Shown here piece by piece: positions 1 through 64,000 of a stretch of 64,000 nucleotides of DNA. Within the stretch, counting starts at the first letter, position 1; every line of letters begins with the position of its first letter. The notes beneath the pieces are model-generated. The model was not told the origin of the DNA. It ran no database searches and was given only the letters and a program-made list of their open reading frames with translations. The position numbers were made by a program, and so were the translations under genes. The DNA is from a virus (lineage: Duplodnaviria > Caudoviricetes), in IMG/VR virus record IMGVR_UViG_3300013121_000044, positions 32,001-96,000 of that record. One strand, written 5' to 3'.

Positions 1-2620
1 CCTGGACGAAGGGCGCCTCGCGCTCCAGAAGCGGCAGGGCCTGCGTGCCCATCTTCGAGCCCATGATGGCGCGGTTCCCCTGGATCGAGTGGATCATGGG
101 GATGAGGGTCGTGGCGGGCGAGTAGGCGTGGGACACGTGCCCGAGCTGGTGTGTGACGCGCGAGCCCGGGACACGCTTTACTTTCCCGTTCACGAACGCG
201 TCCACCTCCCCCTTCAGGTCTTCCCCGGCGAAGGCCACGACGTGGTGGGCAAGGTCGCCCGCCTTGAGGAACTCGTCCTTCCCCGTCCGGACGTTGCGCG
301 CGACGGTGTAGAGGTTCCCCTGGTTGTCGCGGTGCGCCGCGATCGTCGCCCGGATGTCGACGCCCGAGTGGCTCGAATTACCTGACCAATGCCCCCCGCC
401 ACCTCCCTGGCGAACATAGAGAAGGCCCCCAGGGACCGTGGCGCAGTAGACGAGACCGTCGTGTTCTTGGGTGAAGTAGTGCCCTTTCCTGGGGACGGCC
501 TGACGATACCGGTCCTGGAGCAGGCGCACCTCGTAAACATCGAGGTATCGGTCTTCCCGCTTGTCCGCATACACCGAGGTACGGACGGACCAGCCCAGGG
601 AGATGGCGAGACGCTCCACGTCGCCCGCCAATCTCCGGCTTGTGGTACAGAAAACTTCCTGCGTGTAAGTCTTCCCGGTCGCGCGGCGTGAGTCGATCCG
701 CCCATCCCCCAGGAGCAGGGTTTCGAGCAGGTTTCGGCGCGCCGCGACGGGCGCGTCGAAGAAGTACTCGGGAATGTACTTGGCATCGCAGAAGCCGAAT
801 TGGTGGAGATACGCCGCGAGTTGCCGGTGGCTGATGTGGAACCCTTTGTCGTTACACGACCACTTAAACGGGAGGCGCTTCAGCAGTGCCTCGATCGCGG
901 CGCACTTCCAGTCATTGGCGGCACGGCTCTGCGAGATCTGTACGTGAGCAGGCTGCCCGTTCGCCTGCGCGGAGGTTGATCCCTCCGACAGGAACCACCC
1001 CATGAAGGAGCCCCAGAGGGCGATGTCGATCGCGCGCGCCCTGCGCGGGTAACCCGCCAGCGTGGGAAGCGTGAATGTACGCTTGCGTCCGCCTCGGTAG
1101 GGGAGGTGTCCCGTGTCGAACACCCGAGGCCGCCCGTGCGCTTCATCCGCCCGCACGAGGTCGAAGCGCGGTACCGTGTTTTGGCCCAGGGGGTACACGC
1201 GATCGACGGGAGCGCAGAAAACCCTGTGGTTCGGTGTGACGAGGTAGCTGACCTTGCCCGCACGTACGCCGTACAGCCGCCCCGCGTACGGCTCTCGGAT
1301 CAGCCGATTCGCGCGGCAAAACGCCAACGCACCCCCGATCCGGCAGGCGAAGAAGTCCTTCTCGGTCACCGCGTCCCACCTCTTCCAGCCTTCTTTCGTC
1401 AATACTTCCCCGTCACCCCTGTGACACTCCGGCGTGCGGATCGGGTCGAGCGCGCCGAAGTGGGTGTTGTGGATCATTCGCGCGTCGAGCGGGATCGCCC
1501 GGTCCGAGGGGATGCCGCCTTCGCCGAGGCTGGTGACCTTGACGGCATGGTCGATGAGCTCCAACGGGTTGATCCCTGTCGGGACGGCGGTGAGAGACGA
1601 AGTTGTGACGAACTTCCGCACCGCGTCGGAGAAGGGGGCGGGCCGGAGGGCGTCGCGCACGGAAGTCTTTCCGTTGAGCGCGAACTTCGCCTTCTGGGAC
1701 CACACACGTGCGGAGAGGCGGATCCGTTCGGCCAGGAAGTCGTCCAGGGAGTGGAAGGTCTTGAACGTCAGCGCGTCCGTGTCGTCCGTGGACACCTTGC
1801 CGGAGTGAACGGCGAGGACTTTCTTCGCCGCCGCCAGGAGCGCATCCGGCGTGACCTTATCGTAACCCTTCCCGAGGGTGGCTGCTGTGACGTGAGGGTC
1901 CAGCGTAGTCTGGTCGAGTTTCCGACGCACCTCCTCCACCTTCCCCGCGTGGGGCGCCTTCGGGTTCATCACCGAGGGGTGGACGAGCTTCGCGTAGAGC
2001 TTCCCGATCGCCTTCTCGTCGTCCTTGCCGTGGGCGGCGGCATTGGCCTCCGCCACCCCGTGGCCGAGGTGCTCGACGACCTTGTCGTGCCCGACACCGA
2101 GCGCTTTCAGCACGGGGTAGAGGGGGATGTTCGTAGTCCCGTAACTCAGGTGGAACGTGCCGCGCTTCGGCTCGAAACCGAGGTCGAAGTTCTTCCCACG
2201 CCCCAGGTTGAAGATCGCCTTGAGCTCCCCGTTGTCCGCCCTTGCCGTGTACACGCCCGGCTTGCGTCGCAACTGGTTGGCCACCTGATACTCGTTGCCG
2301 TCCGCGACGAGCGTGTGCCTCTCTGTGAGATAAGGGAGGTGTACGATGGTGAAGTTCTTCGCTTCGTCGATGATCTTCCCGTCGGATCCACGCAGTACGA
2401 GCGTCCCTTTGAGGGCTTCGTCCAGGGATCCTCCCGTCAGCAGCGCCCGCCGCTGCTCCTCCGGGGAGTAGTGTTTCTCCACGACGCGGAGGTCTTTGAC
2501 TTCGAGCTTTCGCTCCCGCATGTCGAGGGGAAACGCGGTCTGAACAGCGTTCACGGCCTTGGACCGGACGCGCTCACGCAGGGACGCCGCGTCCGTCAAA
2601 ATGGGGGTCGGCTCGGTCAT
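1..2620 (-). CDS. Phage multisubunit RNA polymerase beta-like subunit (partial, runs off the window), intein-containing
   Basis: Manual translation from ATG 2620 is open to position 1. RpoB-like blocks: LPYLTERHTLVADGNEYQVANQLRRKPGV, NPLELIDHAVKVTSLGEGGI, IHNTHFGALDPIRTPE, SPATTLIPMIHSIQGNRAIMGSKMGTQALPL (E. coli has [24 protein letters not shown]). Confidence 0.93.
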   Translation of the reverse strand, partial: MTEPTPILTDAASLRERVRSKAVNAVQTAFPLDMRERKLEVKDLRVVEKHYSPEEQRRALLTGGSLDEALKGTLVLRGSDGKIIDEAKNFTIVHLPYLTERHTLVADGNEYQVANQLRRKPGVYTARADNGELKAIFNLGRGKNFDLGFEPKRGTFHLSYGTTNIPLYPVLKALGVGHDKVVEHLGHGVAEANAAAHGKDDEKAIGKLYAKLVHPSVMNPKAPHAGKVEEVRRKLDQTTLDPHVTAATLGKGYDKVTPDALLAAAKKVLAVHSGKVSTDDTDALTFKTFHSLDDFLAERIRLSARVWSQKAKFALNGKTSVRDALRPAPFSDAVRKFVTTSSLTAVPTGINPLELIDHAVKVTSLGEGGIPSDRAIPLDARMIHNTHFGALDPIRTPECHRGDGEVLTKEGWKRWDAVTEKDFFACRIGGALAFCRANRLIREPYAGRLYGVRAGKVSYLVTPNHRVFCAPVDRVYPLGQNTVPRFDLVRADEAHGRPRVFDTGHLPYRGGRKRTFTLPTLAGYPRRARAIDIALWGSFMGWFLSEGSTSAQANGQPAHVQISQSRAANDWKCAAIEALLKRLPFKWSCNDKGFHISHRQLAAYLHQFGFCDAKYIPEYFFDAPVAARRNLLETLLLGDGRIDSRRATGKTYTQEVFCTTSRRLAGDVERLAISLGWSVRTSVYADKREDRYLDVYEVRLLQDRYRQAVPRKGHYFTQEHDGLVYCATVPGGLLYVRQGGGGGHWSGNSSHSGVDIRATIAAHRDNQGNLYTVARNVRTGKDEFLKAGDLAHHVVAFAGEDLKGEVDAFVNGKVKRVPGSRVTHQLGHVSHAYSPATTLIPMIHSIQGNRAIMGSKMGTQALPLLEREAPFVQ
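377..1426 (-). mobile_element. Intein (350 aa) with LAGLIDADG homing endonuclease in the RNAP beta-like gene
   Basis: TPE|CHRGDGEVLT start; block B VTPNHRV; LAGLIDADG blocks FMGWFLSEGS and LLETLLLGDG; block F VYCATVPGGLLYVR; ends WSGN|S. Removing it restores TPE-SSHSGVDIR. Confidence 0.9.
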
Positions 2621-2694
2621 CGTCTAAGTGTACGTCTGGCGGGTAAAAGAGACTGAGCCCGGCCGCGTGCCCGGGTTCCGGAGAGGCAACTCCG

Positions 2695-2739
2695 ATGGTC
2701 ATCGTTAGCGTCCTGCGGTTCGCGATCTTCCTTCTCTAA
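2695..2739 (+). CDS. Putative 14-aa hydrophobic micropeptide MVIVSVLRFAIFLL
   Basis: GGAGAGG SD at 2680-2686, ATG 2695, TAA 2737; lies downstream of the motif GGTAAAAG at 2642. Confidence 0.4.
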   Translation: MVIVSVLRFAIFLL

Positions 2740-2761
2740 GCGTCGTACGCCGACGCCCGCG

Positions 2762-3130
2762 TCACAGGCGACGCGGGCGTTGGCGCTCGACCTCTGCTTT
2801 GGGGCGATCGACCTCGGACCACATCACGGTGACCTGCACGATCCCCGACGGGAGCGTGGTGGTGTTCATCCGCAGGTCAATCACCTCTTCGCGGACGCCG
2901 CGCGCCAGGAGGGTGTCGAGCTCGTCCTTCCGCACGTGGGGACAGAGCTGCTCCGTGTCCGGAGGCACGTAGTCGTCGGCCTCCAGGTCCTTCTCGATTT
3001 TTTTCTGGCAGAAGCGACAGGCGGAGAGAGGTCGATACGTGACGAACGTGTCGTGATGGACGCCACGTACCGCAGGAACGCCAGGGTTGGGGCCTCGGAT
3101 GCCTTCGATGGTGTCCCAGGGGGCGCTCAT
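2762..3130 (-). CDS. Hypothetical protein with CxxC/CxH motif
   Basis: 122 aa; start overlaps the portal stop (ATGA); CRFC...CPH. Confidence 0.7.
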   Translation of the reverse strand: MSAPWDTIEGIRGPNPGVPAVRGVHHDTFVTYRPLSACRFCQKKIEKDLEADDYVPPDTEQLCPHVRKDELDTLLARGVREEVIDLRMNTTTLPSGIVQVTVMWSEVDRPKAEVERQRPRRL

Positions 3131-4857
3131 GACCCCCCTCGCGTCTGTGCCTTCATCTCGGCCTCTTGGTTCTGCTGAATCTGCTCCAGGAGCACCCGCA
3201 GTACGGCGTACGCCACCCCGTCCTCGGTCTTGATCTGATCGAGTCGACTCTGGCGCGTGCCGGGGTCCATGCCGACGAGCTCCTCCGCGAGGGGCGTGTT
3301 CGCTGCGAACACCTGGGCCGGGTCATACGATTGACCGCCGGAGCTCCGCATGGCTTGTTGACGGGACTGGAGGCTCAGGGACTGCTGCTGCTTCTGGATC
3401 GCGAGCTGCGTCTCCGTCTCCGCGCGCGCGTCGTCGAGAGCGTCCTGCCGACGTTGCTTCCGCTCGTGCGTGAGGTCCTTGTCGATCGCATCGGCCATTG
3501 TCGAGTCGCTGATCTTCCCGGCAGCCCACATCTGCGCGGTGAGCTGCTTGTTCTCGGAGTCGTCCACCATCTTGAAGTCGGCCAACTTCATGGGGACGGA
3601 GGCCCATCGAAGGAACGACGAGGCGCGCTCCTCAGTCCACTCGATGAGGCCGTTCAGGTTCTCGATGTGCACCCGGAGCTGGTTCTCGATCATGCGGAGG
3701 GTGATCTCCCCCCGCGTCTGTCCGAGCCCGCCCTTGAGGAACTCGATCGGCACGCCGAGAGAGAGGACGATGTTCTCCTCGGCCTGCTGAAGCTCGCCGA
3801 GCGTGAGCAGGGTCTTGCCCTCGCCGCCGACGTTCTGCACCCCGACGGGAATGGGCGAGAACATCAGGCGAAGCGGGTCTCGGCGGAATGCCTTGTAGTT
3901 CATCTCCAGCTCTTGGCGCCATCGCTGGAGGTTGATGGTGGTGAGGGGGTCGCCCTGGCCGCTCGCCGCCAGCGGGTGCATCACGCGGAAGGGCGTGATG
4001 TGCTCCAGGGCGATCGCCTCGTTGGCGCGGCGGAGGATGGCCGTGAAGAAGAACATCTTGATCGCGGCGGTGATCGGCGGGTACCCCCACTGCGACTCGA
4101 CCCCGGCGGGGCCCGGCATCCGCATGTGGTAGAGGGCCCCCTCGGCGAACTTGAAGGTCTTCTTCTCCTTCATCGCCGCCAGGAAGGCCATCGGCATGTG
4201 GTTGATCTTGGTCTTGTTCCCGGCGCGAACGTCCGCGATGAGCGAGCGCGGGATCGTGTAGTAGTAGACGCACTCCCCGGTGATGGGGTTCGAGTCGATG
4301 TCGATCAGCTTGGGGTCCCACCGGATCAGCTTGAGCTTCGCGGGGTCCCGGAGCTGCTCGTCGATGACCTTGGAGATCACCCGGAGCCTGCCGCAGTTCC
4401 GGCAGTCGTGGCGGAACTCCAGGCGGTCCAGGTTGAACGCGTACCGCGCCGCGCACACGTCCTCGCGCGTGTGGCAGTGCGGGCACTGGAGGTCGCGCTT
4501 GATGGGCTCGTAGAGGGACACGAAGCTGTTCCCCGTGAGCCACACGTCGAAGCTCACGAGCGTGAGGAACCCCTTCAAGCGGAGCTGCTTCTCGAAGAGG
4601 CGCTCGTGCCGCTTCTTCTCGGCCTCGCCGCTCGTCTCGTACACGAAGCGGGTGATCGGGTACTCCCCGAACTTTCGCACCGTGCCATAGATGTGCGCGG
4701 AGTTGAACCCGATGTATTCCGCTTGACGGAGGAGGTCCTTGAGCTTGCGGGGTGTGAACCCCGTCAAGTAGTCGAACATCGGGTTGGGGTGGCTGGAGCC
4801 ACGCGCCCCCGAGAGCGGGTCGGAGAACTGGTCGAAGTCGATCACTTGCGAACTCAA
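3127..4857 (-). CDS. Portal protein with zinc-ribbon insertion
   Basis: 576 aa with portal-like segments DVWLTGNSFV, LYHMRMPG...WGYPPI and LSLGVPIEFL; CPHC...CRNC insert. Start uncertain (TTG). Confidence 0.75.
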   Translation of the reverse strand: MSSQVIDFDQFSDPLSGARGSSHPNPMFDYLTGFTPRKLKDLLRQAEYIGFNSAHIYGTVRKFGEYPITRFVYETSGEAEKKRHERLFEKQLRLKGFLTLVSFDVWLTGNSFVSLYEPIKRDLQCPHCHTREDVCAARYAFNLDRLEFRHDCRNCGRLRVISKVIDEQLRDPAKLKLIRWDPKLIDIDSNPITGECVYYYTIPRSLIADVRAGNKTKINHMPMAFLAAMKEKKTFKFAEGALYHMRMPGPAGVESQWGYPPITAAIKMFFFTAILRRANEAIALEHITPFRVMHPLAASGQGDPLTTINLQRWRQELEMNYKAFRRDPLRLMFSPIPVGVQNVGGEGKTLLTLGELQQAEENIVLSLGVPIEFLKGGLGQTRGEITLRMIENQLRVHIENLNGLIEWTEERASSFLRWASVPMKLADFKMVDDSENKQLTAQMWAAGKISDSTMADAIDKDLTHERKQRRQDALDDARAETETQLAIQKQQQSLSLQSRQQAMRSSGGQSYDPAQVFAANTPLAEELVGMDPGTRQSRLDQIKTEDGVAYAVLRVLLEQIQQNQEAEMKAQTRGGS

Positions 4858-4887
4858 TGCCTCATGCAGGAGAGGATCACAACACCA

Positions 4888-6899
4888 TGCGTATCACCGT
4901 CGAGTTTTTGAAGGGTAACACTCCCGTGTTCTGTCTGGACGCTTCGGAGAGTTCTTCTGCGCGGCGCGTATGGGGCGCCGTGTGGTCGGGCGAGCGCTGG
5001 CTCTTCCCCGCTTACCACCCTTTCGGTCTCTGGGCGGCAGCGGATCTTCGGAAGCTCCACCCCGAGGCGGACTGGGATTCGGAGGCCGTAAGGCACGTCG
5101 GTGCACTGGAAGGGGACCAGGAGGCGTGGCTTCGCGCGGAGGCCGCTTGGAGGGGACGCGGGGACCCCTTGACCGCCGGGGACAGCCGACTCCCTCCCAT
5201 TCCCGCCGATTTTTTCCCCCCCGACTTCACGCCCTTCCTGCACCAGCGCCTCGGCATGGCGCGCGTTCGGCTCTGGCCCCGGTCATGGTTTCTATGGGAG
5301 CAACGCACGGGGAAGACCCGAACGCTCATCGACGGTCTCCGACTCCTCGCCCTCGAAGGGAAGTTCACGAAAGCGCTCGTCCTCGGCCCTCCGGTCGTGC
5401 TTCCCGGTTGGGTCGCGGAGACGCGGCGAGCGTCGCGCGGGGCCTGGGAGGCTGTGATTTGGGACGGGACTCCGGAGACTGCCGAGCGGGCCCGCACGGC
5501 GCAGGTCGTTCTCGTGAGCTACGCCCGTGCTCGTCTCGCGGCGCAAGTGGAGGTGCCGCACCCCCAGCTCGGGTCGATGAAGGTATTCGCCCCGGAAGCG
5601 AGTCCTCTTCGGGAGCTCGGGTACGACGTGATCGTGGCGGATGAGTCGCACAACCTCGGAAACTGGAAGTCGGATCAAACGCGAGCGGCCGTGGAACTCT
5701 CGAAACTCGCGGCCCGGCGCTACTGCTTGACGGGCACGGCGGGGGATCAGCCCCTCAAGGTTTACGGGCAACTCTACTTCCTGGCGCCGGGGCTCGTCCC
5801 GATGAGCTGGGAGAGGTTCGAGGAAAAGCACGTGATTCGCTCGGAGCGAATGGCGCACATCGTCACGGGTTACCGTGCGCTCAACGAGATCAACGCGGTG
5901 GTCGATTCCGTGGCGACCCGGCTGAAGCGCGCCGAGTGTATGGACCTGCCGCCGCGCGTCACCATCGACGTTCCCTTCGATCTCGGACCTCGGCAGCGCT
6001 CGCGCTATAACGAGATGGTCGCGGAGATGCGTGCGTCGGTGACGCCTGCCCTGGAGTACCTCCACGCCAAGGACGCAAGCGGGCCCGTCGAGAGCGGGGC
6101 TGAAACTCTTTTCAATTTGCCGCACGGGGCGACGCGCGTGCAGAAACTCCTCCAGCTCCTCTCGGGCTTCATCCTTCTCGGGACGGAGGATTCGATCTGC
6201 GACGCTTGCCCCCGCATGGAGGCGTGCGTGGAGGAGCAGGTACGCCCCTACACGCGGAAGTGCGCCGTCGTGCAGAAGAAGCCGCCTCGTCGGGTACTCC
6301 GGGACGTGGAGAACCCCAAGCTCGAACTTTTCGAGGCGCTCCTCGCGGCGGTTCTGGAAGAGGACCCCACCAACAAGATGATCGTGTGGGGGTCCTTCGA
6401 CGAGGAGCTCGACGACCTGATGAAGGTGTGTGAGCGCCTCGGAGGTGCGCCCGTGCGCCTGGATGGCGACACCACGAAGCACATCGCCGACATCCGGGAG
6501 CGCTTCCAAGGAGACTCGACCTGTCGAACGCTCGTTGGGATGGTGACGGCGGGGATCGGCATCGACCTGTCCGCCGCGAACTACATGCTCTATTACAGCC
6601 TGCCGTGGCAGCCGTTGGTCTATTCCCAGGCGGAGGATCGGAACAACGGGCCGGGTCAAAAGCGCCCGATGACCGTCTACAGGCTCCTCACGTCCGCCGA
6701 GACGCCGGCCCTGGATCGTTTCATCGCGGGAGTTTTGAAGTTCAAGGGTCGCGTGGCATACACCATGCTGGAGCGGGTCGCCTGCGCTTCTTGTGAGCGT
6801 CAAGCGACGTGTGCCCTTGACGGAACCGTCCCGTTCCAGGAGAACTGCAAGTACGCCGCTGCGGTGGCGAGGCCCGTTACCAAGGTGCACCTCCTGTGA
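4888..6899 (+). CDS. SNF2-family (SF2) helicase/ATPase
   Basis: WEQRTGKT, ADESH, LTGT, AGIGIDLSAA, QAEDRNN; AGGAGAGG SD before ATG 4888. Confidence 0.88.
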
Positions 6900-7426
6900 A
6901 AGCTGTTCTCCAATACACCGCCGAAGATCTCCGCCGCCTCGTCGCGGAAAACGCGACCTCCCTGGGATACGCCGTATTGCCGGAGGAGGTGGACATGCCC
7001 GACGACATCACCGTCTCGGTGCAGTTCGAGGGCGTGCCTCGTCCACCCACGCCGGTACAGCTCGCGCAGACCGCTGGGGAGGCTCCGGAGGGCGCTACCC
7101 CAGGACCCCCGCGACCTCCCGCGAGCAAGATTCTCCCCTCGCAGGAGGGGGCCTGGACCTCGCAACCCGCTCGCGGCGGTGATCCGCGCTACGTCCCGAT
7201 CGAGCCCCCCACGTTCGCCCCTCGCGTACCGCGTGTTCGCGAGGTCGGGCAGGACACCGGCCTCGTTCGACGCGAGACGGGGACGGAGGACGGGCGCCCC
7301 CGAGGGTGGCTGCCCCCCTCGACGGAGCAAGACCCGGAGGCTCCGCCGGACGGGGCGGGCATCCCTGAGTTCGGCGAAACGGCGGATTTCCTCGACGAAT
7401 ACATCACTTCTCCGAGAGGGCGCTGA
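6896..7426 (+). CDS. Hypothetical Pro-rich protein
   Basis: GTGA overlap with the SNF2 stop; 176 aa. Confidence 0.65.
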   Translation: MKAVLQYTAEDLRRLVAENATSLGYAVLPEEVDMPDDITVSVQFEGVPRPPTPVQLAQTAGEAPEGATPGPPRPPASKILPSQEGAWTSQPARGGDPRYVPIEPPTFAPRVPRVREVGQDTGLVRRETGTEDGRPRGWLPPSTEQDPEAPPDGAGIPEFGETADFLDEYITSPRGR

Positions 7427-7427
7427 C

Positions 7428-7622
7428 GTGGAGAAGCACGGCGTCGTAACAAAAGAACCGACAACTGAGGTAGAAGCTCCCGCGTCCAGGACTTTACGCC
7501 GTACTGCCGACGTGGCAGAACCGGCGACGTGCCCAAGGTGCCAAGGACCTCTTCTTTCGCCCACCCCCGAGTGTTCGTCGACGCGGTGCGGGACCTGCGG
7601 GACCGCACCCTTCGAGCGGTAA
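7428..7622 (+). CDS. Small zinc-ribbon protein
   Basis: GTG start, MEKHGVV...CPRC...CGTCGTAPFER; 64 aa. Confidence 0.6.
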   Translation: MEKHGVVTKEPTTEVEAPASRTLRRTADVAEPATCPRCQGPLLSPTPECSSTRCGTCGTAPFER

Positions 7623-7990
7623 CTCGCGAGGAACATCTGTTTCACGACGCGCAGCGTCACAAGGCCATTGTGACGTACCTGTTCGTGGAACTGTGGACCG
7701 CGCCCGCCGACGAACAATCCGTGGCGCAACAGTTCTACGAGTGTTACCGCCACCTCGTGGAGGGGGGGAGGCTCGACGAGCTCCCCCTCCGAATCATCCC
7801 TCAGGCAGATGTCGTGCGCGCTCTCAGGCGGATCCTGCGCGGCGACGAACCACAGCTGGCCCGAATGACCAGCCAGGAGAACTCTCATGACGACGACGAC
7901 GACGAGCGAAGAGACGAAGGCGAAGGACCCCCCCGAGAAGGGCTCGAAGCAGGAGAAGAAGTCCGAATCCAAGTCCGGCGCGTCGGGTAA
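7529..7990 (+). CDS. Hypothetical protein
   Basis: 153 aa with globular-looking composition, but overlaps both neighbours by about 100 nt. Confidence 0.45.
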   Translation: MPKVPRTSSFAHPRVFVDAVRDLRDRTLRAVTREEHLFHDAQRHKAIVTYLFVELWTAPADEQSVAQQFYECYRHLVEGGRLDELPLRIIPQADVVRALRRILRGDEPQLARMTSQENSHDDDDDERRDEGEGPPREGLEAGEEVRIQVRRVG

Positions 7991-9008
7991 GACCCTCGCC
8001 GGCTACGCGGCGGTGTTCCAGAACTGGGAACTGGTTCCGGTCGAGGACGGTCCCGTGGAGATCGACCCGGCGCGCCTCCTGGTGGTGTTCGACGTGCGCA
8101 CCACGCCGCAGCCGATCGACGACTTCCTCAAGTCGTGCGTGGGGGGCATCAACAGCCCCCCCAAGATCACGAAGATGAAGTACCTGGGCGAGGACGGCGA
8201 GGCCGCCGTCAGCTCCGATCCCAAGGCGCGGGTCGCGCTCAAGCGCGGCGCGATCTACCACGTGATCGTGTACGGCCGTCGTCGCGTTCGGGCGGCGGTG
8301 AAGCTCAGCTTCAAGACCATCAAGGCGGAGATCAAGGGGTACAAGACGTGGCAGGCCATGGTCCATGACGCCTACGTCGAGAACGACGCGCGCGCCGACA
8401 TGACGACGTGGGACAGGGCGTCCTACGTCAAGAACCTCCGTGACGCGGGCATGCTCCAGGACAAGATCGCCGAGGAGCTCAAGATGAGCTCGGCCTCCGT
8501 CTCCCAGTACCTCGGCGTCTTCGACCTCCCCCAGCCGATCCAGAAGATGATCGGCAACGGGGCTCTCAGCGTCACGGCCGTGAGGGTTTTGCGCCCGCTC
8601 AAGGAGTACAACCCCGACGAAGTGATCGCTCTGGCGCAGAGGGCGATCGACAAGGGCTGGACCGAGGACGAGCTCAAGGCCGCCGTGAACGACTTCACCG
8701 CGAGGAAGGAGGTGACGGGAGGCCCGTCGAAGAAGGGCGGCAAGAAGAAGGTCAGCCGCGTCGTGGACTACGACAAGGCCGAGGTCGCGTTCGTCGGCGT
8801 GTCGAAGATCCGGCCCGCGCTGAACTTCTACGCCACGCGCGTGAAGATCCTGCGGGCCAAGGAGGTCGACGACACGCCCGAGGCGCAGATCCGGCACGCG
8901 CGCAAGCTCGGCAAGGAGGAGGGCATCCTGGAAGGGCTCCTCCAGGCGTCGAAGATCCACGAGATCCCGGCGGCGGTGTTCGTCGCCGAGGACTCGGCCG
9001 AGGAGTAG
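7887..9008 (+). CDS. ParB/Spo0J/KorB-family DNA-binding protein
   Basis: YGRRRVRAA (GxxR box), ENDARADM, helix-turn-helix MLQDKIAEELKMSSASVSQYL; AGGAG SD; strong GC3 bias. Confidence 0.85.
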   Translation: MTTTTTSEETKAKDPPEKGSKQEKKSESKSGASGKTLAGYAAVFQNWELVPVEDGPVEIDPARLLVVFDVRTTPQPIDDFLKSCVGGINSPPKITKMKYLGEDGEAAVSSDPKARVALKRGAIYHVIVYGRRRVRAAVKLSFKTIKAEIKGYKTWQAMVHDAYVENDARADMTTWDRASYVKNLRDAGMLQDKIAEELKMSSASVSQYLGVFDLPQPIQKMIGNGALSVTAVRVLRPLKEYNPDEVIALAQRAIDKGWTEDELKAAVNDFTARKEVTGGPSKKGGKKKVSRVVDYDKAEVAFVGVSKIRPALNFYATRVKILRAKEVDDTPEAQIRHARKLGKEEGILEGLLQASKIHEIPAAVFVAEDSAEE

Positions 9009-9012
9009 GGAC

Positions 9013-9849
9013 TCAGGTCGCCACAAGCTCGCTGCGCGCGTCGGGGTTCGCGGCGTGCCACTGTCGAATTTTTTCGATCGCACCGTCGCGAATGGCACGA
9101 AGTTCGGGGACCATGAAGATGGAGCCGTCCATGCCGTAGAGGATTTGCGCGGCGGCCTCTTCGTCGTGTGCGTTGCCGCGCAGTCCGAGCAGGAGGGTCA
9201 ATACGACCCGCTCGCGTCGATTGAGACCCGCCGCGTGAAGTTGCCCGAGTGCTGCGCGCCCTTTTGGCGTCGCGGATACTTCCACGTCATCGTCCGACGC
9301 GATCTGCACGTCCTCGATCGGAGTCATCACAGGATCCGGTGGCCCGTCACCCCGCAGCATCGTCTGCTTTCGCAGGTGGACCGAGATGTGGACGGTTCCC
9401 AGCCGGTGCAGAACTTCGTCCATCTTCACGTCCACCCAGTGCGCGGCGTAGGTGAGGAAGCGAACCGGTTTGTTCGTTTTCTTTGATCGGTAGTTCGGGT
9501 CGTACTTATCGACGGCGATCATGAGCCCCTCGTTACCTGCGCTGATGAGTTCGGGGAGGAGCTCCTTGTCGCGCGTCCGATCCCTTGCTTTGCCAATCAC
9601 AAAGCGGAGATAGCCTTCCGCGAGACGCCCTCCCAGGCGTGCCCGCTTCCTTTCGCTTTGAGCACGCACAACCGGGTCCGTCATGGTCTCCAGGGCGAGC
9701 TTCAACGCTCTGTATTCCACGAACCCGGCGCGCTCTTCTTCCTTCGTCGGCAGCGAAAGTTGTCCGACTTCCTCGAAATAGCGTGCGATTGTATCCCGCA
9801 TACTCTCGGGATATACACTCTTTTCCCCGACATGTCGTCGGCGAGTCAC
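9013..9849 (-). CDS. Sigma70-family factor (RpoD/RpoS-like)
   Basis: Region 1.2 YFEEVGQLSLPTKEEE; region 2 YLRFVIGKA...ELISAGNEGLMIAVDKYDP...RFLTYAAHWV; region 4-like LNRRERVVL. Start may be ATG 9801. Confidence 0.85.
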   Translation of the reverse strand: MTRRRHVGEKSVYPESMRDTIARYFEEVGQLSLPTKEEERAGFVEYRALKLALETMTDPVVRAQSERKRARLGGRLAEGYLRFVIGKARDRTRDKELLPELISAGNEGLMIAVDKYDPNYRSKKTNKPVRFLTYAAHWVDVKMDEVLHRLGTVHISVHLRKQTMLRGDGPPDPVMTPIEDVQIASDDDVEVSATPKGRAALGQLHAAGLNRRERVVLTLLLGLRGNAHDEEAAAQILYGMDGSIFMVPELRAIRDGAIEKIRQWHAANPDARSELVAT

Positions 9850-9866
9850 GAGGCAACAGCAGCACT

Positions 9867-11150
9867 ATGAGCAACAAAAGCAAGGCCACGCAGTCCCCCG
9901 CCCCTTCGGTCCCGGCCGTCGCCGAGGCCCCCTCCGCGCCCGAACCCGCGCCCGTTTCTGTGACGGCACCCGCTGATGCGGCGCCTTCTCACGAAGGCGC
10001 GGCGTCGGAGCGCGCGGTGTCCGCCGTGCCCCCGGGCGCTCCGCCCGCCGTGCCGTCGACGGAGCTCGCTGCTCCGGCGTCTGCGACCACCGCCCTCGCG
10101 GTTCCGCTCCCCGACGTGATGAACCCCGACAAGCCGCTCGACGTGTACAAGCCGGGCGTGTTCGTCGAGCTCATCCAGCTCTTCCCGCTCGACGCGCGCT
10201 ACCTCCGCCAGATCCAGCCCGTCACCGACGAGGAGCTGAGCGAGGCCCTCAAGACGCTGCCGGAGGCCAAGCGCGGAGCCTTCCAGAAGGCCCTCGACCG
10301 GATGAACCCCGTCAAGATCGGCAGCCACTCGCGGCGGCGCGACGGACTCACGATCTTCGACGTGCGCATCAACCAGGGCACCGGCAACGATGAGACGCGG
10401 CCCAAAGGCACCCCGGAAGGCGGGCTCTACTCGACCGACAGTCGCATCCTCGCTACGGCGGACCGTGACCTCGCGGCGGCTCTCCACGCGCCGGAACTCT
10501 TCGACGCCTACGTGATCTTCGACCGCAAGGGGAACACCTACTGGCCCCCGCGCGACGACGAAGGCGGAGAGACTCGCAGCAACGCTCCCCTCTGCCGCTC
10601 TGTCGACGCGGAGAAGGGCGACGTGTTCGGCGCGTGCGACGCGTGCCCCAACCGCCCGTTCGTCAACGGCTCCAAGCCCGGCGACGACGAGTGCAGGGGG
10701 GAAGTCGTCCTGTACGTCGTCCCTGCTGACTTCAGTGGCATCTACCGCTTCGTGTTCAACGGGACGAACACGAAGGCGGGTCGCAGCCTCATCGCCAAGT
10801 TCGCCGCGTGGGGGGAGAAGTGGGATCATCCCTTCGCGTTCAAGACCCGAAAGGAGACCGACAAGAACGACTCGAAGCGCCGCTGGTTCGTCGTCGAGGC
10901 CGAACCGCAGCGCAGCGTCGTCCCGACCCCTGAGGAACGCGCCTTCCTCCTGCTCCTCGCGCGCAAGATCGACACCGAGGTGTTCTGGACCGAGCGTCGC
11001 CGCATCCACCTCGCGGCGTCCAAGGCGAAGCCCGTCACGCCCCCGCAGAAGGCCAACCTCGCGGGCCTCCTGGCCAGCTCCCAGGCCGCCACGCCCGCGC
11101 TCCCGGCGGCAGGTCCTCTGAAGGACCTCTCGAAGGGCAACAACCTGTAG
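9867..11150 (+). CDS. Replication-module protein with Cys cluster, possibly ssDNA-binding
   Basis: 427 aa; Ala/Pro-rich N-terminus; LCRSVD...CDACP...C motif; lies upstream of nuclease, primase and polymerase. Function inferred from position only. Confidence 0.55.
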   Translation: MSNKSKATQSPAPSVPAVAEAPSAPEPAPVSVTAPADAAPSHEGAASERAVSAVPPGAPPAVPSTELAAPASATTALAVPLPDVMNPDKPLDVYKPGVFVELIQLFPLDARYLRQIQPVTDEELSEALKTLPEAKRGAFQKALDRMNPVKIGSHSRRRDGLTIFDVRINQGTGNDETRPKGTPEGGLYSTDSRILATADRDLAAALHAPELFDAYVIFDRKGNTYWPPRDDEGGETRSNAPLCRSVDAEKGDVFGACDACPNRPFVNGSKPGDDECRGEVVLYVVPADFSGIYRFVFNGTNTKAGRSLIAKFAAWGEKWDHPFAFKTRKETDKNDSKRRWFVVEAEPQRSVVPTPEERAFLLLLARKIDTEVFWTERRRIHLAASKAKPVTPPQKANLAGLLASSQAATPALPAAGPLKDLSKGNNL

Positions 11151-11157
11151 CGTCGTC

Positions 11158-11213
11158 GGGGGAGGGGGGTGCGCCGTACGTCGTTCGCGGCGTACGGCGT
11201 ACTCCTCTCCCCC
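11158..11213 (+). other. 26-bp RNA hairpin with UUCG loop
   Basis: Arms 11158-11183 and 11188-11213 pair fully, with 4 G-U pairs on the + strand. Confidence 0.8.
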
Positions 11214-11241
11214 TCGCCGTTCCTTTGTCCGGGAGAACCAC

Positions 11242-12135
11242 ATGGCCTACGACGAGAGAGTTCTGAAGTACGCGCCCTGGTCGATCAGCAAGGCGAACCT
11301 CATGGGGCTGTGCCTCCGTCAGGGGGGTTTCAAGTACGTCGACAAGTTCAAGGAGGGGAAGAAGAGCACGCAGTCTCGGGTCGGTACGGTGGCGCATGCG
11401 GTGCTGGAGGCGGCGCGCAAGGTCACCTTCGACGTGGAGACGTTGACCGAAGAGGCGCGGCGGATTTGCGTCCGAGACGAGCTCTCGCACGACGAAACCG
11501 TCGAGATCCTCTCGAAGGTCCCCGGAATCCTCGACTACGTGCGTCGCGTCAACGCGTTCAAGGCGGAGCACGGCGTCGCGCGTGAGCTGATCGAGTATCA
11601 GCTCGCGATGGACGAGAACGGGAACGGTGTTCCCTTCTTCGACAAGCGCGCCTTCTTCCGAGGCGTGATCGACGACGGCCTCTGGACCTCCGACGACGTT
11701 CTCGTCATGATCGACCACAAGAGCGGCCGGAAGAAGCCGATCCGGGAGCACTCGACGCAGTTCTACGCGTACATGGGTTTGGCCGTCGCGAACTTCCCCG
11801 CGCTGCGCGGGGTCCAACCGGCCATCAACTACTTCGGAGAGCCGAAGCTCGACTGGTTCCCGCGCTTCGACGGTTCGGGGGGACCGTGGCGTCGCGAGGA
11901 GATCGTCCAACACGTTTTTCCCTGGCTGGAGACGTACCTCAACAAGCTCTCCAAGCGCCTCCTGGTGCTCGACACGGGCAGCCCGAATCCTGAGACGGGC
12001 TGGCAGTGCGAGTACTGCGGCTACGTCGACCGGTGCCCTGAAGGCACCGCACACGCGGCTGCACGCAAGGCGAAGCGCGGGGACGACCCCCTTCTCGCGC
12101 ATCTCCTCGCGGTTCTCCTCTCTCCCAACCTGTAA
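11242..12135 (+). CDS. PD-(D/E)xK RecB/Cas4-like exonuclease
   Basis: GTVAH, GVIDD, MIDHKSG, QFYAY; N-terminal Cys plus C-terminal CEYC...C. Confidence 0.85.
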   Translation: MAYDERVLKYAPWSISKANLMGLCLRQGGFKYVDKFKEGKKSTQSRVGTVAHAVLEAARKVTFDVETLTEEARRICVRDELSHDETVEILSKVPGILDYVRRVNAFKAEHGVARELIEYQLAMDENGNGVPFFDKRAFFRGVIDDGLWTSDDVLVMIDHKSGRKKPIREHSTQFYAYMGLAVANFPALRGVQPAINYFGEPKLDWFPRFDGSGGPWRREEIVQHVFPWLETYLNKLSKRLLVLDTGSPNPETGWQCEYCGYVDRCPEGTAHAAARKAKRGDDPLLAHLLAVLLSPNL

Positions 12136-12148
12136 CCCCCGAGGAACC

Positions 12149-15100
12149 ATGGCACGAGGGAAGGGCTCCAACACCACCTCCGTCCGACATTCCGATGCGA
12201 TTGAGTTGATGCGGCGCTTGGACATGGGGCGCCTGCGTCAACTTATCACCCAGACCTTTCCCGCCACGAAAGTCACGCAGGTCTCTACGCAGATTCTGCA
12301 AATGAACTGCCTGACGCCCGGACACCCGGACGTTCACCCGTCGTTCTACATCGACTTGAAGCGAGGACGCGCGTTTTGCAAGTCGCCCGCGTGCGGGTAC
12401 AGCACGCGCAACCTCCTTCAACTCCTCCAAGACTGCCGGGGTTGGTCCTACGCAGAGGGCCTCGCGCAGGTTCAAGCGATCACCGGGACGCGCCTCGTCT
12501 CGGAGAAGCTCGACGCGGCGTACGAAGACCTCGACCAGCATCGCACCGCGATGAGCACGCTCGCGTGGGCCGTGAATACGTTCCTCGTGGGCATGATCGC
12601 ACCCCCGGACGGCGACGCCGCGTACGACCCGATCGCGCAACACGCCGCGAGCGGTGCCCTCGCGTGGCTTTTCGAGCACCGTGGGCACAAGAAGGACCTC
12701 GCCGCCTACTTCTCGTACGGCCTTTGGCCTCCGCTCCACCACCTCCTCGCCCTGTGCGAGAAGCGCCTCGGGGACATGGCGAGCGAGGAGTACCGCGCAG
12801 GCCACACAGCCCGGCTTTCCCCGGATCGTCGCGAGAAGATCCTGGAGCGCATTCGTCGACTCGCAGAGTCCGTCGGGACCGAGTGGGTCTACTCGGTGGC
12901 CTTCATTACCGGCCATGACTTCAACACCCCGGCGCGCATCCGACTGCGTCGCCCGGATGCCGAAGACCAGAAGCAAGGGAACATCTTCACCCTGGCAGGG
13001 CACGTACCGGACGAGCCGTACGGCTACTTCGGGCTTTATGCCCCGCACCTCGCAGGTCTCACGAAACGGGAGGCGCGGTCCCTGCGCGTCCTGGTGGTGG
13101 AGGGCGAACACGACGCGCTGTCCGTCGCCGAGGGTCTCCTCGCGGAGAGCGTGACCGCCTGGACAGTAATCGGCGCCTGCGGCGACGACGGGACCGCTTC
13201 GTCGAACGAAATCGACGCGCTCGCGGACGCGGGGATCGAGGTTGTCTACCTCCTTCACGATCACCCGGACCCCGAGCTCGGCAAAGGGGAGGGGTGGCTC
13301 CGGAAGAAACTCACGACCGCGCGGAAGGTTGACCCGCGCGTGTTCGTGCGCTGGCGCGAACTCCGGGCGGAGAACCAGCTCGCCAAGGACCCCGACGACG
13401 TGATCCGCCTCGCGGGGTTCCGTCACTTTCGCCGCGTGGTGCTCGACGACGACAAGAGCTTCGTCGCGAGCGACGAGTGGGCGATCGAACGTGCGATCGA
13501 GGAGGGGCGCGACCTCCCGGACGTGCGAGAGCGCACCGCGAAGGCGGCCAAGTACGGGGAGTGCCTCGCGCACCCCGAGAGGCTCGCGAACTTTCTCGAC
13601 AAGGTGGCGGGCCCTCTCGGGGTTGCGCCCGGCGTGGTGCGGTCACAGATCGTGCGCGGTCAGGACGACGAAGCCGGCTTCATCGGTCGGATCGCCGACA
13701 CGATCGTCCACGACCTCCACTTCCTCTACAAGGAGGACACCATCAAGGGGTCCATCGTCCACGCCTACCACAAGGACACGCAGCGCCCCGTGCGTTTCCA
13801 GGTGGATGACGGCCCCGGGATCCTCACCGCCCTCTCGAACGTCGTGGGGGACGTGCACGACTACTTCTCGCAGCGCGTGGGGCTCCCGGCGTGGCTCTCC
13901 GACGCGCGGGCGACGGAGGCCGGGTCGCCCGTCTTGCGAGAACTCCAGAAGCCGCTGGCGGACTACACCCGGATCGCGCTCCAGCGGCTCTTCCACGGCC
14001 TCCCGTCGCGGGAGGAGTGCGAGATCGTCGGGCTCGGCCCGCATCTTCGCGAAAACGCGGAGGCGCCGTACGGCGTACTCCAGTACATCAACAACGGCAA
14101 CCGCGTCATGCGCTGTCGGTTCTCGGACGCGGAGAAGCTCACGGCGGAGTACCTCCCGGGGCCGTCGGACGGGAAGATGCTCTTCACGCTGTCCCCGCAA
14201 CCCTTTCGCGGCCACTGCCGCACCCCGGAGGACATCGAGTGGGGTAACACGGTCACGATCGAGGATCTCGCAGGAGTGCTCCGCGATTTTACGGAGCTCT
14301 TCAACTGCTGGGCGTTTCGTCGTGGGAAGCTGGAGGCGGTCACCGCTGCCCTTTCGCTTTTTCACACCGCAGTTCCACACTTCTGTCCGGACAAGATCAT
14401 CTTCGGGTTGACCGGTCCCACCGGCTCGGGCAAGTCGAAGTTCATGGCCCTCTTCTGCGGGGGCCAACACCCGGACCTGTGCATGATCGACTGGGCGACC
14501 TACCAGTCGAACTACACCCCGGCGGGTCTCTACAACTTCTTCGACGGGTCGACGAACCTCATGGCGTTGGAGGAGTTCACGGCGGACGCGCTCCACCGGA
14601 TGAAGGCTCAACAGGTCGAAGACATCATGGAGCTCGTGCGGCAGGTCCCCTTCCCCGGGGGGGCCCAGGTTCGCCGCATGTATGGGGGCGTCTCGCGTGT
14701 CATGACTATTCACACGAATGTCATGGTCACCTCGGTCAACCCCCCTCGCGATATTCAGGACGCCAACCGCCGCCTGGAGATCGAAACCGTGAAGGTGGTT
14801 GGGCACAAGGACCCCGCCATTGAGATGTACCGGAAGTTCACGCCGGAGCGTCTCGCGTACATGCGCCGCGCGTTGAACCTCGGTCTTCTGAAGTTCTACG
14901 GGCGCTACCGCGCGCACTACAACCTCATCGCCCCGTGCTTGGCAACGGAGATGGCGGGGGAGCTCAAGGTCGAGTCGCGCTTCCTTCGGAGCCTCGCAGG
15001 ACCCGCCACGATGCTCGCCATGCTCGGCGGCGACTGGAAGAAGTTCGTCACCGAGTGCGTGGCCGCGCGGCGCGACACCCTCGACGCGTACGCGCATTCG

Positions 15101-15658
15101 ACCCCCACGAACATCCTCTTCGACACCCTCCTCCGCACCAACGGCGTGCGCATCGGCCCCAACTACACGTCCGTCATGGCGCTCCTGGCGGAGCCGGACA
15201 AGTGGGGGGTGCTCAACGGCACGTCGTGCGGCGCGTTCTACAACGACCTCAAGGGGTACCTCGTGATCGACTGGATCGCGGCGCTCTCGAACGGCGGCGT
15301 CCTGAACCGGGCCGAGCCGTGGTGCCGCGAGCCGTACCACCGCCTGAAGTACCAGCTCGACCAGCACACGACGGCCGCCAACTTCCAGGAGTACGGGGAG
15401 CTCGGCGTGGAGGACTTCTTGAACGCGTGCGGCGTCTCCTCGCAGCCGCACACGGTCACCGTGCTCCGGGTCGGGGCGTTCGTCTCGAAGCTCCGGGAGA
15501 TGAACCTCCGCCGTAGCTCCGTCGCGGCGGCGCCCCCCGCCTCGTCGGGGGAGCCCGCCGCGTCGGCCGCCGCGCCCCCCGCAACCGCCCCCGCCGCGCA
15601 GGGGGCGGGGGCCGCCTCTCTCCCCCCCGGCATGCGCGGCCGGGGGAACAACATGTAG
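12149..15658 (+). CDS. DNA primase-helicase (zinc finger, TOPRIM, P-loop NTPase)
   Basis: CLTPGHPDVHPSF...CKSPAC; VVEGEHDA; DHPD; KDPDD; GPTGSGKS; LEE. Confidence 0.85.
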   Translation: MARGKGSNTTSVRHSDAIELMRRLDMGRLRQLITQTFPATKVTQVSTQILQMNCLTPGHPDVHPSFYIDLKRGRAFCKSPACGYSTRNLLQLLQDCRGWSYAEGLAQVQAITGTRLVSEKLDAAYEDLDQHRTAMSTLAWAVNTFLVGMIAPPDGDAAYDPIAQHAASGALAWLFEHRGHKKDLAAYFSYGLWPPLHHLLALCEKRLGDMASEEYRAGHTARLSPDRREKILERIRRLAESVGTEWVYSVAFITGHDFNTPARIRLRRPDAEDQKQGNIFTLAGHVPDEPYGYFGLYAPHLAGLTKREARSLRVLVVEGEHDALSVAEGLLAESVTAWTVIGACGDDGTASSNEIDALADAGIEVVYLLHDHPDPELGKGEGWLRKKLTTARKVDPRVFVRWRELRAENQLAKDPDDVIRLAGFRHFRRVVLDDDKSFVASDEWAIERAIEEGRDLPDVRERTAKAAKYGECLAHPERLANFLDKVAGPLGVAPGVVRSQIVRGQDDEAGFIGRIADTIVHDLHFLYKEDTIKGSIVHAYHKDTQRPVRFQVDDGPGILTALSNVVGDVHDYFSQRVGLPAWLSDARATEAGSPVLRELQKPLADYTRIALQRLFHGLPSREECEIVGLGPHLRENAEAPYGVLQYINNGNRVMRCRFSDAEKLTAEYLPGPSDGKMLFTLSPQPFRGHCRTPEDIEWGNTVTIEDLAGVLRDFTELFNCWAFRRGKLEAVTAALSLFHTAVPHFCPDKIIFGLTGPTGSGKSKFMALFCGGQHPDLCMIDWATYQSNYTPAGLYNFFDGSTNLMALEEFTADALHRMKAQQVEDIMELVRQVPFPGGAQVRRMYGGVSRVMTIHTNVMVTSVNPPRDIQDANRRLEIETVKVVGHKDPAIEMYRKFTPERLAYMRRALNLGLLKFYGRYRAHYNLIAPCLATEMAGELKVESRFLRSLAGPATMLAMLGGDWKKFVTECVAARRDTLDAYAHSTPTNILFDTLLRTNGVRIGPNYTSVMALLAEPDKWGVLNGTSCGAFYNDLKGYLVIDWIAALSNGGVLNRAEPWCREPYHRLKYQLDQHTTAANFQEYGELGVEDFLNACGVSSQPHTVTVLRVGAFVSKLREMNLRRSSVAAAPPASSGEPAASAAAPPATAPAAQGAGAASLPPGMRGRGNNM

Positions 15659-15702
15659 GAGACACATGACACCGTACGCCAGACGGCGGGGGCTGACCTG
15701 AC

Positions 15703-18700
15703 ATGGGTACGCCCCTCCCGCAGGTCCCCGTGGAGACGTGCATCCCGTGCCGCCGGCCCCCCTACGACCAGAAGGCGGGGCCGGCGTGCGCGGGGTGCCC
15801 GGCTTTCAAGAACACCCACTACTTCCCCTTCTCCGACGGCCCCGAGGTCCCGGACCTCGTGATCCTCGGCGACGCCCCCGTCGCCCCCCGGCTGTCTCTG
15901 ATCGGGGGGCGGGAGCTCGTCTCGGCGGACATCTTCCACCAAGCGTTCAAGGACGACGGCGGAAAGGTGCTCCGAAACGCGGTCACGGACGTGGGCCTCC
16001 AAGCCGACTTCCAGGGCCTCACGGCGCGGTACGTGTACGCCGTGAAGTGCGCCACCGAGCGCCCGAACAAGACGGTCCTCACGTCCTGCCAGGGGTACCT
16101 CCGCGCGGAGCTCGGCCGACTGGCGGCCTCCCGCCGCATCGCGGGCTACTCCACGAACCTCGTGATCCTCGCGTGCGGCGTGAACGCGTTGCACGCGCTG
16201 GGCGTGCCCGTGAAGTCGGAGGGCGAATCGCTCGGCCGCGTGTTCGAGAACGTGGTCGTCGGCGAGGTCCTCGTGGACGTGATCGCCACGCGCTCGATCG
16301 CCACGTACGCGGCGGGCGTCGGCAAGTACCCCACGCTCCTCGCGGACGTGGAGCGCGCGGCCCGCGTCGCGCGCTCGAAGCCGGTCCAACAGACCCCGCG
16401 CGCGGAGCTGGAGCGGGGGTACGTCTACCCCAAGACCATCGCGGAGGTGCGCGAGGTCGTGCAGATGATCCGGGCGTACGCGGGGGAGGGCTACGCGCCC
16501 GTCGACTGGTACGTCGCCGCCGACACCGAGACGAACACCCTGCACATGAACTACTCCTGGGCGAAGGCGATCACCGCGTCCTTCGCGTGGGACGACGGCA
16601 AGGCCACCGCCATCACCCTGTGGCACCCCCAGGCCCCCTACGACCCCGAGGAGGCGTGGCGATACGTCGTACGGCTGGTCGACTCCGGCAAGCCCCTCAT
16701 CTGGCACGGCGGGAAGTTCGACTACAAGGTCTTCTGGAAGCACGGCTACCCCCTGCGCGCCGTGGGGAACACGAAGTGGGACACGCTCCTCGCCGAGCAC
16801 GTGCTCGAAGAGGACAAGAAGGGCGAGTACAGCCTGAAGCCCCTCGTGAAGCGCTTCCTGCCCGCGTACGCGGGCTACGAGGACCGCCTGAAGGAGCTCC
16901 TCGAACGGGACGACGCGGAGGGCGTGCTCCTCCAGGTCAACCGCACCAAGGCCGTGAAGCTGCCCCAGGCCGTCTCCGACGCCTTCGCCCTGGCGCGCGA
17001 GCGGAAGTGGGTGTCGAGCGCGAAGTTCAGGGCCGACACCCTCAAGAAGCTCATCGAGACCGGCAGGTTCAAGAAGACCGAGCTCTCCCCGGAGGACCTC
17101 GACACCCTCCGCCTCCTCGTAGCCGCGCAGGAGGCGGGGGAGTTCTCCGGGCGGGCGCAGGCCCAGGCCGCCAAGGAGCGCAAGCGAAAGGGAGGCTTCG
17201 AGCGCATCCCGCTCGACGAGCTGCTCTTCTACGCCTGCGTGGACGCGGACGTGACGCGCCGCCTCGCCATCATCCAGAGCCACCGGATGCGGGCGGAGGA
17301 CGAGCAGATCCGCCAGTGGCGGGAGATGGTCGCGGCGCAACTGGCGGCCCAGCCCCCGGACCCGGGTGGCCCGCGTCACGTCGTGCGAGACCCGTGCCCG
17401 CGCGAGGACCGCCAGCACGCGATCGTCCGCGAGTTCAAACTCCCACTCCAGGCGGAGATCGCGAAGATCGAGTACCGGGGCGTGCGGATCGACCGCGACT
17501 ACCTCGAAGACGGCAAGGGCAAGCTCGACGGCGTGCTCGCGGCGATGGACCAGGAGATCTTCAAGATCTGCGGCGAGAGCTTCGGGATCAACCAGCGGAA
17601 GAAGCTCGCGTCGTTCCTCTTCGAGGGCGGGGCGGGCTTCCTCCACCCCGACCCCGAGCACGCCGAGGAGATCGTCCGCCAGAACCCCACCGAAGTGCGC
17701 TACGTGAACGGCCGCATGACGTACGTGCCCCACCACTTCACCGCGACGGGGCAGTTCCAGACCAGCGCGGACGTGCTCAAGAGCCTCGTCAGCCGGTACC
17801 AGTGCCCGCTCGCCAACCTCCTCCTCGCCCGCGCCAAGGCGGACAAGGCGCGCAACTCGTTCTTCGAGAACGCCGACATCCTGTCGGCCATGTTCGAGGA
17901 CCTCAAGCTCCACGGCGGGTACAACCTCGCCGGCACCGCCACGGACCGCCTCTCGTCGAGCTCCGGCGTCGACGGCGTGGGGTGGAACTGGCAGAACATC
18001 CCGAAGGGCCTCCTCGGCGCCCTGCGGAACACGCGCGGGGACCTCGTGATCGGGGCGGACGGCAAGCCCGTCTTCGAGGGCGTCAACTGCAAGAAACTCG
18101 TCATCCCCTACGACTCCTCGATGTGCATCGGGAACGCGGACGCCAAGGGGGCCGAGGTCACCGTCTTCGGGTCGTACGCCGACGACGCGGCCCTGATTCA
18201 GGCCCTCATCGACGGCATGGACCCGCACTGCTTCTTCGCGTCCGAGGCTCTCAACCCGGCGCGCGTCGGCGCGGGGCTCACGGGGAACGCGCGGCGCCTC
18301 GCCCTGGAGAAGGCCGGGGTCGACGACGACCACGCGTGGTCGTACGACGACTTCAAGAACCGCGAGGAGATGCGCGAGAAGGGGGTCGGCAAGCTCATCA
18401 AGGACGGCGGCATCGGCGACCCGAAGAAGCGCGCGACGTGGGAGTTCCCCGACCTCGTCGACTACGCGGACCGCCTGGACAAGCTCCGCGACAACATCAA
18501 GAGGCTCGTCTTCGGGATGCTCTTCGGCGCGGGCGTCCGGAAGATCGCGGAGATCGCGGGCATCAGCCTGGAGCTCGCCGAGAAGATCAAGGCGCTCCTC
18601 TTCGAGCGGTTCCCGTCCATCAAGACGTACATGGACGAGACGAAGTGGGAGCTCAACATGTTCGGCCTCGTCGAGACCGTGCACGGGGGGCGGCGGCGCT

Positions 18701-19212
18701 TCCCCATCGACACGTCGCGCGCGCCGAAGTCCCTCCTGGCGCGCGCCCAGCGCCAGGGGATCAACGTCAAGATTCAGCGCACCAATTCCCAGCTCGTGCT
18801 CCTGGTGCTCTGCTGGATCGCCGAGGTGTTGGAGCGCGACATGGGCGGGGCCGTGCTCCTCACGGTCCACGACTCCATCGGGTTTCAGGTGCCGAAGAAG
18901 TACGCGCATCAGATGCCCGACTTGTTCAAGAAGTACGGCACGGACAGGATCGCGGAACTCAACAAGCACTGGCTCAAGTCCCCGTACCGTTGGGACCTGA
19001 AGCTGGGGCCCAGCTACGGGGAACAGAGCAACGTGCCGAAGTACCTCAAGTCCATCCCCGAGGACACCTGGGAGACGCCGCGAACGTTCGTGCCGGAGTC
19101 GGTCATGACCCGCCAGCTCGACGGGTACACCGAGGAGGAGGTGTTCGAGGACCTGCGCGAACCGGACGAGTACGAGATGCCCAAGAAGACGCCGCCGAAG
19201 AAGGCGGCATGA
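15703..19212 (+). CDS. Family A DNA polymerase with N-terminal UDG-like domain and 3'-5' exonuclease
   Basis: UDG4-like CAGCP...LGDAP...AVKC; exonuclease ADTET, HGGKFD, YACVD; polymerase RLSS...NWQNIP, DAKGAE, KRLVFGMLFG, VHDS. Confidence 0.92.
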   Translation: MGTPLPQVPVETCIPCRRPPYDQKAGPACAGCPAFKNTHYFPFSDGPEVPDLVILGDAPVAPRLSLIGGRELVSADIFHQAFKDDGGKVLRNAVTDVGLQADFQGLTARYVYAVKCATERPNKTVLTSCQGYLRAELGRLAASRRIAGYSTNLVILACGVNALHALGVPVKSEGESLGRVFENVVVGEVLVDVIATRSIATYAAGVGKYPTLLADVERAARVARSKPVQQTPRAELERGYVYPKTIAEVREVVQMIRAYAGEGYAPVDWYVAADTETNTLHMNYSWAKAITASFAWDDGKATAITLWHPQAPYDPEEAWRYVVRLVDSGKPLIWHGGKFDYKVFWKHGYPLRAVGNTKWDTLLAEHVLEEDKKGEYSLKPLVKRFLPAYAGYEDRLKELLERDDAEGVLLQVNRTKAVKLPQAVSDAFALARERKWVSSAKFRADTLKKLIETGRFKKTELSPEDLDTLRLLVAAQEAGEFSGRAQAQAAKERKRKGGFERIPLDELLFYACVDADVTRRLAIIQSHRMRAEDEQIRQWREMVAAQLAAQPPDPGGPRHVVRDPCPREDRQHAIVREFKLPLQAEIAKIEYRGVRIDRDYLEDGKGKLDGVLAAMDQEIFKICGESFGINQRKKLASFLFEGGAGFLHPDPEHAEEIVRQNPTEVRYVNGRMTYVPHHFTATGQFQTSADVLKSLVSRYQCPLANLLLARAKADKARNSFFENADILSAMFEDLKLHGGYNLAGTATDRLSSSSGVDGVGWNWQNIPKGLLGALRNTRGDLVIGADGKPVFEGVNCKKLVIPYDSSMCIGNADAKGAEVTVFGSYADDAALIQALIDGMDPHCFFASEALNPARVGAGLTGNARRLALEKAGVDDDHAWSYDDFKNREEMREKGVGKLIKDGGIGDPKKRATWEFPDLVDYADRLDKLRDNIKRLVFGMLFGAGVRKIAEIAGISLELAEKIKALLFERFPSIKTYMDETKWELNMFGLVETVHGGRRRFPIDTSRAPKSLLARAQRQGINVKIQRTNSQLVLLVLCWIAEVLERDMGGAVLLTVHDSIGFQVPKKYAHQMPDLFKKYGTDRIAELNKHWLKSPYRWDLKLGPSYGEQSNVPKYLKSIPEDTWETPRTFVPESVMTRQLDGYTEEEVFEDLREPDEYEMPKKTPPKKAA

Positions 19213-19278
19213 GGTGACCATGGTGAACAAGGAAGAGCAGAATCATGAGCAGGTCTGTCTCGTGCGAGGAGGTGCCTG

Positions 19279-19479
19279 ATGCCGCGCAAGAAGGATGAGA
19301 TCCGTGTCGGGAGCCGTGTTCGCATCACGGGCATCGCGTCCTGCATGGATCGAGAAGGTTTCGTGAAGGCGATCCAGAACGTGCCTCCTGACAACCGCCC
19401 GTCTCACCTCGTCGAGCTCGGAGAGGGGGTCGTGTGGGCCTGGACCGAAGAGATCACCCAGCTGGCGGACCCCTCGTGA
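19279..19479 (+). CDS. Small KOW-like protein
   Basis: GGAGG SD; IRVGSRVRITG...EGFV; 66 aa. Confidence 0.65.
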   Translation: MPRKKDEIRVGSRVRITGIASCMDREGFVKAIQNVPPDNRPSHLVELGEGVVWAWTEEITQLADPS

Positions 19480-19868
19480 AGGACTCGCCGAAATTCTGGG
19501 CGCGGGAGTATCTGTGCGAGCCTCCGCCGCGCACGGAAGCCTATCGGCGCGCCTACATCCTCTGGTGTGTCGCGCACGCCCTCATGGAGCGGAAAGATCG
19601 CACGTACTGCACGGGCACGGGGCACGAAGGGGAGGCGCTTCCTTTGACGGGGTGGGAGCGCGACGCGGTGAACCGCACGGGGAGGCGCATGTACAAGGCT
19701 CTCCGGCGCCTCGCCGAGCGATTCCCAGCAGAGGATTGGAAAGCGGCGAAACGTGACGCCGAGCGCACGTCCCTTCGGGAGCGTGAACGCATCGCACAAG
19801 ATCATTCGGACGTGGTGGCGGAGGTGCGCGCTGCGTACGCCGTATTCTCGGAGGGGTACCCGGTATAA
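19476..19868 (+). CDS. Hypothetical protein
   Basis: GTGA coupling with the upstream gene; 130 aa. Confidence 0.65.
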   Translation: MKDSPKFWAREYLCEPPPRTEAYRRAYILWCVAHALMERKDRTYCTGTGHEGEALPLTGWERDAVNRTGRRMYKALRRLAERFPAEDWKAAKRDAERTSLRERERIAQDHSDVVAEVRAAYAVFSEGYPV

Positions 19869-19869
19869 G
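19862..19869 (+). promoter_or_regulatory. Candidate phage promoter core GGTATAAG
   Basis: Similar GGTA[TGA]AAG words at 2642, 7469, 30309, 59055, and GGTATGAG at 52509, mostly just upstream of + strand units. Confidence 0.5.
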
Positions 19870-20025
19870 ATCGGGTGAGCGTCACGTAGGCCGGTACGTG
19901 ATAATGTCCTCCACACCCGGTCAGAATGGGCGCGCCCGGCCGCGCGCCCTCTGCTCCTCGGGGGTGCGCCGGCCCCGAGGAGAGTGCTCAGCCGGCGTTT
20001 CTTTTTGCCCACAAAAGAGGATCCC

Positions 20026-20817
20026 GTGAACATTTTCGCCGCCGACACCGAGACCCTGGGGCTCATCCCCGGGGAACACCGCGTCATCGAGTTGAGCTTC
20101 GCCCGCGTCACCGACGGTGACTGGTCGAACTTCAAGATCGAGACCTTCCGTTTCGTCCCGCGTCCCGAGCACTTCGTCAAGGCCCACCCCAAGGCCCTGG
20201 AGGTGAACGGCTACCGGGAGGGCCATCCCGACTGGAAGGGGGCGCCCGAGATCGGGAGCCCCGAGGCCGCCGACATCTGGAGGTACGTCGTCTCGCGTAC
20301 GCGCGGCGCGGCCCTCCTCTGTCAAAACGTGCCCTTCGACCGGGGCATGATGTGGGAGGAGATGCGCCTCCACGGGGCGTACGCCGTACCGCACGGCGTC
20401 GGGCCCGAGGAGGGGCCCTGGGAGAAGCACTTCATCGAGGTGCGCAAGTGCTCCACCTTCCTCCAGAAGAAGCACGGCTGGCGCTCCGCGAGCCTGAACC
20501 CCCTCTACGAGGAGTGCCGCGCGGCCTTCGGCGCCCCCCCGCTCCCCCACCAGCACCGCTCGGAGTCGGACGTGCTGCGGGCCCTCTGGGTGTGGGCGCA
20601 CGCGGCGGCCCTTTCGGGGGACGGGTCGGCCCCGGAGATCTCGGTGAAGAGGGCGATCCAGGGGTGGCTCAACGGCGTCGGCGTCGAGACGCGCTCGACG
20701 ATCCTGCCGGGGGTGCTGCACTCGGTCGAGTTTCGCGGCACCGTGGCGCAGCAGGACTCGATTCCCGTGGGGGCCTGCGGCGCGCCCGACCCCACGGTGC
20801 CCGACACCAACGCGTGA
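20026..20817 (+). CDS. DEDDh 3'-5' exonuclease (DnaQ-like)
   Basis: ADTETLG, QNVPFD, HRSESD; GAGG SD before GTG. Confidence 0.88.
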   Translation: MNIFAADTETLGLIPGEHRVIELSFARVTDGDWSNFKIETFRFVPRPEHFVKAHPKALEVNGYREGHPDWKGAPEIGSPEAADIWRYVVSRTRGAALLCQNVPFDRGMMWEEMRLHGAYAVPHGVGPEEGPWEKHFIEVRKCSTFLQKKHGWRSASLNPLYEECRAAFGAPPLPHQHRSESDVLRALWVWAHAAALSGDGSAPEISVKRAIQGWLNGVGVETRSTILPGVLHSVEFRGTVAQQDSIPVGACGAPDPTVPDTNA

Positions 20818-20823
20818 CGGGTC

Positions 20824-22476
20824 TCACCCCGGCGCCGAGCTTCCGAGGTTGACCTCGTTGATGGCGATCTGAATCGCGAGGCGCGCGAACACCAGGGCGT
20901 GCAGGAAGTCGTCCGGATCCACGGGGGCGTGGCGCCACACCTTCCGGCCGCCCGCGTCCTTCGAGGTCGTCTCCTCGTACTCCGCGAGGATGTGCTTGAA
21001 GGCGGCCTTCACGTACGCGCTGGGCTCCTTCGGGAACTGAAACTCCTTGCGGAGCATCGCCATCATGGCCGAGTCAATCGCCACGGTGCGGTTCACGGTG
21101 TAGCTGTTCCGGGACTGGTCCCAGACGACGTAGTGGGCGGCGTTGGGGCCCGTGTAGCGAAACTTCACGACGCGCTGCGGGTTGGCCATGCTGGTGCGGA
21201 GCATGTCCATGTTCATGTTGCCCTCGCCCGCGTCGCCGCCGACTAGGAGCTGGTTGCCCATGTCGTAGTTCCTGAGGACCGTGCGGATCTCCTCGTTCTC
21301 CTGCACGGCGTGAAGGCCGGGGAATACCTTGAAGTAGAGGACGCGCAGGCGGCCCGAGGTGAGGCGCCCCAGGACGACCAGCACCGTGAACGAGTGGCCG
21401 TCCTTGCCCCCGCCCGACCAGTCGATGCCCGCGCCGACCTTCATGACGTTCTGCATGAGCTCAGGGGTCGGCTTCGGGCTGATCGGAGGGCCGTCCGCTG
21501 CGGACCACAGGATCTCCTCCGTGACGAGTCTGCGACCTACGGAGTCCGAGATGCCGAGCACCTCGTTTCGGAACTTCGGCAGGGAGTAGGCGTCGGGCCC
21601 CTCCATGGTGCCGAGGATGTCGATCCACTCGGCCCGCGCCTCGTCCCGCTTCGGGCCCTCGGGCCACGCGGCGGGCACGCCTCGGATCATGATGGGGCGC
21701 GAGATGTGGAAGCCCTTGTAGGGCGCCTCCACGTCCGCGTTCGTGTCGACCCACATGCCGTGGCGGGGATTCAGGTAGGCCCCGCAGGCGCCGCAGAGAG
21801 GGCCCCACTTGCCGAGCTGCTTCTCACTGACGATGATCGAATAGCGCGAACACGAGTCACAGCGAATCGCCCACTCGGTCTGCGAGGACTTCTTCCAAAG
21901 GTCCTCGATCCCGTTCTCCAAGGTCTTCGGCGTGCCGCAGTAGGTCTCGCGGCGGACGGTGGAGTTTCGCAGGCATTCTCGGATCTCGGGGCGCACCGCG
22001 TCGAGAAGAACGTCCTGAACCTCGTCGATCAGTACGTGGTCGGCGGAGTTGCCGCGTACGCGATCCGCGTCCTCGTCGGCGTACGTGAACACGATCTCCG
22101 AACCGTTCGTGAACGAACGCGTAAGCACGCGGTTCGGGAGTGATGCGTCGATGAAGTTCTCGCGGATATGAGGCGAGTAGTGAATGGCCTTGCCGACACG
22201 GAGCGTGGAGAACTTCAGCGTTTGCTCCTCAGACGGCGTCACGAAGAGTGACTTGAAGAAGTCGCGCGCCACGGAGTCCGTAAGGAGCTCCACCATCAGC
22301 ATGATGGACTTGCCGATCTGGCGACTCGTCTTGAGGAGCGTTTTCTTCCAAGCACCGTCGTACGGAGCGACGAGCATGGGGTAGTCGACGAGGGAGAGAG
22401 GGCGGCCCTCCCACTGGATCATCCGCTCGCACATCTGCGAGCGTGTCAGCTCGATTCGTTTACGATCCAAGCTCAC
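20824..22476 (-). CDS. Terminase large subunit
   Basis: SRQIGKS, RVRGNSADHVLIDEVQD, GTP, CDSC...CGAC, GIDWSGG, PDDFLHA. Confidence 0.92.
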   Translation of the reverse strand: MSLDRKRIELTRSQMCERMIQWEGRPLSLVDYPMLVAPYDGAWKKTLLKTSRQIGKSIMLMVELLTDSVARDFFKSLFVTPSEEQTLKFSTLRVGKAIHYSPHIRENFIDASLPNRVLTRSFTNGSEIVFTYADEDADRVRGNSADHVLIDEVQDVLLDAVRPEIRECLRNSTVRRETYCGTPKTLENGIEDLWKKSSQTEWAIRCDSCSRYSIIVSEKQLGKWGPLCGACGAYLNPRHGMWVDTNADVEAPYKGFHISRPIMIRGVPAAWPEGPKRDEARAEWIDILGTMEGPDAYSLPKFRNEVLGISDSVGRRLVTEEILWSAADGPPISPKPTPELMQNVMKVGAGIDWSGGGKDGHSFTVLVVLGRLTSGRLRVLYFKVFPGLHAVQENEEIRTVLRNYDMGNQLLVGGDAGEGNMNMDMLRTSMANPQRVVKFRYTGPNAAHYVVWDQSRNSYTVNRTVAIDSAMMAMLRKEFQFPKEPSAYVKAAFKHILAEYEETTSKDAGGRKVWRHAPVDPDDFLHALVFARLAIQIAINEVNLGSSAPG

Positions 22477-23128
22477 GGCGGTGTTCGGCGCGGAGGTGGG
22501 AGCGCGCGCGGATCTCCACTTCGCAGTCCGCGAGATGCGCGATCTGGACGCCGACTGCGTCTTCGGGGGCGCGGCTCACCAGTCCGCGAAGGGACTCCTC
22601 GGGCAGCGCACACAGTTTCGCCCACACCTTTTCGACCTTGGCGCGTACAGCGCCTTCGTCGCGGTCCCAGGCCGAAAGAGCGTCCTGGCAGAAGCGGAGC
22701 TGCGCGGGCGCTAGAACCCAACCGTCGTCATGAAGCACGAGGGCGATGGCGGGGTCCACACCGTCGGGGTCGAAGCCCTCGTCCTCACCGATCGTTCCAC
22801 CCGTGAGCGTTTCGATTTCGGTCACGGCCCAGGCGAGCTGGAGGGGGGTGGGGTGAGCGACGCCGCCTGCCGGGTGCCCGTCACACGCGACGGCGAAGGC
22901 GAAGAGCACCTCGTGATCGTGGGACCAGCTCCGCGTGGTGAGGATCGTTTGTGCTCCGAGGGCCTTGGCCGAGATGGCGTCATCCCACGCGATCGCGCGC
23001 CGTTCCAGCTCCAGGTGCAGCGTCTCGGGCTCCCAGGCCCGCACCCCTTTCCCGAGGAGGGCCTCGACCGCAGCCCAGACGCTGGAGGCCGAGGCGCGTG
23101 AGTCGCGGAGAACGTCGAGCGCGTTCAT
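22460..23128 (-). CDS. Hypothetical protein (packaging/head module)
   Basis: 222 aa; coupled to neighbours; upstream of terminase. Confidence 0.7.
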   Translation of the reverse strand: MNALDVLRDSRASASSVWAAVEALLGKGVRAWEPETLHLELERRAIAWDDAISAKALGAQTILTTRSWSHDHEVLFAFAVACDGHPAGGVAHPTPLQLAWAVTEIETLTGGTIGEDEGFDPDGVDPAIALVLHDDGWVLAPAQLRFCQDALSAWDRDEGAVRAKVEKVWAKLCALPEESLRGLVSRAPEDAVGVQIAHLADCEVEIRARSHLRAEHRRELGS

Positions 23129-23526
23129 TCGTCGATCAGCTCCCGAGCGTCTGTGAAACAAGCTCGGACCGAAGTCGCATGAGGGAGGTCTGCGTGGTCT
23201 CCTGCCAGGGCTTTCAACCCAGAAACCGTCACCGTGCGCGTCCCCTTTGCGTCGTCTTGCGTGACCGTGAGGACGAGGCTCTCCCGAAGCTGACGCTGTT
23301 CTTCCGTCGCGGACCGAAACGCTTCATTCAGCCACGCGCGTGCCTCAGGCAGAAGAAGGCCCCACTTCTCCGAGATCTGGATGCACGCGAGCCGGACGTT
23401 GCCGATCAGGATCGACCGTTCGAGCCAGTCGAGCCCACGCGCCTTGAGCTCCGAGGGGTCGACCCCCGAAGGTACTTCGGCGAGCGGCGTCGCCGCGACG
23501 AACTCTCTCTCCGTGGGTGGAGCCAT
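23125..23526 (-). CDS. Hypothetical protein
   Basis: 133 aa; TGATG and ATGA coupling on both sides. Confidence 0.65.
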   Translation of the reverse strand: MAPPTEREFVAATPLAEVPSGVDPSELKARGLDWLERSILIGNVRLACIQISEKWGLLLPEARAWLNEAFRSATEEQRQLRESLVLTVTQDDAKGTRTVTVSGLKALAGDHADLPHATSVRACFTDARELIDE

Positions 23527-24536
23527 CAGACCGCCGCCCTTCGTACGCCTGCCGACCGGAGCGTCTCCCCGAGAACCCGCTTGAGCTCCATGGGGAGCGT
23601 CGGCAAGACCGCCGCCAGCTTCGCGGCGTCCATCTGACCTCCAGGCGCGATCTCGCGTACCACCTCCGGCCCGAGCGAGTCGGCGTAGAAGTCCGGCGGG
23701 AAGGCCACGAGGTCTTGCAGGTCGTAGGCCCCTCCCCCGATGTCGATCATCTGCGCGCTCACCTTCATGGGCGTGTTGAAGACCGTGTGGAGGGGGTCCG
23801 GAATCTTCCGCCCGTAGTGGGCGTCAACCCCTGCGGTCTTGTCGAGCTTGAGGAGGAGCGACGCGAGCTTCACCCTTGCGTCGAACGACCGGAGGGCGGT
23901 GGGTTCCTGGCGCAGCGCCGTCGCGGCGCGCTCGTAGGCGTCGCGGACTTCGGCGGTCTTGGCGAGGTGAGCCCTCGCCGCGAGCCCGTCGAGGACCACC
24001 CCCGGGTTGGCGAGGGCGGACATCCCCCACGCCTGGGCGGCGGGCTGGAGGGTGACCCCGTGGCGCTCGGCGGCTTGCGCCAGCTTGTGGAAGGCGGCGA
24101 CACGAGCCGGGAGAGCGAGACGATCCGCCTGTTCGAGGAGGCGGGCTTCGGCCATCTTGACTTCGCGGGGGCCACGAACGGGGTAGGTGTGATTCTCCGG
24201 GAAAATGAAGTCGTCGTCCGATTCTGCCACCTTCTCAGTGACGCGGACGAGGGCCTCCTGCGGTACGCCGTACGCCTCCAGGGCCTCGGCGATCTTCCCC
24301 CGGACGAAGGCAGGGGCCAGGGGGTTAGAGCCGACGTAGAGGTGGGACACGACCGCGTGCGCGGGGGTGTGGATGGGGTACCGCCGCTGCGTGGGCCACG
24401 CGAACGCGGTCGAGGGCAGATCCGAGGGGTCGTCCTCGAACTCCGCCGTCTTGAGGATCGGTTCGACGCCGGGGTGGCGGGCCACGAGGTGGCGGAGGTG
24501 GGCGTGGGCGGCGTCGTGGTAGATGTCGATGATCAT
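23526..24536 (-). CDS. Hypothetical putative virion/head protein
   Basis: 336 aa from ATG 24536 (MIIDIYHD); internal semi-repeat FAWP..RRYPI / FIFP..HTYPV. Confidence 0.7.
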   Translation of the reverse strand: MIIDIYHDAAHAHLRHLVARHPGVEPILKTAEFEDDPSDLPSTAFAWPTQRRYPIHTPAHAVVSHLYVGSNPLAPAFVRGKIAEALEAYGVPQEALVRVTEKVAESDDDFIFPENHTYPVRGPREVKMAEARLLEQADRLALPARVAAFHKLAQAAERHGVTLQPAAQAWGMSALANPGVVLDGLAARAHLAKTAEVRDAYERAATALRQEPTALRSFDARVKLASLLLKLDKTAGVDAHYGRKIPDPLHTVFNTPMKVSAQMIDIGGGAYDLQDLVAFPPDFYADSLGPEVVREIAPGGQMDAAKLAAVLPTLPMELKRVLGETLRSAGVRRAAV

Positions 24537-24538
24537 CG

Positions 24539-25513
24539 TCACTCCGAGGGTACGAAGGTGGGGCAGACCGCACGCACGTCGGCCAAGGCTTGTCGCTCCG
24601 CGTCGAGGGCCCGCGCCACGGCTGCCTGTGCTGCGTCGCGCTCGACCCGGAGCTGAGCGCACCGGTCCTGACAAGCCTGCACCCTCGCCGCGTAGGTGTC
24701 GAGAGCCGCCCGTTTCGACGCGAGGAGGGCCTCGTACGAGTCCACGTCGCCTACGAAGGACGCTTGTTGCAGGACGAAGTCTCGGGCGAACGTGGACCCC
24801 GTCTCCGTGAGCGCCGTAACCCGGGCGCGCGCTCTTTCGAGCGTCGCCACGTCTCGTACGAGAAAGGCGTGGATCGCGCGGTCGGTGCCGCAATCGGTCT
24901 GGCAGGCGTCGTACGCCCTCTGCGCTGCGGTGAGGGCGGACTCGGCGGCGTGTCGCGCGGCGTTCGCTTGGGTGTAAAGAAGGCGCCGCGCGTCCTCGAC
25001 GGACACATCGACCACCGGCAGGTCATACCCCTGGGCCGGAGTGGTCTCGAAGGATGCGAGAAACTCGCGCCACGCCACCGTCAGCGCGGAGAGCCGAGCC
25101 AGGATCTGCCGGAACCCGGCGTCGGCAGTCGCCCTGTCTGTGTATGTCACGGTCACGCTCGCGACGAGGTACTCCGAGCGCCCCGCGCGAACCGCCGCCG
25201 TGCGGTCCTGGTCGATCGTCGTGAGGTCGGACAAGCTCGCGATGCGCGCGAAGGGGTCGCCGCTGAGGTACACGAGGGAGGCGGCGTCGACGCGTACGTG
25301 AAGTCCGGGCGTGAGTCGCCGCACGTCGAGCGGGGTCGCGATCCGCGCGAGTACGTCGGCGCGGGGGTTTTCGGGGTCTCGGATCGTAAGAACGAACAGG
25401 TTCCGCGTGGGGAGGTCCCCCTTGTCGGTCACCGTGGTCGTCACCTCGTACACCGTCGCGCCCGAGACGAGCGTCGCCGCCCGGCGAATCTGGTCCACGT
25501 GAGGAGCCGTCAC
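24539..25513 (-). CDS. Hypothetical virion protein with coiled-coil C-terminus
   Basis: 324 aa in the late operon; GTGA coupling. Confidence 0.65.
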   Translation of the reverse strand: MTAPHVDQIRRAATLVSGATVYEVTTTVTDKGDLPTRNLFVLTIRDPENPRADVLARIATPLDVRRLTPGLHVRVDAASLVYLSGDPFARIASLSDLTTIDQDRTAAVRAGRSEYLVASVTVTYTDRATADAGFRQILARLSALTVAWREFLASFETTPAQGYDLPVVDVSVEDARRLLYTQANAARHAAESALTAAQRAYDACQTDCGTDRAIHAFLVRDVATLERARARVTALTETGSTFARDFVLQQASFVGDVDSYEALLASKRAALDTYAARVQACQDRCAQLRVERDAAQAAVARALDAERQALADVRAVCPTFVPSE

Positions 25514-25905
25514 GACTCACCTCCGAGGACATAGGTTCGCTCCCCGGGCACGGTCAGCGAGGCAACCTCCGGGTCCCACGCGGCAGCCACTTCGGCGAGG
25601 CGCCGCTTCGTGTGCTCGATCAACGTCGCGAGTGCGGTTCTTGCGAGCGCGTGAGAAGTCGCGCCCATTGCGCGAAAGAAGGTGCGCCCGAGGTCCCGGG
25701 CTTCCTCGCGAGAGTTCGGCCACGCGGTGATGTCGTCCACCGTGGCGACGTGGCTATAGGAACCGTCGTCCGTGCGGTGAACGAAGAGCTCGCGCGGTAC
25801 GCCGTACGCCTGCGCGACGACGAAGCGGCACGTGTACGTCACGCCCCCTCGCCCATCGTCCTCGCGACCCACTGTCTCTTCGACGCGCACCCAGGCGGAG
25901 CTCAC
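25510..25905 (-). CDS. Hypothetical protein
   Basis: 131 aa; coupled on both sides. Confidence 0.65.
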   Translation of the reverse strand: MSSAWVRVEETVGREDDGRGGVTYTCRFVVAQAYGVPRELFVHRTDDGSYSHVATVDDITAWPNSREEARDLGRTFFRAMGATSHALARTALATLIEHTKRRLAEVAAAWDPEVASLTVPGERTYVLGGES

Positions 25906-26822
25906 GGACCCTCCGTCCGGGTGAGGAGCGTAGTAAACGCAGTGTTATTGCGTGCGGCGCTCGCCTGCAAGCGGTCGAGCTCCGCCGCGACGTACTCGAA
26001 CAGCGCCGTGGCCTCGTCGAGCGTGGCGGCGAGGTGCGTGAAGCGCACGGATCTCACGAGAGGATCCTTCCTTTCGCGCATCGACGCGCCGCCCCCCGCC
26101 CCCGAGGCCAGGAGAGAAGCTCCGCGATAGAGGGACCAAGGCAGATTGGTCGCGCGTGTGGGGAAGTAGCGTGGCTCATAGCCGGGTCCCAGCGGGTTCG
26201 GTCGTACAGTGACGTACTCGAACTGCCACGTCCCGCCCACCTCCGGCGAGGCGAACGTTTTGGTGACGACCGCGACACTACCCAGGTAGCTGACGATCTG
26301 CGTGAGGCCGTTGTACCCTGAGGTCGTGAAGCCTGACAATCGCACCCAGCGGCCCACGTCGTCCGGCGTGAAGGCGTACCCCGGGAGGAGGAGCTGGCGC
26401 CCCGTGAGGGCTTGCGGCGCCGAGCCCGTCGCGCGGATGAAGATGCTCTGGACGGTGAAGTCGTGGTTCGTGTAGGGCGCTTGCGCCTGGATCCAATGCG
26501 CAGGGCCGTTCGTGATCCGGAGGGTGTCGCCTGCCTGCACGTTGTCGAACCACGCCTGAGCGTTCGGTGTGCGCACGTCGAAGTACGTCAGCTCCAACTG
26601 CGGAAGCTCGGCGAAGTCCCGGAGGGTGGCGACTCGGCGGAGAACTTCGGTCTCACCCGACGTGTCGACAACGAAGAGCGGGGCGTAGCTCAAGGGGTCC
26701 GTTGCGACGGCCGTAGATCCGGGAGGCACGGAGACGGGTACCGTCACGGCCCACTGCGTAGCTTGGTAGCCCGTGGATCGCACGTATCCTTGTTGCTGCA
26801 CGCGGAGAATGACTGCTGACAT
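25902..26822 (-). CDS. Hypothetical virion protein
   Basis: 306 aa, beta-rich, Thr/Gly-rich; first gene of this - strand block. Confidence 0.7.
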   Translation of the reverse strand: MSAVILRVQQQGYVRSTGYQATQWAVTVPVSVPPGSTAVATDPLSYAPLFVVDTSGETEVLRRVATLRDFAELPQLELTYFDVRTPNAQAWFDNVQAGDTLRITNGPAHWIQAQAPYTNHDFTVQSIFIRATGSAPQALTGRQLLLPGYAFTPDDVGRWVRLSGFTTSGYNGLTQIVSYLGSVAVVTKTFASPEVGGTWQFEYVTVRPNPLGPGYEPRYFPTRATNLPWSLYRGASLLASGAGGGASMRERKDPLVRSVRFTHLAATLDEATALFEYVAAELDRLQASAARNNTAFTTLLTRTEGP

Positions 26823-27384
26823 GATTTACGGCGGTGTGGACCCGGGTCTGGTGTCGCCGGCAGCGGCGGTCGTTTCTTTGAGCGGGCAGCTCCTCGCGGC
26901 CTCGTCCTTTACGATAGGGCGTGACCTTCGCGGTGGGCGGCGCCTCGCCGAGATCCGGCGCCAAATCGCCCTCTTCTTCGCCCCCTGGGGCCCCCTGGCC
27001 GGGGCGGCGATCGAAGGCCCCAGTCTCAACTCCGAACACCGAGAGTACGACCTCGGGGAGATGTCCGGGGCCGTACGGAGCTGGTTCTACGAGAACGGAG
27101 AGGTCGAGGCCACGGTCGTCGAACCGGCGCGACTCAAGCTCTACGCCACGGGCAACGGGCAAGCGACCAAGGACCTCGTTCGGCAATACGTCGTACGGGA
27201 CCTCCGGTTCCCGGTTGAAAGTGAGGACGCCGCCGATGCGGCCGTTCTCGCGCACATCGCTTTCGCGTTGGCCTCGAAGGTGCGCCCGGCCACGCGTGAT
27301 CAGGCGGAGGTCTTGCGGGACCTCCGCGCGCCACGTCCGCAGGTGCGTCGGGCGAGGCGGCGCACGAAGACCCTCAACGTCTGA
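26821..27384 (+). CDS. ruvC: RuvC-like Holliday junction resolvase
   Basis: GVDPG, AIEG, LKLYATGNGQATK, DAADA. Confidence 0.85.
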   Translation: MIYGGVDPGLVSPAAAVVSLSGQLLAASSFTIGRDLRGGRRLAEIRRQIALFFAPWGPLAGAAIEGPSLNSEHREYDLGEMSGAVRSWFYENGEVEATVVEPARLKLYATGNGQATKDLVRQYVVRDLRFPVESEDAADAAVLAHIAFALASKVRPATRDQAEVLRDLRAPRPQVRRARRRTKTLNV

Positions 27385-27392
27385 GAGGAAAC

Positions 27393-30284
27393 ATGGGAGA
27401 AGGACTCAATCAAGGTACGGTTTCTTCGGTCAGCGGCGCTCCTGAGGCGCCGCGTGTCTTGAAGCAGGTCGCCCGGCCCCTCACCTGGGATCAGCGGTTC
27501 CCGCGTCACGCGTTCGACGTGCGCCGCTACGACGCGGTCATCCGTCGCGCGAACGGAGAGGAGGTGTTCCGGCTGGACGGCGTCGAGGCCCCCGCCCACT
27601 GGGGTGACACGGCGATCAACATCGCCGCGCAGAAGTACTTCATTCGGAAGGGCGCGAAGACGGACGACGCCCGCGAGCGATCCGTCTTTCGCATGCTCGC
27701 GGGCGTCGCCGATACGATCGCGGCCAGCGGCTACGAGCAGGGTGTCTTCGCGAGCGTCTCCGATTCGCAGTACTTCCAGTCGGACCTCTACCAGCTCCTC
27801 GTCGAGCAAATGGGCGCCTTCAACTCGCCGGTCTGGTTCAACGTGCGACACTGGTACGTCCACGGCATCGTCGGCAACGGTAACAACTGGGCGTGGGACC
27901 GGGAGACGAACGGTTACCGCGTGATCGCCAACAGCTACGAGCGCCCCCAGTGCTCGGCCTGCTTTATCCTGCCCGTCGAAGATACGCTCGACGGTGAGAA
28001 CGGCATCGCGGAGACTCTCATGGCGGAGACGCGCGTCTTCAAGAGGGGCTCCGGAGCGGGAGCGAACTTCTCGCGCGTCCGGGAGCGCGGGGCGCCCACG
28101 GCCAGCGGCCACGCGAGCTCCGGCGTGATGAGCTTTCTGGAGGTGCTCGACCGGAACGCTGGGTCCATCAAGTCCGGCTCCGTCGCGCGCCGCGCCGCGA
28201 AGATGGTGACTCTCGACGTGGATCACCCGGAGATCGAAGACTTCATCGGCTGGAAGGTTCGGGAGGAGAAGAAGGCGTACGACCTCATGGCGGCGGGTTG
28301 GTCGGGGGGCATGGAGGGCGCCGCCTATTCCACGGTCGGGGGCCAGAACGCGAACAACTCGGTGCGCGTGTCCGACGAATTCATGCAGGCAGTCGAGAGG
28401 GACGGTGACTGGGATCTCCTTTCGCGCGTCGGTGGGCATACTGCGCGAACAGTCAAGGCTCGCCACATCTGGCACCAGATCGCCAAGGCGGCCTGGACCG
28501 TGGCCGACCCTGGGCTTCAGTTCGACACGACCATCAACGACTGGCACACGACGCCCAACGCGGGCCGCATCGACGCGTCGAATCCGTGCAGTGAGTACAT
28601 GCACATCAACGATTCGGCGTGCAATTTGGCGTCGATTCGTCTCACGAAGTTCCTGCGACCGGAGGGCGCGTTCGACACGCAAGGTTTCCGCGACGCGTGC
28701 CGCACGTTCATCGTGGCTCAGGAGATCCTCGTGGACCTCTCGTCCTACCCCACGCGAGGCATCGCGGAGGGAGCGCATCGGTTCCGTCAGCTCGGCCTCG
28801 GCTACGCGGACTTGGGGGCGCTCCTCATGCTCCTCGGCTACCCCTACGACTCGGACGCGGGGCGGGCCGTCGCGGCGCAGATCACCTCCCTCATGACGGC
28901 GGAGGCGTACCGCACGAGCGCAGAGCTCGCGCGGCATCTCGGCCCCTTCGAGGGGTACGCGGCGGACCGTGAGAACGTCCTCCGCATCATCGCGAAGCAC
29001 CGCGAGGCCGCGCTGACGTTCCTCACCGTGGACACCCCCCTGGCCAAGAAGCTCCAGGAGGAGGCGTGCCGCGTCTGGGGCGACGCCCTGGGGCTCGCCA
29101 TGGAGTACGGCGTACGCCACGCCCAGGTGACCCTGCTCGCGCCCACCGGCACGATCGGCTTCCTCATGGGGTGCACCACGACGGGCGTCGAACCCCTCCT
29201 CGCGCACCGTCAGTACAAGACGCTCGCGGGCGGGGGGTCCCTCGTGATCCTCAACGACATCGTCGAGGCGTCTCTCAAGAACCTCGGCTACGGCGCTGAC
29301 GCCATCCAGCAGATCACGCGGTACGTTGAAACCCACGGCTACTTCACCGGTTCGCCGCTCCTGCCTCAACATCTCCCGATCTTCGACACCGCGTTTCCTG
29401 CGCACGGGGATCCGGAGAACCGGAGCCTCAGCCCCGAGGCCCACGTCCGGATGGTCGCCGCTGTCCAGCCGTTCCTGAGCGGCGCGGTGTCCAAAACCGT
29501 GAACCTCCCCGCCTCCGCGACGGTCGAAGACATCGAGGCCATCCACATGCTCGCGTGGAGGAGCAAGCTCAAGGCCGTGGCGGTCTATCGGGACGGGTCG
29601 AAGGGCGCTCAGCCCGTGAAGACCAAGGCCGAGGCGTCTCCGGTCGCGCGGGTCCAGCTCGACAAAAAGGGGTCCACGAATCCGGCCGAATACATGCCTC
29701 GCGAGGCCCTGACGCCGAACCCCGTCTTCAAGCGCTTCCAACGCAAGCTCCCCAAGGTGCGCAAGGGCGTCACCTGGGCGCTCAAGCTCGACGAGCACAA
29801 GATCTACATCCGCTCAGGGGAGTACGAGGACGGATCCCTCGGGGAGATCTTCGTCGACCTCGCCAAGGAGGGTTCCACCCTCGGGGGGTTGGTGGGCATG
29901 TGGTCGAAGGCCATCTCGCTCGCGATCCAGTACGGCACCCCCCTGGAGGAGCTCGTCGAGACGTTCACCTACACGCGCTTCGAGCCGTTCGGTCGGGTGC
30001 TCAACCACCCGACGATTCGTACGGCCACGTCGATCGTCGACCTCGTGATGCGCACCCTGGCGGTTCACTACCTGGGTCGCAAGGATCTCCAACACGTGCA
30101 GCCGGACGCCCTCATGGAAGGGCAGATCCCCCCTCCCACGCACCCGGCCACCCCGGACGAACCGCAGGGGTTGACGGCAGCTTCCGGGGACGGCCCGCCG
30201 TGCCCGGCGTGCGGTACGATCACGAAGCGGAACGGCGTGTGCCATCGCTGCCCCAACTGCGGCGAATCCCTCGGGTGTAGTTGA
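27393..30284 (+). CDS. nrdJ: Adenosylcobalamin-dependent (class II) ribonucleotide reductase
   Basis: FNSPVWFN, PQCSACFI, RRAAKMV, SNPCSEY, ACNLAS, APTGTI, SGAVSKTVN, YRDGSK; C-terminal TSCPD-like domain and CPNCGESLGCS. Confidence 0.95.
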   Translation: MGEGLNQGTVSSVSGAPEAPRVLKQVARPLTWDQRFPRHAFDVRRYDAVIRRANGEEVFRLDGVEAPAHWGDTAINIAAQKYFIRKGAKTDDARERSVFRMLAGVADTIAASGYEQGVFASVSDSQYFQSDLYQLLVEQMGAFNSPVWFNVRHWYVHGIVGNGNNWAWDRETNGYRVIANSYERPQCSACFILPVEDTLDGENGIAETLMAETRVFKRGSGAGANFSRVRERGAPTASGHASSGVMSFLEVLDRNAGSIKSGSVARRAAKMVTLDVDHPEIEDFIGWKVREEKKAYDLMAAGWSGGMEGAAYSTVGGQNANNSVRVSDEFMQAVERDGDWDLLSRVGGHTARTVKARHIWHQIAKAAWTVADPGLQFDTTINDWHTTPNAGRIDASNPCSEYMHINDSACNLASIRLTKFLRPEGAFDTQGFRDACRTFIVAQEILVDLSSYPTRGIAEGAHRFRQLGLGYADLGALLMLLGYPYDSDAGRAVAAQITSLMTAEAYRTSAELARHLGPFEGYAADRENVLRIIAKHREAALTFLTVDTPLAKKLQEEACRVWGDALGLAMEYGVRHAQVTLLAPTGTIGFLMGCTTTGVEPLLAHRQYKTLAGGGSLVILNDIVEASLKNLGYGADAIQQITRYVETHGYFTGSPLLPQHLPIFDTAFPAHGDPENRSLSPEAHVRMVAAVQPFLSGAVSKTVNLPASATVEDIEAIHMLAWRSKLKAVAVYRDGSKGAQPVKTKAEASPVARVQLDKKGSTNPAEYMPREALTPNPVFKRFQRKLPKVRKGVTWALKLDEHKIYIRSGEYEDGSLGEIFVDLAKEGSTLGGLVGMWSKAISLAIQYGTPLEELVETFTYTRFEPFGRVLNHPTIRTATSIVDLVMRTLAVHYLGRKDLQHVQPDALMEGQIPPPTHPATPDEPQGLTAASGDGPPCPACGTITKRNGVCHRCPNCGESLGCS

Positions 30285-30498
30285 GGGCCAAAAAAGCGCG
30301 GCTTCGGAGGTAGAAGGATGTGTTCCGATCCATCTATCCCGGAGGTTCCCATGAGTCGAAGTTGATGTCCCGCTGAACACCGCACACAACCGCCGCTCGT
30401 TCGCCCGCCCGATCCTCCCGCCAACCGCCGTGCCGTTCCTCGCGGCACAACCTCCGCGCGCTCCGCGCGACACCCGACACCCAAGCGCCATACGGAGA

Positions 30499-30541
30499 CG
30501 GGGGCCCCAACGTGGGGCCCCCGATCCCCCTACTTTTCTTT
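30499..30541 (+). terminator. Hairpin with downstream U-rich tract
   Basis: 11-bp stem CGGGGGCCCCA/TGGGGCCCCCG, followed after about 9 nt by TTTTCTTT; lies at a convergent junction. Confidence 0.55.
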
Positions 30542-30544
30542 GGC

Positions 30545-33367
30545 TCAGACGACCGCGTCGGTCTGGATGAAGAGGCCGCCGACTTCGTTGATGCTGATCA
30601 CTTCTGCGTTCGCCCCGCCGTCGAGACCTGCGCGGTTCGTAACCGAGAAGTGGAAGCGGTCGATCCCCCCGGACAGTTCCGTAGGGACGAAGATCTGCTG
30701 ACGTGTAACCTGCGTCGTCGCCACGCCGGGCGCGGCGTGCATCTGCATGTTGACCTCCACGACGGCATGCGGTTGACCCGCGCCGGAGGCGAGGGCCCAA
30801 AACGCCACGCGAAGCGTCAACGCATCACCCGCCGCGATTGCAGCGGCGCTCCGGGCCTTCACCGATACGTCGAGAATCACGCCGATACGCGCCGTGTTGG
30901 CGGGGTTCGCGGTACAGGCGCGGCCCGCGAGAGCTCCGAGGGGGTACGTCCCGATGTCGGTGTTGTTATCGGTGGTAACGATCGACAGGGGAGCGTGCCA
31001 CACGAGGCGCGTGTAGTTCGCCCCGTGGTGGTGGTTCGGCGTGGCGTCGACGGTGAGGTGGTCCTCCTGCCCGTCGAGGTAGTTCTTGTCCGCGTCGAGG
31101 AGGAGGTTGGTCGTCTTCCGGCCCCCTGCCCATTCCATGCGGTTCGGCCAGATGACGGACTGGAGCACGCCCGTGCCCACCGAGTCCGGCGTGAAGACCT
31201 TGAAGAGGGGCGCGTCCACCGACGAGGACCCGAGGACCGCAGCGGGCGCCCCGGCGGCGGCGAACGTTGGAGCGTCGACCCCCACGTGAGCCCACCGGAG
31301 TCGCGAGGCTCGGTGATCTGCGCCTACCTCGAACGCGGCGTAGAAGCGAATCCCGATGGTACCTACGGCGCCCGTGAAATTGGGGGAAGTCCCGTCAATC
31401 TTTCGGAAGACGACGTTGCCCGTCGCCGTGTCGACGCCCTGCACCACGTAAAGGCCCTCGGGAGCGTCCGCTGCGCCGGAGGTGTTTGACAGTGCTGCGT
31501 AAACGAGGGGAACGGGGGCGCTGTTGGGCGTGTCGTACACGAGAGGGAGCTTCGCGCTCACGTTTCCGAACCGCGTCAGAGTCATCGACGTGACAGTGAT
31601 TGCGGTAGCACTTGCGACGACACCCGCCTCGGCGGCCACGAGGTTGTCGTTCGCGTTGACGTTGTAGACGAGAGGCTGGAGGACCATCAGCGCCTTCTCG
31701 CGTGGGGCGTCGGGCGCTGCGGCGAGGAGATTCGTGGGTGCGTGGAGTGTCGCGCGGAGGAACTCGGCCCCCGCAGCCGGCATGCCTGTCGCACCAAAGT
31801 CCTTGCGGAGGGGCCGCGCCCCTTGCATCTGGTGCCCCCACTCACTCACGCGCCCGTTGATGCCCACGAGCCGACTTCCTCCGTCGACACCCTGGAGGAG
31901 CTGCACGAGCTGCTCCCGGACCGAGCCCGCTGTCAGGGAGAGGAAGTAGTCGTTCCCGAGAGACGCTCCCCCGAGCTGGGCCTCCCCGCCGATCCTGCGC
32001 GTACCCGCTTCGGACGTGGTCGTGAGGGTGAGATGCGTGGCGATGCGGGTGAGGGTGTCGCTCACGTCGTCTGCCGGAAGCGTCGGGACAGACGGGGGGA
32101 TACCGTCCGCGCTCCAGGGAGCGCCCCCTTCGTAGCCCACCAGCGACGCACCATCCGCGAGGAGAGTGGTAGACCGCAGGGCTGCGTAGGTTGTTCGGCT
32201 CTCGCCGAGCTGCAAGGTCTCCCCGGGCGCAACGCGCGTGCCGTCGATGAAGACAAACTCCCCACCGATCACCTTCCCGATCGGCACCGCGCCGGGGATC
32301 TTCTCGGGCTCGCGGCCCGTGACGAAGAGCGCCCAACCGGCGGCGGGCGTCGTGTTCTGCGAGAAAGCACCTGCGCGGTCCGTGGGGTAGTCCCAGATCG
32401 ACTGCCGCCGTCCTCCTTGTGGAGTCACCCCCGCGCGGTTCACAGGGCCTTGGGGGTAGCCCAAGGCGAGTCCCTCGCCTTCCGCGAGACGGTTGATCTG
32501 TGCCCCACCTCCGTCAACCGCCGCGAAGAAGGCGTCGAACTGCGCCTTGGTGATCTCGTGCGCTTCCGCGTCGTATGCGCCTTGCACGACGCCGTTCGTA
32601 AACGGAATGGGGGCGTTGGTCGTCACTCCGGTGGACGACGCCCGGAGGAAGTCGGCAACTCCGTATGCTCCTTGCGAAGTGCGGTCGTTGTTGATGTAGG
32701 AGATCAGGTCTGCGAGCGTCGTCGGTGTGCCTGCCGTCCCGTACGTGATGCGGATCCGTACGCGAGGCTCGCCCTCGATCACAGCGGTGATGCCGGGAAC
32801 GCCTCCGGCCACCGCCGGGTCTGCGATCAGCGTGACCACCGTGCGGTTCGCTCCGGTCGTGCGCCCGCCCGGGGTTGTCGTGAAGTTGTCCGCGTCCGCG
32901 TAACCACGCTGGCCGGTGTATTGCCGGTGTGCGGTGAGGATGAGGTCGTCCACGGCGGGCGTGCCGGAGTAGGCCGTCCAGGCGCCGGCCGCCGAGGGGT
33001 TTGCGCAGAATACCCGCCCCCCTTGCCAGCGTCCGCCGCTCTGGCGGCCCGGGGAGAGGGCTGGGTAGACCCACAGGCTCCCGGCGCTCGCCAGCGTGAG
33101 CTCGTAGGCCCCGGCGGCGGGTTCCGAGAACGTCAGCGCCGCGTCGGCGCGAAGCAGGAGAGCCCGGTCGTAATCCGCGAAGTAGTTCGCCGTCTCCAGC
33201 CCTTGACGGAGGGTCTCCGTCCGAACCCGGAGGTTGTCGATGGGCCGATTGTCGTTGTCCGCCCAGACCGCCTCCGTGTTGGAGAGGGGCTGGACGGAAT
33301 TGGCGTCGTTGTCCCCCGTGTCGGAGCCGCGCCGGAAGGAAACCAGTTCGTCGTAGAGCTTCGCCAT
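30545..33367 (-). CDS. Tail fibre or distal virion protein
   Basis: 940 aa, Gly/Ala/Thr-rich; N-terminal NRPIDNLRVRTE; last gene of the baseplate operon. Confidence 0.65.
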   Translation of the reverse strand: MAKLYDELVSFRRGSDTGDNDANSVQPLSNTEAVWADNDNRPIDNLRVRTETLRQGLETANYFADYDRALLLRADAALTFSEPAAGAYELTLASAGSLWVYPALSPGRQSGGRWQGGRVFCANPSAAGAWTAYSGTPAVDDLILTAHRQYTGQRGYADADNFTTTPGGRTTGANRTVVTLIADPAVAGGVPGITAVIEGEPRVRIRITYGTAGTPTTLADLISYINNDRTSQGAYGVADFLRASSTGVTTNAPIPFTNGVVQGAYDAEAHEITKAQFDAFFAAVDGGGAQINRLAEGEGLALGYPQGPVNRAGVTPQGGRRQSIWDYPTDRAGAFSQNTTPAAGWALFVTGREPEKIPGAVPIGKVIGGEFVFIDGTRVAPGETLQLGESRTTYAALRSTTLLADGASLVGYEGGAPWSADGIPPSVPTLPADDVSDTLTRIATHLTLTTTSEAGTRRIGGEAQLGGASLGNDYFLSLTAGSVREQLVQLLQGVDGGSRLVGINGRVSEWGHQMQGARPLRKDFGATGMPAAGAEFLRATLHAPTNLLAAAPDAPREKALMVLQPLVYNVNANDNLVAAEAGVVASATAITVTSMTLTRFGNVSAKLPLVYDTPNSAPVPLVYAALSNTSGAADAPEGLYVVQGVDTATGNVVFRKIDGTSPNFTGAVGTIGIRFYAAFEVGADHRASRLRWAHVGVDAPTFAAAGAPAAVLGSSSVDAPLFKVFTPDSVGTGVLQSVIWPNRMEWAGGRKTTNLLLDADKNYLDGQEDHLTVDATPNHHHGANYTRLVWHAPLSIVTTDNNTDIGTYPLGALAGRACTANPANTARIGVILDVSVKARSAAAIAAGDALTLRVAFWALASGAGQPHAVVEVNMQMHAAPGVATTQVTRQQIFVPTELSGGIDRFHFSVTNRAGLDGGANAEVISINEVGGLFIQTDAVV

Positions 33368-33374
33368 GATGCCT

Positions 33375-33872
33375 TCACGAGGTAACCGCGACGCGCCACG
33401 TGTACGTGACCGTCAGGAGTGCGGTCTTCGCAACCGCCGGGTGAACCTGCCGCGCGAAGAGGTCCCCGTTCGCGAGAACGAGACCCACTTCGCGCAAGGT
33501 CGAGCTATTCCCCTGCGAGGTCGAGAGGGTGCCGGTGATGACGAGCTCCCGGGAGGGGGCGTTGACCGCGAGGTTCGGGGCCGTCAGGTCGATCTGGTCC
33601 GAGGGACCCAGCGCCGCCCCGAGAGCGATGTCTCCCACCGTGGGTGGGGTGCCGTTCGTGCCCGGGGCGAGCTTCCCCGGGGATCCGCCAATCGAGGCGG
33701 CGCCCCCAAGCGCTTGCGCCAGGAGCTGCAACATCGCAACGTGACCCACGTACGTGATCGTGTTCCGAATCGCGATACGGCGTACGATTTCGCCTTCCTG
33801 ACGGACCACGAGTTCGATGTCCCCGCGCAGCGGGAGGCGCGCGGTCATCGCGAGGGAGCGGCGCTTTGTCAC
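33375..33872 (-). CDS. Tail-fibre collar or baseplate attachment protein
   Basis: RNTITYVG...GTNGTPPT...TLREVGLV...LFAR...TYTWRV pattern typical of fibre N-terminal domains. Confidence 0.65.
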   Translation of the reverse strand: MTKRRSLAMTARLPLRGDIELVVRQEGEIVRRIAIRNTITYVGHVAMLQLLAQALGGAASIGGSPGKLAPGTNGTPPTVGDIALGAALGPSDQIDLTAPNLAVNAPSRELVITGTLSTSQGNSSTLREVGLVLANGDLFARQVHPAVAKTALLTVTYTWRVAVTS

Positions 33873-36800
33873 GGGCCAAGAGTAAGCTGGACGGCCCGAT
33901 CCACCAACCCCGTAACCTCCGGGTTCTGGTCCGCGCCGCGCACGAACGTGGGGTCCGTTCCGCCGTATACGATCGCGGTCTCCCCCGGATCGTGAGGGTC
34001 CGACGGCGCGAGCACGCGGCGGATACAGTCGACGTAGAAGAGATCCACCGGGTTCGGCGTGATCGTGACACCGCCGGTCACCTTGACGGTCCCCGCCGTG
34101 TAGTCCACCGTGTAGTCGGTACCCTCGATAGGCCGCCGACCCCCTACGCGCGCGGCGGGGTCGAAAGCTACTTTCACCAGAGTGCGGACCGCTGTAGGTC
34201 CCGCAGGCAGCACCGTGGGCAGCGCCTGTACGAGTCCGGGCGTAGGCGTGAAGGACGTGGAACGAGCTACGAATCGGTAGCAGTCCCCGTAGCGGAGGAG
34301 GCTCGTAGGGGCGTACGTCGCTTGGGCGTTCGGGAAACGGAGGAGGTCTTCGAGGTGGTGGTTCAGGTCAAGCTCCACCGACTCGTCTACGTCGAGGACA
34401 TCGCGAAAAGATGTGAGGGTCTCGAAGAAGACGAACACGTGCGAAGGCTTCGCGGTTTTGACGACACGGAGGGTGTCTTCCAGGAGTTCGGTGGAGAGAC
34501 CCCCCGACGGATCTACGCGTACCTGGACCGAGTGATATTTGAGGTGGCGGTCCATCAGAATGAACGCCACGGTGCGCCGGTAAACGATCGGGGGCAGCTC
34601 CGCAGACAGAGTCTGCGGCGGGACCACGCCGTCGGCCTCGGGCGGTGGGAACCGCTCCAGGCGCAACGTCACGCCGTCACTCTCAACGCCGCGCACCCGG
34701 AAGTGTCCCCTGAAACCCGGCGTCGAAACGACGAGGTGCTGGCCCACGTCACGGGCACGTGCACCTTGAACCCCCGGCGCGAACGACAAGACGACCCGGT
34801 CGCCGCCATACCAGATCACGTCTCCAGCCCTGCGGGCGCTGGACCTGCCCTCGTCGTCGCCCCCATAGAAGAGGCCCTCGTCCCCCACTTGGGCGCCGTC
34901 GAGTGACCCGTACACGTGTTCGACGAGTTCTGGCGTGACCGTGCGGCGTGACCCCGAACCCGGCATGAGTTCCTCGGGAATCGTGACGCGGTGCCACCAC
35001 GTGGGGTCCTCCAGGTAGTCCACGACCCGGAAGGCGCGCGTGAGCGCCTCGAAAGCTCCGAAGGTGAGGATCCCGCGAGACGCCGCGTCCATCACGTCCG
35101 TCCGCATCGGGACGCCGATCGGGATGTCGTAGAAGGCCCGCGTGGTTGTGACTCGTTGCACCCCGGTGCGAGAGAGCTTCCACGTCACGGACACTTCGTC
35201 CACGAAGCCGTACGCCGTATCGAGGACGACGGTCAGAGGGTCGTCCAGCGATGTGATGCGAAACACCCCCCGATTGTGCGCGTGCGTGCCGCTCGCCAGG
35301 AGAATGGAGGCGCCTACGTCGGCCTCCGTGAACCGGTAGCTCCCTCCGACGCGAAGACGGTCCGAAAGAACGGGGTGACGGAAGTCCCATTGGAGAGCGG
35401 CTCCGTCTTGAGGGACGGGGGACACCTCGACCGTCGACGCGTTCACGTACGCCGAGACCACGTAGGACTCGACACGACCCTCCCGGGTCACGCGCAAATT
35501 TGCGCCCACGTCCGTCGCCAGGAACGGAACAGACGCCGAGGTGAAACGGGAGGTGCTGTGGATCAAGACCCCGTCATGTCCGAGCGCCATCCCATACAGG
35601 GAGCCGTCGCCCCCGGAGGCTGTTACACCGTCGTCGTAACTCGCGAGGACCTCTCCGTCATCGCGGATGAGGGGCAGCTCAGCGACGGCGTTGAGCGCGC
35701 TCTCAAACCGATCGAAGGTGGGTCCGAGGAGGAACAGCCGCGACACGGCACGGAGGAATACGCGGTACGCCTCGGACGTGGCGCGCGGACGATCGAGGAG
35801 ACTCCCGAAGTTCCGGTAGAGGCGCTCCTCGTCGACGAGCGCGTCCGTGGCCCACGCGCCGATCTCGCGCACCGCATGAGGCACAGCGAAGGCAGCAGGT
35901 TCGCGGAAGGTCGCGTAACGGGTAGCGTCGACGGAACCGTCGGAGGTGTGGGAGCGCCGCACGACGCGTACTACGGTCCCGTCCAAGACCAGATCACCTT
36001 CGACGTACGCCCTCGGGGAGACGTATGCGCCGCGCCACGCGTGGGTTCGCCGCAACCGCGCGAGACGCCAGGAGTAGGAGGCCCGCGCGGGGCGCGCAGG
36101 GTCCCACGCGCTGAGTGCAGTCACGGCGCCATCGTCCGCGTCGAGCAGATAGTCGACTCCGGGCAACACCGCGCCGCCCGCCGGGTGCACGGTGGCGACG
36201 CCATCTGCGTCGACGGTGGTGCGCGCCACGGCGCGCCGTGCGGCGATCTCCACGGTCCCGGGCTGAACGTAGGTGTGTGGCAGCGTGAGACGGGGCGGCG
36301 ACCCCGACACCGAAGGCGTATAAGTGACGCGGTGGACGCGGGCGCGCGCGGCAGCGGTGAAGGGCGCGGGGCTCACGAGGGCTACGCGCCCGGCCCCGGT
36401 GGGCGTGGTGACGCCGTAGAGTCCGTCGTAACGTGGGTCCGAGGGCACGGTGAGGTACACGTAACCGACGCCCAGGTCGTCCCAGCGGGAGGCGTCGAAC
36501 CCGAGCCCGCTTGTGTGGGCTGCCTTGGCGCGACGAAGGGTGCCCCCCTGGTCGACCAAGGCGCCCTCGGCGTACGCCGTACTGGGAGCCCAAGGTCCGA
36601 CGTAGGCGGGCTCTGCTGAGAAGTTGAGCTCCCGCGTGGAAGCCACGGTCGACGCGTCTTCGGCTCCGGGGGTGATGCGGCGCACGTCCGTGGGGTGCGC
36701 GGGGAGGGGTCTTCCCACCACGTCCGGGTCGTAGGGTCGCCGCAAAACCGTCACCTCGGCGCCGCGTCGTGCCACGGTTTGCTGGAGGAGAGCGGGTGCT

Positions 36801-37405
36801 TCCCCGAGATGCAAGACCGCGCCGACGACGCCGGTTACGGGGGCTTCGGCCTCTCCGCCGCCTACGCGGAGACGCACGATGTCGCCTGGGAGCACACCGG
36901 TCCAGGCTCGCCCCAACGGGTCCTCCCACACCGAGGGGCTCGTCACCTGGACGACGCGAGTCGGGAAGAAGGGCAGCGGACCGCCTTGCCCGTCCGCATC
37001 GAAAGGGTTCGTGCGGAACGCGACGACTCCTCGTTCAACGCTGTAATCCCGCCCCTCCGTCAAGAACGCCGTAGGCACCAGCACCCGGTTGGTGAGGTAT
37101 TCGGCCGACGCGAGGCCGTCGCCGACCTCCACCAGGAACCGATCTTCGTCGGGCGTCTCGCCCTCCCGATAGGTGAGCCGGTCCTCGCGCAGAGGGCATC
37201 CTTTGAAGAACACGCGATCGTAGAGGGGCAGATCCCTCAGGCTTACACCGAGCGCGGCTTCGAGGAGGCTTTGATAGAGCTGCGCGGCGTCGAGCGCCAG
37301 CGCGTCCGCGTACGCGTCGAGGAACGCTCGGTCCTTGAAGAACGCGCTCCAGAAGTCCGACAGGGCGCGGAGAAACGTACGGGCTCCGGAGGGAGTCAGA
37401 GGCAC
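33869..37405 (-). CDS. Large baseplate wedge protein with two CBM-like repeats
   Basis: 1178 aa; follows the baseplate J-like gene; KPSH motif; repeats WAPSTAYAEGALV and WRGAYVSPRAYVEGDLV. Confidence 0.7.
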   Translation of the reverse strand: MPLTPSGARTFLRALSDFWSAFFKDRAFLDAYADALALDAAQLYQSLLEAALGVSLRDLPLYDRVFFKGCPLREDRLTYREGETPDEDRFLVEVGDGLASAEYLTNRVLVPTAFLTEGRDYSVERGVVAFRTNPFDADGQGGPLPFFPTRVVQVTSPSVWEDPLGRAWTGVLPGDIVRLRVGGGEAEAPVTGVVGAVLHLGEAPALLQQTVARRGAEVTVLRRPYDPDVVGRPLPAHPTDVRRITPGAEDASTVASTRELNFSAEPAYVGPWAPSTAYAEGALVDQGGTLRRAKAAHTSGLGFDASRWDDLGVGYVYLTVPSDPRYDGLYGVTTPTGAGRVALVSPAPFTAAARARVHRVTYTPSVSGSPPRLTLPHTYVQPGTVEIAARRAVARTTVDADGVATVHPAGGAVLPGVDYLLDADDGAVTALSAWDPARPARASYSWRLARLRRTHAWRGAYVSPRAYVEGDLVLDGTVVRVVRRSHTSDGSVDATRYATFREPAAFAVPHAVREIGAWATDALVDEERLYRNFGSLLDRPRATSEAYRVFLRAVSRLFLLGPTFDRFESALNAVAELPLIRDDGEVLASYDDGVTASGGDGSLYGMALGHDGVLIHSTSRFTSASVPFLATDVGANLRVTREGRVESYVVSAYVNASTVEVSPVPQDGAALQWDFRHPVLSDRLRVGGSYRFTEADVGASILLASGTHAHNRGVFRITSLDDPLTVVLDTAYGFVDEVSVTWKLSRTGVQRVTTTRAFYDIPIGVPMRTDVMDAASRGILTFGAFEALTRAFRVVDYLEDPTWWHRVTIPEELMPGSGSRRTVTPELVEHVYGSLDGAQVGDEGLFYGGDDEGRSSARRAGDVIWYGGDRVVLSFAPGVQGARARDVGQHLVVSTPGFRGHFRVRGVESDGVTLRLERFPPPEADGVVPPQTLSAELPPIVYRRTVAFILMDRHLKYHSVQVRVDPSGGLSTELLEDTLRVVKTAKPSHVFVFFETLTSFRDVLDVDESVELDLNHHLEDLLRFPNAQATYAPTSLLRYGDCYRFVARSTSFTPTPGLVQALPTVLPAGPTAVRTLVKVAFDPAARVGGRRPIEGTDYTVDYTAGTVKVTGGVTITPNPVDLFYVDCIRRVLAPSDPHDPGETAIVYGGTDPTFVRGADQNPEVTGLVDRAVQLTLGP

Positions 37406-37408
37406 GCG

Positions 37409-39418
37409 TCACCGCCTTTCCAGCGACACGTTCGCCACGGACGCGCGGTACCGTACCACGCGATCGGAGAGGCCCATGTCGGAGAGCAGTTTTCGGAGCG
37501 CGGGTTTGTAGTCGTTCGGCAGCCCGAGGTCTGCGTAGTTCTCCAACACCGCGTTCGAGGTGTCCGACGGTGCGAGCTCCACCGAGTCGGGCGTGCGGTA
37601 TCGTGCGACCCTCCCGTCCGGGAGGATGAGCTCGTAGAGGAGCTCGAAGGGGAAGACGAGCTTGATGGTGTCTTGCGCGGCGCGCGCTGCGACACTCCCC
37701 ACACTCCCCGCGTCGAGACCTTCCGGAGGCGCAGATTCGACGTACGCGCTGACGGCGGACGCCACCGCGTCTTCGTCCACGACGAACGTGGTCGAACCTG
37801 ACACCGTTCTTGTGGTCTGTGGACGATAGGGGATGGAGCAGGAGACGTACACGGGGTGATGCGCGCGGGCCAGTGCGTTCGAGGCCAGGGTGCGTTCGGA
37901 TCGGCTGGACACGAGCTCTGCGACGGCCCCGAAACCCACCGGGGTTTCGTACGTCACGAGGACCTCGGTCCCCGCGAGCGCCTCACCGGGCCAGCCGAGT
38001 TCCAACCGTGTCACGGCACGCGCGGACTGTGCTTCCATCGGGTTTTCAACGACGACACGATAGGAGAGAGGCTCCCCCGGACGCGGCGCCCGAGCCCAGG
38101 GGCCGTTCCGTCGCGTCGTGTAATACGTCGACCCGGTGACAGGATCGGCGAAAGGAGCAAGCGCCGCAGGAGGTGAGGGCACCTCGATTGCGCGGATGGC
38201 GTAGACCGGACCCCCCGGCAGAAAAGCGCACCCGTCCTGCCGGATGCTCCGGGACGTGGTCGCCGTTGCCCGCGTCCCCGCGCTCACGTGATTGTCGAAG
38301 AGCGGATAGTTATCTCCGATCGAGTACGTGAGGGCGGGAGGTGACGGGAGTTCGTCAGTCGCAGTGGAGAAGGGCACCGAGGGTACTACGTCGAACTCGT
38401 CGTCGCGTACCGCGTGAATGCGGTAGTGAACCGGCGCCTCCGGAAGGCCCGCCGCGAGAACCAGCACGTCCCCCACTCGCACCCCCGACGCCAGAAAGGA
38501 CCCCGAGGGGGGTGCGGTGTCCCGGAATGTGAGCACCTTGCCGTCCGCCCGAGGGCTTGCCGCGCCCACGACGACGCGAACCGTGACTTGATGAAGCGGG
38601 AGACGAACGTACACGTCGGAGTGCCCGAGGACATGAACCCCAGGACTACCTGCCGCGCGATCGCGTGCCATCTCGGGGTCGCCTGCCCCGACCGTAAGCA
38701 CCTCGCTTACCTCCGGGAACGCTTCTCGAAGTCTCGCGTCATTCGAGCGGTCGTTCACGAGCGCTCGGAGAGACAAGGCCGTCGGGGCACGCGCGATGGC
38801 CGACGCGGCGGTCTCTACGTCGAGTCCCCCAGCGAAGTCGACGGGGTTCTCTACGTAGACGAGGTAAGGACTGAACGGGTCGACTCCGTGGAAGCGCCCT
38901 TCCCCCGTGTTATAGGCGACTCCCGTGCGTGCTGCGATAAGCGGCACGTCACACGCCCACGTCGACACGGCGCCCTGCGCGTCGTACACCGGGCGGAGAT
39001 TGCTTGCGGGAACGAAAAGATCCGTCGCGGAGTTCAGGAAGAAGACCAACGCGCGTGTCTTGAAGAAGCGGGCGTTTCGCGGGACGAGCGTGTCGGCGCG
39101 CGTGGAGAAGTGCACCGTCGCGAAGCCCCGGGCGAAGGATCCGCGATCCCGCGCGATGACGAGATTCGAGAGGAGCGCATCCGTCGCGTCGTCCGTCTCG
39201 GCCCCCGGGGGCGCTCGTTGGAGATCACGAAGCGAGTGGCGTGTGCGAAGCGTCTCGATCTGAGCGTGGAGGTCCGCGAAGAGGATCGCGTGGGCGTCCA
39301 CGACGAGGTCGCCGAGCACCGTCTGCGCGTCGTAATCGCCGTCCGGAATCCTCGTCTGGAGGACGTTTCGGGCGCGCGCGGCAGCTTCGGCGGCTTGAAT
39401 AGGGGTGAGGGCGGCCAC
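37409..39418 (-). CDS. Baseplate J-like wedge protein
   Basis: LVIARDRGSFARG, AARTGVAYN, NPVDFAGGLDVET, GDPEMARD. Confidence 0.75.
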   Translation of the reverse strand: MAALTPIQAAEAAARARNVLQTRIPDGDYDAQTVLGDLVVDAHAILFADLHAQIETLRTRHSLRDLQRAPPGAETDDATDALLSNLVIARDRGSFARGFATVHFSTRADTLVPRNARFFKTRALVFFLNSATDLFVPASNLRPVYDAQGAVSTWACDVPLIAARTGVAYNTGEGRFHGVDPFSPYLVYVENPVDFAGGLDVETAASAIARAPTALSLRALVNDRSNDARLREAFPEVSEVLTVGAGDPEMARDRAAGSPGVHVLGHSDVYVRLPLHQVTVRVVVGAASPRADGKVLTFRDTAPPSGSFLASGVRVGDVLVLAAGLPEAPVHYRIHAVRDDEFDVVPSVPFSTATDELPSPPALTYSIGDNYPLFDNHVSAGTRATATTSRSIRQDGCAFLPGGPVYAIRAIEVPSPPAALAPFADPVTGSTYYTTRRNGPWARAPRPGEPLSYRVVVENPMEAQSARAVTRLELGWPGEALAGTEVLVTYETPVGFGAVAELVSSRSERTLASNALARAHHPVYVSCSIPYRPQTTRTVSGSTTFVVDEDAVASAVSAYVESAPPEGLDAGSVGSVAARAAQDTIKLVFPFELLYELILPDGRVARYRTPDSVELAPSDTSNAVLENYADLGLPNDYKPALRKLLSDMGLSDRVVRYRASVANVSLERR

Positions 39419-39427
39419 GGAATGAGG

Positions 39428-39865
39428 TTAACCCGGGGCGTACGGCAGGAGGAGCGGAACACGCTCGCGGGCCACGTTCGTGAGCTCCACCCAGAACTCA
39501 ACCCCCGCCGGGGGGAGCTCGACGAACTGCGCCAGCACCACCGTCAACACCCGTTCGTTCGCAGGGCGCGTAGGGGAGCGGCGATCCGAGGCGCGGAGCT
39601 GTTCGGTGGCGTCGTCGATCGCTTCGAGCACGTCCCCTTCCACGGAAGCGAGGTCCGCCACATTTCCGCTGATCAGGGAAGGGAAGAGCGTCCCCTCCTC
39701 TTTGCGCGTGGGGTGCGACCCCTTCGGCGTCATGAACAGCTTGAGCCAACGACTCGCCAGTTTCTGGACGCCCTCCACGGCGACGGGGGCGTCGCCCAGC
39801 GTGAAGAGGGCGCGCGCAGTCTGCGCCGACGGGTCAATCAACCGAATGTGGAGGTCCTTACTCAT
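39428..39865 (-). CDS. gp25/W-like baseplate protein
   Basis: GVQKLASRWLKLFMTPKGSHP...GT motif; 145 aa; directly upstream of the J-like gene. Confidence 0.7.
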   Translation of the reverse strand: MSKDLHIRLIDPSAQTARALFTLGDAPVAVEGVQKLASRWLKLFMTPKGSHPTRKEEGTLFPSLISGNVADLASVEGDVLEAIDDATEQLRASDRRSPTRPANERVLTVVLAQFVELPPAGVEFWVELTNVARERVPLLLPYAPG

Positions 39866-41034
39866 CCCGGTGACTCATCCCCCCAGAGCCCCGTCCGATA
39901 GTCGTAGACGTGGGGGCCCGTACCCTCCACGACGGGCAGGACCGGAGCGAGGCGTTCGGCGTTCGCGGCCGTCCCCGCAGCCTCCGCGTCGGCCCCCGCC
40001 TCCTGGTGCGAGACGCGCGCGCGCTCTACGAAGACGCGGCGCCGTGACACCTCCTGCATCCCGTCGCTTCGGTCAGCCGCCGCCACGTCGGCGTACGCCC
40101 CGAGGAGGAGCGTCGTCGCACCGAGGGTGTCTTCCGTGCCGAGAGCGGTTTGAGCCTCGGCCCGGCTCGCCGCAGCGGGGGGGTCTCTGCGGAACACCTC
40201 GGAGGCCACGTCGTAAAGGCCCTCGGCTTCAACCCGACGCGCGAGGTCCACCGCGAGGGGGGAGCCCGCGAGGAGCGGGGACGGTTGAGCGACCGCCAGG
40301 GGTTCGTCGGCGCGCGGGACGTAACGGATCCCATTTCCGACCGTGAGGTCGAGCCCCAGGTACGCAGAACCGAGCTTGGCGAACAGCACCGCCAGGGAGA
40401 CGAGCTGCGCGTCGGGGAAGGGCGCGATCTCGGGGCGGTCTCCCGCTCCTCGGCCCTTCCGCGCTGCGCATTCCACCGCTACGCATACGGCCGAGTCGCT
40501 CTCGGGCACAGGAGCCACACGCTCATCGAGCGGCGCCGCGACGTAGATCGCGCCGGATCGAGTCACGACCACGTGGTAACCGGGGCTCCCCCCCGCCGTG
40601 CGCATTGCGGCGAGGAGGCCCGCCGTCTTCTCCGCCACCGAGGTGTCGTCCGCGAAATCGGCGGGGGCGAGGTAGGTCTCATCGCCCGGGTACGGCGCGA
40701 GGCCCGGCGCGCCGGCTCGCCTTGTCGTTCGCACGGCACGATCTGCCGGGGACGCCCCCTCCAGACGCAGGAGGTCGCGCTGAAGGCCGTACGGAACGAG
40801 CAGGATCCGGTCCACGGCGCGCCCTTCGTTGCCGTCGTCGGGGAGGGCGTTGGCGGGGTCCAATACGGCGTACGCGAAGGGGAGGTCCGCGAGGAACCCC
40901 ACCTCCGAGAGCCAGCGGCCCGAGCGGGCCCGGGAGCGTGGGCGCACGTTCAGGTACACCGCCGCCCGACGTTCGCGCGTGCGCGCCTGATCGGTCAGGG
41001 CCGTTCGGAGGACTTCGGAGGCGCGGCCGGTCAT
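39862..41034 (-). CDS. Virion protein with amidase_2-like domain, probably degenerate
   Basis: GYHVVVTRSGAIY...SAVCVAVE...FPDAQLVSLAVL; no obvious HxT zinc ligand. Confidence 0.55.
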   Translation of the reverse strand: MTGRASEVLRTALTDQARTRERRAAVYLNVRPRSRARSGRWLSEVGFLADLPFAYAVLDPANALPDDGNEGRAVDRILLVPYGLQRDLLRLEGASPADRAVRTTRRAGAPGLAPYPGDETYLAPADFADDTSVAEKTAGLLAAMRTAGGSPGYHVVVTRSGAIYVAAPLDERVAPVPESDSAVCVAVECAARKGRGAGDRPEIAPFPDAQLVSLAVLFAKLGSAYLGLDLTVGNGIRYVPRADEPLAVAQPSPLLAGSPLAVDLARRVEAEGLYDVASEVFRRDPPAAASRAEAQTALGTEDTLGATTLLLGAYADVAAADRSDGMQEVSRRRVFVERARVSHQEAGADAEAAGTAANAERLAPVLPVVEGTGPHVYDYRTGLWGDESPG

Positions 41035-41049
41035 GAGAGGAGGTTAGGA

Positions 41050-41757
41050 CTATTGCCGAAGGCCCTGCGCCTTCACGAGCACGTCCTTGATCTTCCCCAG
41101 TTGATGCGAGAGCTGCCCTTGGGTGAGGCCCGTAGCCTTCATGATCTGCGGCCCCCGCAGGACGGGTGCGCCGCCGTACCCTGTACGGTGCTCGAAGATC
41201 TGGCGCTGGACCGGCGTCATGTCGTGCCACGCGAGGTGAACGACCTCGGGGTCGTCGAGGTGCTGGACGAACGAAGGGCCTTCGCCGGACTCCATGTACT
41301 CGCGCTTGGCCACCTCCGCCGAGAGCGCCTGAATGCGCGTCGGAGGCAGACGCATGTGGTCTGCGAGCTCCTCCAAGGAGGGAGGACGACCCAGTTGGTC
41401 TTCGAGCCTTGTCCGCTCGCGGTTGATGTTGTTGAAATCCAGGCGCTTCGCCTCCGGTACGGTGAGGATGGACTGCCGCGCGTACGCCGTACGGGAGAGC
41501 TTCATGAGGTGGTTCGTGACGTGACTCGCCAGCGCCGTGGGCGGCACGTGCTTCGGGTCATAGTCGTGAAATGCCTTGATCGCGAGGCGCTTGGCTTCGT
41601 TCTCCAACAGGAAGACAGGCGCAACACGACTCCAGCGCCCGACCTCGCGCCGGAGGATGGGCTCCATCTGGCGGAGGAGCGCGTCGAGGTCCGCTGAGGA
41701 TCCGGTCCGCTTCCACTGCTCCCAGAGGAGGATGTCCTTGCTCTTGGTCTCGTTCAT
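41050..41757 (-). CDS. Second sigma70-like factor (FliA/SigB-like architecture)
   Basis: AFHDYDP, LEDQLGRPPSLEELADHMRLP (region 3), MTPVQRQIFEHRTG...GLTQGQLSH (region 4). Confidence 0.78.
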   Translation of the reverse strand: MNETKSKDILLWEQWKRTGSSADLDALLRQMEPILRREVGRWSRVAPVFLLENEAKRLAIKAFHDYDPKHVPPTALASHVTNHLMKLSRTAYARQSILTVPEAKRLDFNNINRERTRLEDQLGRPPSLEELADHMRLPPTRIQALSAEVAKREYMESGEGPSFVQHLDDPEVVHLAWHDMTPVQRQIFEHRTGYGGAPVLRGPQIMKATGLTQGQLSHQLGKIKDVLVKAQGLRQ

Positions 41758-44700
41758 GGACTTGGCCTCACGCGTTGACGCACCTTTTCACGGTACTCGT
41801 CCAGGACACGGTCCCAGTCTGCTCGCGTCTCCGGGTAGTCGGACGGCACACCGCGCGTGACCGAGGAGGGTTGAACGGTGGGAGGTTCGGTGTACCCCCG
41901 CTCCTCCGCCGAAGGCGGCGTGAGGTGATCCTCGCCCGTACCGGGCCCCGGGCGCAGCTTGAAGATCCGGTCGTAGAAGCCCGCCGTAGGGCGCGTCGTC
42001 GTGCCCACGCGGACGCGCGCCTCCCCTTGCGTCCCGGCGCGCTCGGTGACCGTGTCGGTGACGTTCTCCGTGGTGTAGGCGAAGTCGTACCGAACCTGCC
42101 CGACCTGCCCCACTTGCTGGAGGGTGCCGACGGGTTTACCGCCATGCCAGAAGCGGATGTACTCGTCCAAGGTGCAACAGGGACGGGCGCAGAGTCGCAT
42201 CGCCACGTCGTAACTCGCGAACGCGTCCGCGTAAACGTTCTCTCGCGGCGCAAACTCGCGGTTAGGGTCCAGGTTGGTCGTGACCGTGGTCTGCCCTTGG
42301 GACGAGAGGCCCGAAGCGGAGGCGGACTGTGCCGTCGTCGCGGGGGTCGGCTGACCTTGCTCAGACCCCGGCGTATCCGCGTCGGCGGCCTCCGCGCGTG
42401 CGGTGTCCCAGTTCCTCCGGTCTGCGTCGGCACCCTCCCCCATGCCACCCGCGAGAGCTTCCACCCCTGCGAAGTCGCCGCGCTCCAGGAGCGCCGCGAG
42501 ACGGGCCCCGCCACGCTCGCGCCGGAGCCGGTGGAGCGCTTGCTCGGCCGCACGAAGGCGCGCTTCGACAACGGCGACGGAGTCCCCGACAATTTCAACC
42601 GGCGCAGAACGCGGTCCGTCCGCGTAGCCCATGGCCTCGGTCCAACGAAAAGCGGCGCCCGAGAGCGTGGGGCGGCCTCCGTGGAGGAGCTGGGAGTAGA
42701 AGGACTCCGCTTGATTTTCGTCCTGAACCACTTCCCGGATCTCGGAGATGAGCTCGGCGGGGGCCGCCGTCACTCGCCCCGCGAACCGCAAGGCGTCGGC
42801 GCGCACGTCGGCCACGAACTCCGCGAAGGTGCGGCAGTAGCTGAGCTGGACCTGGGTCGAGAGGGAGGCGCCCCCGCTCGACACGGACCCCCGGTGCGCG
42901 AAGGACTGCACGTAAGCCGCCACGTGCATTCGCACCGCCATGGAGTCGAAGAGCATCGCGGGGAAGCCCGCGACGAGGTACGGGTGGAAGAAGAGGTTCG
43001 CCCCGCCGGAGCGCTGCGCGTACCGCTGACGCAAGAACTCCTGTTGCACGTAGAGGCGGAAGAGGGGCGCGAACGCGTCGCCTTCGTTCGTCGCGGCGGG
43101 CGCGAGCGCGTCGCCGTGCGGAGGTGCGCTGGTGGTCGTGGGCGGCACCCCGGTTTGACTCCCCGGAAGGGCCGTCGCCCCGCGCGGCGCAATCCGCGCC
43201 ACCGGGCGACTTACCACGGTCACAGGGGCCGTGGATCCGAACTGGGCGGGGGCGCCGCGCGCGAGGATCCCGGTAAGGCCCGCCGCCGACTCCTTCGTGA
43301 GCGTGACGTGGATGTGATCGAAGTGATCCATCTGCTCGGAGTTGGGGGCCTCTCGAAAGTGACGGAGCTTCCGCGCGCTCGCGCGCGTGGGTCGTCCGTT
43401 TCGCCACCCCCCAAAGGCCCCGCCGCTCCACGTGGTGCGCGCGTACGTGATGAAGGCGATGCCGAACGCCTCCGCGTTCTCGATCAACCAATTCGCGATC
43501 GGGGCGCCCACCTCCAGGTTCGCGCGGACGACGCCGTCCCGGCGGACCTTCGGGATCGTGAGGTCGAGGGCGCGGCCGGCCTGATGATCGTCCACCTTCG
43601 CCTCGGGGTCCGTGTAGACCTTCACGCGACGCGTCGGTCGGCTGAGGCCGATCGTGTGGTTGATGACACGTCGTCCCTGAGAGTCCGGGAGGAACTGGCG
43701 GCTGAACGTGCCCGGGAATTGGCGGTAGAGGAAGTCGCGGAACGCGATCGTGCCGCGCTGCGGCGGGATCTGGTTCCTCCCTCCCATCTCGCGATACGCC
43801 GTACTCTCGTAGACGGTATTCTGGGTGTCCCCCCTCGCCAGGACCTCCGGCGGCGGGATCCACCGGTAGGGGTAGTCGGGTCGCGCTTCCGGGCGGACCG
43901 CGTCGAGCACGGGCGCCTGTCGGCCGCCGCGACGATCAGGGCGGGCGGGGACGGCCACCAGGGGGGCGTCACGGACGGACGTGAGGGCCGTGATCGGCGT
44001 GGAAGGTCCGGGCGTCGTCACGACCGGCGTCGGGAGCGGAGGTGCGCGGTCCGCCCTGTTCGCGGGAGTGAGGGCCCCCGCCTGCGCGTTCGAGAACTGG
44101 CGGAGGAACTGGAACCACGGCGGGACCGCTGCGCGCGCCGTCACCGGCCCCTTGAAGTACTCCTCCGGCCAGATGAGGAGGTTCTTGCCGGACTCGGTGG
44201 GCCCCGACGCCTCACCGCCGGTCGACGACCCCACCTTGTGGTGCATGAGCGCGTCGGCTTCCTCGGGATAGCCCACGGTCAGGGCGTGGAGCATGGACTC
44301 CCGGTTCGGTCCGTCGGCGCGGAGGAGCTGTGTCATCACCGAATCGTTGACGTAGATGCGCGTGGGCTGACCGATGTAGTTCTCGTCGTAGGTCCACCCT
44401 CCCGCCGTGATCATCGAGGGGAAGATCACGTTGCAATGCGGCGGCACCGCGAAGAGGAACTGGGGCTTGGCAAAGTACTGCGCGAGACGGATCGGGGTCG
44501 TCGGGGAGACTCCGAGCTCGTGGCCCGTGCCGGGGGCGGGGCTCGGCGCGATGGAGATGCCGCGTGCCGCGTCCTGGGTCGACCGCTGGTCCACCAGGGG
44601 CGTGTCGTAGCGGGGAGCCCCGATGATCCGTCCGTCCACCGGGTTGCCGCCCCCGGAGGTGTCGCCGAGCTGGACGAGGACCGAACACGGGTTCGGCACC

Positions 44701-45626
44701 ATGCCAACCTCCATGTACACCAGACCGAGGGTCTGTTGGACGAGGTTCCAGACTGGCCCCGCATTCCCCACCTGGGACGCGACGTGTCGCTGCATCGCGT
44801 TGAGCGCTTCCAGGTTCCGCGCCGCATTGAAGATCGGGAAGACGCCGACGCGTGCCGCGAGCCGTGAAGGGTCTTCCAGAATCGGCAGGCGTACGAAGCG
44901 GTTATGGAGCTTGGTCTTCTTCACGTGCCGCGCGAAGAAGTTCATCATCGGCACGGCCCGGCGCTCGTTCGGCACCGAGGCAGAGATCACCCCTTTGACG
45001 GGGTTATAGACAAACTCGTAAGGCGCCTGGATGGGCGTCGCGTTGGCGGGCGCCCCCTCGTCCGGATTGGCGTTGCCCCCCGTTGCGGCCTCCCCGCTCC
45101 GTGGGGTTGCCGCCTCGATCTGCGACGCTGTGGAGAGGAGTTCCTGATGGTAGAGGGCGTAGGGGTAGATCAAACCCGGCGTCGAGAAGCCTTGCGCGAC
45201 CGTGTCAGGGGAACGGGACGCGATGATATCGTCCACGTTCGTCATGTAGTGGAAGTAGAGCTGCTGGTAGAGGTGGATGTGGGCCGCGCACGTGAAGGAC
45301 ATCGTGCGCGCGCCCACGGCGTTCGAGTACGCCCAACCGATGATCTCCCCGTCGGCCAGGAGTCGAAACTCGGGCTTCTCCGGGTCGTACCATGCGTCGA
45401 GATAGAAGAGCTGCACCGGGACACGATCCTCGTGACCGAGACGCGAGATGAGCACGTCGGGCAAGAGGTGAATGCGGAACGTGGGGATCTGCCAGACGGC
45501 GGACTCGACCTCGAACCCCAGGATGGGCACTTCGATGCCGTTGATGTAGCAGACCCAAGCTCCCTGGTAGAACGGGTTGTCCGAAGGGACTCCAGGGCTA
45601 CGCGCGGCCGAGGGGTCAAAGGGCAT
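41754..45626 (-). CDS. Baseplate hub-like protein with peptidase M15-like domain
   Basis: 1290 aa; N-terminal CYINGIEVP; PPHCNVIFP; DHQAGRALDL...DHIHV; FHPYLVAGFP. Confidence 0.7.
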   Translation of the reverse strand: MPFDPSAARSPGVPSDNPFYQGAWVCYINGIEVPILGFEVESAVWQIPTFRIHLLPDVLISRLGHEDRVPVQLFYLDAWYDPEKPEFRLLADGEIIGWAYSNAVGARTMSFTCAAHIHLYQQLYFHYMTNVDDIIASRSPDTVAQGFSTPGLIYPYALYHQELLSTASQIEAATPRSGEAATGGNANPDEGAPANATPIQAPYEFVYNPVKGVISASVPNERRAVPMMNFFARHVKKTKLHNRFVRLPILEDPSRLAARVGVFPIFNAARNLEALNAMQRHVASQVGNAGPVWNLVQQTLGLVYMEVGMVPNPCSVLVQLGDTSGGGNPVDGRIIGAPRYDTPLVDQRSTQDAARGISIAPSPAPGTGHELGVSPTTPIRLAQYFAKPQFLFAVPPHCNVIFPSMITAGGWTYDENYIGQPTRIYVNDSVMTQLLRADGPNRESMLHALTVGYPEEADALMHHKVGSSTGGEASGPTESGKNLLIWPEEYFKGPVTARAAVPPWFQFLRQFSNAQAGALTPANRADRAPPLPTPVVTTPGPSTPITALTSVRDAPLVAVPARPDRRGGRQAPVLDAVRPEARPDYPYRWIPPPEVLARGDTQNTVYESTAYREMGGRNQIPPQRGTIAFRDFLYRQFPGTFSRQFLPDSQGRRVINHTIGLSRPTRRVKVYTDPEAKVDDHQAGRALDLTIPKVRRDGVVRANLEVGAPIANWLIENAEAFGIAFITYARTTWSGGAFGGWRNGRPTRASARKLRHFREAPNSEQMDHFDHIHVTLTKESAAGLTGILARGAPAQFGSTAPVTVVSRPVARIAPRGATALPGSQTGVPPTTTSAPPHGDALAPAATNEGDAFAPLFRLYVQQEFLRQRYAQRSGGANLFFHPYLVAGFPAMLFDSMAVRMHVAAYVQSFAHRGSVSSGGASLSTQVQLSYCRTFAEFVADVRADALRFAGRVTAAPAELISEIREVVQDENQAESFYSQLLHGGRPTLSGAAFRWTEAMGYADGPRSAPVEIVGDSVAVVEARLRAAEQALHRLRRERGGARLAALLERGDFAGVEALAGGMGEGADADRRNWDTARAEAADADTPGSEQGQPTPATTAQSASASGLSSQGQTTVTTNLDPNREFAPRENVYADAFASYDVAMRLCARPCCTLDEYIRFWHGGKPVGTLQQVGQVGQVRYDFAYTTENVTDTVTERAGTQGEARVRVGTTTRPTAGFYDRIFKLRPGPGTGEDHLTPPSAEERGYTEPPTVQPSSVTRGVPSDYPETRADWDRVLDEYREKVRQRVRPSP
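42403..42537. repeat. 135-bp exact direct repeat, copy 1 (in the hub gene)
   Basis: Identical base for base to 48176-48310. Confidence 0.95.
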
Positions 45627-46680
45627 GGTGTCCCTCGATGGCGTAAAGGAGGAGCAGGCAAAGGGCGCCTGCGCGCTCTACGACGTGTCCCGAACGCCAT
45701 GCTTCGTCGAGGGTCTCCCGCTCTTCCGGCGACGCCCCCGTCGCGAGGAGCGCGCCCCACAAGGGGGCCGCCGCCGTGACGAAGGCACGCAGGGCCCCAT
45801 CTCCGGGGTCGTCCTCGGGGGAGAGCGCCACGGCTGTACGGCGTACAGACCCAGGCGCGAGCTGCCCGATCGTGGAGCGCAGGAGCACCCGCCGCAGCGC
45901 CGTGCCGAGGGGCGGGGAAGAGGCGCGCGGACGGAGGTGGTTCGCCGCCAGTTGCCGCGCGGCCTCCGCCACAGGATCGACGAGAGGCTCGTGGCCCGAA
46001 GACGCAACGGAGGGGCTCGGCGGTTTCTCGCCGACGGTCAGTACGTAGTCGTAAGCGCTCGCGTAGGTGTACCCGGCGAAGGTCACGCGCGGGCGCGCTC
46101 GTACCGTGACTTGCGCCCCCCAGCGAAAGCCCCGGCGCGGTTGTACTCCGGCGTAGGCCCGCGTTCCGGAACCGCCTGAGGTGCCCTCGAAATGAGGCCG
46201 CGTCACGACGCCCTCGACCACGGCGGACAGATCGTCAATCACGAGGTCCACACCGGCCGGCGTACCTGACGAGAAGTCGAAGGAGGCGTAGATTGTGGGG
46301 CGGCGTGAAACTCCGGATTGCCCGGCGCGGGGCGCGAAGACAGCGGGCGTTACGGAGACCACGGCGAAGCGGCCCGTCGCCGACACGCTTCCCTCGGTGT
46401 CTACGTATTCGATTTCCCAAACACGTGCACCCGTGGGCCAGCCCCCCGTACGTTCGAGCGTCGCAGCGACCCGCGACGACGTGTTCGAGAGGGTGACCAC
46501 GTAAGGCGGCGTCATCGTGAGAAGCCCTCCGGACCACGTCGCGATGGGCGCTCCGTCGACGCGCCACGTAAGTTCCCGCTTGGGTGTGCCCGGCGTGGTG
46601 TTGAACTCGGTGGTCACAACAGTGCCCGTGCTGACAATCGTCAAACTCGGCGGCGACGACGAACGAAGAGTGGCCGTCAC
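45616..46680 (-). CDS. Hypothetical tail protein (beta-sandwich-like)
   Basis: 354 aa; coupled within the tail operon. Confidence 0.65.
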   Translation of the reverse strand: MTATLRSSSPPSLTIVSTGTVVTTEFNTTPGTPKRELTWRVDGAPIATWSGGLLTMTPPYVVTLSNTSSRVAATLERTGGWPTGARVWEIEYVDTEGSVSATGRFAVVSVTPAVFAPRAGQSGVSRRPTIYASFDFSSGTPAGVDLVIDDLSAVVEGVVTRPHFEGTSGGSGTRAYAGVQPRRGFRWGAQVTVRARPRVTFAGYTYASAYDYVLTVGEKPPSPSVASSGHEPLVDPVAEAARQLAANHLRPRASSPPLGTALRRVLLRSTIGQLAPGSVRRTAVALSPEDDPGDGALRAFVTAAAPLWGALLATGASPEERETLDEAWRSGHVVERAGALCLLLLYAIEGHHAL

Positions 46681-47627
46681 CGGGACACCAGAACGTTGGG
46701 GGTGTAATTCAGCGTCTCGGGAGTCGGCATGCTCGCAGCGGCCGGTGCGGCGGGAGTCGGAGCACGGAATACAACAGGAGCGTCGTCCCCCTCGATCGTC
46801 GCGGGGACTTCTCGCACGCGTGCGTCTTCCTCGGGTCGAACTTCGTCGGCGTCGGGCGGGGCGTGGAAAACCACGGCGACGGCGGAGCGGTCGACCTGGA
46901 GTCGCACGTCAGCGGGCACCGCGTTCAGGTCCGTCGCGAAGGGCGTTCCGACGGAGGTGGGCCTCCAGCCGACGGTGTAGTTCGTGATCGCGATTTTTTT
47001 GATGAGGAAGCGAAACGAGAAAGGAACGATGACCTCCATCGCGCCGGAAAGCGAGAGCTCCAGGTCGAGCATGGCCCCGGTGAAGATGTAGCTGTCGATC
47101 TTGATGCTGGCGGCCTTCTGACGCGCGGCGAGTTTTGACGCGCGGAGGACTTCCAAATAGAGCCTCAGGAAGTTCGTCGCCTGATCGTCCTGTACCGTGT
47201 TGAGGAGGGCCCCCTGAAAGGTGGCAATCGGAGGGGACCCCCCGAACGTGTAGAGGACGTAGTTGTCCGCGAGGCTCTGCGCGATCTGTGTGTTCTCGGC
47301 GAAGCCGAGGCGCATCTGTTGAACGAGGTAGTCGACGTAGCCACGTGCGCCACGCGGATCTCCCGCGAGGCGCGGGAGGAGTTGCGTGCGCACGTGGGCG
47401 TCCGCGATGGAGGGTCCGAAGAGGTTCGTGAGCTCTTCGTCCGTCACGCGCACGAAGATCCGAGCGAGGGTGTCCCGGTAGAGGTCGGAGCGGAAGCCTC
47501 GATTCTTGGCGTACTTGGGAGTCGCGCCTTGGATCCACTCGGCGAAAGTTCCCCCGGCTCCCGCGCCCGGGGAGTAAAGGGGGGAAGGCCCCGGCCGGTC
47601 TCGTCCCGGTGCGTAGACCGAAGTCAC
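46677..47627 (-). CDS. Tail-tube initiator or baseplate-associated protein
   Basis: 316 aa; YVLYTFGGSPP..FQGALLN...VPFSFRFLI; follows the tape measure. Confidence 0.6.
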   Translation of the reverse strand: MTSVYAPGRDRPGPSPLYSPGAGAGGTFAEWIQGATPKYAKNRGFRSDLYRDTLARIFVRVTDEELTNLFGPSIADAHVRTQLLPRLAGDPRGARGYVDYLVQQMRLGFAENTQIAQSLADNYVLYTFGGSPPIATFQGALLNTVQDDQATNFLRLYLEVLRASKLAARQKAASIKIDSYIFTGAMLDLELSLSGAMEVIVPFSFRFLIKKIAITNYTVGWRPTSVGTPFATDLNAVPADVRLQVDRSAVAVVFHAPPDADEVRPEEDARVREVPATIEGDDAPVVFRAPTPAAPAAASMPTPETLNYTPNVLVSR

Positions 47628-47821
47628 GGAACCCTCGCGCGTCGGTAGAGGTCAAGCGCACCTCGCCGAACTACCACCGCGAGCGCGAGGCGGTAGAGCG
47701 AGGGACCCTCGGCCACCGGCTCGACTCCCACCCGCAACGCAGAGACGTTCGCCTCGTGACGTTCCAAGGCGACGCGGAGGGCGGTAGCGGGGACACGCCT
47801 TCGGGGAGTTCCGTCGATCAT
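47624..47821 (-). CDS. Small hypothetical protein
   Basis: 65 aa; ATGA and GTGA coupling on both sides. Confidence 0.5.
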   Translation of the reverse strand: MIDGTPRRRVPATALRVALERHEANVSALRVGVEPVAEGPSLYRLALAVVVRRGALDLYRRARVP

Positions 47822-50800
47822 TGACCTACTAGAGACGTTAGCGCCCCCGCCACGGTGGAGTTTCGGAGGTTTTCGCTGGTCTCCTTGAGATCGCGCGCGG
47901 CCTCCAGAAGCGCATCCGAGGCGCGGCCGATGCCCGCCCCTTCCATCTCACTCTGCGTCCCCGCGCTCTCCCTCGCGCCGAGGGCGGCTTCACGCTCGGC
48001 CCCGGATCGAGGCGTGAGGCCCGCCATGACGGCGCGCTCGCGCATCGAATCGACGAAGCTGTGGGCGGCGGAGCCTACGCGCTCCCGGAAGGAACGGCTC
48101 AGGTTCGCGAACGGGAGCTGGGCCGCGAGCAAGTTCGCACCCCCCTCGATCACGCGTCGCCGCGTGGAGTGCTCCGTGTCCCAGTTCCTCCGGTCTGCGT
48201 CGGCACCCTCCCCCATGCCACCCGCGAGAGCTTCCACCCCTGCGAAGTCGCCGCGCTCCAGGAGCGCCGCGAGACGGGCCCCGCCACGCTCGCGCCGGAG
48301 CCGGTGGAGCTGATCCGGGGAGAGGCCCTCCAGCGCCCGGCGCACGCCGTCGCGGTCGGACCCTTGCACGTCGCGCAGGGCGTCGCCGAGCACACCCCCC
48401 TGTCGGGCCATCATGGAGAAACCTGTCGCCGCCGCGCGACGCGCCTTCTCGTTGATGCGCGTCTCCTCCGCCCCGCCCATCCGATCGAGGAGCGTCGCGC
48501 TGTCGCCTTCGAGCATCCCGCGCGCGGCGGCGAGGACGCGCTCGTTCCCCTCGTAGCGCGCCCCGAGCGTTCCCGCGCGGCGTGCGATCTGCGCCTGCTC
48601 CGCGTCGCTGAACCCCGACAGGATTCGCGCGCGTGCCGCGTCCGCGCTCTCCCGCTCCGCCGAGGTGCCGCCTGGACGAAGAGCTCGGAGAGCCGCCAGG
48701 GCCCCCACCGCGCGGCGGCTCCGTTCGTAACCCGCCGTGCCTTCGCGCCCGAGGCCCCGCGCCTCGTCCATCACGGTGTCATAACCCTCGCGACCTTCAG
48801 CCCCCGCGTGCCCCAGGACACGACCGTACGCCGTACGGACGGCGGCCTGTCCCGCCTCGGTGTCCCCCGCCGAGTCTCGGAGGCTCCGCTGCGTGTGCTC
48901 CCAGGAACGACGCTCCTCCGCCGTCATGCCCCGCGATTCGAGATCCGCCCCCACGGCCGTGGCGATCGCGCCGCGCTGTGTGCGCCAGTTTGTGCGGATC
49001 TGCTCCTCGTCCATACCGCGCCGTCGCATGACGTTCCGATATCTCTCGTAGATCTCGCTACCTTCCATGCCTCGCGTACCAACGAGGAGGGGCGCCAGCG
49101 TGCCCCCGGCTCCGCCCGGAACGAAGAGGGACGCCCCTCCGATCATGTCGACCTTATTGCCGCGCGAGCCGAAATCGTTCGCCATTCGACTGAGACTCGT
49201 GGACACGTCCGAAAGCCCTGCACCACCTCCGAAGAGTTCTCCCACGCGGCCCATCGCCGCCCGCCGTTGCGCCTCCGTCGCCCCCACCACGTCTGACGCG
49301 AACCCGGCGCCCGACTGAATCGTGTAGCGCTGACGCTGACGCTCCGTCGCGTCGTCGGTGAGGAGTCGTCCGGCGGCGACGAAGCCCGCCCCGAGTCCGC
49401 TCGCACCGTGCAGTTGAGCATAGCGATAACCCGTACTCACCCGGTCGAATACATCTTCGGGCGCGTCCGTGTGGGGCTGTCGCGCGACGTAGTTTGCGTA
49501 GCTCGCGGTCCGGTACGCGCCGCGCACACGGCGACGCCCCTCCTCACTTTCATCCCCGCCGTAAAGGCCGTGCGCTTCCTCCCCGCCGAAAGCGCCGCTC
49601 AGGTTTACGCCGAGATGATGGATGCCTCCCCGCATGGCGCGACCGGCGCGGCCCGCCCATGTCTGCCGGTAGAGCGTCCCCAGCACGCTCGGGTCCCCCT
49701 CCTCGTAGTTTCGGTCGGCCACGGCGCGCGCCTCGCGCTGGTCGGTGGCGAGCTGGGCGCGCTGCGTAGACCAGTACGCGCCGCTGCCCATCTCCGTCGC
49801 GCGTGCGAGGGCCTGCGTCCGATCCATGCCGAGCGCCTGCGCCGCCGTCAGGAACCCCTGCGAGCCGCCCATGCCCATCTGCCGCGCCAGGGAGAGAACC
49901 TGTCGGTCTTCCATGTTCCGCTGCGCGAAGGGACCTTGGGCTTGGATCATCCGCCCCAAGGAGTCTTGCAGCATGGGTTGCATCGCCACCGCCATGCCGA
50001 GCCCTCCGACGCCGAGACGTTCCGTCATCCCCGTGAGTACGTTCGACCCGCGCCCCGTCATGCTGAAGAGGTCCGAACGGCCGGAGAGCATGTTCTGGAT
50101 CGCCCCGGCGTTGAGCCCGCCTCCCGTGCTCATCGCCCCGGGAGTAACCATCGGGAGCTGAAGGAGCGCCCCCGAGAACATGGTGTTCAGCGTGCCGAGC
50201 CCCTGCGCGCCGCCCGTGAGGGCCGCCATCTGGGGCGAGAGCGTCCCCCGGTTGATGGACGAAGCCGCCTGGGCGTAGTTGCCCATCCCGACCTGGAAAC
50301 CGAGCCCCTGGGTGAGGCCCATGGACTGGAAGGCCGAGGAGCCCATCGCCCCACCGATCTCCGCGAGGCCCTGGAAGGTCGTTCCCGCCATGCGCGCGAA
50401 GGAGCGCCCTGCTGACACGGCCGCCGTCGTCTCGTGGAGATTCAGGCCCGACGCGCGGAGAGATCCCATCGTCTGGATCGCACGCACCACGTCCGGCTCG
50501 CGCGCCAGCTCCATGAAGGCCGAGAGGCTCCGCGCCACGTCGCGGACGCGACTTGTCATCTGGTCCGGAGACCCGACGCCGGTCATGAGCCCGGCTTCGG
50601 AAGCTCCCTGGGTCACCTTGAAAAGGTCTTGCTGATTGAAGCGATCCCTCGTCTCTCGCCGGAAGGAAGAGGATCCGGCCAGGGCCGTGATGCCCCGTGA
50701 CGCCTCCAGCGATGCGTGGTGAGAGAACCCCTGGCCCCCGGCGTGGAGGTGCGGGCCACCGGAGACGAAGCCGCGCGACAGGTGTTCGAGGCCAGCCGCG

Positions 50801-51471
50801 CCCCCGTACTCCGCGAGACGCGGCGAGGTCACCCACGATCCGTAGAGATTTTGTGCGCCTTGCCCCATGCCCGAGAGCTCGGAGCCGAGGAGCCCGGCCA
50901 CGGCTCCCGCCGCCATGCCCCATGCCCCGAAGCGGCGCCCCATCATCGCGCCTGCGCCAGCCGCCGTGAGGCCCGCTGCGGCACGAGCGCCGACCCCTTG
51001 CGCGCCCTGGCCGATCACCCAGGCGCGATCCTGCGCGGCTTGCGCCTGCGCGAGCTGACCGCCGTACGGCGTATCGAAGGCAGAAGGAGGCGGCGCAGGC
51101 GCGAAGGGCACTGCGCCCGTTCCCTGGAATCCGGCGTAGGCCGGAGGAGGGTTGGGCGCGTATGGCGTGAAGGGCGAAGGGGTCCCACGGAACGCGCCGT
51201 AGGCCGAGAGGCCCGCGTAGGGGTTCTGCGCGGCGTAGGGGTTGTAGGGCGCGGAGGGGTTGATGGGCGCCATCACCCCCGTGGGCCCTTGGAAGATCGG
51301 GGGCGTACCTACGGCGGTCTGGTAGGTCTGGGACGGGAAGAAGGATCCGAACGCGCCGACCCCTCCCTGCGTGGCGATCGCCGCTGAGATCTGGCCCGGG
51401 AAGACGACCTGCGGAGCGGGGAGGAGGCCCGCTTGTGCCTGCATGGAGTTGTAGGAGAAGAGCGGGTCCAC
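47818..51471 (-). CDS. Tape measure protein
   Basis: 1217 aa, Ala/Gly/Met/Arg-rich and helical; directly downstream of a frameshifting chaperone pair. Confidence 0.8.
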   Translation of the reverse strand: MDPLFSYNSMQAQAGLLPAPQVVFPGQISAAIATQGGVGAFGSFFPSQTYQTAVGTPPIFQGPTGVMAPINPSAPYNPYAAQNPYAGLSAYGAFRGTPSPFTPYAPNPPPAYAGFQGTGAVPFAPAPPPSAFDTPYGGQLAQAQAAQDRAWVIGQGAQGVGARAAAGLTAAGAGAMMGRRFGAWGMAAGAVAGLLGSELSGMGQGAQNLYGSWVTSPRLAEYGGAAGLEHLSRGFVSGGPHLHAGGQGFSHHASLEASRGITALAGSSSFRRETRDRFNQQDLFKVTQGASEAGLMTGVGSPDQMTSRVRDVARSLSAFMELAREPDVVRAIQTMGSLRASGLNLHETTAAVSAGRSFARMAGTTFQGLAEIGGAMGSSAFQSMGLTQGLGFQVGMGNYAQAASSINRGTLSPQMAALTGGAQGLGTLNTMFSGALLQLPMVTPGAMSTGGGLNAGAIQNMLSGRSDLFSMTGRGSNVLTGMTERLGVGGLGMAVAMQPMLQDSLGRMIQAQGPFAQRNMEDRQVLSLARQMGMGGSQGFLTAAQALGMDRTQALARATEMGSGAYWSTQRAQLATDQREARAVADRNYEEGDPSVLGTLYRQTWAGRAGRAMRGGIHHLGVNLSGAFGGEEAHGLYGGDESEEGRRRVRGAYRTASYANYVARQPHTDAPEDVFDRVSTGYRYAQLHGASGLGAGFVAAGRLLTDDATERQRQRYTIQSGAGFASDVVGATEAQRRAAMGRVGELFGGGAGLSDVSTSLSRMANDFGSRGNKVDMIGGASLFVPGGAGGTLAPLLVGTRGMEGSEIYERYRNVMRRRGMDEEQIRTNWRTQRGAIATAVGADLESRGMTAEERRSWEHTQRSLRDSAGDTEAGQAAVRTAYGRVLGHAGAEGREGYDTVMDEARGLGREGTAGYERSRRAVGALAALRALRPGGTSAERESADAARARILSGFSDAEQAQIARRAGTLGARYEGNERVLAAARGMLEGDSATLLDRMGGAEETRINEKARRAAATGFSMMARQGGVLGDALRDVQGSDRDGVRRALEGLSPDQLHRLRRERGGARLAALLERGDFAGVEALAGGMGEGADADRRNWDTEHSTRRRVIEGGANLLAAQLPFANLSRSFRERVGSAAHSFVDSMRERAVMAGLTPRSGAEREAALGARESAGTQSEMEGAGIGRASDALLEAARDLKETSENLRNSTVAGALTSLVGQ
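48176..48310. repeat. 135-bp exact direct repeat, copy 2 (in the tape measure gene)
   Basis: Identical to 42403-42537. Confidence 0.95.
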
Positions 51472-51480
51472 GCGGAAAGG

Positions 51481-51915
51481 TTACCTCTTCGGGGCGTCAT
51501 CTTCAGAGAACGCGGCGACCTTCTTCCGCGCCTCCGCCTCGCGGCGTTCCCGTTCGATCGCCGCGAGCTTCGCCCGCCGCTCCTCCTCGGCTTCGGCCTG
51601 CTGGTAGGCGGGGAGGTACCGGTCCTCAAACACCTCCGCCTCATAGAGCTTGAGGAGGCGATCCACGTCAGCCCGGAGCGGGGCGTGTAGCGCCGCGTGC
51701 GCGTTCTTATCGGACAGGGGCCCGTAGGTGGCGTCGAGGAGGAGGTGCCCGATCTGTCCCAACAAGCTCACGAGGACGGTCATCTCCACGTGACGCAAGT
51801 TGCGTTGGCGGAAGAGAACCTCCTGCATCACGGCGTCGCGAAACGAGCCCGCCGGGGGGAGCGGAACGCCCGCCGCAAGCGCCCGCGCCCTGACCGCGCC
51901 CGAGGGGCGGCTCAG
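51481..51915 (-). CDS. Tail assembly chaperone, -1 frameshift extension (gpT-like)
   Basis: The -1 frame is open from the slippery site to the stop at 51481-51483 and is in frame with ORF 51481..51831. Confidence 0.75.
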   Translation of the reverse strand: MSRPSGAVRARALAAGVPLPPAGSFRDAVMQEVLFRQRNLRHVEMTVLVSLLGQIGHLLLDATYGPLSDKNAHAALHAPLRADVDRLLKLYEAEVFEDRYLPAYQQAEAEEERRAKLAAIERERREAEARKKVAAFSEDDAPKR

Positions 51916-52493
51916 AAACCCGTGGGTGCGCCGTTCGAGAGAGCCGCGTAGGTCCAGCGGTCGAATTGCGAAAGCGTCGCGTAGATCGTGTCGAGGAAGG
52001 GGTCGCCGAGTCCGTCGACATAGCGAAGGCGCTCGTTGAAGGCGGCCTCCTGGGCGTCGAGGTCCGCGTCCGGGGGGGCGAAGGCCAGAGCCTTCTTCCC
52101 GAACTGGACGAGGGAGCCCGCGAGACAGATGCGCAGAGTGGCTTGAGAATGAACGCGCGGGTCGTTCGTCCGCAACGTGTCGAGCACGTTCGCGACCCGC
52201 TGGCGGCAGTAGGCGTCTCGGGTTCGGAGCACGAGCGTGCGGCGGCCTCCGTAGAGCGGGATCGTCTTCTCGTAGAAGCCCCGCTCGATCATCGCGTCGA
52301 GGATCTCCAACGCCTGCTCCGTGGTGAGGCCCGCCGCTTTGACACGGTCCTCCCAGGTCTCGGGCTTCGGGGCTTCCGGCGGGGGAGCCTTGGGTGCTGC
52401 CGGGGTCGCTGCTTCGTCCAGCATCGCCTGCGCGAGCTTCTCTTCGTCGGCCAGTTGCTTCTCGTCCGCGTACTCACCGGGTCTGCGCGTCAT
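51912..52493 (-). CDS. Tail assembly chaperone (gpG-like)
   Basis: 193 aa; upstream of the tape measure; ends at the slippery site. Confidence 0.75.
   Translation of the reverse strand: MTRRPGEYADEKQLADEEKLAQAMLDEAATPAAPKAPPPEAPKPETWEDRVKAAGLTTEQALEILDAMIERGFYEKTIPLYGGRRTLVLRTRDAYCRQRVANVLDTLRTNDPRVHSQATLRICLAGSLVQFGKKALAFAPPDADLDAQEAAFNERLRYVDGLGDPFLDTIYATLSQFDRWTYAALSNGAPTGF
51915..51921 (-). promoter_or_regulatory. -1 ribosomal slippery heptamer G GGT TTC
   Basis: X XXY YYZ pattern immediately before the TGA of the upstream chaperone. Confidence 0.8.
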
Positions 52494-52546
52494 TCGGGGG
52501 TACCTCGTGGTATGAGCCTACACACCTGTAACAGGAGGCTCTCGTG

Positions 52547-54583
52547 ATGGCAACTCTTCGTGAATGGCTCTCGAATCCCGCGCTCGGACTCGTTCGTTCG
52601 GTGCGCTCCTCCCAGATCGCCATGGCCGAGGCCGTGGACGACGTGATCGCAAACGGCGGTCTCGCCTTCCTGGAGGCGGGTACGGGAACAGGCAAATCCT
52701 TCGCCTACGGCCTGCCCGCCGTCCTCTCCGACAAGCGCGTGGTCATCTCGACGGGGAAGAAGGCGCTTCAAGAACAGCTCGTGGCGAAAGACCTCCCGCA
52801 CCTCACGCGCACCGTACGCGGCGCGGGGTACGCCCTCGTGAAGGGCAAGGGGAACTACGTGTGCGAACTCCGCGTGGAGGAGTTCCGCAACAGCTCTTTC
52901 TTTTTGTCGATCCCCAACGCGGAGACGGATAGGTTCTTCGCGTGGTTGGAGGACGACCAGTCCAAGGAGGGTCTCGGAGATCTCTCGGGCTGGACCCTCC
53001 CCTGGATCCACAACGTTCGGGTGACCGAGTGCGTGAAGAAGCACTGCCCCCACGCAGAAGACTGCGGCTACGTGCGAAGCCGCGAACGTGCGAAGGCGGC
53101 GCGACTCCTCGTCGTCAACCACGCGCTCCTCGCGCACGACCTCGCCATCGGGGGCGGCAAGATCCTCGGGGAATACGACGTACTGGTGATCGACGAGGCG
53201 CATCAGGCGCCGAAGTTCTTCCGCGACGCGTTCTCCCTCCACCTCCACCCCCGGCAGCCGGACGTGATCGCGCGTACGCTCAAAGACTCCGACTTCGAGC
53301 TCGGGGAGGACTTCGCCCGCGTCTACGTCTCGATCTTCTCCGCTCTCCCGAACCGCGCGCAGGAGCTCCACCTCGACGCGACCCTCGTGGCCCTCTTCGG
53401 CGAGCTCTACGCGAAAGTGTCGCGTGTGCACGAGGCGATGCTGTCGCGCGGCATCCTCGACGATGCGGAGGGTGGCGAGAGCGGCGGGCCGAGCGAGTCC
53501 GCGCGCGTCCGCGCGAAGCTGCGGGCCGGGGGCATGATGCTCGGCAAGGTCCGGCGGCTCTGCGAGATCGTCTTGGCCCTTCCGCCGGGGAACGCCCCCA
53601 CCGGGGACGCCGAGGACGCCACGCCCGTCGCGCCTCCGAGCGAGTGGGTGAAGTTCGTCGAGAAGCGAAACCGCGACGAGACGCAGGTCGTCGTGACTCC
53701 GCTGGAGGTGGGGCCCCTCGTGGCCCCCTCGCTCCTCAGCCTCGGCGGCGTGGTGGTCACGAGCGCCACGCTCGCGACCGCGAACGGGATGGAGTACGTC
53801 GCGCGCGAATACGGCCTGTCGACCAAGCAGATCCGCCTGAAGAGCGTGTACCCGTCGCCCTTCGACTACGCCAACCAGTCGGCCCTCTACGTGTCCGGCA
53901 CGTCCCCGGACCCTGCGTCGCGGAACGCCGATTACTACGCGCGCATGTGCGTCGAAGTTCACGAGCTCTGCGACGCCTCGCGGGGCGGGGCGTTCGTCCT
54001 CTGCGCCTCGACGGAAGACATGGAGGAGATTCACAACGGGATTTACAAACTGAACGTCCTGACGCGCGGCCCGACGACCTACCGCCTCGGGAAACAGACG
54101 GGGGCCTCCCCGGAGGTGCTCGTGAAGTGGTTCCTCGACGACCCCACCAGCGTCTTGGTGGGCCTCAAGACCTACTGGGAAGGCGTCGACATCCCTGGGG
54201 ACGCGCTGCGGCTGGTCGTGATCCCGCGCCTGCCTTTCCCGAACCGAGGCGACGTGATCCTCACGGCACGCAAGCGCGCCTTCATCGAACGGCTCCAGGA
54301 GGAGAACCCGGACCTCGACACGGACAAGGCGGGCATCCGGGCGTGGGAGGCGTTTGATTTTCAAGAGGCCATCATGGACTTGAAGCAAGGCGCGGGACGC
54401 CTGATCCGTACGGAGACGGATCGCGGCATCGTCGCGATCCTCGACAAACGCGCGTACCGGCGCGCGAAGAACTACTCGCACAAGGTCCGCGCCGCGCTGC
54501 CTCATCCGGAGACGTACGAGAAGGAGACGGTGCTCCAGATCCTGCGGGGCTTCGGCGCACAGGCGCTCGCGAGGACGCGATGA
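52547..54583 (+). CDS. DinG/YoaA-family helicase
   Basis: EAGTGTGKS, KGKGNYVC with Fe-S-type Cys, VVNHALL, IDEAH, TSATL, YWEGVD, RLPFP, QGAGRLIR. Confidence 0.93.
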   Translation: MATLREWLSNPALGLVRSVRSSQIAMAEAVDDVIANGGLAFLEAGTGTGKSFAYGLPAVLSDKRVVISTGKKALQEQLVAKDLPHLTRTVRGAGYALVKGKGNYVCELRVEEFRNSSFFLSIPNAETDRFFAWLEDDQSKEGLGDLSGWTLPWIHNVRVTECVKKHCPHAEDCGYVRSRERAKAARLLVVNHALLAHDLAIGGGKILGEYDVLVIDEAHQAPKFFRDAFSLHLHPRQPDVIARTLKDSDFELGEDFARVYVSIFSALPNRAQELHLDATLVALFGELYAKVSRVHEAMLSRGILDDAEGGESGGPSESARVRAKLRAGGMMLGKVRRLCEIVLALPPGNAPTGDAEDATPVAPPSEWVKFVEKRNRDETQVVVTPLEVGPLVAPSLLSLGGVVVTSATLATANGMEYVAREYGLSTKQIRLKSVYPSPFDYANQSALYVSGTSPDPASRNADYYARMCVEVHELCDASRGGAFVLCASTEDMEEIHNGIYKLNVLTRGPTTYRLGKQTGASPEVLVKWFLDDPTSVLVGLKTYWEGVDIPGDALRLVVIPRLPFPNRGDVILTARKRAFIERLQEENPDLDTDKAGIRAWEAFDFQEAIMDLKQGAGRLIRTETDRGIVAILDKRAYRRAKNYSHKVRAALPHPETYEKETVLQILRGFGAQALARTR

Positions 54584-54837
54584 GTCGAAAGCGGAAGGAC
54601 AGGCCGCGCCTGACGTTCGTGGAAGACGATCACCTCTTTTTGGAGCCGTCACAGGACAAGGGCCCTCCGTCCTGGGCGCTCACGGAGGAGGAGATCAGGC
54701 GCGCGGAGAGAGTGATCCTTCAAGCGATGGGGATCCCCGCGAAATACTTCGACGCGGAGCAAGAGTCGTACGCCCGCCTCCGTGCGCTCTACGCACCCCT
54801 GCTCGAACGTGTCGAGCGCGCGAAACGGAAGATCTGA
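54580..54837 (+). CDS. Hypothetical protein
   Basis: 85 aa; ATGA coupling. Confidence 0.6.
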   Translation: MSRKRKDRPRLTFVEDDHLFLEPSQDKGPPSWALTEEEIRRAERVILQAMGIPAKYFDAEQESYARLRALYAPLLERVERAKRKI

Positions 54838-54876
54838 TTCGTTCCCTCCCCCGAAAGTCCGTGGTAAACCCTCCCC

Positions 54877-55317
54877 GTGAACACGCTCCCCCCCACGACG
54901 TGCGCCGTCTGTCGGGGCCCCGTCTTGCCCGGACACAAGGTGCAGCAGGTCTGGGTGGTCGCAGAGGTGTCGGAATACGGCGTACCGCTCGTCGCGCAAG
55001 AGCCTGAGGCGGCACACGTCGCGTGTGCGGACCCCCTTCACCCCTGGCGTCATCGGGACGTTCCGCGCACGTCCCTCCGAAAAGGTCTCGTCGAGATGCC
55101 CCAGAAACTCGCCCCCAGTCACCAGTGCGCCAAGTGCGGTAAGGTCTTCCGCGTGGGTGACCGCGTTCAAGAGCTCTATGTCGTAGATGCCGTGGCCGTC
55201 GACCCTCAGATCGGTGCGCCCGGGATCCGCTGCGCGGGGCAGGCGGAGTATGCGCACAAGGACTGTGACGACCCCGACCTGTCGAGGGGCCGCGAGGCCC
55301 TGGTGGTGCTCTCATGA
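54877..55317 (+). CDS. Tandem zinc-finger protein
   Basis: Two similar CxxC...HxxCxDP units. Confidence 0.7.
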   Translation: MNTLPPTTCAVCRGPVLPGHKVQQVWVVAEVSEYGVPLVAQEPEAAHVACADPLHPWRHRDVPRTSLRKGLVEMPQKLAPSHQCAKCGKVFRVGDRVQELYVVDAVAVDPQIGAPGIRCAGQAEYAHKDCDDPDLSRGREALVVLS

Positions 55318-55769
55318 AGGGCATCCGTTCCCCCTGGGCCAAGCCCCCGGCCGCGCCGGAGGATCCGTTGGAAGGGGCGCGCCCGGGGCGACAACCCGTG
55401 CAGATTCAGGGTCGCACGTACACGTTCGTCGTCAACCTCCCTCTCCGGTTGCCCGAGGACAAGGCGAAGGGGCTCGCGTTGAACGCGCTCGGCGAGGCTC
55501 TCGGGGAGCTCCAGGCGGAGCACCCGGAGTTTCAAACCGAACTCGCGACACAGCGCCTGTCCCTCGACGAACGCCCGCTCGGGGCGTGCGTTTCCCTCCC
55601 TCTCGGCTCCCGAATCCTGCACGCGCTCGCGAGCTCCACCAACGAAGCTCTCGCCCTGGCCATGGCCGTGGATCGCCTCGCGCTCGCGCTCACCCGACTC
55701 ATGGCGGATAAACCCGGGGCGCGTGCTATCCTCGACGCGCACTACATCAACCTCCTGAGGACGACATGA
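55314..55769 (+). CDS. Hypothetical protein
   Basis: 151 aa; coupled. Confidence 0.65.
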   Translation: MKGIRSPWAKPPAAPEDPLEGARPGRQPVQIQGRTYTFVVNLPLRLPEDKAKGLALNALGEALGELQAEHPEFQTELATQRLSLDERPLGACVSLPLGSRILHALASSTNEALALAMAVDRLALALTRLMADKPGARAILDAHYINLLRTT

Positions 55770-55999
55770 ATGAGATCAAGTGTGGCGACTGCGCCCACTT
55801 CCATGTTCAGAAACGTGGAAGCCCCAAGGGCCTGGAGGAGATCAAATCCTACGCCCTGTGTGGCGCCAAGTCGGTGTATCACGCGAACAACCCCGATCTG
55901 CCGGAGGGAGCTCAGACGACGACCGAGCCCGTCGCCAAGCCCGTCGTCGTGACGCGTGAAATGCTCGTCACCCACTGCGACGTTGCGCGGAGGGCGTGA
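55766..55999 (+). CDS. Small Cys-containing protein
   Basis: CGDCAHF...C...C; 77 aa; coupled. Confidence 0.65.
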   Translation: MNEIKCGDCAHFHVQKRGSPKGLEEIKSYALCGAKSVYHANNPDLPEGAQTTTEPVAKPVVVTREMLVTHCDVARRA

Positions 56000-56385
56000 T
56001 GCCACCGCCTGTGCGCGTGTACGTACCCGGCCAGGACACCGCGATCGACAAGCTCGTTCAGACCTACGACGCGCTCGACGGGAGCACGCTCGCGGTCCGC
56101 GACGAGGCGGAGGAGCGGACGATCGAGGATCCCCTGGGCTTCAAGACCGAAAGCCGTCCGAACGGACGTGAGGCCGCCAAGCGGATGGTCGAGAAGCTCC
56201 TCAAGCTCTCAAGCCTTCTCCTCGTCGAGAACAGGGTGACGGACCCTGCGGACCAGCTCTTCGCGTACGAGCTGTTCAGCCTGAACGTTCTCAACTCCGT
56301 GGACTGCCCGCTCAGTGCTCGGGAGGTGGACGCCGTACGGCGCGAAGCATTCGAGTACTACGACAAGGCCACCCGGACGACGTGA
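55996..56385 (+). CDS. Hypothetical protein
   Basis: 129 aa; coupled. Confidence 0.65.
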   Translation: MMPPPVRVYVPGQDTAIDKLVQTYDALDGSTLAVRDEAEERTIEDPLGFKTESRPNGREAAKRMVEKLLKLSSLLLVENRVTDPADQLFAYELFSLNVLNSVDCPLSAREVDAVRREAFEYYDKATRTT

Positions 56386-56714
56386 ACCACGCCGAATATC
56401 TCTACCTCCTCGGGCTCGTTGAACTGACACGTCGGGCTTCCGAACGTGCTCGGGCGGAAGGAGAGGCATTTCATCCCACGCGTCCCTATTCCCCGCTCGA
56501 CTCGGGTCTCTCTGCCACGGCGTGGTTCGCAGACGGCCAGCGAACGCTCCGCGTCCGTCACCGTCCGGACGGTGATCATCGGTGGGAGGCGCGCGTCGAG
56601 CTCGCATTCCATGCCTTCTTCCCCTCGGGTTGCACCCGCGCAGAACCCGTCAAGGAAGAGGGCTGGATCATTCACGAAGGAACGACACCATGTCCGCTTT
56701 CTACATCTTCCTGA
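56382..56714 (+). CDS. Hypothetical protein
   Basis: 110 aa; GTGA coupling. Confidence 0.5.
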   Translation: MNHAEYLYLLGLVELTRRASERARAEGEAFHPTRPYSPLDSGLSATAWFADGQRTLRVRHRPDGDHRWEARVELAFHAFFPSGCTRAEPVKEEGWIIHEGTTPCPLSTSS

Positions 56715-57247
56715 TGATGTTGGTGGGATACCGCGAACCGGACTCCCTCCGACGATTCCAACGCGCGATCGAGGCTGCCACCGAAGACCCCGAAGAGCGA
56801 CTCCTCCTCGGCACGATCGCACGCACCGAGAACTATTTCCACGGAGGGAGTCCCACGCCCCCCTTCGGCCTGACCTGGGAGACGGAGCAGCGAAGGCTCC
56901 GCTGCGAAGCGTACAGGCGCCGCATGCGAGCCGAGCTTCGCCGACACCCCGGCGCGCTCCCCGTGGAGGTCGAGTGTGAACCCGCCTTCACCATCGAAAC
57001 GGGAGCTGTCTTCGCCCTCCGGTCCATGCGCGCGCTGCGCAGGACCTGTCAACGGGAGGTGCCGCATGCCGAGACCTCCCTCGCAGGCCGCTGGGCCCTG
57101 GCGATGGGCCGCTATCACCACGGGACCACGGGCGCGCACCACGGCTGCTGGGCCGACCCCCTCGCTCGCCTCCAGCTCCGCTGGATGAGCACCCGGCCTC
57201 CTGCGACCCTGCCCCGCCACGCCAACGTGCTTCGCACGCACCCCTAG
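56690..57247 (+). CDS. Lytic transglycosylase (SLT)-like protein with hydrophobic N-terminus
   Basis: IARTENYF (candidate catalytic Glu), PFGL, WALAMGRYHHG; N-terminus MSAFYIFLMMLVG. Confidence 0.5.
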   Translation: MSAFYIFLMMLVGYREPDSLRRFQRAIEAATEDPEERLLLGTIARTENYFHGGSPTPPFGLTWETEQRRLRCEAYRRRMRAELRRHPGALPVEVECEPAFTIETGAVFALRSMRALRRTCQREVPHAETSLAGRWALAMGRYHHGTTGAHHGCWADPLARLQLRWMSTRPPATLPRHANVLRTHP

Positions 57248-57311
57248 GACCTCCGCACAACCTGAAACCTCTGAATGTTCCTGCGCCACGCGCAGGAGGA
57301 AGGACCCTCTC

Positions 57312-58619
57312 ATGCCCAAGTTCCAGTATATGGTGACCGAGGACTACATCCGCGACTGGAGGCCCGCGCACGCGCTCCGCGAGATCCTCGCGAACGGAGT
57401 CGACGCCGAGAGCGAACGCAAGGCCCCGCTCCAGGTCCACCACAACCCGAAGACGAACACCCTCTCGGTCAAGAACGTCGGCACCCGCTTGGACGTGAGG
57501 GCCCTCTATTTCGGGGGTACGACCAAGGCGGGGAACGCCGACACGATCGGTCAGTACGGGGAGGGGCTCAAGCTCGCGCTTCTGGTCCTGGCGCGCAACA
57601 GCGTGCCCGTCAAGGTCCACAACGACGACGAGGACTGGAACGCGACCATCGAGCCCGACGCCAACGGGATGCGCGTCCTCACGGTCAAGACGCGAAAGGT
57701 CGCCACCCCGACGGGGTCGGTCGAAGTCGAGATCGGAAGCGTCGGCTTCGAGCTCTGGTGCGAGGTGCGCGACATGTTCCTGCGCCTCCTTCCCCCGGAG
57801 AAGGCCATCAAGCTGAACGACGGCACGATCCTCTTCGACGCGGACCGCGTCGGTCGCTACTACGTGCGGGGCGTCTTCGTCTCGCATCAGCCGAACGCGG
57901 CGTTCGGCTACGACTTCGCCAACCTGACCGTCGGGCGTGACCGCGCCGCCTTCAACATCACGGACGCGGAGATCTACATCTCGCGAATGTGGGACGAGGC
58001 GGTGACGCGCGCGGATGAGGTGGCGTTGCCGCTGTTCCAGGCAATGCGCTCCGACGCGCAAGATCTGGCGGGCTTCTCCTGGACCGCGCACCCCGCGCTC
58101 TCGGCGCGCCTCGTGAAGATCTTCAAGGACGAGTACGGGGACGACGCCTACCCGATCGTGGCGACGGGCGAGGGGCTGCCGCTGGAGCACCTGGGGCTGC
58201 GCGGGGTGGTACTGCCTCGGGCGCTCGTCGTCTGCCTCAAGCGAGCCCTTCCGCCCGTGGAAACCCTCCAACGGGAGATGGCCCGTGCGGTCAAGGAACG
58301 CTACGCGCTGGAGGATCTCACGGACGCGGAGCGGAAGAACTTCCTCGGCGCCCTCGATCTCCTGGCGGACGTGGGCGTAGACCTGCGGGGACGCGCCGTC
58401 GTCGTCCAATTCGGCGACGCGACGATCCTGGGGCTCCACCAGGGCGAGGAGATTCAGATCAGCCGCGCGATCCTGGGAGACTGGGGGGAGACCCTCATGG
58501 TGCTCATCCACGAGGCCGCCCACGACCTGGGGGTGGACGGCTCGATGAGCCACGTGAGCCGGGAAGAGGCCCTCGTGGTGAAGGTCTTCAACCGGCTTCG
58601 GGCGGGTCGTCCGGGGTGA
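57312..58619 (+). CDS. GHKL-family ATPase fused to an HExxH domain
   Basis: ALREILANGVDA, IGQYGEGLK; C-terminal IHEAAH. Confidence 0.8.
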   Translation: MPKFQYMVTEDYIRDWRPAHALREILANGVDAESERKAPLQVHHNPKTNTLSVKNVGTRLDVRALYFGGTTKAGNADTIGQYGEGLKLALLVLARNSVPVKVHNDDEDWNATIEPDANGMRVLTVKTRKVATPTGSVEVEIGSVGFELWCEVRDMFLRLLPPEKAIKLNDGTILFDADRVGRYYVRGVFVSHQPNAAFGYDFANLTVGRDRAAFNITDAEIYISRMWDEAVTRADEVALPLFQAMRSDAQDLAGFSWTAHPALSARLVKIFKDEYGDDAYPIVATGEGLPLEHLGLRGVVLPRALVVCLKRALPPVETLQREMARAVKERYALEDLTDAERKNFLGALDLLADVGVDLRGRAVVVQFGDATILGLHQGEEIQISRAILGDWGETLMVLIHEAAHDLGVDGSMSHVSREEALVVKVFNRLRAGRPG

Positions 58620-58986
58620 CGGGAGGGGCTTCGGGCGTCCGCGCGGTGACGAACGCCTCCAGGGCCCCCCGGAGATGGGGGTCCCGGAGGGCCGCGCGGA
58701 CGGCCGGGGACACCGGCAGGCGCTCCAACACGTCCTCGGGCACCTGACCGGAGCGACGGGCGGCGAACCGCTGCACGAGGCGGAGGTTCTTGGCGATGTC
58801 CCAGCCGTTGGCTCGTGAGAGCTCAACGAAAAAAGCCAAACCCGGCTTTCGGAGGGCCCACGCCTCCCACTCGGAGGGGGTCTTCTTGTGGAAGGCGAGG
58901 TTGATGAGCGCCGAGATGAGGGGCCACCCCACCAAAGGCATGAGGAGGGGGAGGTAGGGCAGCGCAGCGACGAGGAAGGGGTGCAT
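58588..58986 (-). CDS. Small membrane protein (holin-like?)
   Basis: Hydrophobic N-terminus PYLPLLMPLVGWPLISALINLAF; 132 aa. Confidence 0.6.
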   Translation of the reverse strand: MHPFLVAALPYLPLLMPLVGWPLISALINLAFHKKTPSEWEAWALRKPGLAFFVELSRANGWDIAKNLRLVQRFAARRSGQVPEDVLERLPVSPAVRAALRDPHLRGALEAFVTARTPEAPPVTPDDPPEAG

Positions 58987-59108
58987 GGGGGAAGGGTAGG
59001 GGTGGGGGAGGGGGAATACGCCGTATGGGGGGTCTAAAACAGGGGGTCCCCCCGGGTAGAAGAACATGTAGGGGAAGACCGGCCCCTAAACCCCCAAGGA
59101 GGACTCCC

Positions 59109-59735
59109 ATGACGACGACCCAACCCACGACGACCCAACCCACGACGACCACCTTCGACCGCAGCATCTTCATCGCGGCCGTGGCTGCGATCCTCTCGAA
59201 GAGCTTCGAGCCGGGCGACGCCCAGGACGCGGCTGCGCTCGTGATGCCGGCGACCGTGTGCACCGCCGACGAGAGGCGGGTGTACTGCCTGCTCTCCGCC
59301 CAGCTCTACGCAGGGGACGGGAAGCCCGCCACGGCGCTCGCGTGGCGGGTGCGGCATGCGTTCGAGGCGGGCGTCATCGGCGCTCCCTCGAAGTACCGCT
59401 TCGCCGCCCGCGAGATCTCCGGGGACGCCATCGCCACGGCCGAGCGCGAAACGCGGCAGGTCCAGCGCCGCATGGCGTCGGACCGGATCGCCGAGCGTCA
59501 GGTCAAGGCCACCGAGCGCCTCGCGGACGCCGTGGAGATGGCTGTCAGGCTCTTCGCCATGCGCGAGGGCAACGGCCAGGACTTCACGGATATCCGGCTC
59601 GCGTACGACGCCCTCGCCAACAAGCGCGACGAGGCGCGCGCGGCGGAGGCGAAGGCGGCGGCCGAGAAGGCGGCGGCCGAGAAGGCGGCGGCCGAGAAGG
59701 CGGCGGCCGAGAAGGCGGCGGCGAAGGCCGCCTGA
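59109..59735 (+). CDS. Hypothetical protein with TTTQP and AEKAA repeats
   Basis: AAGGAGGA SD; downstream of GGTAGAAG; followed by a terminator. Confidence 0.8.
   Translation: MTTTQPTTTQPTTTTFDRSIFIAAVAAILSKSFEPGDAQDAAALVMPATVCTADERRVYCLLSAQLYAGDGKPATALAWRVRHAFEAGVIGAPSKYRFAAREISGDAIATAERETRQVQRRMASDRIAERQVKATERLADAVEMAVRLFAMREGNGQDFTDIRLAYDALANKRDEARAAEAKAAAEKAAAEKAAAEKAAAEKAAAKAA
59651..59722 (+). repeat. 15-bp tandem repeat GCCGAGAAGGCGGCG (about 4.7 copies)
   Basis: Perfect units at 59661, 59676, 59691 and 59706; encodes AEKAA. Confidence 0.9.
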
Positions 59736-59751
59736 CCGACCACGAAGCTGG

Positions 59752-59798
59752 AGGTGAAGGAGGGACCCCGCGACGGGGTCCCTCCGTCCTCACCTTTT
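59752..59798 (+). terminator. Intrinsic terminator
   Basis: Stem GGAGGGACCCCG/CGGGGTCCCTCC, outer pair AGGTGA/TCACCT, then a T run. Confidence 0.7.
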
Positions 59799-59890
59799 GG
59801 CGCTGAGGCGCCGAGCACCACAAGCACCACAAGCACTATGCAGACTCCCGCGCCGGCCGCACACGACCCACCCTTCACCGCAGGAGCTCC

Positions 59891-60175
59891 ATGTCCAACA
59901 TCCTCAAATTCCCCACCCCCGCCCGCGTCGAGCCGACCACCCCTGACGGGTGGAAGAAGGCACTCACGGATGCGGGTGAAGCCGTCGTCCTCGCGCAGAT
60001 GCAAGGGGGCGACGTTCGGAAAGCCAAGATGGAATACGATGCCATCGAAGCGCGTCTCCCCACCGAGGTGCGCGAAGCCCTCGCTTCGCGGGTCTCGCGT
60101 GGAGACCTGATCCACCTCCTCGACCGGGGGTGGGACTTCGTCGAAGCCGTGCTGAAGATCAAGACACGGTTCTGA
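59891..60175 (+). CDS. Hypothetical protein
   Basis: AGGAG SD; 94 aa. Confidence 0.75.
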   Translation: MSNILKFPTPARVEPTTPDGWKKALTDAGEAVVLAQMQGGDVRKAKMEYDAIEARLPTEVREALASRVSRGDLIHLLDRGWDFVEAVLKIKTRF

Positions 60176-60258
60176 GCGAAACCGAGGAGAAGGGTGAGCG
60201 CGGGGCCGGGAAGAAGGGCCCGACTCCGCGCGGCCGGAAGGCGCACCTCTCTCTTTGG

Positions 60259-60897
60259 TCAGCGATAGTCCGCGACCTGGATCGCCTCGGGTGCGTTCGT
60301 ACGGAGCCACAGAAGCATCGCCTGCGCCATCGAGAAAGGTGGAACGCCTCCGCCGTCGATGACGCCGAGAACACTCTCCACGACGGCGCGCGCGAACTCC
60401 TTGTCGGGCGGGTCGAGATGGTAGAGCGAAGATCGAAGCACGGAGGCGTCCTCCGGCGACGGGCGCTCCCCTGTCGTCACGAAATCCGCCCACAGCCCCA
60501 CGGCCGACGCTTCGGCCTCCCGCTTGGCGCGAAGCTCCCCGGAGCCGAGGTAGTCGACGGCGGCCTGGACTCCTCCGACCTGCGCGATCTGTCGGACGTG
60601 CACGAGCTCGTGCATGCCCGTGTTGAAGTAGCGCCGTCCGTCGGTGACCGCCGTCTTCGACAGAATGATCAGCGTGCCGCCGGGCGCAGGCAGGGTGACG
60701 GAGACGTTCTCCGCCGCCTGCTCGACGAGCTTCTGGAAGCCGCCAAGCACGTCGCCGCCGCCGGGCACGAGAGAGGCGAGACCGCGCGCGATGGCGACCC
60801 CCAGCGCGACCCGGGGGTCCCCCGGCTCGATCACACGCACCCCCTGACCCTCGGCGAGGGCGCGGACGCAGGCGCGAGCCGTCGTGAGGTCCATCAC
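60259..60897 (-). CDS. Zincin-like metallopeptidase
   Basis: MHELVHVRQ...REAEA; GGAGG SD; coupled to the upstream lipoprotein. Confidence 0.7.
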   Translation of the reverse strand: MMDLTTARACVRALAEGQGVRVIEPGDPRVALGVAIARGLASLVPGGGDVLGGFQKLVEQAAENVSVTLPAPGGTLIILSKTAVTDGRRYFNTGMHELVHVRQIAQVGGVQAAVDYLGSGELRAKREAEASAVGLWADFVTTGERPSPEDASVLRSSLYHLDPPDKEFARAVVESVLGVIDGGGVPPFSMAQAMLLWLRTNAPEAIQVADYR

Positions 60898-61184
60898 GGC
60901 GCACCTCCATCCGTGGGACAGCCCGAAGGATCGGCACACGCGGCGGCGGGGGCGCGAACGCAGGAGGCGACGCCCCCGTCCGAGACGCGGCAGGTCTGGC
61001 CCGGCACGGCGGAGCAAGGCTGATCGCCCACGACGTGCCAGCGCTGGGTCTGCGAGCAGACCTCCGGCTGGTCGTTCTGGCACCGCTGCGCGAGCGGTCG
61101 ACACCCCGCCACGGGAGGCAGTTTCGGACAGGCCGCCAAGCCCAGGGCCAGAGTGAGGAGGAGACGAGGAACGGATTGACGCAT
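60894..61184 (-). CDS. Cys-rich lipoprotein
   Basis: Signal MRQSVPRLLLTLALGLAA-C with lipobox; 8 further Cys. Confidence 0.75.
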   Translation of the reverse strand: MRQSVPRLLLTLALGLAACPKLPPVAGCRPLAQRCQNDQPEVCSQTQRWHVVGDQPCSAVPGQTCRVSDGGVASCVRAPAAACADPSGCPTDGGAP

Positions 61185-61214
61185 ACGACAAGAATACGCC
61201 GTACGGTCGGACCG

Positions 61215-61244
61215 TTGACAGACGGTTAGCCGAACGGGTAAGAC
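61215..61244 (+). promoter_or_regulatory. Host sigma70-type promoter
   Basis: TTGACA-N18-TAAGAC upstream of ORF 61294. Confidence 0.55.
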
Positions 61245-61293
61245 GGTTCCCGCCCTGATGGTTGGGCGGTGACGAACGAGAGAGAGGACACCC

Positions 61294-61512
61294 ATGATCG
61301 AGAGCAAGAGGCCGGTGGAGGAACGTGCGGCGGAGGCGGTGGCGAACCTTCAGAAGAAGAAGGACGCCCTCACCAAGGCGGAGAACGCCGCCAAGCTCGC
61401 AGAAGTGAAGTGCACCCTCGCCCGCATGGACTTCGACAACTCCGTGCGTGCGGCGTCGTCGAAGTTCCCCGAGCAGGTCGCGGCGGCCGGCTTCACGCCC
61501 CCGCAGGACTGA
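61294..61512 (+). CDS. Small coiled-coil protein
   Basis: GAGGA SD; 72 aa. Confidence 0.75.
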   Translation: MIESKRPVEERAAEAVANLQKKKDALTKAENAAKLAEVKCTLARMDFDNSVRAASSKFPEQVAAAGFTPPQD

Positions 61513-61537
61513 CGGGGACCGGCGACAGACGAGTCAG

Positions 61538-61581
61538 AGAAAGGGCGCCGAGGCGGCACGGCCTCGGCGCCCGTTTCTTTT
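61538..61581 (+). terminator. Intrinsic terminator
   Basis: Stem GGGCGCCGAGGC/GCCTCGGCGCCC followed by GTTTCTTTT. Confidence 0.8.
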
Positions 61582-61593
61582 GGAGGTGAACGA

Positions 61594-62076
61594 ATGAGAC
61601 CGATCGAAAAACTGATCGCACTCGGGGTCACGTGGCTCGACGCCGTCCACACGGCGCAGCTCGTGGCGAACGAGACGCAAGACCTGTACGACACGTGCGT
61701 GGACGCGGACCCGGACGATCCTGAGACGGCGAAAGTCTTCTTCCACGTCCTGGTGACGATGCGAACGCTTCAGGCGAAGATGAACCAGCGCTTCGAGGGG
61801 TTCGGGCGAGAGCTGATCCAGTACTACCGCGCGTACCTCGTCGCGCGTGACGAGGCATATCCGGGTTCCGTCTACGAGGACGCCCTGTACATCGTCCGCA
61901 GGTGGCACGCGAGAAAGGACACCGAGCTCCCGCCGCATCCCCCGACGGTGCGAGGCATCCTGGTGATCCTCGACGCGCTGGCCCTGCCTTCGACCGATGA
62001 GGTGCAGATCCTCGGGGAGATCCATCGAGCGCTCCACGAAGCGGAGACGCGGGCAGCGGACCCCACCGCACGATGA
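61594..62076 (+). CDS. Hypothetical protein
   Basis: GGAGG SD; 160 aa. Confidence 0.75.
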   Translation: MRPIEKLIALGVTWLDAVHTAQLVANETQDLYDTCVDADPDDPETAKVFFHVLVTMRTLQAKMNQRFEGFGRELIQYYRAYLVARDEAYPGSVYEDALYIVRRWHARKDTELPPHPPTVRGILVILDALALPSTDEVQILGEIHRALHEAETRAADPTAR

Positions 62077-62483
62077 CCTTCGAGCCCACTCCCTGTTCCA
62101 TCTGTGCGGAGGCGTACGGGGACACCTGGGTGTATCGCAAGAAGCCCGGGTGGGTTCGACACCTGGGTTCGTATGCGCACACAGTGGCTCGTTTTATCTG
62201 CGAACATCGGTTTCACTTTATCGCGGTGACTCCTGCGGTCCTGGTTCATTTGGAGCACCACGGCGTCTCCCTTACGCCGATCTACGGACCTCCCGTCGTA
62301 TGTGTGCAGGGTTTTTACGGGCGCAAGGAACGCAAGCGTGAAAACCCGTGGCTTCGGCGTAGCGACGTGATCGACGCGCTCGAATCCTTCGCCATCGAAA
62401 ACGAACTCACTCAAACCATGACCGCGCTTCTACGCACGGCCCAAGACAAGAACAGCAAGAGAACTGTTTCCAACGGAGGATGA
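62073..62483 (+). CDS. Hypothetical protein
   Basis: 136 aa; coupled on both sides. Confidence 0.6.
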   Translation: MTFEPTPCSICAEAYGDTWVYRKKPGWVRHLGSYAHTVARFICEHRFHFIAVTPAVLVHLEHHGVSLTPIYGPPVVCVQGFYGRKERKRENPWLRRSDVIDALESFAIENELTQTMTALLRTAQDKNSKRTVSNGG

Positions 62484-64000
62484 ACAAGGTGACCCCCACC
62501 CCCCAACAAATCGCCGCGTGTGAACACGTCCGCGACTCCAACCGGAACCTCGCCGTACGCGCCCGTGCGGGCACCGGCAAGACCACGCTCCTCGTGAAGC
62601 TGACGGAGCAGATCTCGCGGCGCGAGAAGGCTCTGGCCGTGGCCTTCAACAAGTCGATCGCGGAAGAGCTGCGTGCCCGCGTCCCGCGCCACATCGACGT
62701 GAAAACCCTTCACGGTCTCGGCTTCGCCGCGATCCAGCGCGCCTGGGGCCGGAGACTCGAAACCGACTCGCAACGGCAGCGCTCGTACGCGCGCGAGGTC
62801 GTGCCGGAATCGCCGAGCTGGTCGCATCGCACGGTCGTGGGGACGGTGTGCAAGCTCGTGTCGATGGCGATGGGGCAGCTCGCGACGACGCCTGACCACG
62901 TCGCCGAGGTCATGTACGAGTACGGCATCCTGGCGGATCGGGGCGTCAAGCCGGAGCAGTACGTCGACTGGGCCGTCCAGGTGATCGCGCGAAGCCGCGC
63001 CGAGACCTCCGCGATCTCCTTCGACGACATGGTGTTCCTTCCCGCCATCGAACACGTCATGACAGGCGCGTACGATGTGGTGTTCTTCGACGAGGCGCAG
63101 GACGCGAACCCGGCGCAGAAAGCGCTCCTCCTCGCGGCGGTGCGGCGCGGGGGGAAGGTTGTCATCGTCGGGGACGACCGGCAGTGCCACCCGGCGGGGG
63201 TACTGGTTCGCGTCGCAAGCAATCGCGACGTGCCGATCGAACAGCTCGCCGGCAGAAGCTCGGTGATGGGGTGGAATCGCCCCAGCCAGAAGCTCATCGG
63301 CGGAAGACCCTTCCAGATCTCGGAGCGCCCCTACCAGGGGCCGATCCTCACGATCGACGTGGAGGGACACTCGAAGTCTCTTCCCGTGACTCCCAACCAC
63401 AAGTTCCTGGCCCGCTGGTCGGATCGCACCAGTAACGTGTGCGTGACCTACCTGATGCGTCGGGACGGATTCGGATACCGCGTGGGATGGTGCAAGCTCT
63501 TCAACACGGGGAGAGTGAAGAGTCTGCACCTCGCACATCGGGCTCTGCTCGAAAAGGCGGACGCCGTGTGGATTCTGAAGATTCACGACGGGCGAACGGA
63601 CGCTAGCGTGTATGAGAGCATCGTCGCAGCAAAGTACGGTCTCCCTACGGTGACTTTCGAGCCGGTCGAAGGTGCGAACCATCTGACGGAGACAGCGATC
63701 GGCAGCATCTTCGTGGCTCTGCGCGAAGATAACGAGGTTCGGGGGGCGCGGGCGCTTCAGGAACACGGCCTGGACGCGACACTCCCTCTCCTCCCCTATC
63801 CGACACATGCCAGCGACGGTCCGGGTCTGTACCGACGTGGTACGTACTTCGTCTGCTACGCGACGAATCTGATTCCCAGGATGATGGCCCTCCCCCTCGG
63901 AGAGGGCGTCAACAACTGGGCTCCGGTCTCGGACGTGAGGCGTACGCCGTACGCAGGCCCTGTGTACTCCCTCGATGTCTCGAAGGACCACAGCTACTGC
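62480..64000 (+). CDS. UvrD/Rep-family (SF1) helicase, partial, intein-containing
   Basis: Manual translation: TPQQ, ARAGTGKTT, AFNK, KTLHGLG, FDDM, FDEAQD, VGDDRQ; open to the window end; absent from the ORF track. Confidence 0.9.
   Translation, partial: MNKVTPTPQQIAACEHVRDSNRNLAVRARAGTGKTTLLVKLTEQISRREKALAVAFNKSIAEELRARVPRHIDVKTLHGLGFAAIQRAWGRRLETDSQRQRSYAREVVPESPSWSHRTVVGTVCKLVSMAMGQLATTPDHVAEVMYEYGILADRGVKPEQYVDWAVQVIARSRAETSAISFDDMVFLPAIEHVMTGAYDVVFFDEAQDANPAQKALLLAAVRRGGKVVIVGDDRQCHPAGVLVRVASNRDVPIEQLAGRSSVMGWNRPSQKLIGGRPFQISERPYQGPILTIDVEGHSKSLPVTPNHKFLARWSDRTSNVCVTYLMRRDGFGYRVGWCKLFNTGRVKSLHLAHRALLEKADAVWILKIHDGRTDASVYESIVAAKYGLPTVTFEPVEGANHLTETAIGSIFVALREDNEVRGARALQEHGLDATLPLLPYPTHASDGPGLYRRGTYFVCYATNLIPRMMALPLGEGVNNWAPVSDVRRTPYAGPVYSLDVSKDHSYC
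63185..64000 (+). mobile_element. Intein with GIY-YIG-like endonuclease in UvrD motif III (partial)
   Basis: VGDDRQ|CHPAG; block B VTPNHKF; VTYLMRR...YRVG; block F VYSLDVSKDHSY at the window edge. Confidence 0.82.

Follow-up and report, generated by a model that had tools for sequence, protein, structure and literature searches.

The complete 186.8-kb genome of an uncultured sewage-sludge phage carries 90 copies of the compact palindrome TACGNCGTA, spaced about every 2.1 kb. With a likelihood that we place somewhat above even, these palindromes are predicted to be genome-wide loading sites for the phage's own ParB/KorB-type CTP sliding clamp. Selection on the DNA, even tiling, site conservation accompanied by turnover, the exchange of motifs between relatives, and a ParB-family protein encoded by the phage are observed; from these we infer that ParB reads the sites and acts as a CTP clamp, and what purpose the lattice serves.

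Within the window, the whole 64-kb stretch of DNA that was analysed, 27 exact matches to TACGNCGTA are present (Table 1), and a recount placed each at the core start listed in an earlier note on this DNA. Dinucleotide shuffles gave an expectation of 0.30 copies and never more than three, consistent with that note's estimate of fewer than one. Genome-wide, TACGNCGTA is the commonest gapped 8-mer, and Markov models of orders 0–4 predict 0.7–3.5 copies versus the 90 found. Coding sequences contain 66 copies, compared with 4.5 ± 2.1 after synonymous-codon shuffling (maximum 10 in 200 shuffles), and the motif accounts for 38 of the 258 occurrences of GTA, a rare valine codon. These 66 intragenic sites occupy all three frames, and some lie mid-gene in genes of 3–5 kb. 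The motif is therefore under selection at the DNA level, as had been suggested from codon usage.

Table 1. Lattice sites and associated genes (window coordinates unless marked as genome coordinates)
Feature	Position	Strand	Context
Lattice site TACGCCGTA	1265..1273		in RNAP beta-beta' fusion gene (minus strand), read Y-G-V
Lattice site	3202..3210		close to 3' end of 576-aa gene 3127-4857 (minus strand)
Lattice site	6968..6976		in 176-aa ORF 6896-7426; position kept in relatives of 95, 81 and 68% DNA identity
Conserved Zn-ribbon ORF, 64 aa	7428..7622	+	5' of parB; holds site 7495
Lattice site	7495..7503		in small Zn-ribbon ORF, 392 bp 5' of parB ATG; kept across classes A and C
Orphan ParB/KorB/Noc-family gene, 373 aa	7887..9008	+	proposed lattice reader; Pfam, PDB matches, motifs, AF2 and Foldseek
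Sigma-70-like gene	9013..9801	-	region 2 detected; convergent with parB; ParB-sigma pair kept clade-wide
Lattice site	11193..11201		91-bp spacer 5' of PD-(D/E)XK nuclease gene
Lattice site	14069..14077		in 1169-aa primase-helicase-like gene 12149-15658
Lattice site, T centre	16663..16671		in DNA polymerase A gene 15703-19212
Lattice site	19836..19844		3' end of ORF 19434-19868
Lattice site	20380..20388		in RNase_T-type exonuclease gene 19984-20817
Lattice site	24264..24272		in gene 23526-24542 (minus strand)
Lattice site	25798..25806		in gene 25510-25905 (minus strand)
Lattice site, T centre	27187..27195		in ORF 26809-27384
Lattice site	29106..29114		in class II ribonucleotide reductase gene
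Lattice site	33776..33784		in gene 33375-33872 (minus strand), read V-R-R
Lattice site	35211..35219		in 1178-aa gene 33869-37405 (minus strand), read T-A-Y
Lattice site	36573..36581		second site of 1178-aa gene 33869-37405
Lattice site	40864..40872		in gene 39862-41034 (minus strand)
Lattice site	41483..41491		in gene 41050-41757 (minus strand)
Lattice site	43795..43803		in 1290-aa gene 41754-45626 (minus strand)
Lattice site, perfect 15-bp palindrome	45837..45845		in gene 45616-46644 (minus strand)
Lattice site, perfect 15-bp palindrome	48827..48835		in 1217-aa gene 47818-51471 (minus strand)
Lattice site	51065..51073		second site of 1217-aa gene 47818-51471
Lattice site, A centre	53174..53182		in DEAD/Helicase_C_2 helicase gene 52544-54583
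Lattice site	54976..54984		in ORF 54877-55317
Lattice site	59017..59025		in gene 58588-59067 (minus strand)
Lattice site	61195..61203		354-bp intergenic spacer
Lattice site, perfect 15-bp palindrome	63943..63951		in 806-aa gene starting 62480
XRE-family HTH protein, 97 aa	genome 99414-99707		candidate reader
LexA-DBD protein, 122 aa	genome 127777-128145		candidate reader

The TACGNCGTA core sits within a 15-bp symmetric architecture, S-N-R-TACG-N-CGTA-Y-N-S, with symmetric flanks. As described earlier, 24 of the 27 window sites have a C/G centre, 26 have R..Y flanks (the sole exception being site 7495), three extend to perfect 15-bp palindromes, and the gaps range from 527 to 4670 bp; their mean is 2411 bp. 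The earlier frame assignments held for the 7 T-[AP]-Y and 3 [VL]-R-R sites, but Y-x-V sites number 15 rather than 14 and intergenic sites two rather than three: site 7495, previously taken as intergenic, lies in a small conserved ORF. The GC content, put at about 70%, was measured at 66–67%.

Spacing along the complete genome departs from a Poisson distribution towards evenness, with a coefficient of variation (CV) of 0.46 across 85 loci versus 0.98 by chance. The fitted gamma shape is 4.7, and none of 20,000 simulations was equally even. The largest gap between loci is 5994 bp (P = 2.5e-4), and for 93% of the genome a site is no more than 1.5 kb away. Site placement tracks this spacing, not promoters, and the same evenness is found in 16 relatives.

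The lattice is retained in relatives of 68–95% DNA identity, in which some sites are kept and others are substituted close by, including one relocation of 31 bp. Site conservation exceeds background in two comparisons (6 of 7 sites versus 23%, P = 9e-4; 4 of 6 sites versus 10%, P = 1e-3). In remoter relatives the motif is replaced by the sister palindromes TTCACGNCGTGAA or TTTACNNNGTAAA at equally even spacing, so that equivalent dispersed palindromes, which the earlier note had proposed looking for in related phages, do occur. Class C relatives carry TTTAC-NNN-GTAAA, which has its TTTA/TAAA arms in common with the KorB operator, and class B relatives carry TTCACG-N-CGTGAA, whose arm matches the canonical parS half-site.

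A site lies 340–460 bp 5' of the parB ATG in the reference phage and in 14 related loci of classes A and C, where the palindrome persists while the encoded peptide shifts from TLRRT to PLQGK. Across 56 related loci, a lattice of the motif family was found in 18 of 27 with a ParB ortholog versus 1 of 29 without a detected one (Fisher P = 4e-7, uncorrected for phylogeny). The contig of the single exception stops short of the parB position, and nine loci have a ParB ortholog with no lattice detected. Every lattice-bearing relative whose contig spans the parB position encodes the same orphan ParB there, adjoining a sigma-factor gene, and motif class tracks ParB clades. The ParB tree presumably parallels the phage tree, so this co-variation fits any vertically inherited reader.

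On its sequence and modelled fold, the 373-aa protein is a genuine member of the ParB/Noc/KorB family, in line with its first description as ParB-like. It comprises a Lys-rich disordered N-terminal tail, a CTPase-fold N domain with nucleotide-binding boxes GRRRxRAA and ENxxR, a ParB HTH, a disordered linker and a C-terminal helical hairpin (residues 305–355 in the AF2 model), a candidate dimerisation domain. Pfam HTH_ParB is matched with E = 2.5e-10 (40.9 bits; cut-off 22.6), the ParB_N match of the N domain is weak at 15 bits, and PDB sequence matches include Spo0J, Noc, ParB and KorB. The alignment to Spo0J 6sdk spans the GERRFRAA box to ENLQR, and residues G130, R131, R133, E165, N166 and R169 are invariant across 17 orthologues. 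Foldseek searches with the AF2 model returned CDP- or CTPgammaS-bound ParB as the best fold matches, together with the DNA-binding domains of ParB, Noc and KorB. Arg replaces the usual Glu of GERR, and the CTP chemistry may therefore differ. Between motif classes the VSQ[YH]L recognition helix is nearly constant, and thus a clean specificity switch is not visible.

If the phage protein works as ParB, Noc and KorB do, a dimer of it would recognise each palindrome through its HTH domains, bind CTP, close to a ring and slide off. Sites about 2.1 kb apart, and never more than 6 kb, would allow clamps to reach all of the 187-kb chromosome. The reach of KorB clamps to promoters extends to 1.5 kb (PMC11790492), a distance on the same scale as the lattice spacing. 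The clamps would most likely control or organise the phage DNA along the entire chromosome, and could do so by regulating at long range, as KorB does, the transcription carried out with the phage's sigma factor and RNA polymerase, or by coating and condensing the genome. No description of such clamp use in a lytic phage was found in the literature. A protein-binding lattice serving organisation, segregation, protection or repression had been proposed at the outset; the codon-shuffle, Markov, spacing and conservation tests support such a lattice, and organisation, protection or repression may be its function. Classical segregation is disfavoured by the direct terminal repeats of the genome and by the lack of a ParA match.

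The closest parallel to the proposed ParB lattice is KorB of the IncP plasmid RK2, also a ParB-CTPase-family protein with an HTH, whose OB operator TTTAGC(G/C)GCTAAA (PMC13768133) is likewise palindromic, compact and odd in length, with C or G at its centre. Both sets of sites are scattered over the whole replicon and act on the kilobase scale, and each includes a site linked to the operon that encodes the protein. The 12 OB sites on the 60 kb of RK2, however, all sit upstream of promoters, and RK2 KorB has the ParA partner IncC and the clamp-locking partners KorA and TrbA (PMC11790492, PMC13768133). The phage instead distributes 90 sites quasi-evenly over 187 kb, most of them intragenic, and its genome has terminal repeats and no ParA match. 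A promoter-placed operator network with a clamp-locking partner was rejected, given the 66 of 90 sites that are intragenic and given that no KorA-like or other clamp-locking partner was identified. If the ParB reading is true, the lattice would be KorB-OB-like, but denser, evenly tiled and mostly intragenic.

A different dimeric DNA-binding protein of the phage, of the XRE or LexA-DBD type, could read the sites while ParB serves another role, although we regard this as unlikely. Both proteins are encoded (Table 1), palindromic operators are typical of such families, the XRE gene has a lattice site at its 3' end, and close relatives have XRE homologues, to 65% identity. The half-sites of typical XRE and LexA operators stand about 10 bp apart, a geometry unlike the 9-bp lattice core. 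Homologues of the XRE protein went undetected past close relatives, in a search that the 97-aa query makes insensitive. Neither candidate would explain why the arms resemble those of OB and parS, or why a site upstream of parB is conserved.

It is less probable still that a host factor reads the sites, or that the phage copies a host oligonucleotide signature of the HIP1-like, uptake-sequence-like or Chi-like kind. Even dispersal and over-representation are what uptake sequences and Chi typically show, but these are asymmetric whereas the lattice site is palindromic. Lattices also occur in relatives with GC contents from 45 to 69%, with their class following the phage ParB clade. Bacterial DNA totalling 924 kb, mostly high-GC and not necessarily the host's, with each stretch seeded on one site, held 12 further sites (about one per 77 kb), with no cluster in any sampled stretch.

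Comparably improbable is that the sites are enzyme targets for base modification, T5-like nicking, lagging-strand primase starts or recombination hot spots. A spacing of about 2 kb is on the scale of Okazaki fragments, and the complete genome also encodes a large primase-helicase along with nucleotide-metabolism enzymes (dCMP deaminase, dNMP kinase and ThyX). Thymine dioxygenases are activated by certain ParB-like proteins of phages, which would fit this reading, but the dioxygenase-associated ParBs have no DNA-binding domain (PMC13229309), unlike the phage ParB with its HTH_ParB. Profile searches of the complete genome gave no match to DNA_methylase, N6_N4_Mtase, MethyltransfD12 or Tet_JBP. 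A restriction-modification motif and a ParB-activated thymine dioxygenase (5mYOX) system (PMC13229309) were rejected on these grounds, the latter also on the HTH_ParB of the phage protein. Methyltransferase-domain matches accompany Hen1_L and PNKP RNA-repair matches in the same protein set, and a 13–15-bp symmetric-flanked site is long for a methylase or primase.

The proposed ParB lattice also resembles Noc, an orphan ParB paralogue with no ParA partner, dispersed palindromes and CTP use. On the 4-Mb Bacillus subtilis chromosome there are about 70 Noc sites, and Noc itself carries a membrane-targeting helix; the lattice is more than 20 times denser and spans the whole replicon. The parS sites of ParB cluster near the origin, and phage N15 has dispersed centromere repeats. 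A dispersed centromere for plasmid-like prophage maintenance, comparable to the SopB sites of N15, is very improbable despite the ParB-family protein, as profile searches of the complete genome matched neither ParA-type ATPase family (AAA_31, CbiA), the ParB N-terminal tail shows no LG[KR]GL-type ParA-interaction motif (defined in PMC12704722), the genome, rated complete, has direct terminal repeats of 141 bp at its ends, and 90 sites go well beyond what a centromere requires. ParABS partition was rejected on the same ParA and motif searches.

Two groups of phage repeats match the lattice in density. The stoperators of Cluster A mycobacteriophages, dozens of repressor-binding sites spread over the genome at roughly one per 2 kb, are asymmetric and transcription-oriented; a monomeric immunity repressor binds them, and their role is in lysogeny (PMC9283540). 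The lattice sites, by contrast, are compact odd-length palindromes with symmetric flanks, and lysogeny genes were not seen in the examined parts of the phage genome. Mycobacteriophage Corndog (Cluster O), which is not obviously temperate, has more than 30 copies of the 17-bp repeat TGTTCGG-NNN-CCGAACA, inter- and intragenic at about one per 2 kb, as well as a protein containing a ParB-like domain, with no parAB system (PMC4351075). It thus shares with the phage an odd-length palindrome, a density near one per 2 kb and a ParB-like protein without parAB. Corndog sites are nevertheless randomly spaced (CV 1.06) and crowded in the right arm, whereas the phage lattice is even, and Corndog gp90 matches ParB_N alone, without the HTH_ParB that the phage ParB carries.

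The window forms bases 32001-96000 of a single contig of 186,803 bp, which is rated 100% complete in IMG/VR with direct terminal repeats; an exact repeat of 141 bp was found. All 27 copies of TACG-N-CGTA that the earlier note listed in the window are exact matches, and the complete genome holds 90. The palindrome is the top-ranked gapped 8-mer of the genome, though it carries four A/T positions at a GC content of 66.3%. The expectation of fewer than one copy per window agrees with dinucleotide shuffles (0.3 vs 27 observed). Markov models of orders 0-4 predict 0.7-3.5 copies per genome, and synonymous-codon shuffling within each of the 220 gene calls made for this analysis predicts 4.5 ± 2.1 intragenic copies, where 66 are observed. 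Genome-wide, the copies inside genes are spread over the three reading frames (38, 9 and 19) and both gene strands, and 38 of the 258 GTA codons, the rarest for valine, fall within them. Preferences beyond the core, for S at -3 (85/90), R at -1 (87/90), Y at +1 (90/90) and S at +3 (83/90), define a symmetric 15-bp site. Sites are enriched at gene boundaries, with 24 lying within 30 bp of one vs 8.9 expected. At most 24 of the 90 lie outside gene calls; the true number may be lower, since the calls missed small ORFs.

For spacing tests, overlapping copies were collapsed to 85 loci. Their placement departs from Poisson towards evenness, with a coefficient of variation (CV) of 0.46 where random placement gives 0.98; in 20,000 simulations, the lowest CV reached was 0.66. 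The median gap is 2.0 kb (gamma shape 4.7) and the largest 5994 bp (P = 2.5e-4). For 93% of the genome the nearest site is no more than 1.5 kb away, compared with 77% under random placement (simulated maximum 87%), and nowhere is it more than 3 kb away. The evenness test is not trivially passed, because the 34 equally dense palindromes of mycobacteriophage Corndog give a CV of 1.06.

Similarity searches of cultured phages and plasmids gave no DNA match, and tblastn with the DNA polymerase PolA against cultured phages returned only distant matches (24-30% identity), so that no close cultured relative was found. An IMG/VR search for related loci with PolA as the sole query also returned none; syntenic metagenomic loci were found through ParB and PolA homologues. 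The same word recurs in relatives at 95, 81 and 68% DNA identity, with 8, 8 and 14 copies per 21 kb, respectively. Sites are conserved more often than the background of matched 8-of-9 windows in two comparisons (6/7 vs 0.23, P = 9e-4; 4/6 vs 0.10, P = 1.3e-3). In the 68%-identity relative, 10 of 14 sites are at new positions and one is shifted by 31 bp; since so many sites are newly placed, lattice density has been kept through turnover.

Equivalent dispersed palindromes also occur. Three sister words emerged when all loci of at least 10 kb were scanned de novo: class A, TACGNCGTA, in 10 different loci, including L092, a locus counted here that bears the intermediate word TTACGNCGTAA; class B, TTCACG-N-CGTGAA, in three; and class C, TTTAC-NNN-GTAAA, in seven. 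Across 16 pooled loci, the normalised gap variance was 0.27 vs 0.75 expected, and 0 of 5000 simulations were as low.

The candidate reader of the lattice is a 373-aa protein with a Pfam HTH_ParB match, and the palindrome proposed as its target is GCGTACGCCGTACGC. It aligns with the structures of Spo0J, Noc, ParB and KorB through a GxRRxRA box, an ENxxR motif and the HTH, and residues of the GxRRxRA/ENxxR region are invariant across 17 orthologues. The structures nearest to its AF2 model (pLDDT 77.5) are nucleotide-bound ParB, Noc and KorB. In every relative with a contig spanning the position, the orthologue is found at the same syntenic place and is followed by the convergent sigma-70-like gene, an arrangement kept even at 29% PolA identity. 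A lattice of this motif family is present in 18 of 27 loci with a ParB orthologue vs 1 of 29 without, and the contig of that sole exception ends before the parB position. Motif class follows ParB clades, class B corresponding to one clade, class A to two and class C being basal. Recognition helices compared by eye with motif class gave no clean covariation rule.

In the phage under study and in 14 related loci, which belong to classes A and C, a lattice site precedes the parB ATG at a distance of 340-460 bp. In this phage it sits inside a small Zn-ribbon ORF, and the surrounding sequence is poorly conserved. Between classes, the palindrome stays while the encoded peptide differs. Such a conserved site is as would be expected for autoregulation of parB.

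The sites might be read by another protein of the same genome, either an XRE-type HTH protein or a LexA-DBD-only protein, both of which are encoded; in an insensitive search, these proteins were traced to close relatives at most. A host reader or host-genome signature could likewise lie behind the lattice, but a sample of bacterial DNA, most of it high in GC, carries a background of about one site per 77 kb, and the motif follows phage clade rather than GC, which ranges from 45 to 69% among class A, B and C lattice loci. Enzymatic targets, for modification, nicking or priming, lack a matching enzyme; searches of the complete genome for three DNA methylase families and for TET/JBP gave no match. 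Classical partition is opposed by the absence of a match to either ParA-type family in the complete genome.

On plasmid RK2, twelve TTTAGC(G/C)GCTAAA operators (OB) in 60 kb are read by KorB, a ParB-family CTP clamp with a sliding reach of up to ~1.5 kb (PMC11790492, PMC13768133). KorB-OB is the best fit among known systems for the lattice and its candidate ParB reader, on account of the lattice architecture, the family of the conserved neighbouring protein, the conserved parB-upstream site and the kilobase-scale tiling. The phage lattice is nevertheless 2.4 times denser, evenly spaced and mostly intragenic, and belongs to a lytic-type genome with no ParA match; for these reasons, it is not counted as a KorB-OB member. 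Among published observations the Cluster O repeat, itself unexplained, comes closest (PMC4351075); the literature searched yielded no account of lytic phages with evenly spaced ParB-type lattices.

The genome encodes a family A DNA polymerase, a class II ribonucleotide reductase, helicases and a terminase, and, by annotation of relatives, a fused beta-beta' RNA polymerase, a primase-helicase and a sigma factor. ParB-CTP clamps serve chromosome and plasmid segregation, nucleoid occlusion and, as recently recognised, long-range gene silencing on plasmid RK2. It is tentatively suggested, with considerable doubt, that a clade of large lytic phages tiles its chromosome so as to place a ParB-CTP clamp on all of its DNA, as a sigma/RNA polymerase partner or a condensate nucleator, with site and reader co-evolving. 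Evenly spaced loading sites would mark the whole chromosome, allowing the phage clamp to occupy all its DNA. The clamp might then serve the phage sigma factor and multisubunit RNA polymerase as a mobile partner throughout the genome, functionally parallel to the sliding clamp that activates late transcription in T4, or to an inverted KorB silencer. Alternatively, it might nucleate a ParB condensate that separates phage from host DNA. Co-evolution of site and reader would yield clade-specific 'self' words. The conserved sigma-gene pairing beside the phage RNA polymerase cluster, together with the ParB-CTPase fusions to Sigma70 domains reported in bacteria (PMC12704722), point towards transcription as a possible role of the clamp; coating or condensation is equally possible.

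Orphan ParB-like genes are common in phages, mostly without known function (PMC12704722). The present system offers a concrete functional candidate for one, with a complete genome, 85 predicted loading loci and a spacing that matches clamp reach. Natural specificity variants in the relatives would permit a 3 x 3 protein-by-site swap with recombinant proteins and oligonucleotides only. If the proposal is true, clamp-loading sites can be tiled over the entire chromosome of a virus, which would bear on the organisation, transcription or protection of DNA in large phages and would explain the long-noted dispersed palindromes of phages such as Corndog.

Coordinates of features in the phage under study and in compared loci (L-numbers)
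Feature	Window	Genome	Locus
64-aa Zn-ribbon protein, CPxC...CxxC motifs	7428-7622
Second small conserved ORF	~7637-7886
Candidate ParB-family reader (+)	7887-9008
Sigma-70-like gene (-)	9013-9801
XRE-type HTH protein		99414-99707
LexA-DBD-only protein		127777-128145
Overlapping lattice copies		104996-105018	L096:4996-5018
Overlapping lattice copies		112950-112965	L096:12950-12965
Tandem array of ORF-like units		156.5-160.6 kb	L095:6500-10600
Hexanucleotide repeat (GTCGNG)n		161585-162260
Lattice-site pair, 29 bp apart		162328 and 162357
ParB orthologue of a class B phage			L013:2487-3545
ParB orthologue of a class C phage			L014:456-1502
Six 13-bp palindromes			L028:14236-15157
GTACGCC arrays creating overlapping TACGCCGTA words; resemble iterons of another system			L001:3590-3800, L003:100-340, L006:3540-3700

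Three lattice copies overlap at 7-bp offsets in a 59-bp intergenic spacer, and two in a 77-bp one; these and the paired sites could be high-occupancy nucleation points. The apparent 460-bp gap upstream of parB holds two small ORFs that were missed by the first gene calls and are conserved in relatives. A ~4-kb tandem array of small repeated ORF-like units, which has no codon-position signal, lattice site or gene calls, corresponds to the largest lattice gap. Its units are diverged, 200-260 bp long, and each has an AGGAGG-type ribosome-binding site and an ATG or GTG, as if the array comprised ~15 small paralogous ORFs; tRNA and Rfam scans of it gave no match. The strand-specific hexanucleotide repeat contains 57 copies of GTCGNGGTC within 700 bp, which makes this word the second-commonest gapped 8-mer of the genome, and would encode a dipeptide-repeat, low-complexity protein.

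Among the distant loci, the top palindromes of L045, L067 and L055 form no lattice and are tandem-repeat or codon artefacts. That of L028, an outgroup relative with 35% PolA identity and a ParB orthologue, is a local cluster with no dispersed lattice: six copies of CTGCG-YAA-CGCAG within 0.9 kb, downstream of PolA, which could represent a clustered, centromere-like or origin-like state. When IMG/VR was scanned for the overlapping-array form GTACGCCGTACGCCGTAC, the six contigs recovered carried local GTACGCC heptamer iterons; they were judged unrelated because they have neither a nearby ParB homologue nor a lattice.

Pfam scans of 190 proteins also identified an RNA-repair set (PNKP ligase and Hen1), a Thg1-like enzyme, an ADP-ribosylglycohydrolase, an EAD1-domain protein, ThyX, dCMP deaminase, dNMP kinase, a second SNF2 helicase and further matches to sigma-factor regions 3 and 4. 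Near-identical DNA occurs in activated-sludge and wastewater runs of at least 10 studies, metatranscriptomes included; the environmental strains share ~0.95 of words, too alike to inform on lattice-site polymorphism. For window positions 6000-14000, 0.91-0.97 of sampled words were present in activated-sludge, sludge, wastewater and estuary runs from 2018-2025, and 0.29-0.73 in sludge and wastewater metatranscriptomes. From these matches, the phage appears to be widespread and transcribed in wastewater treatment plants.
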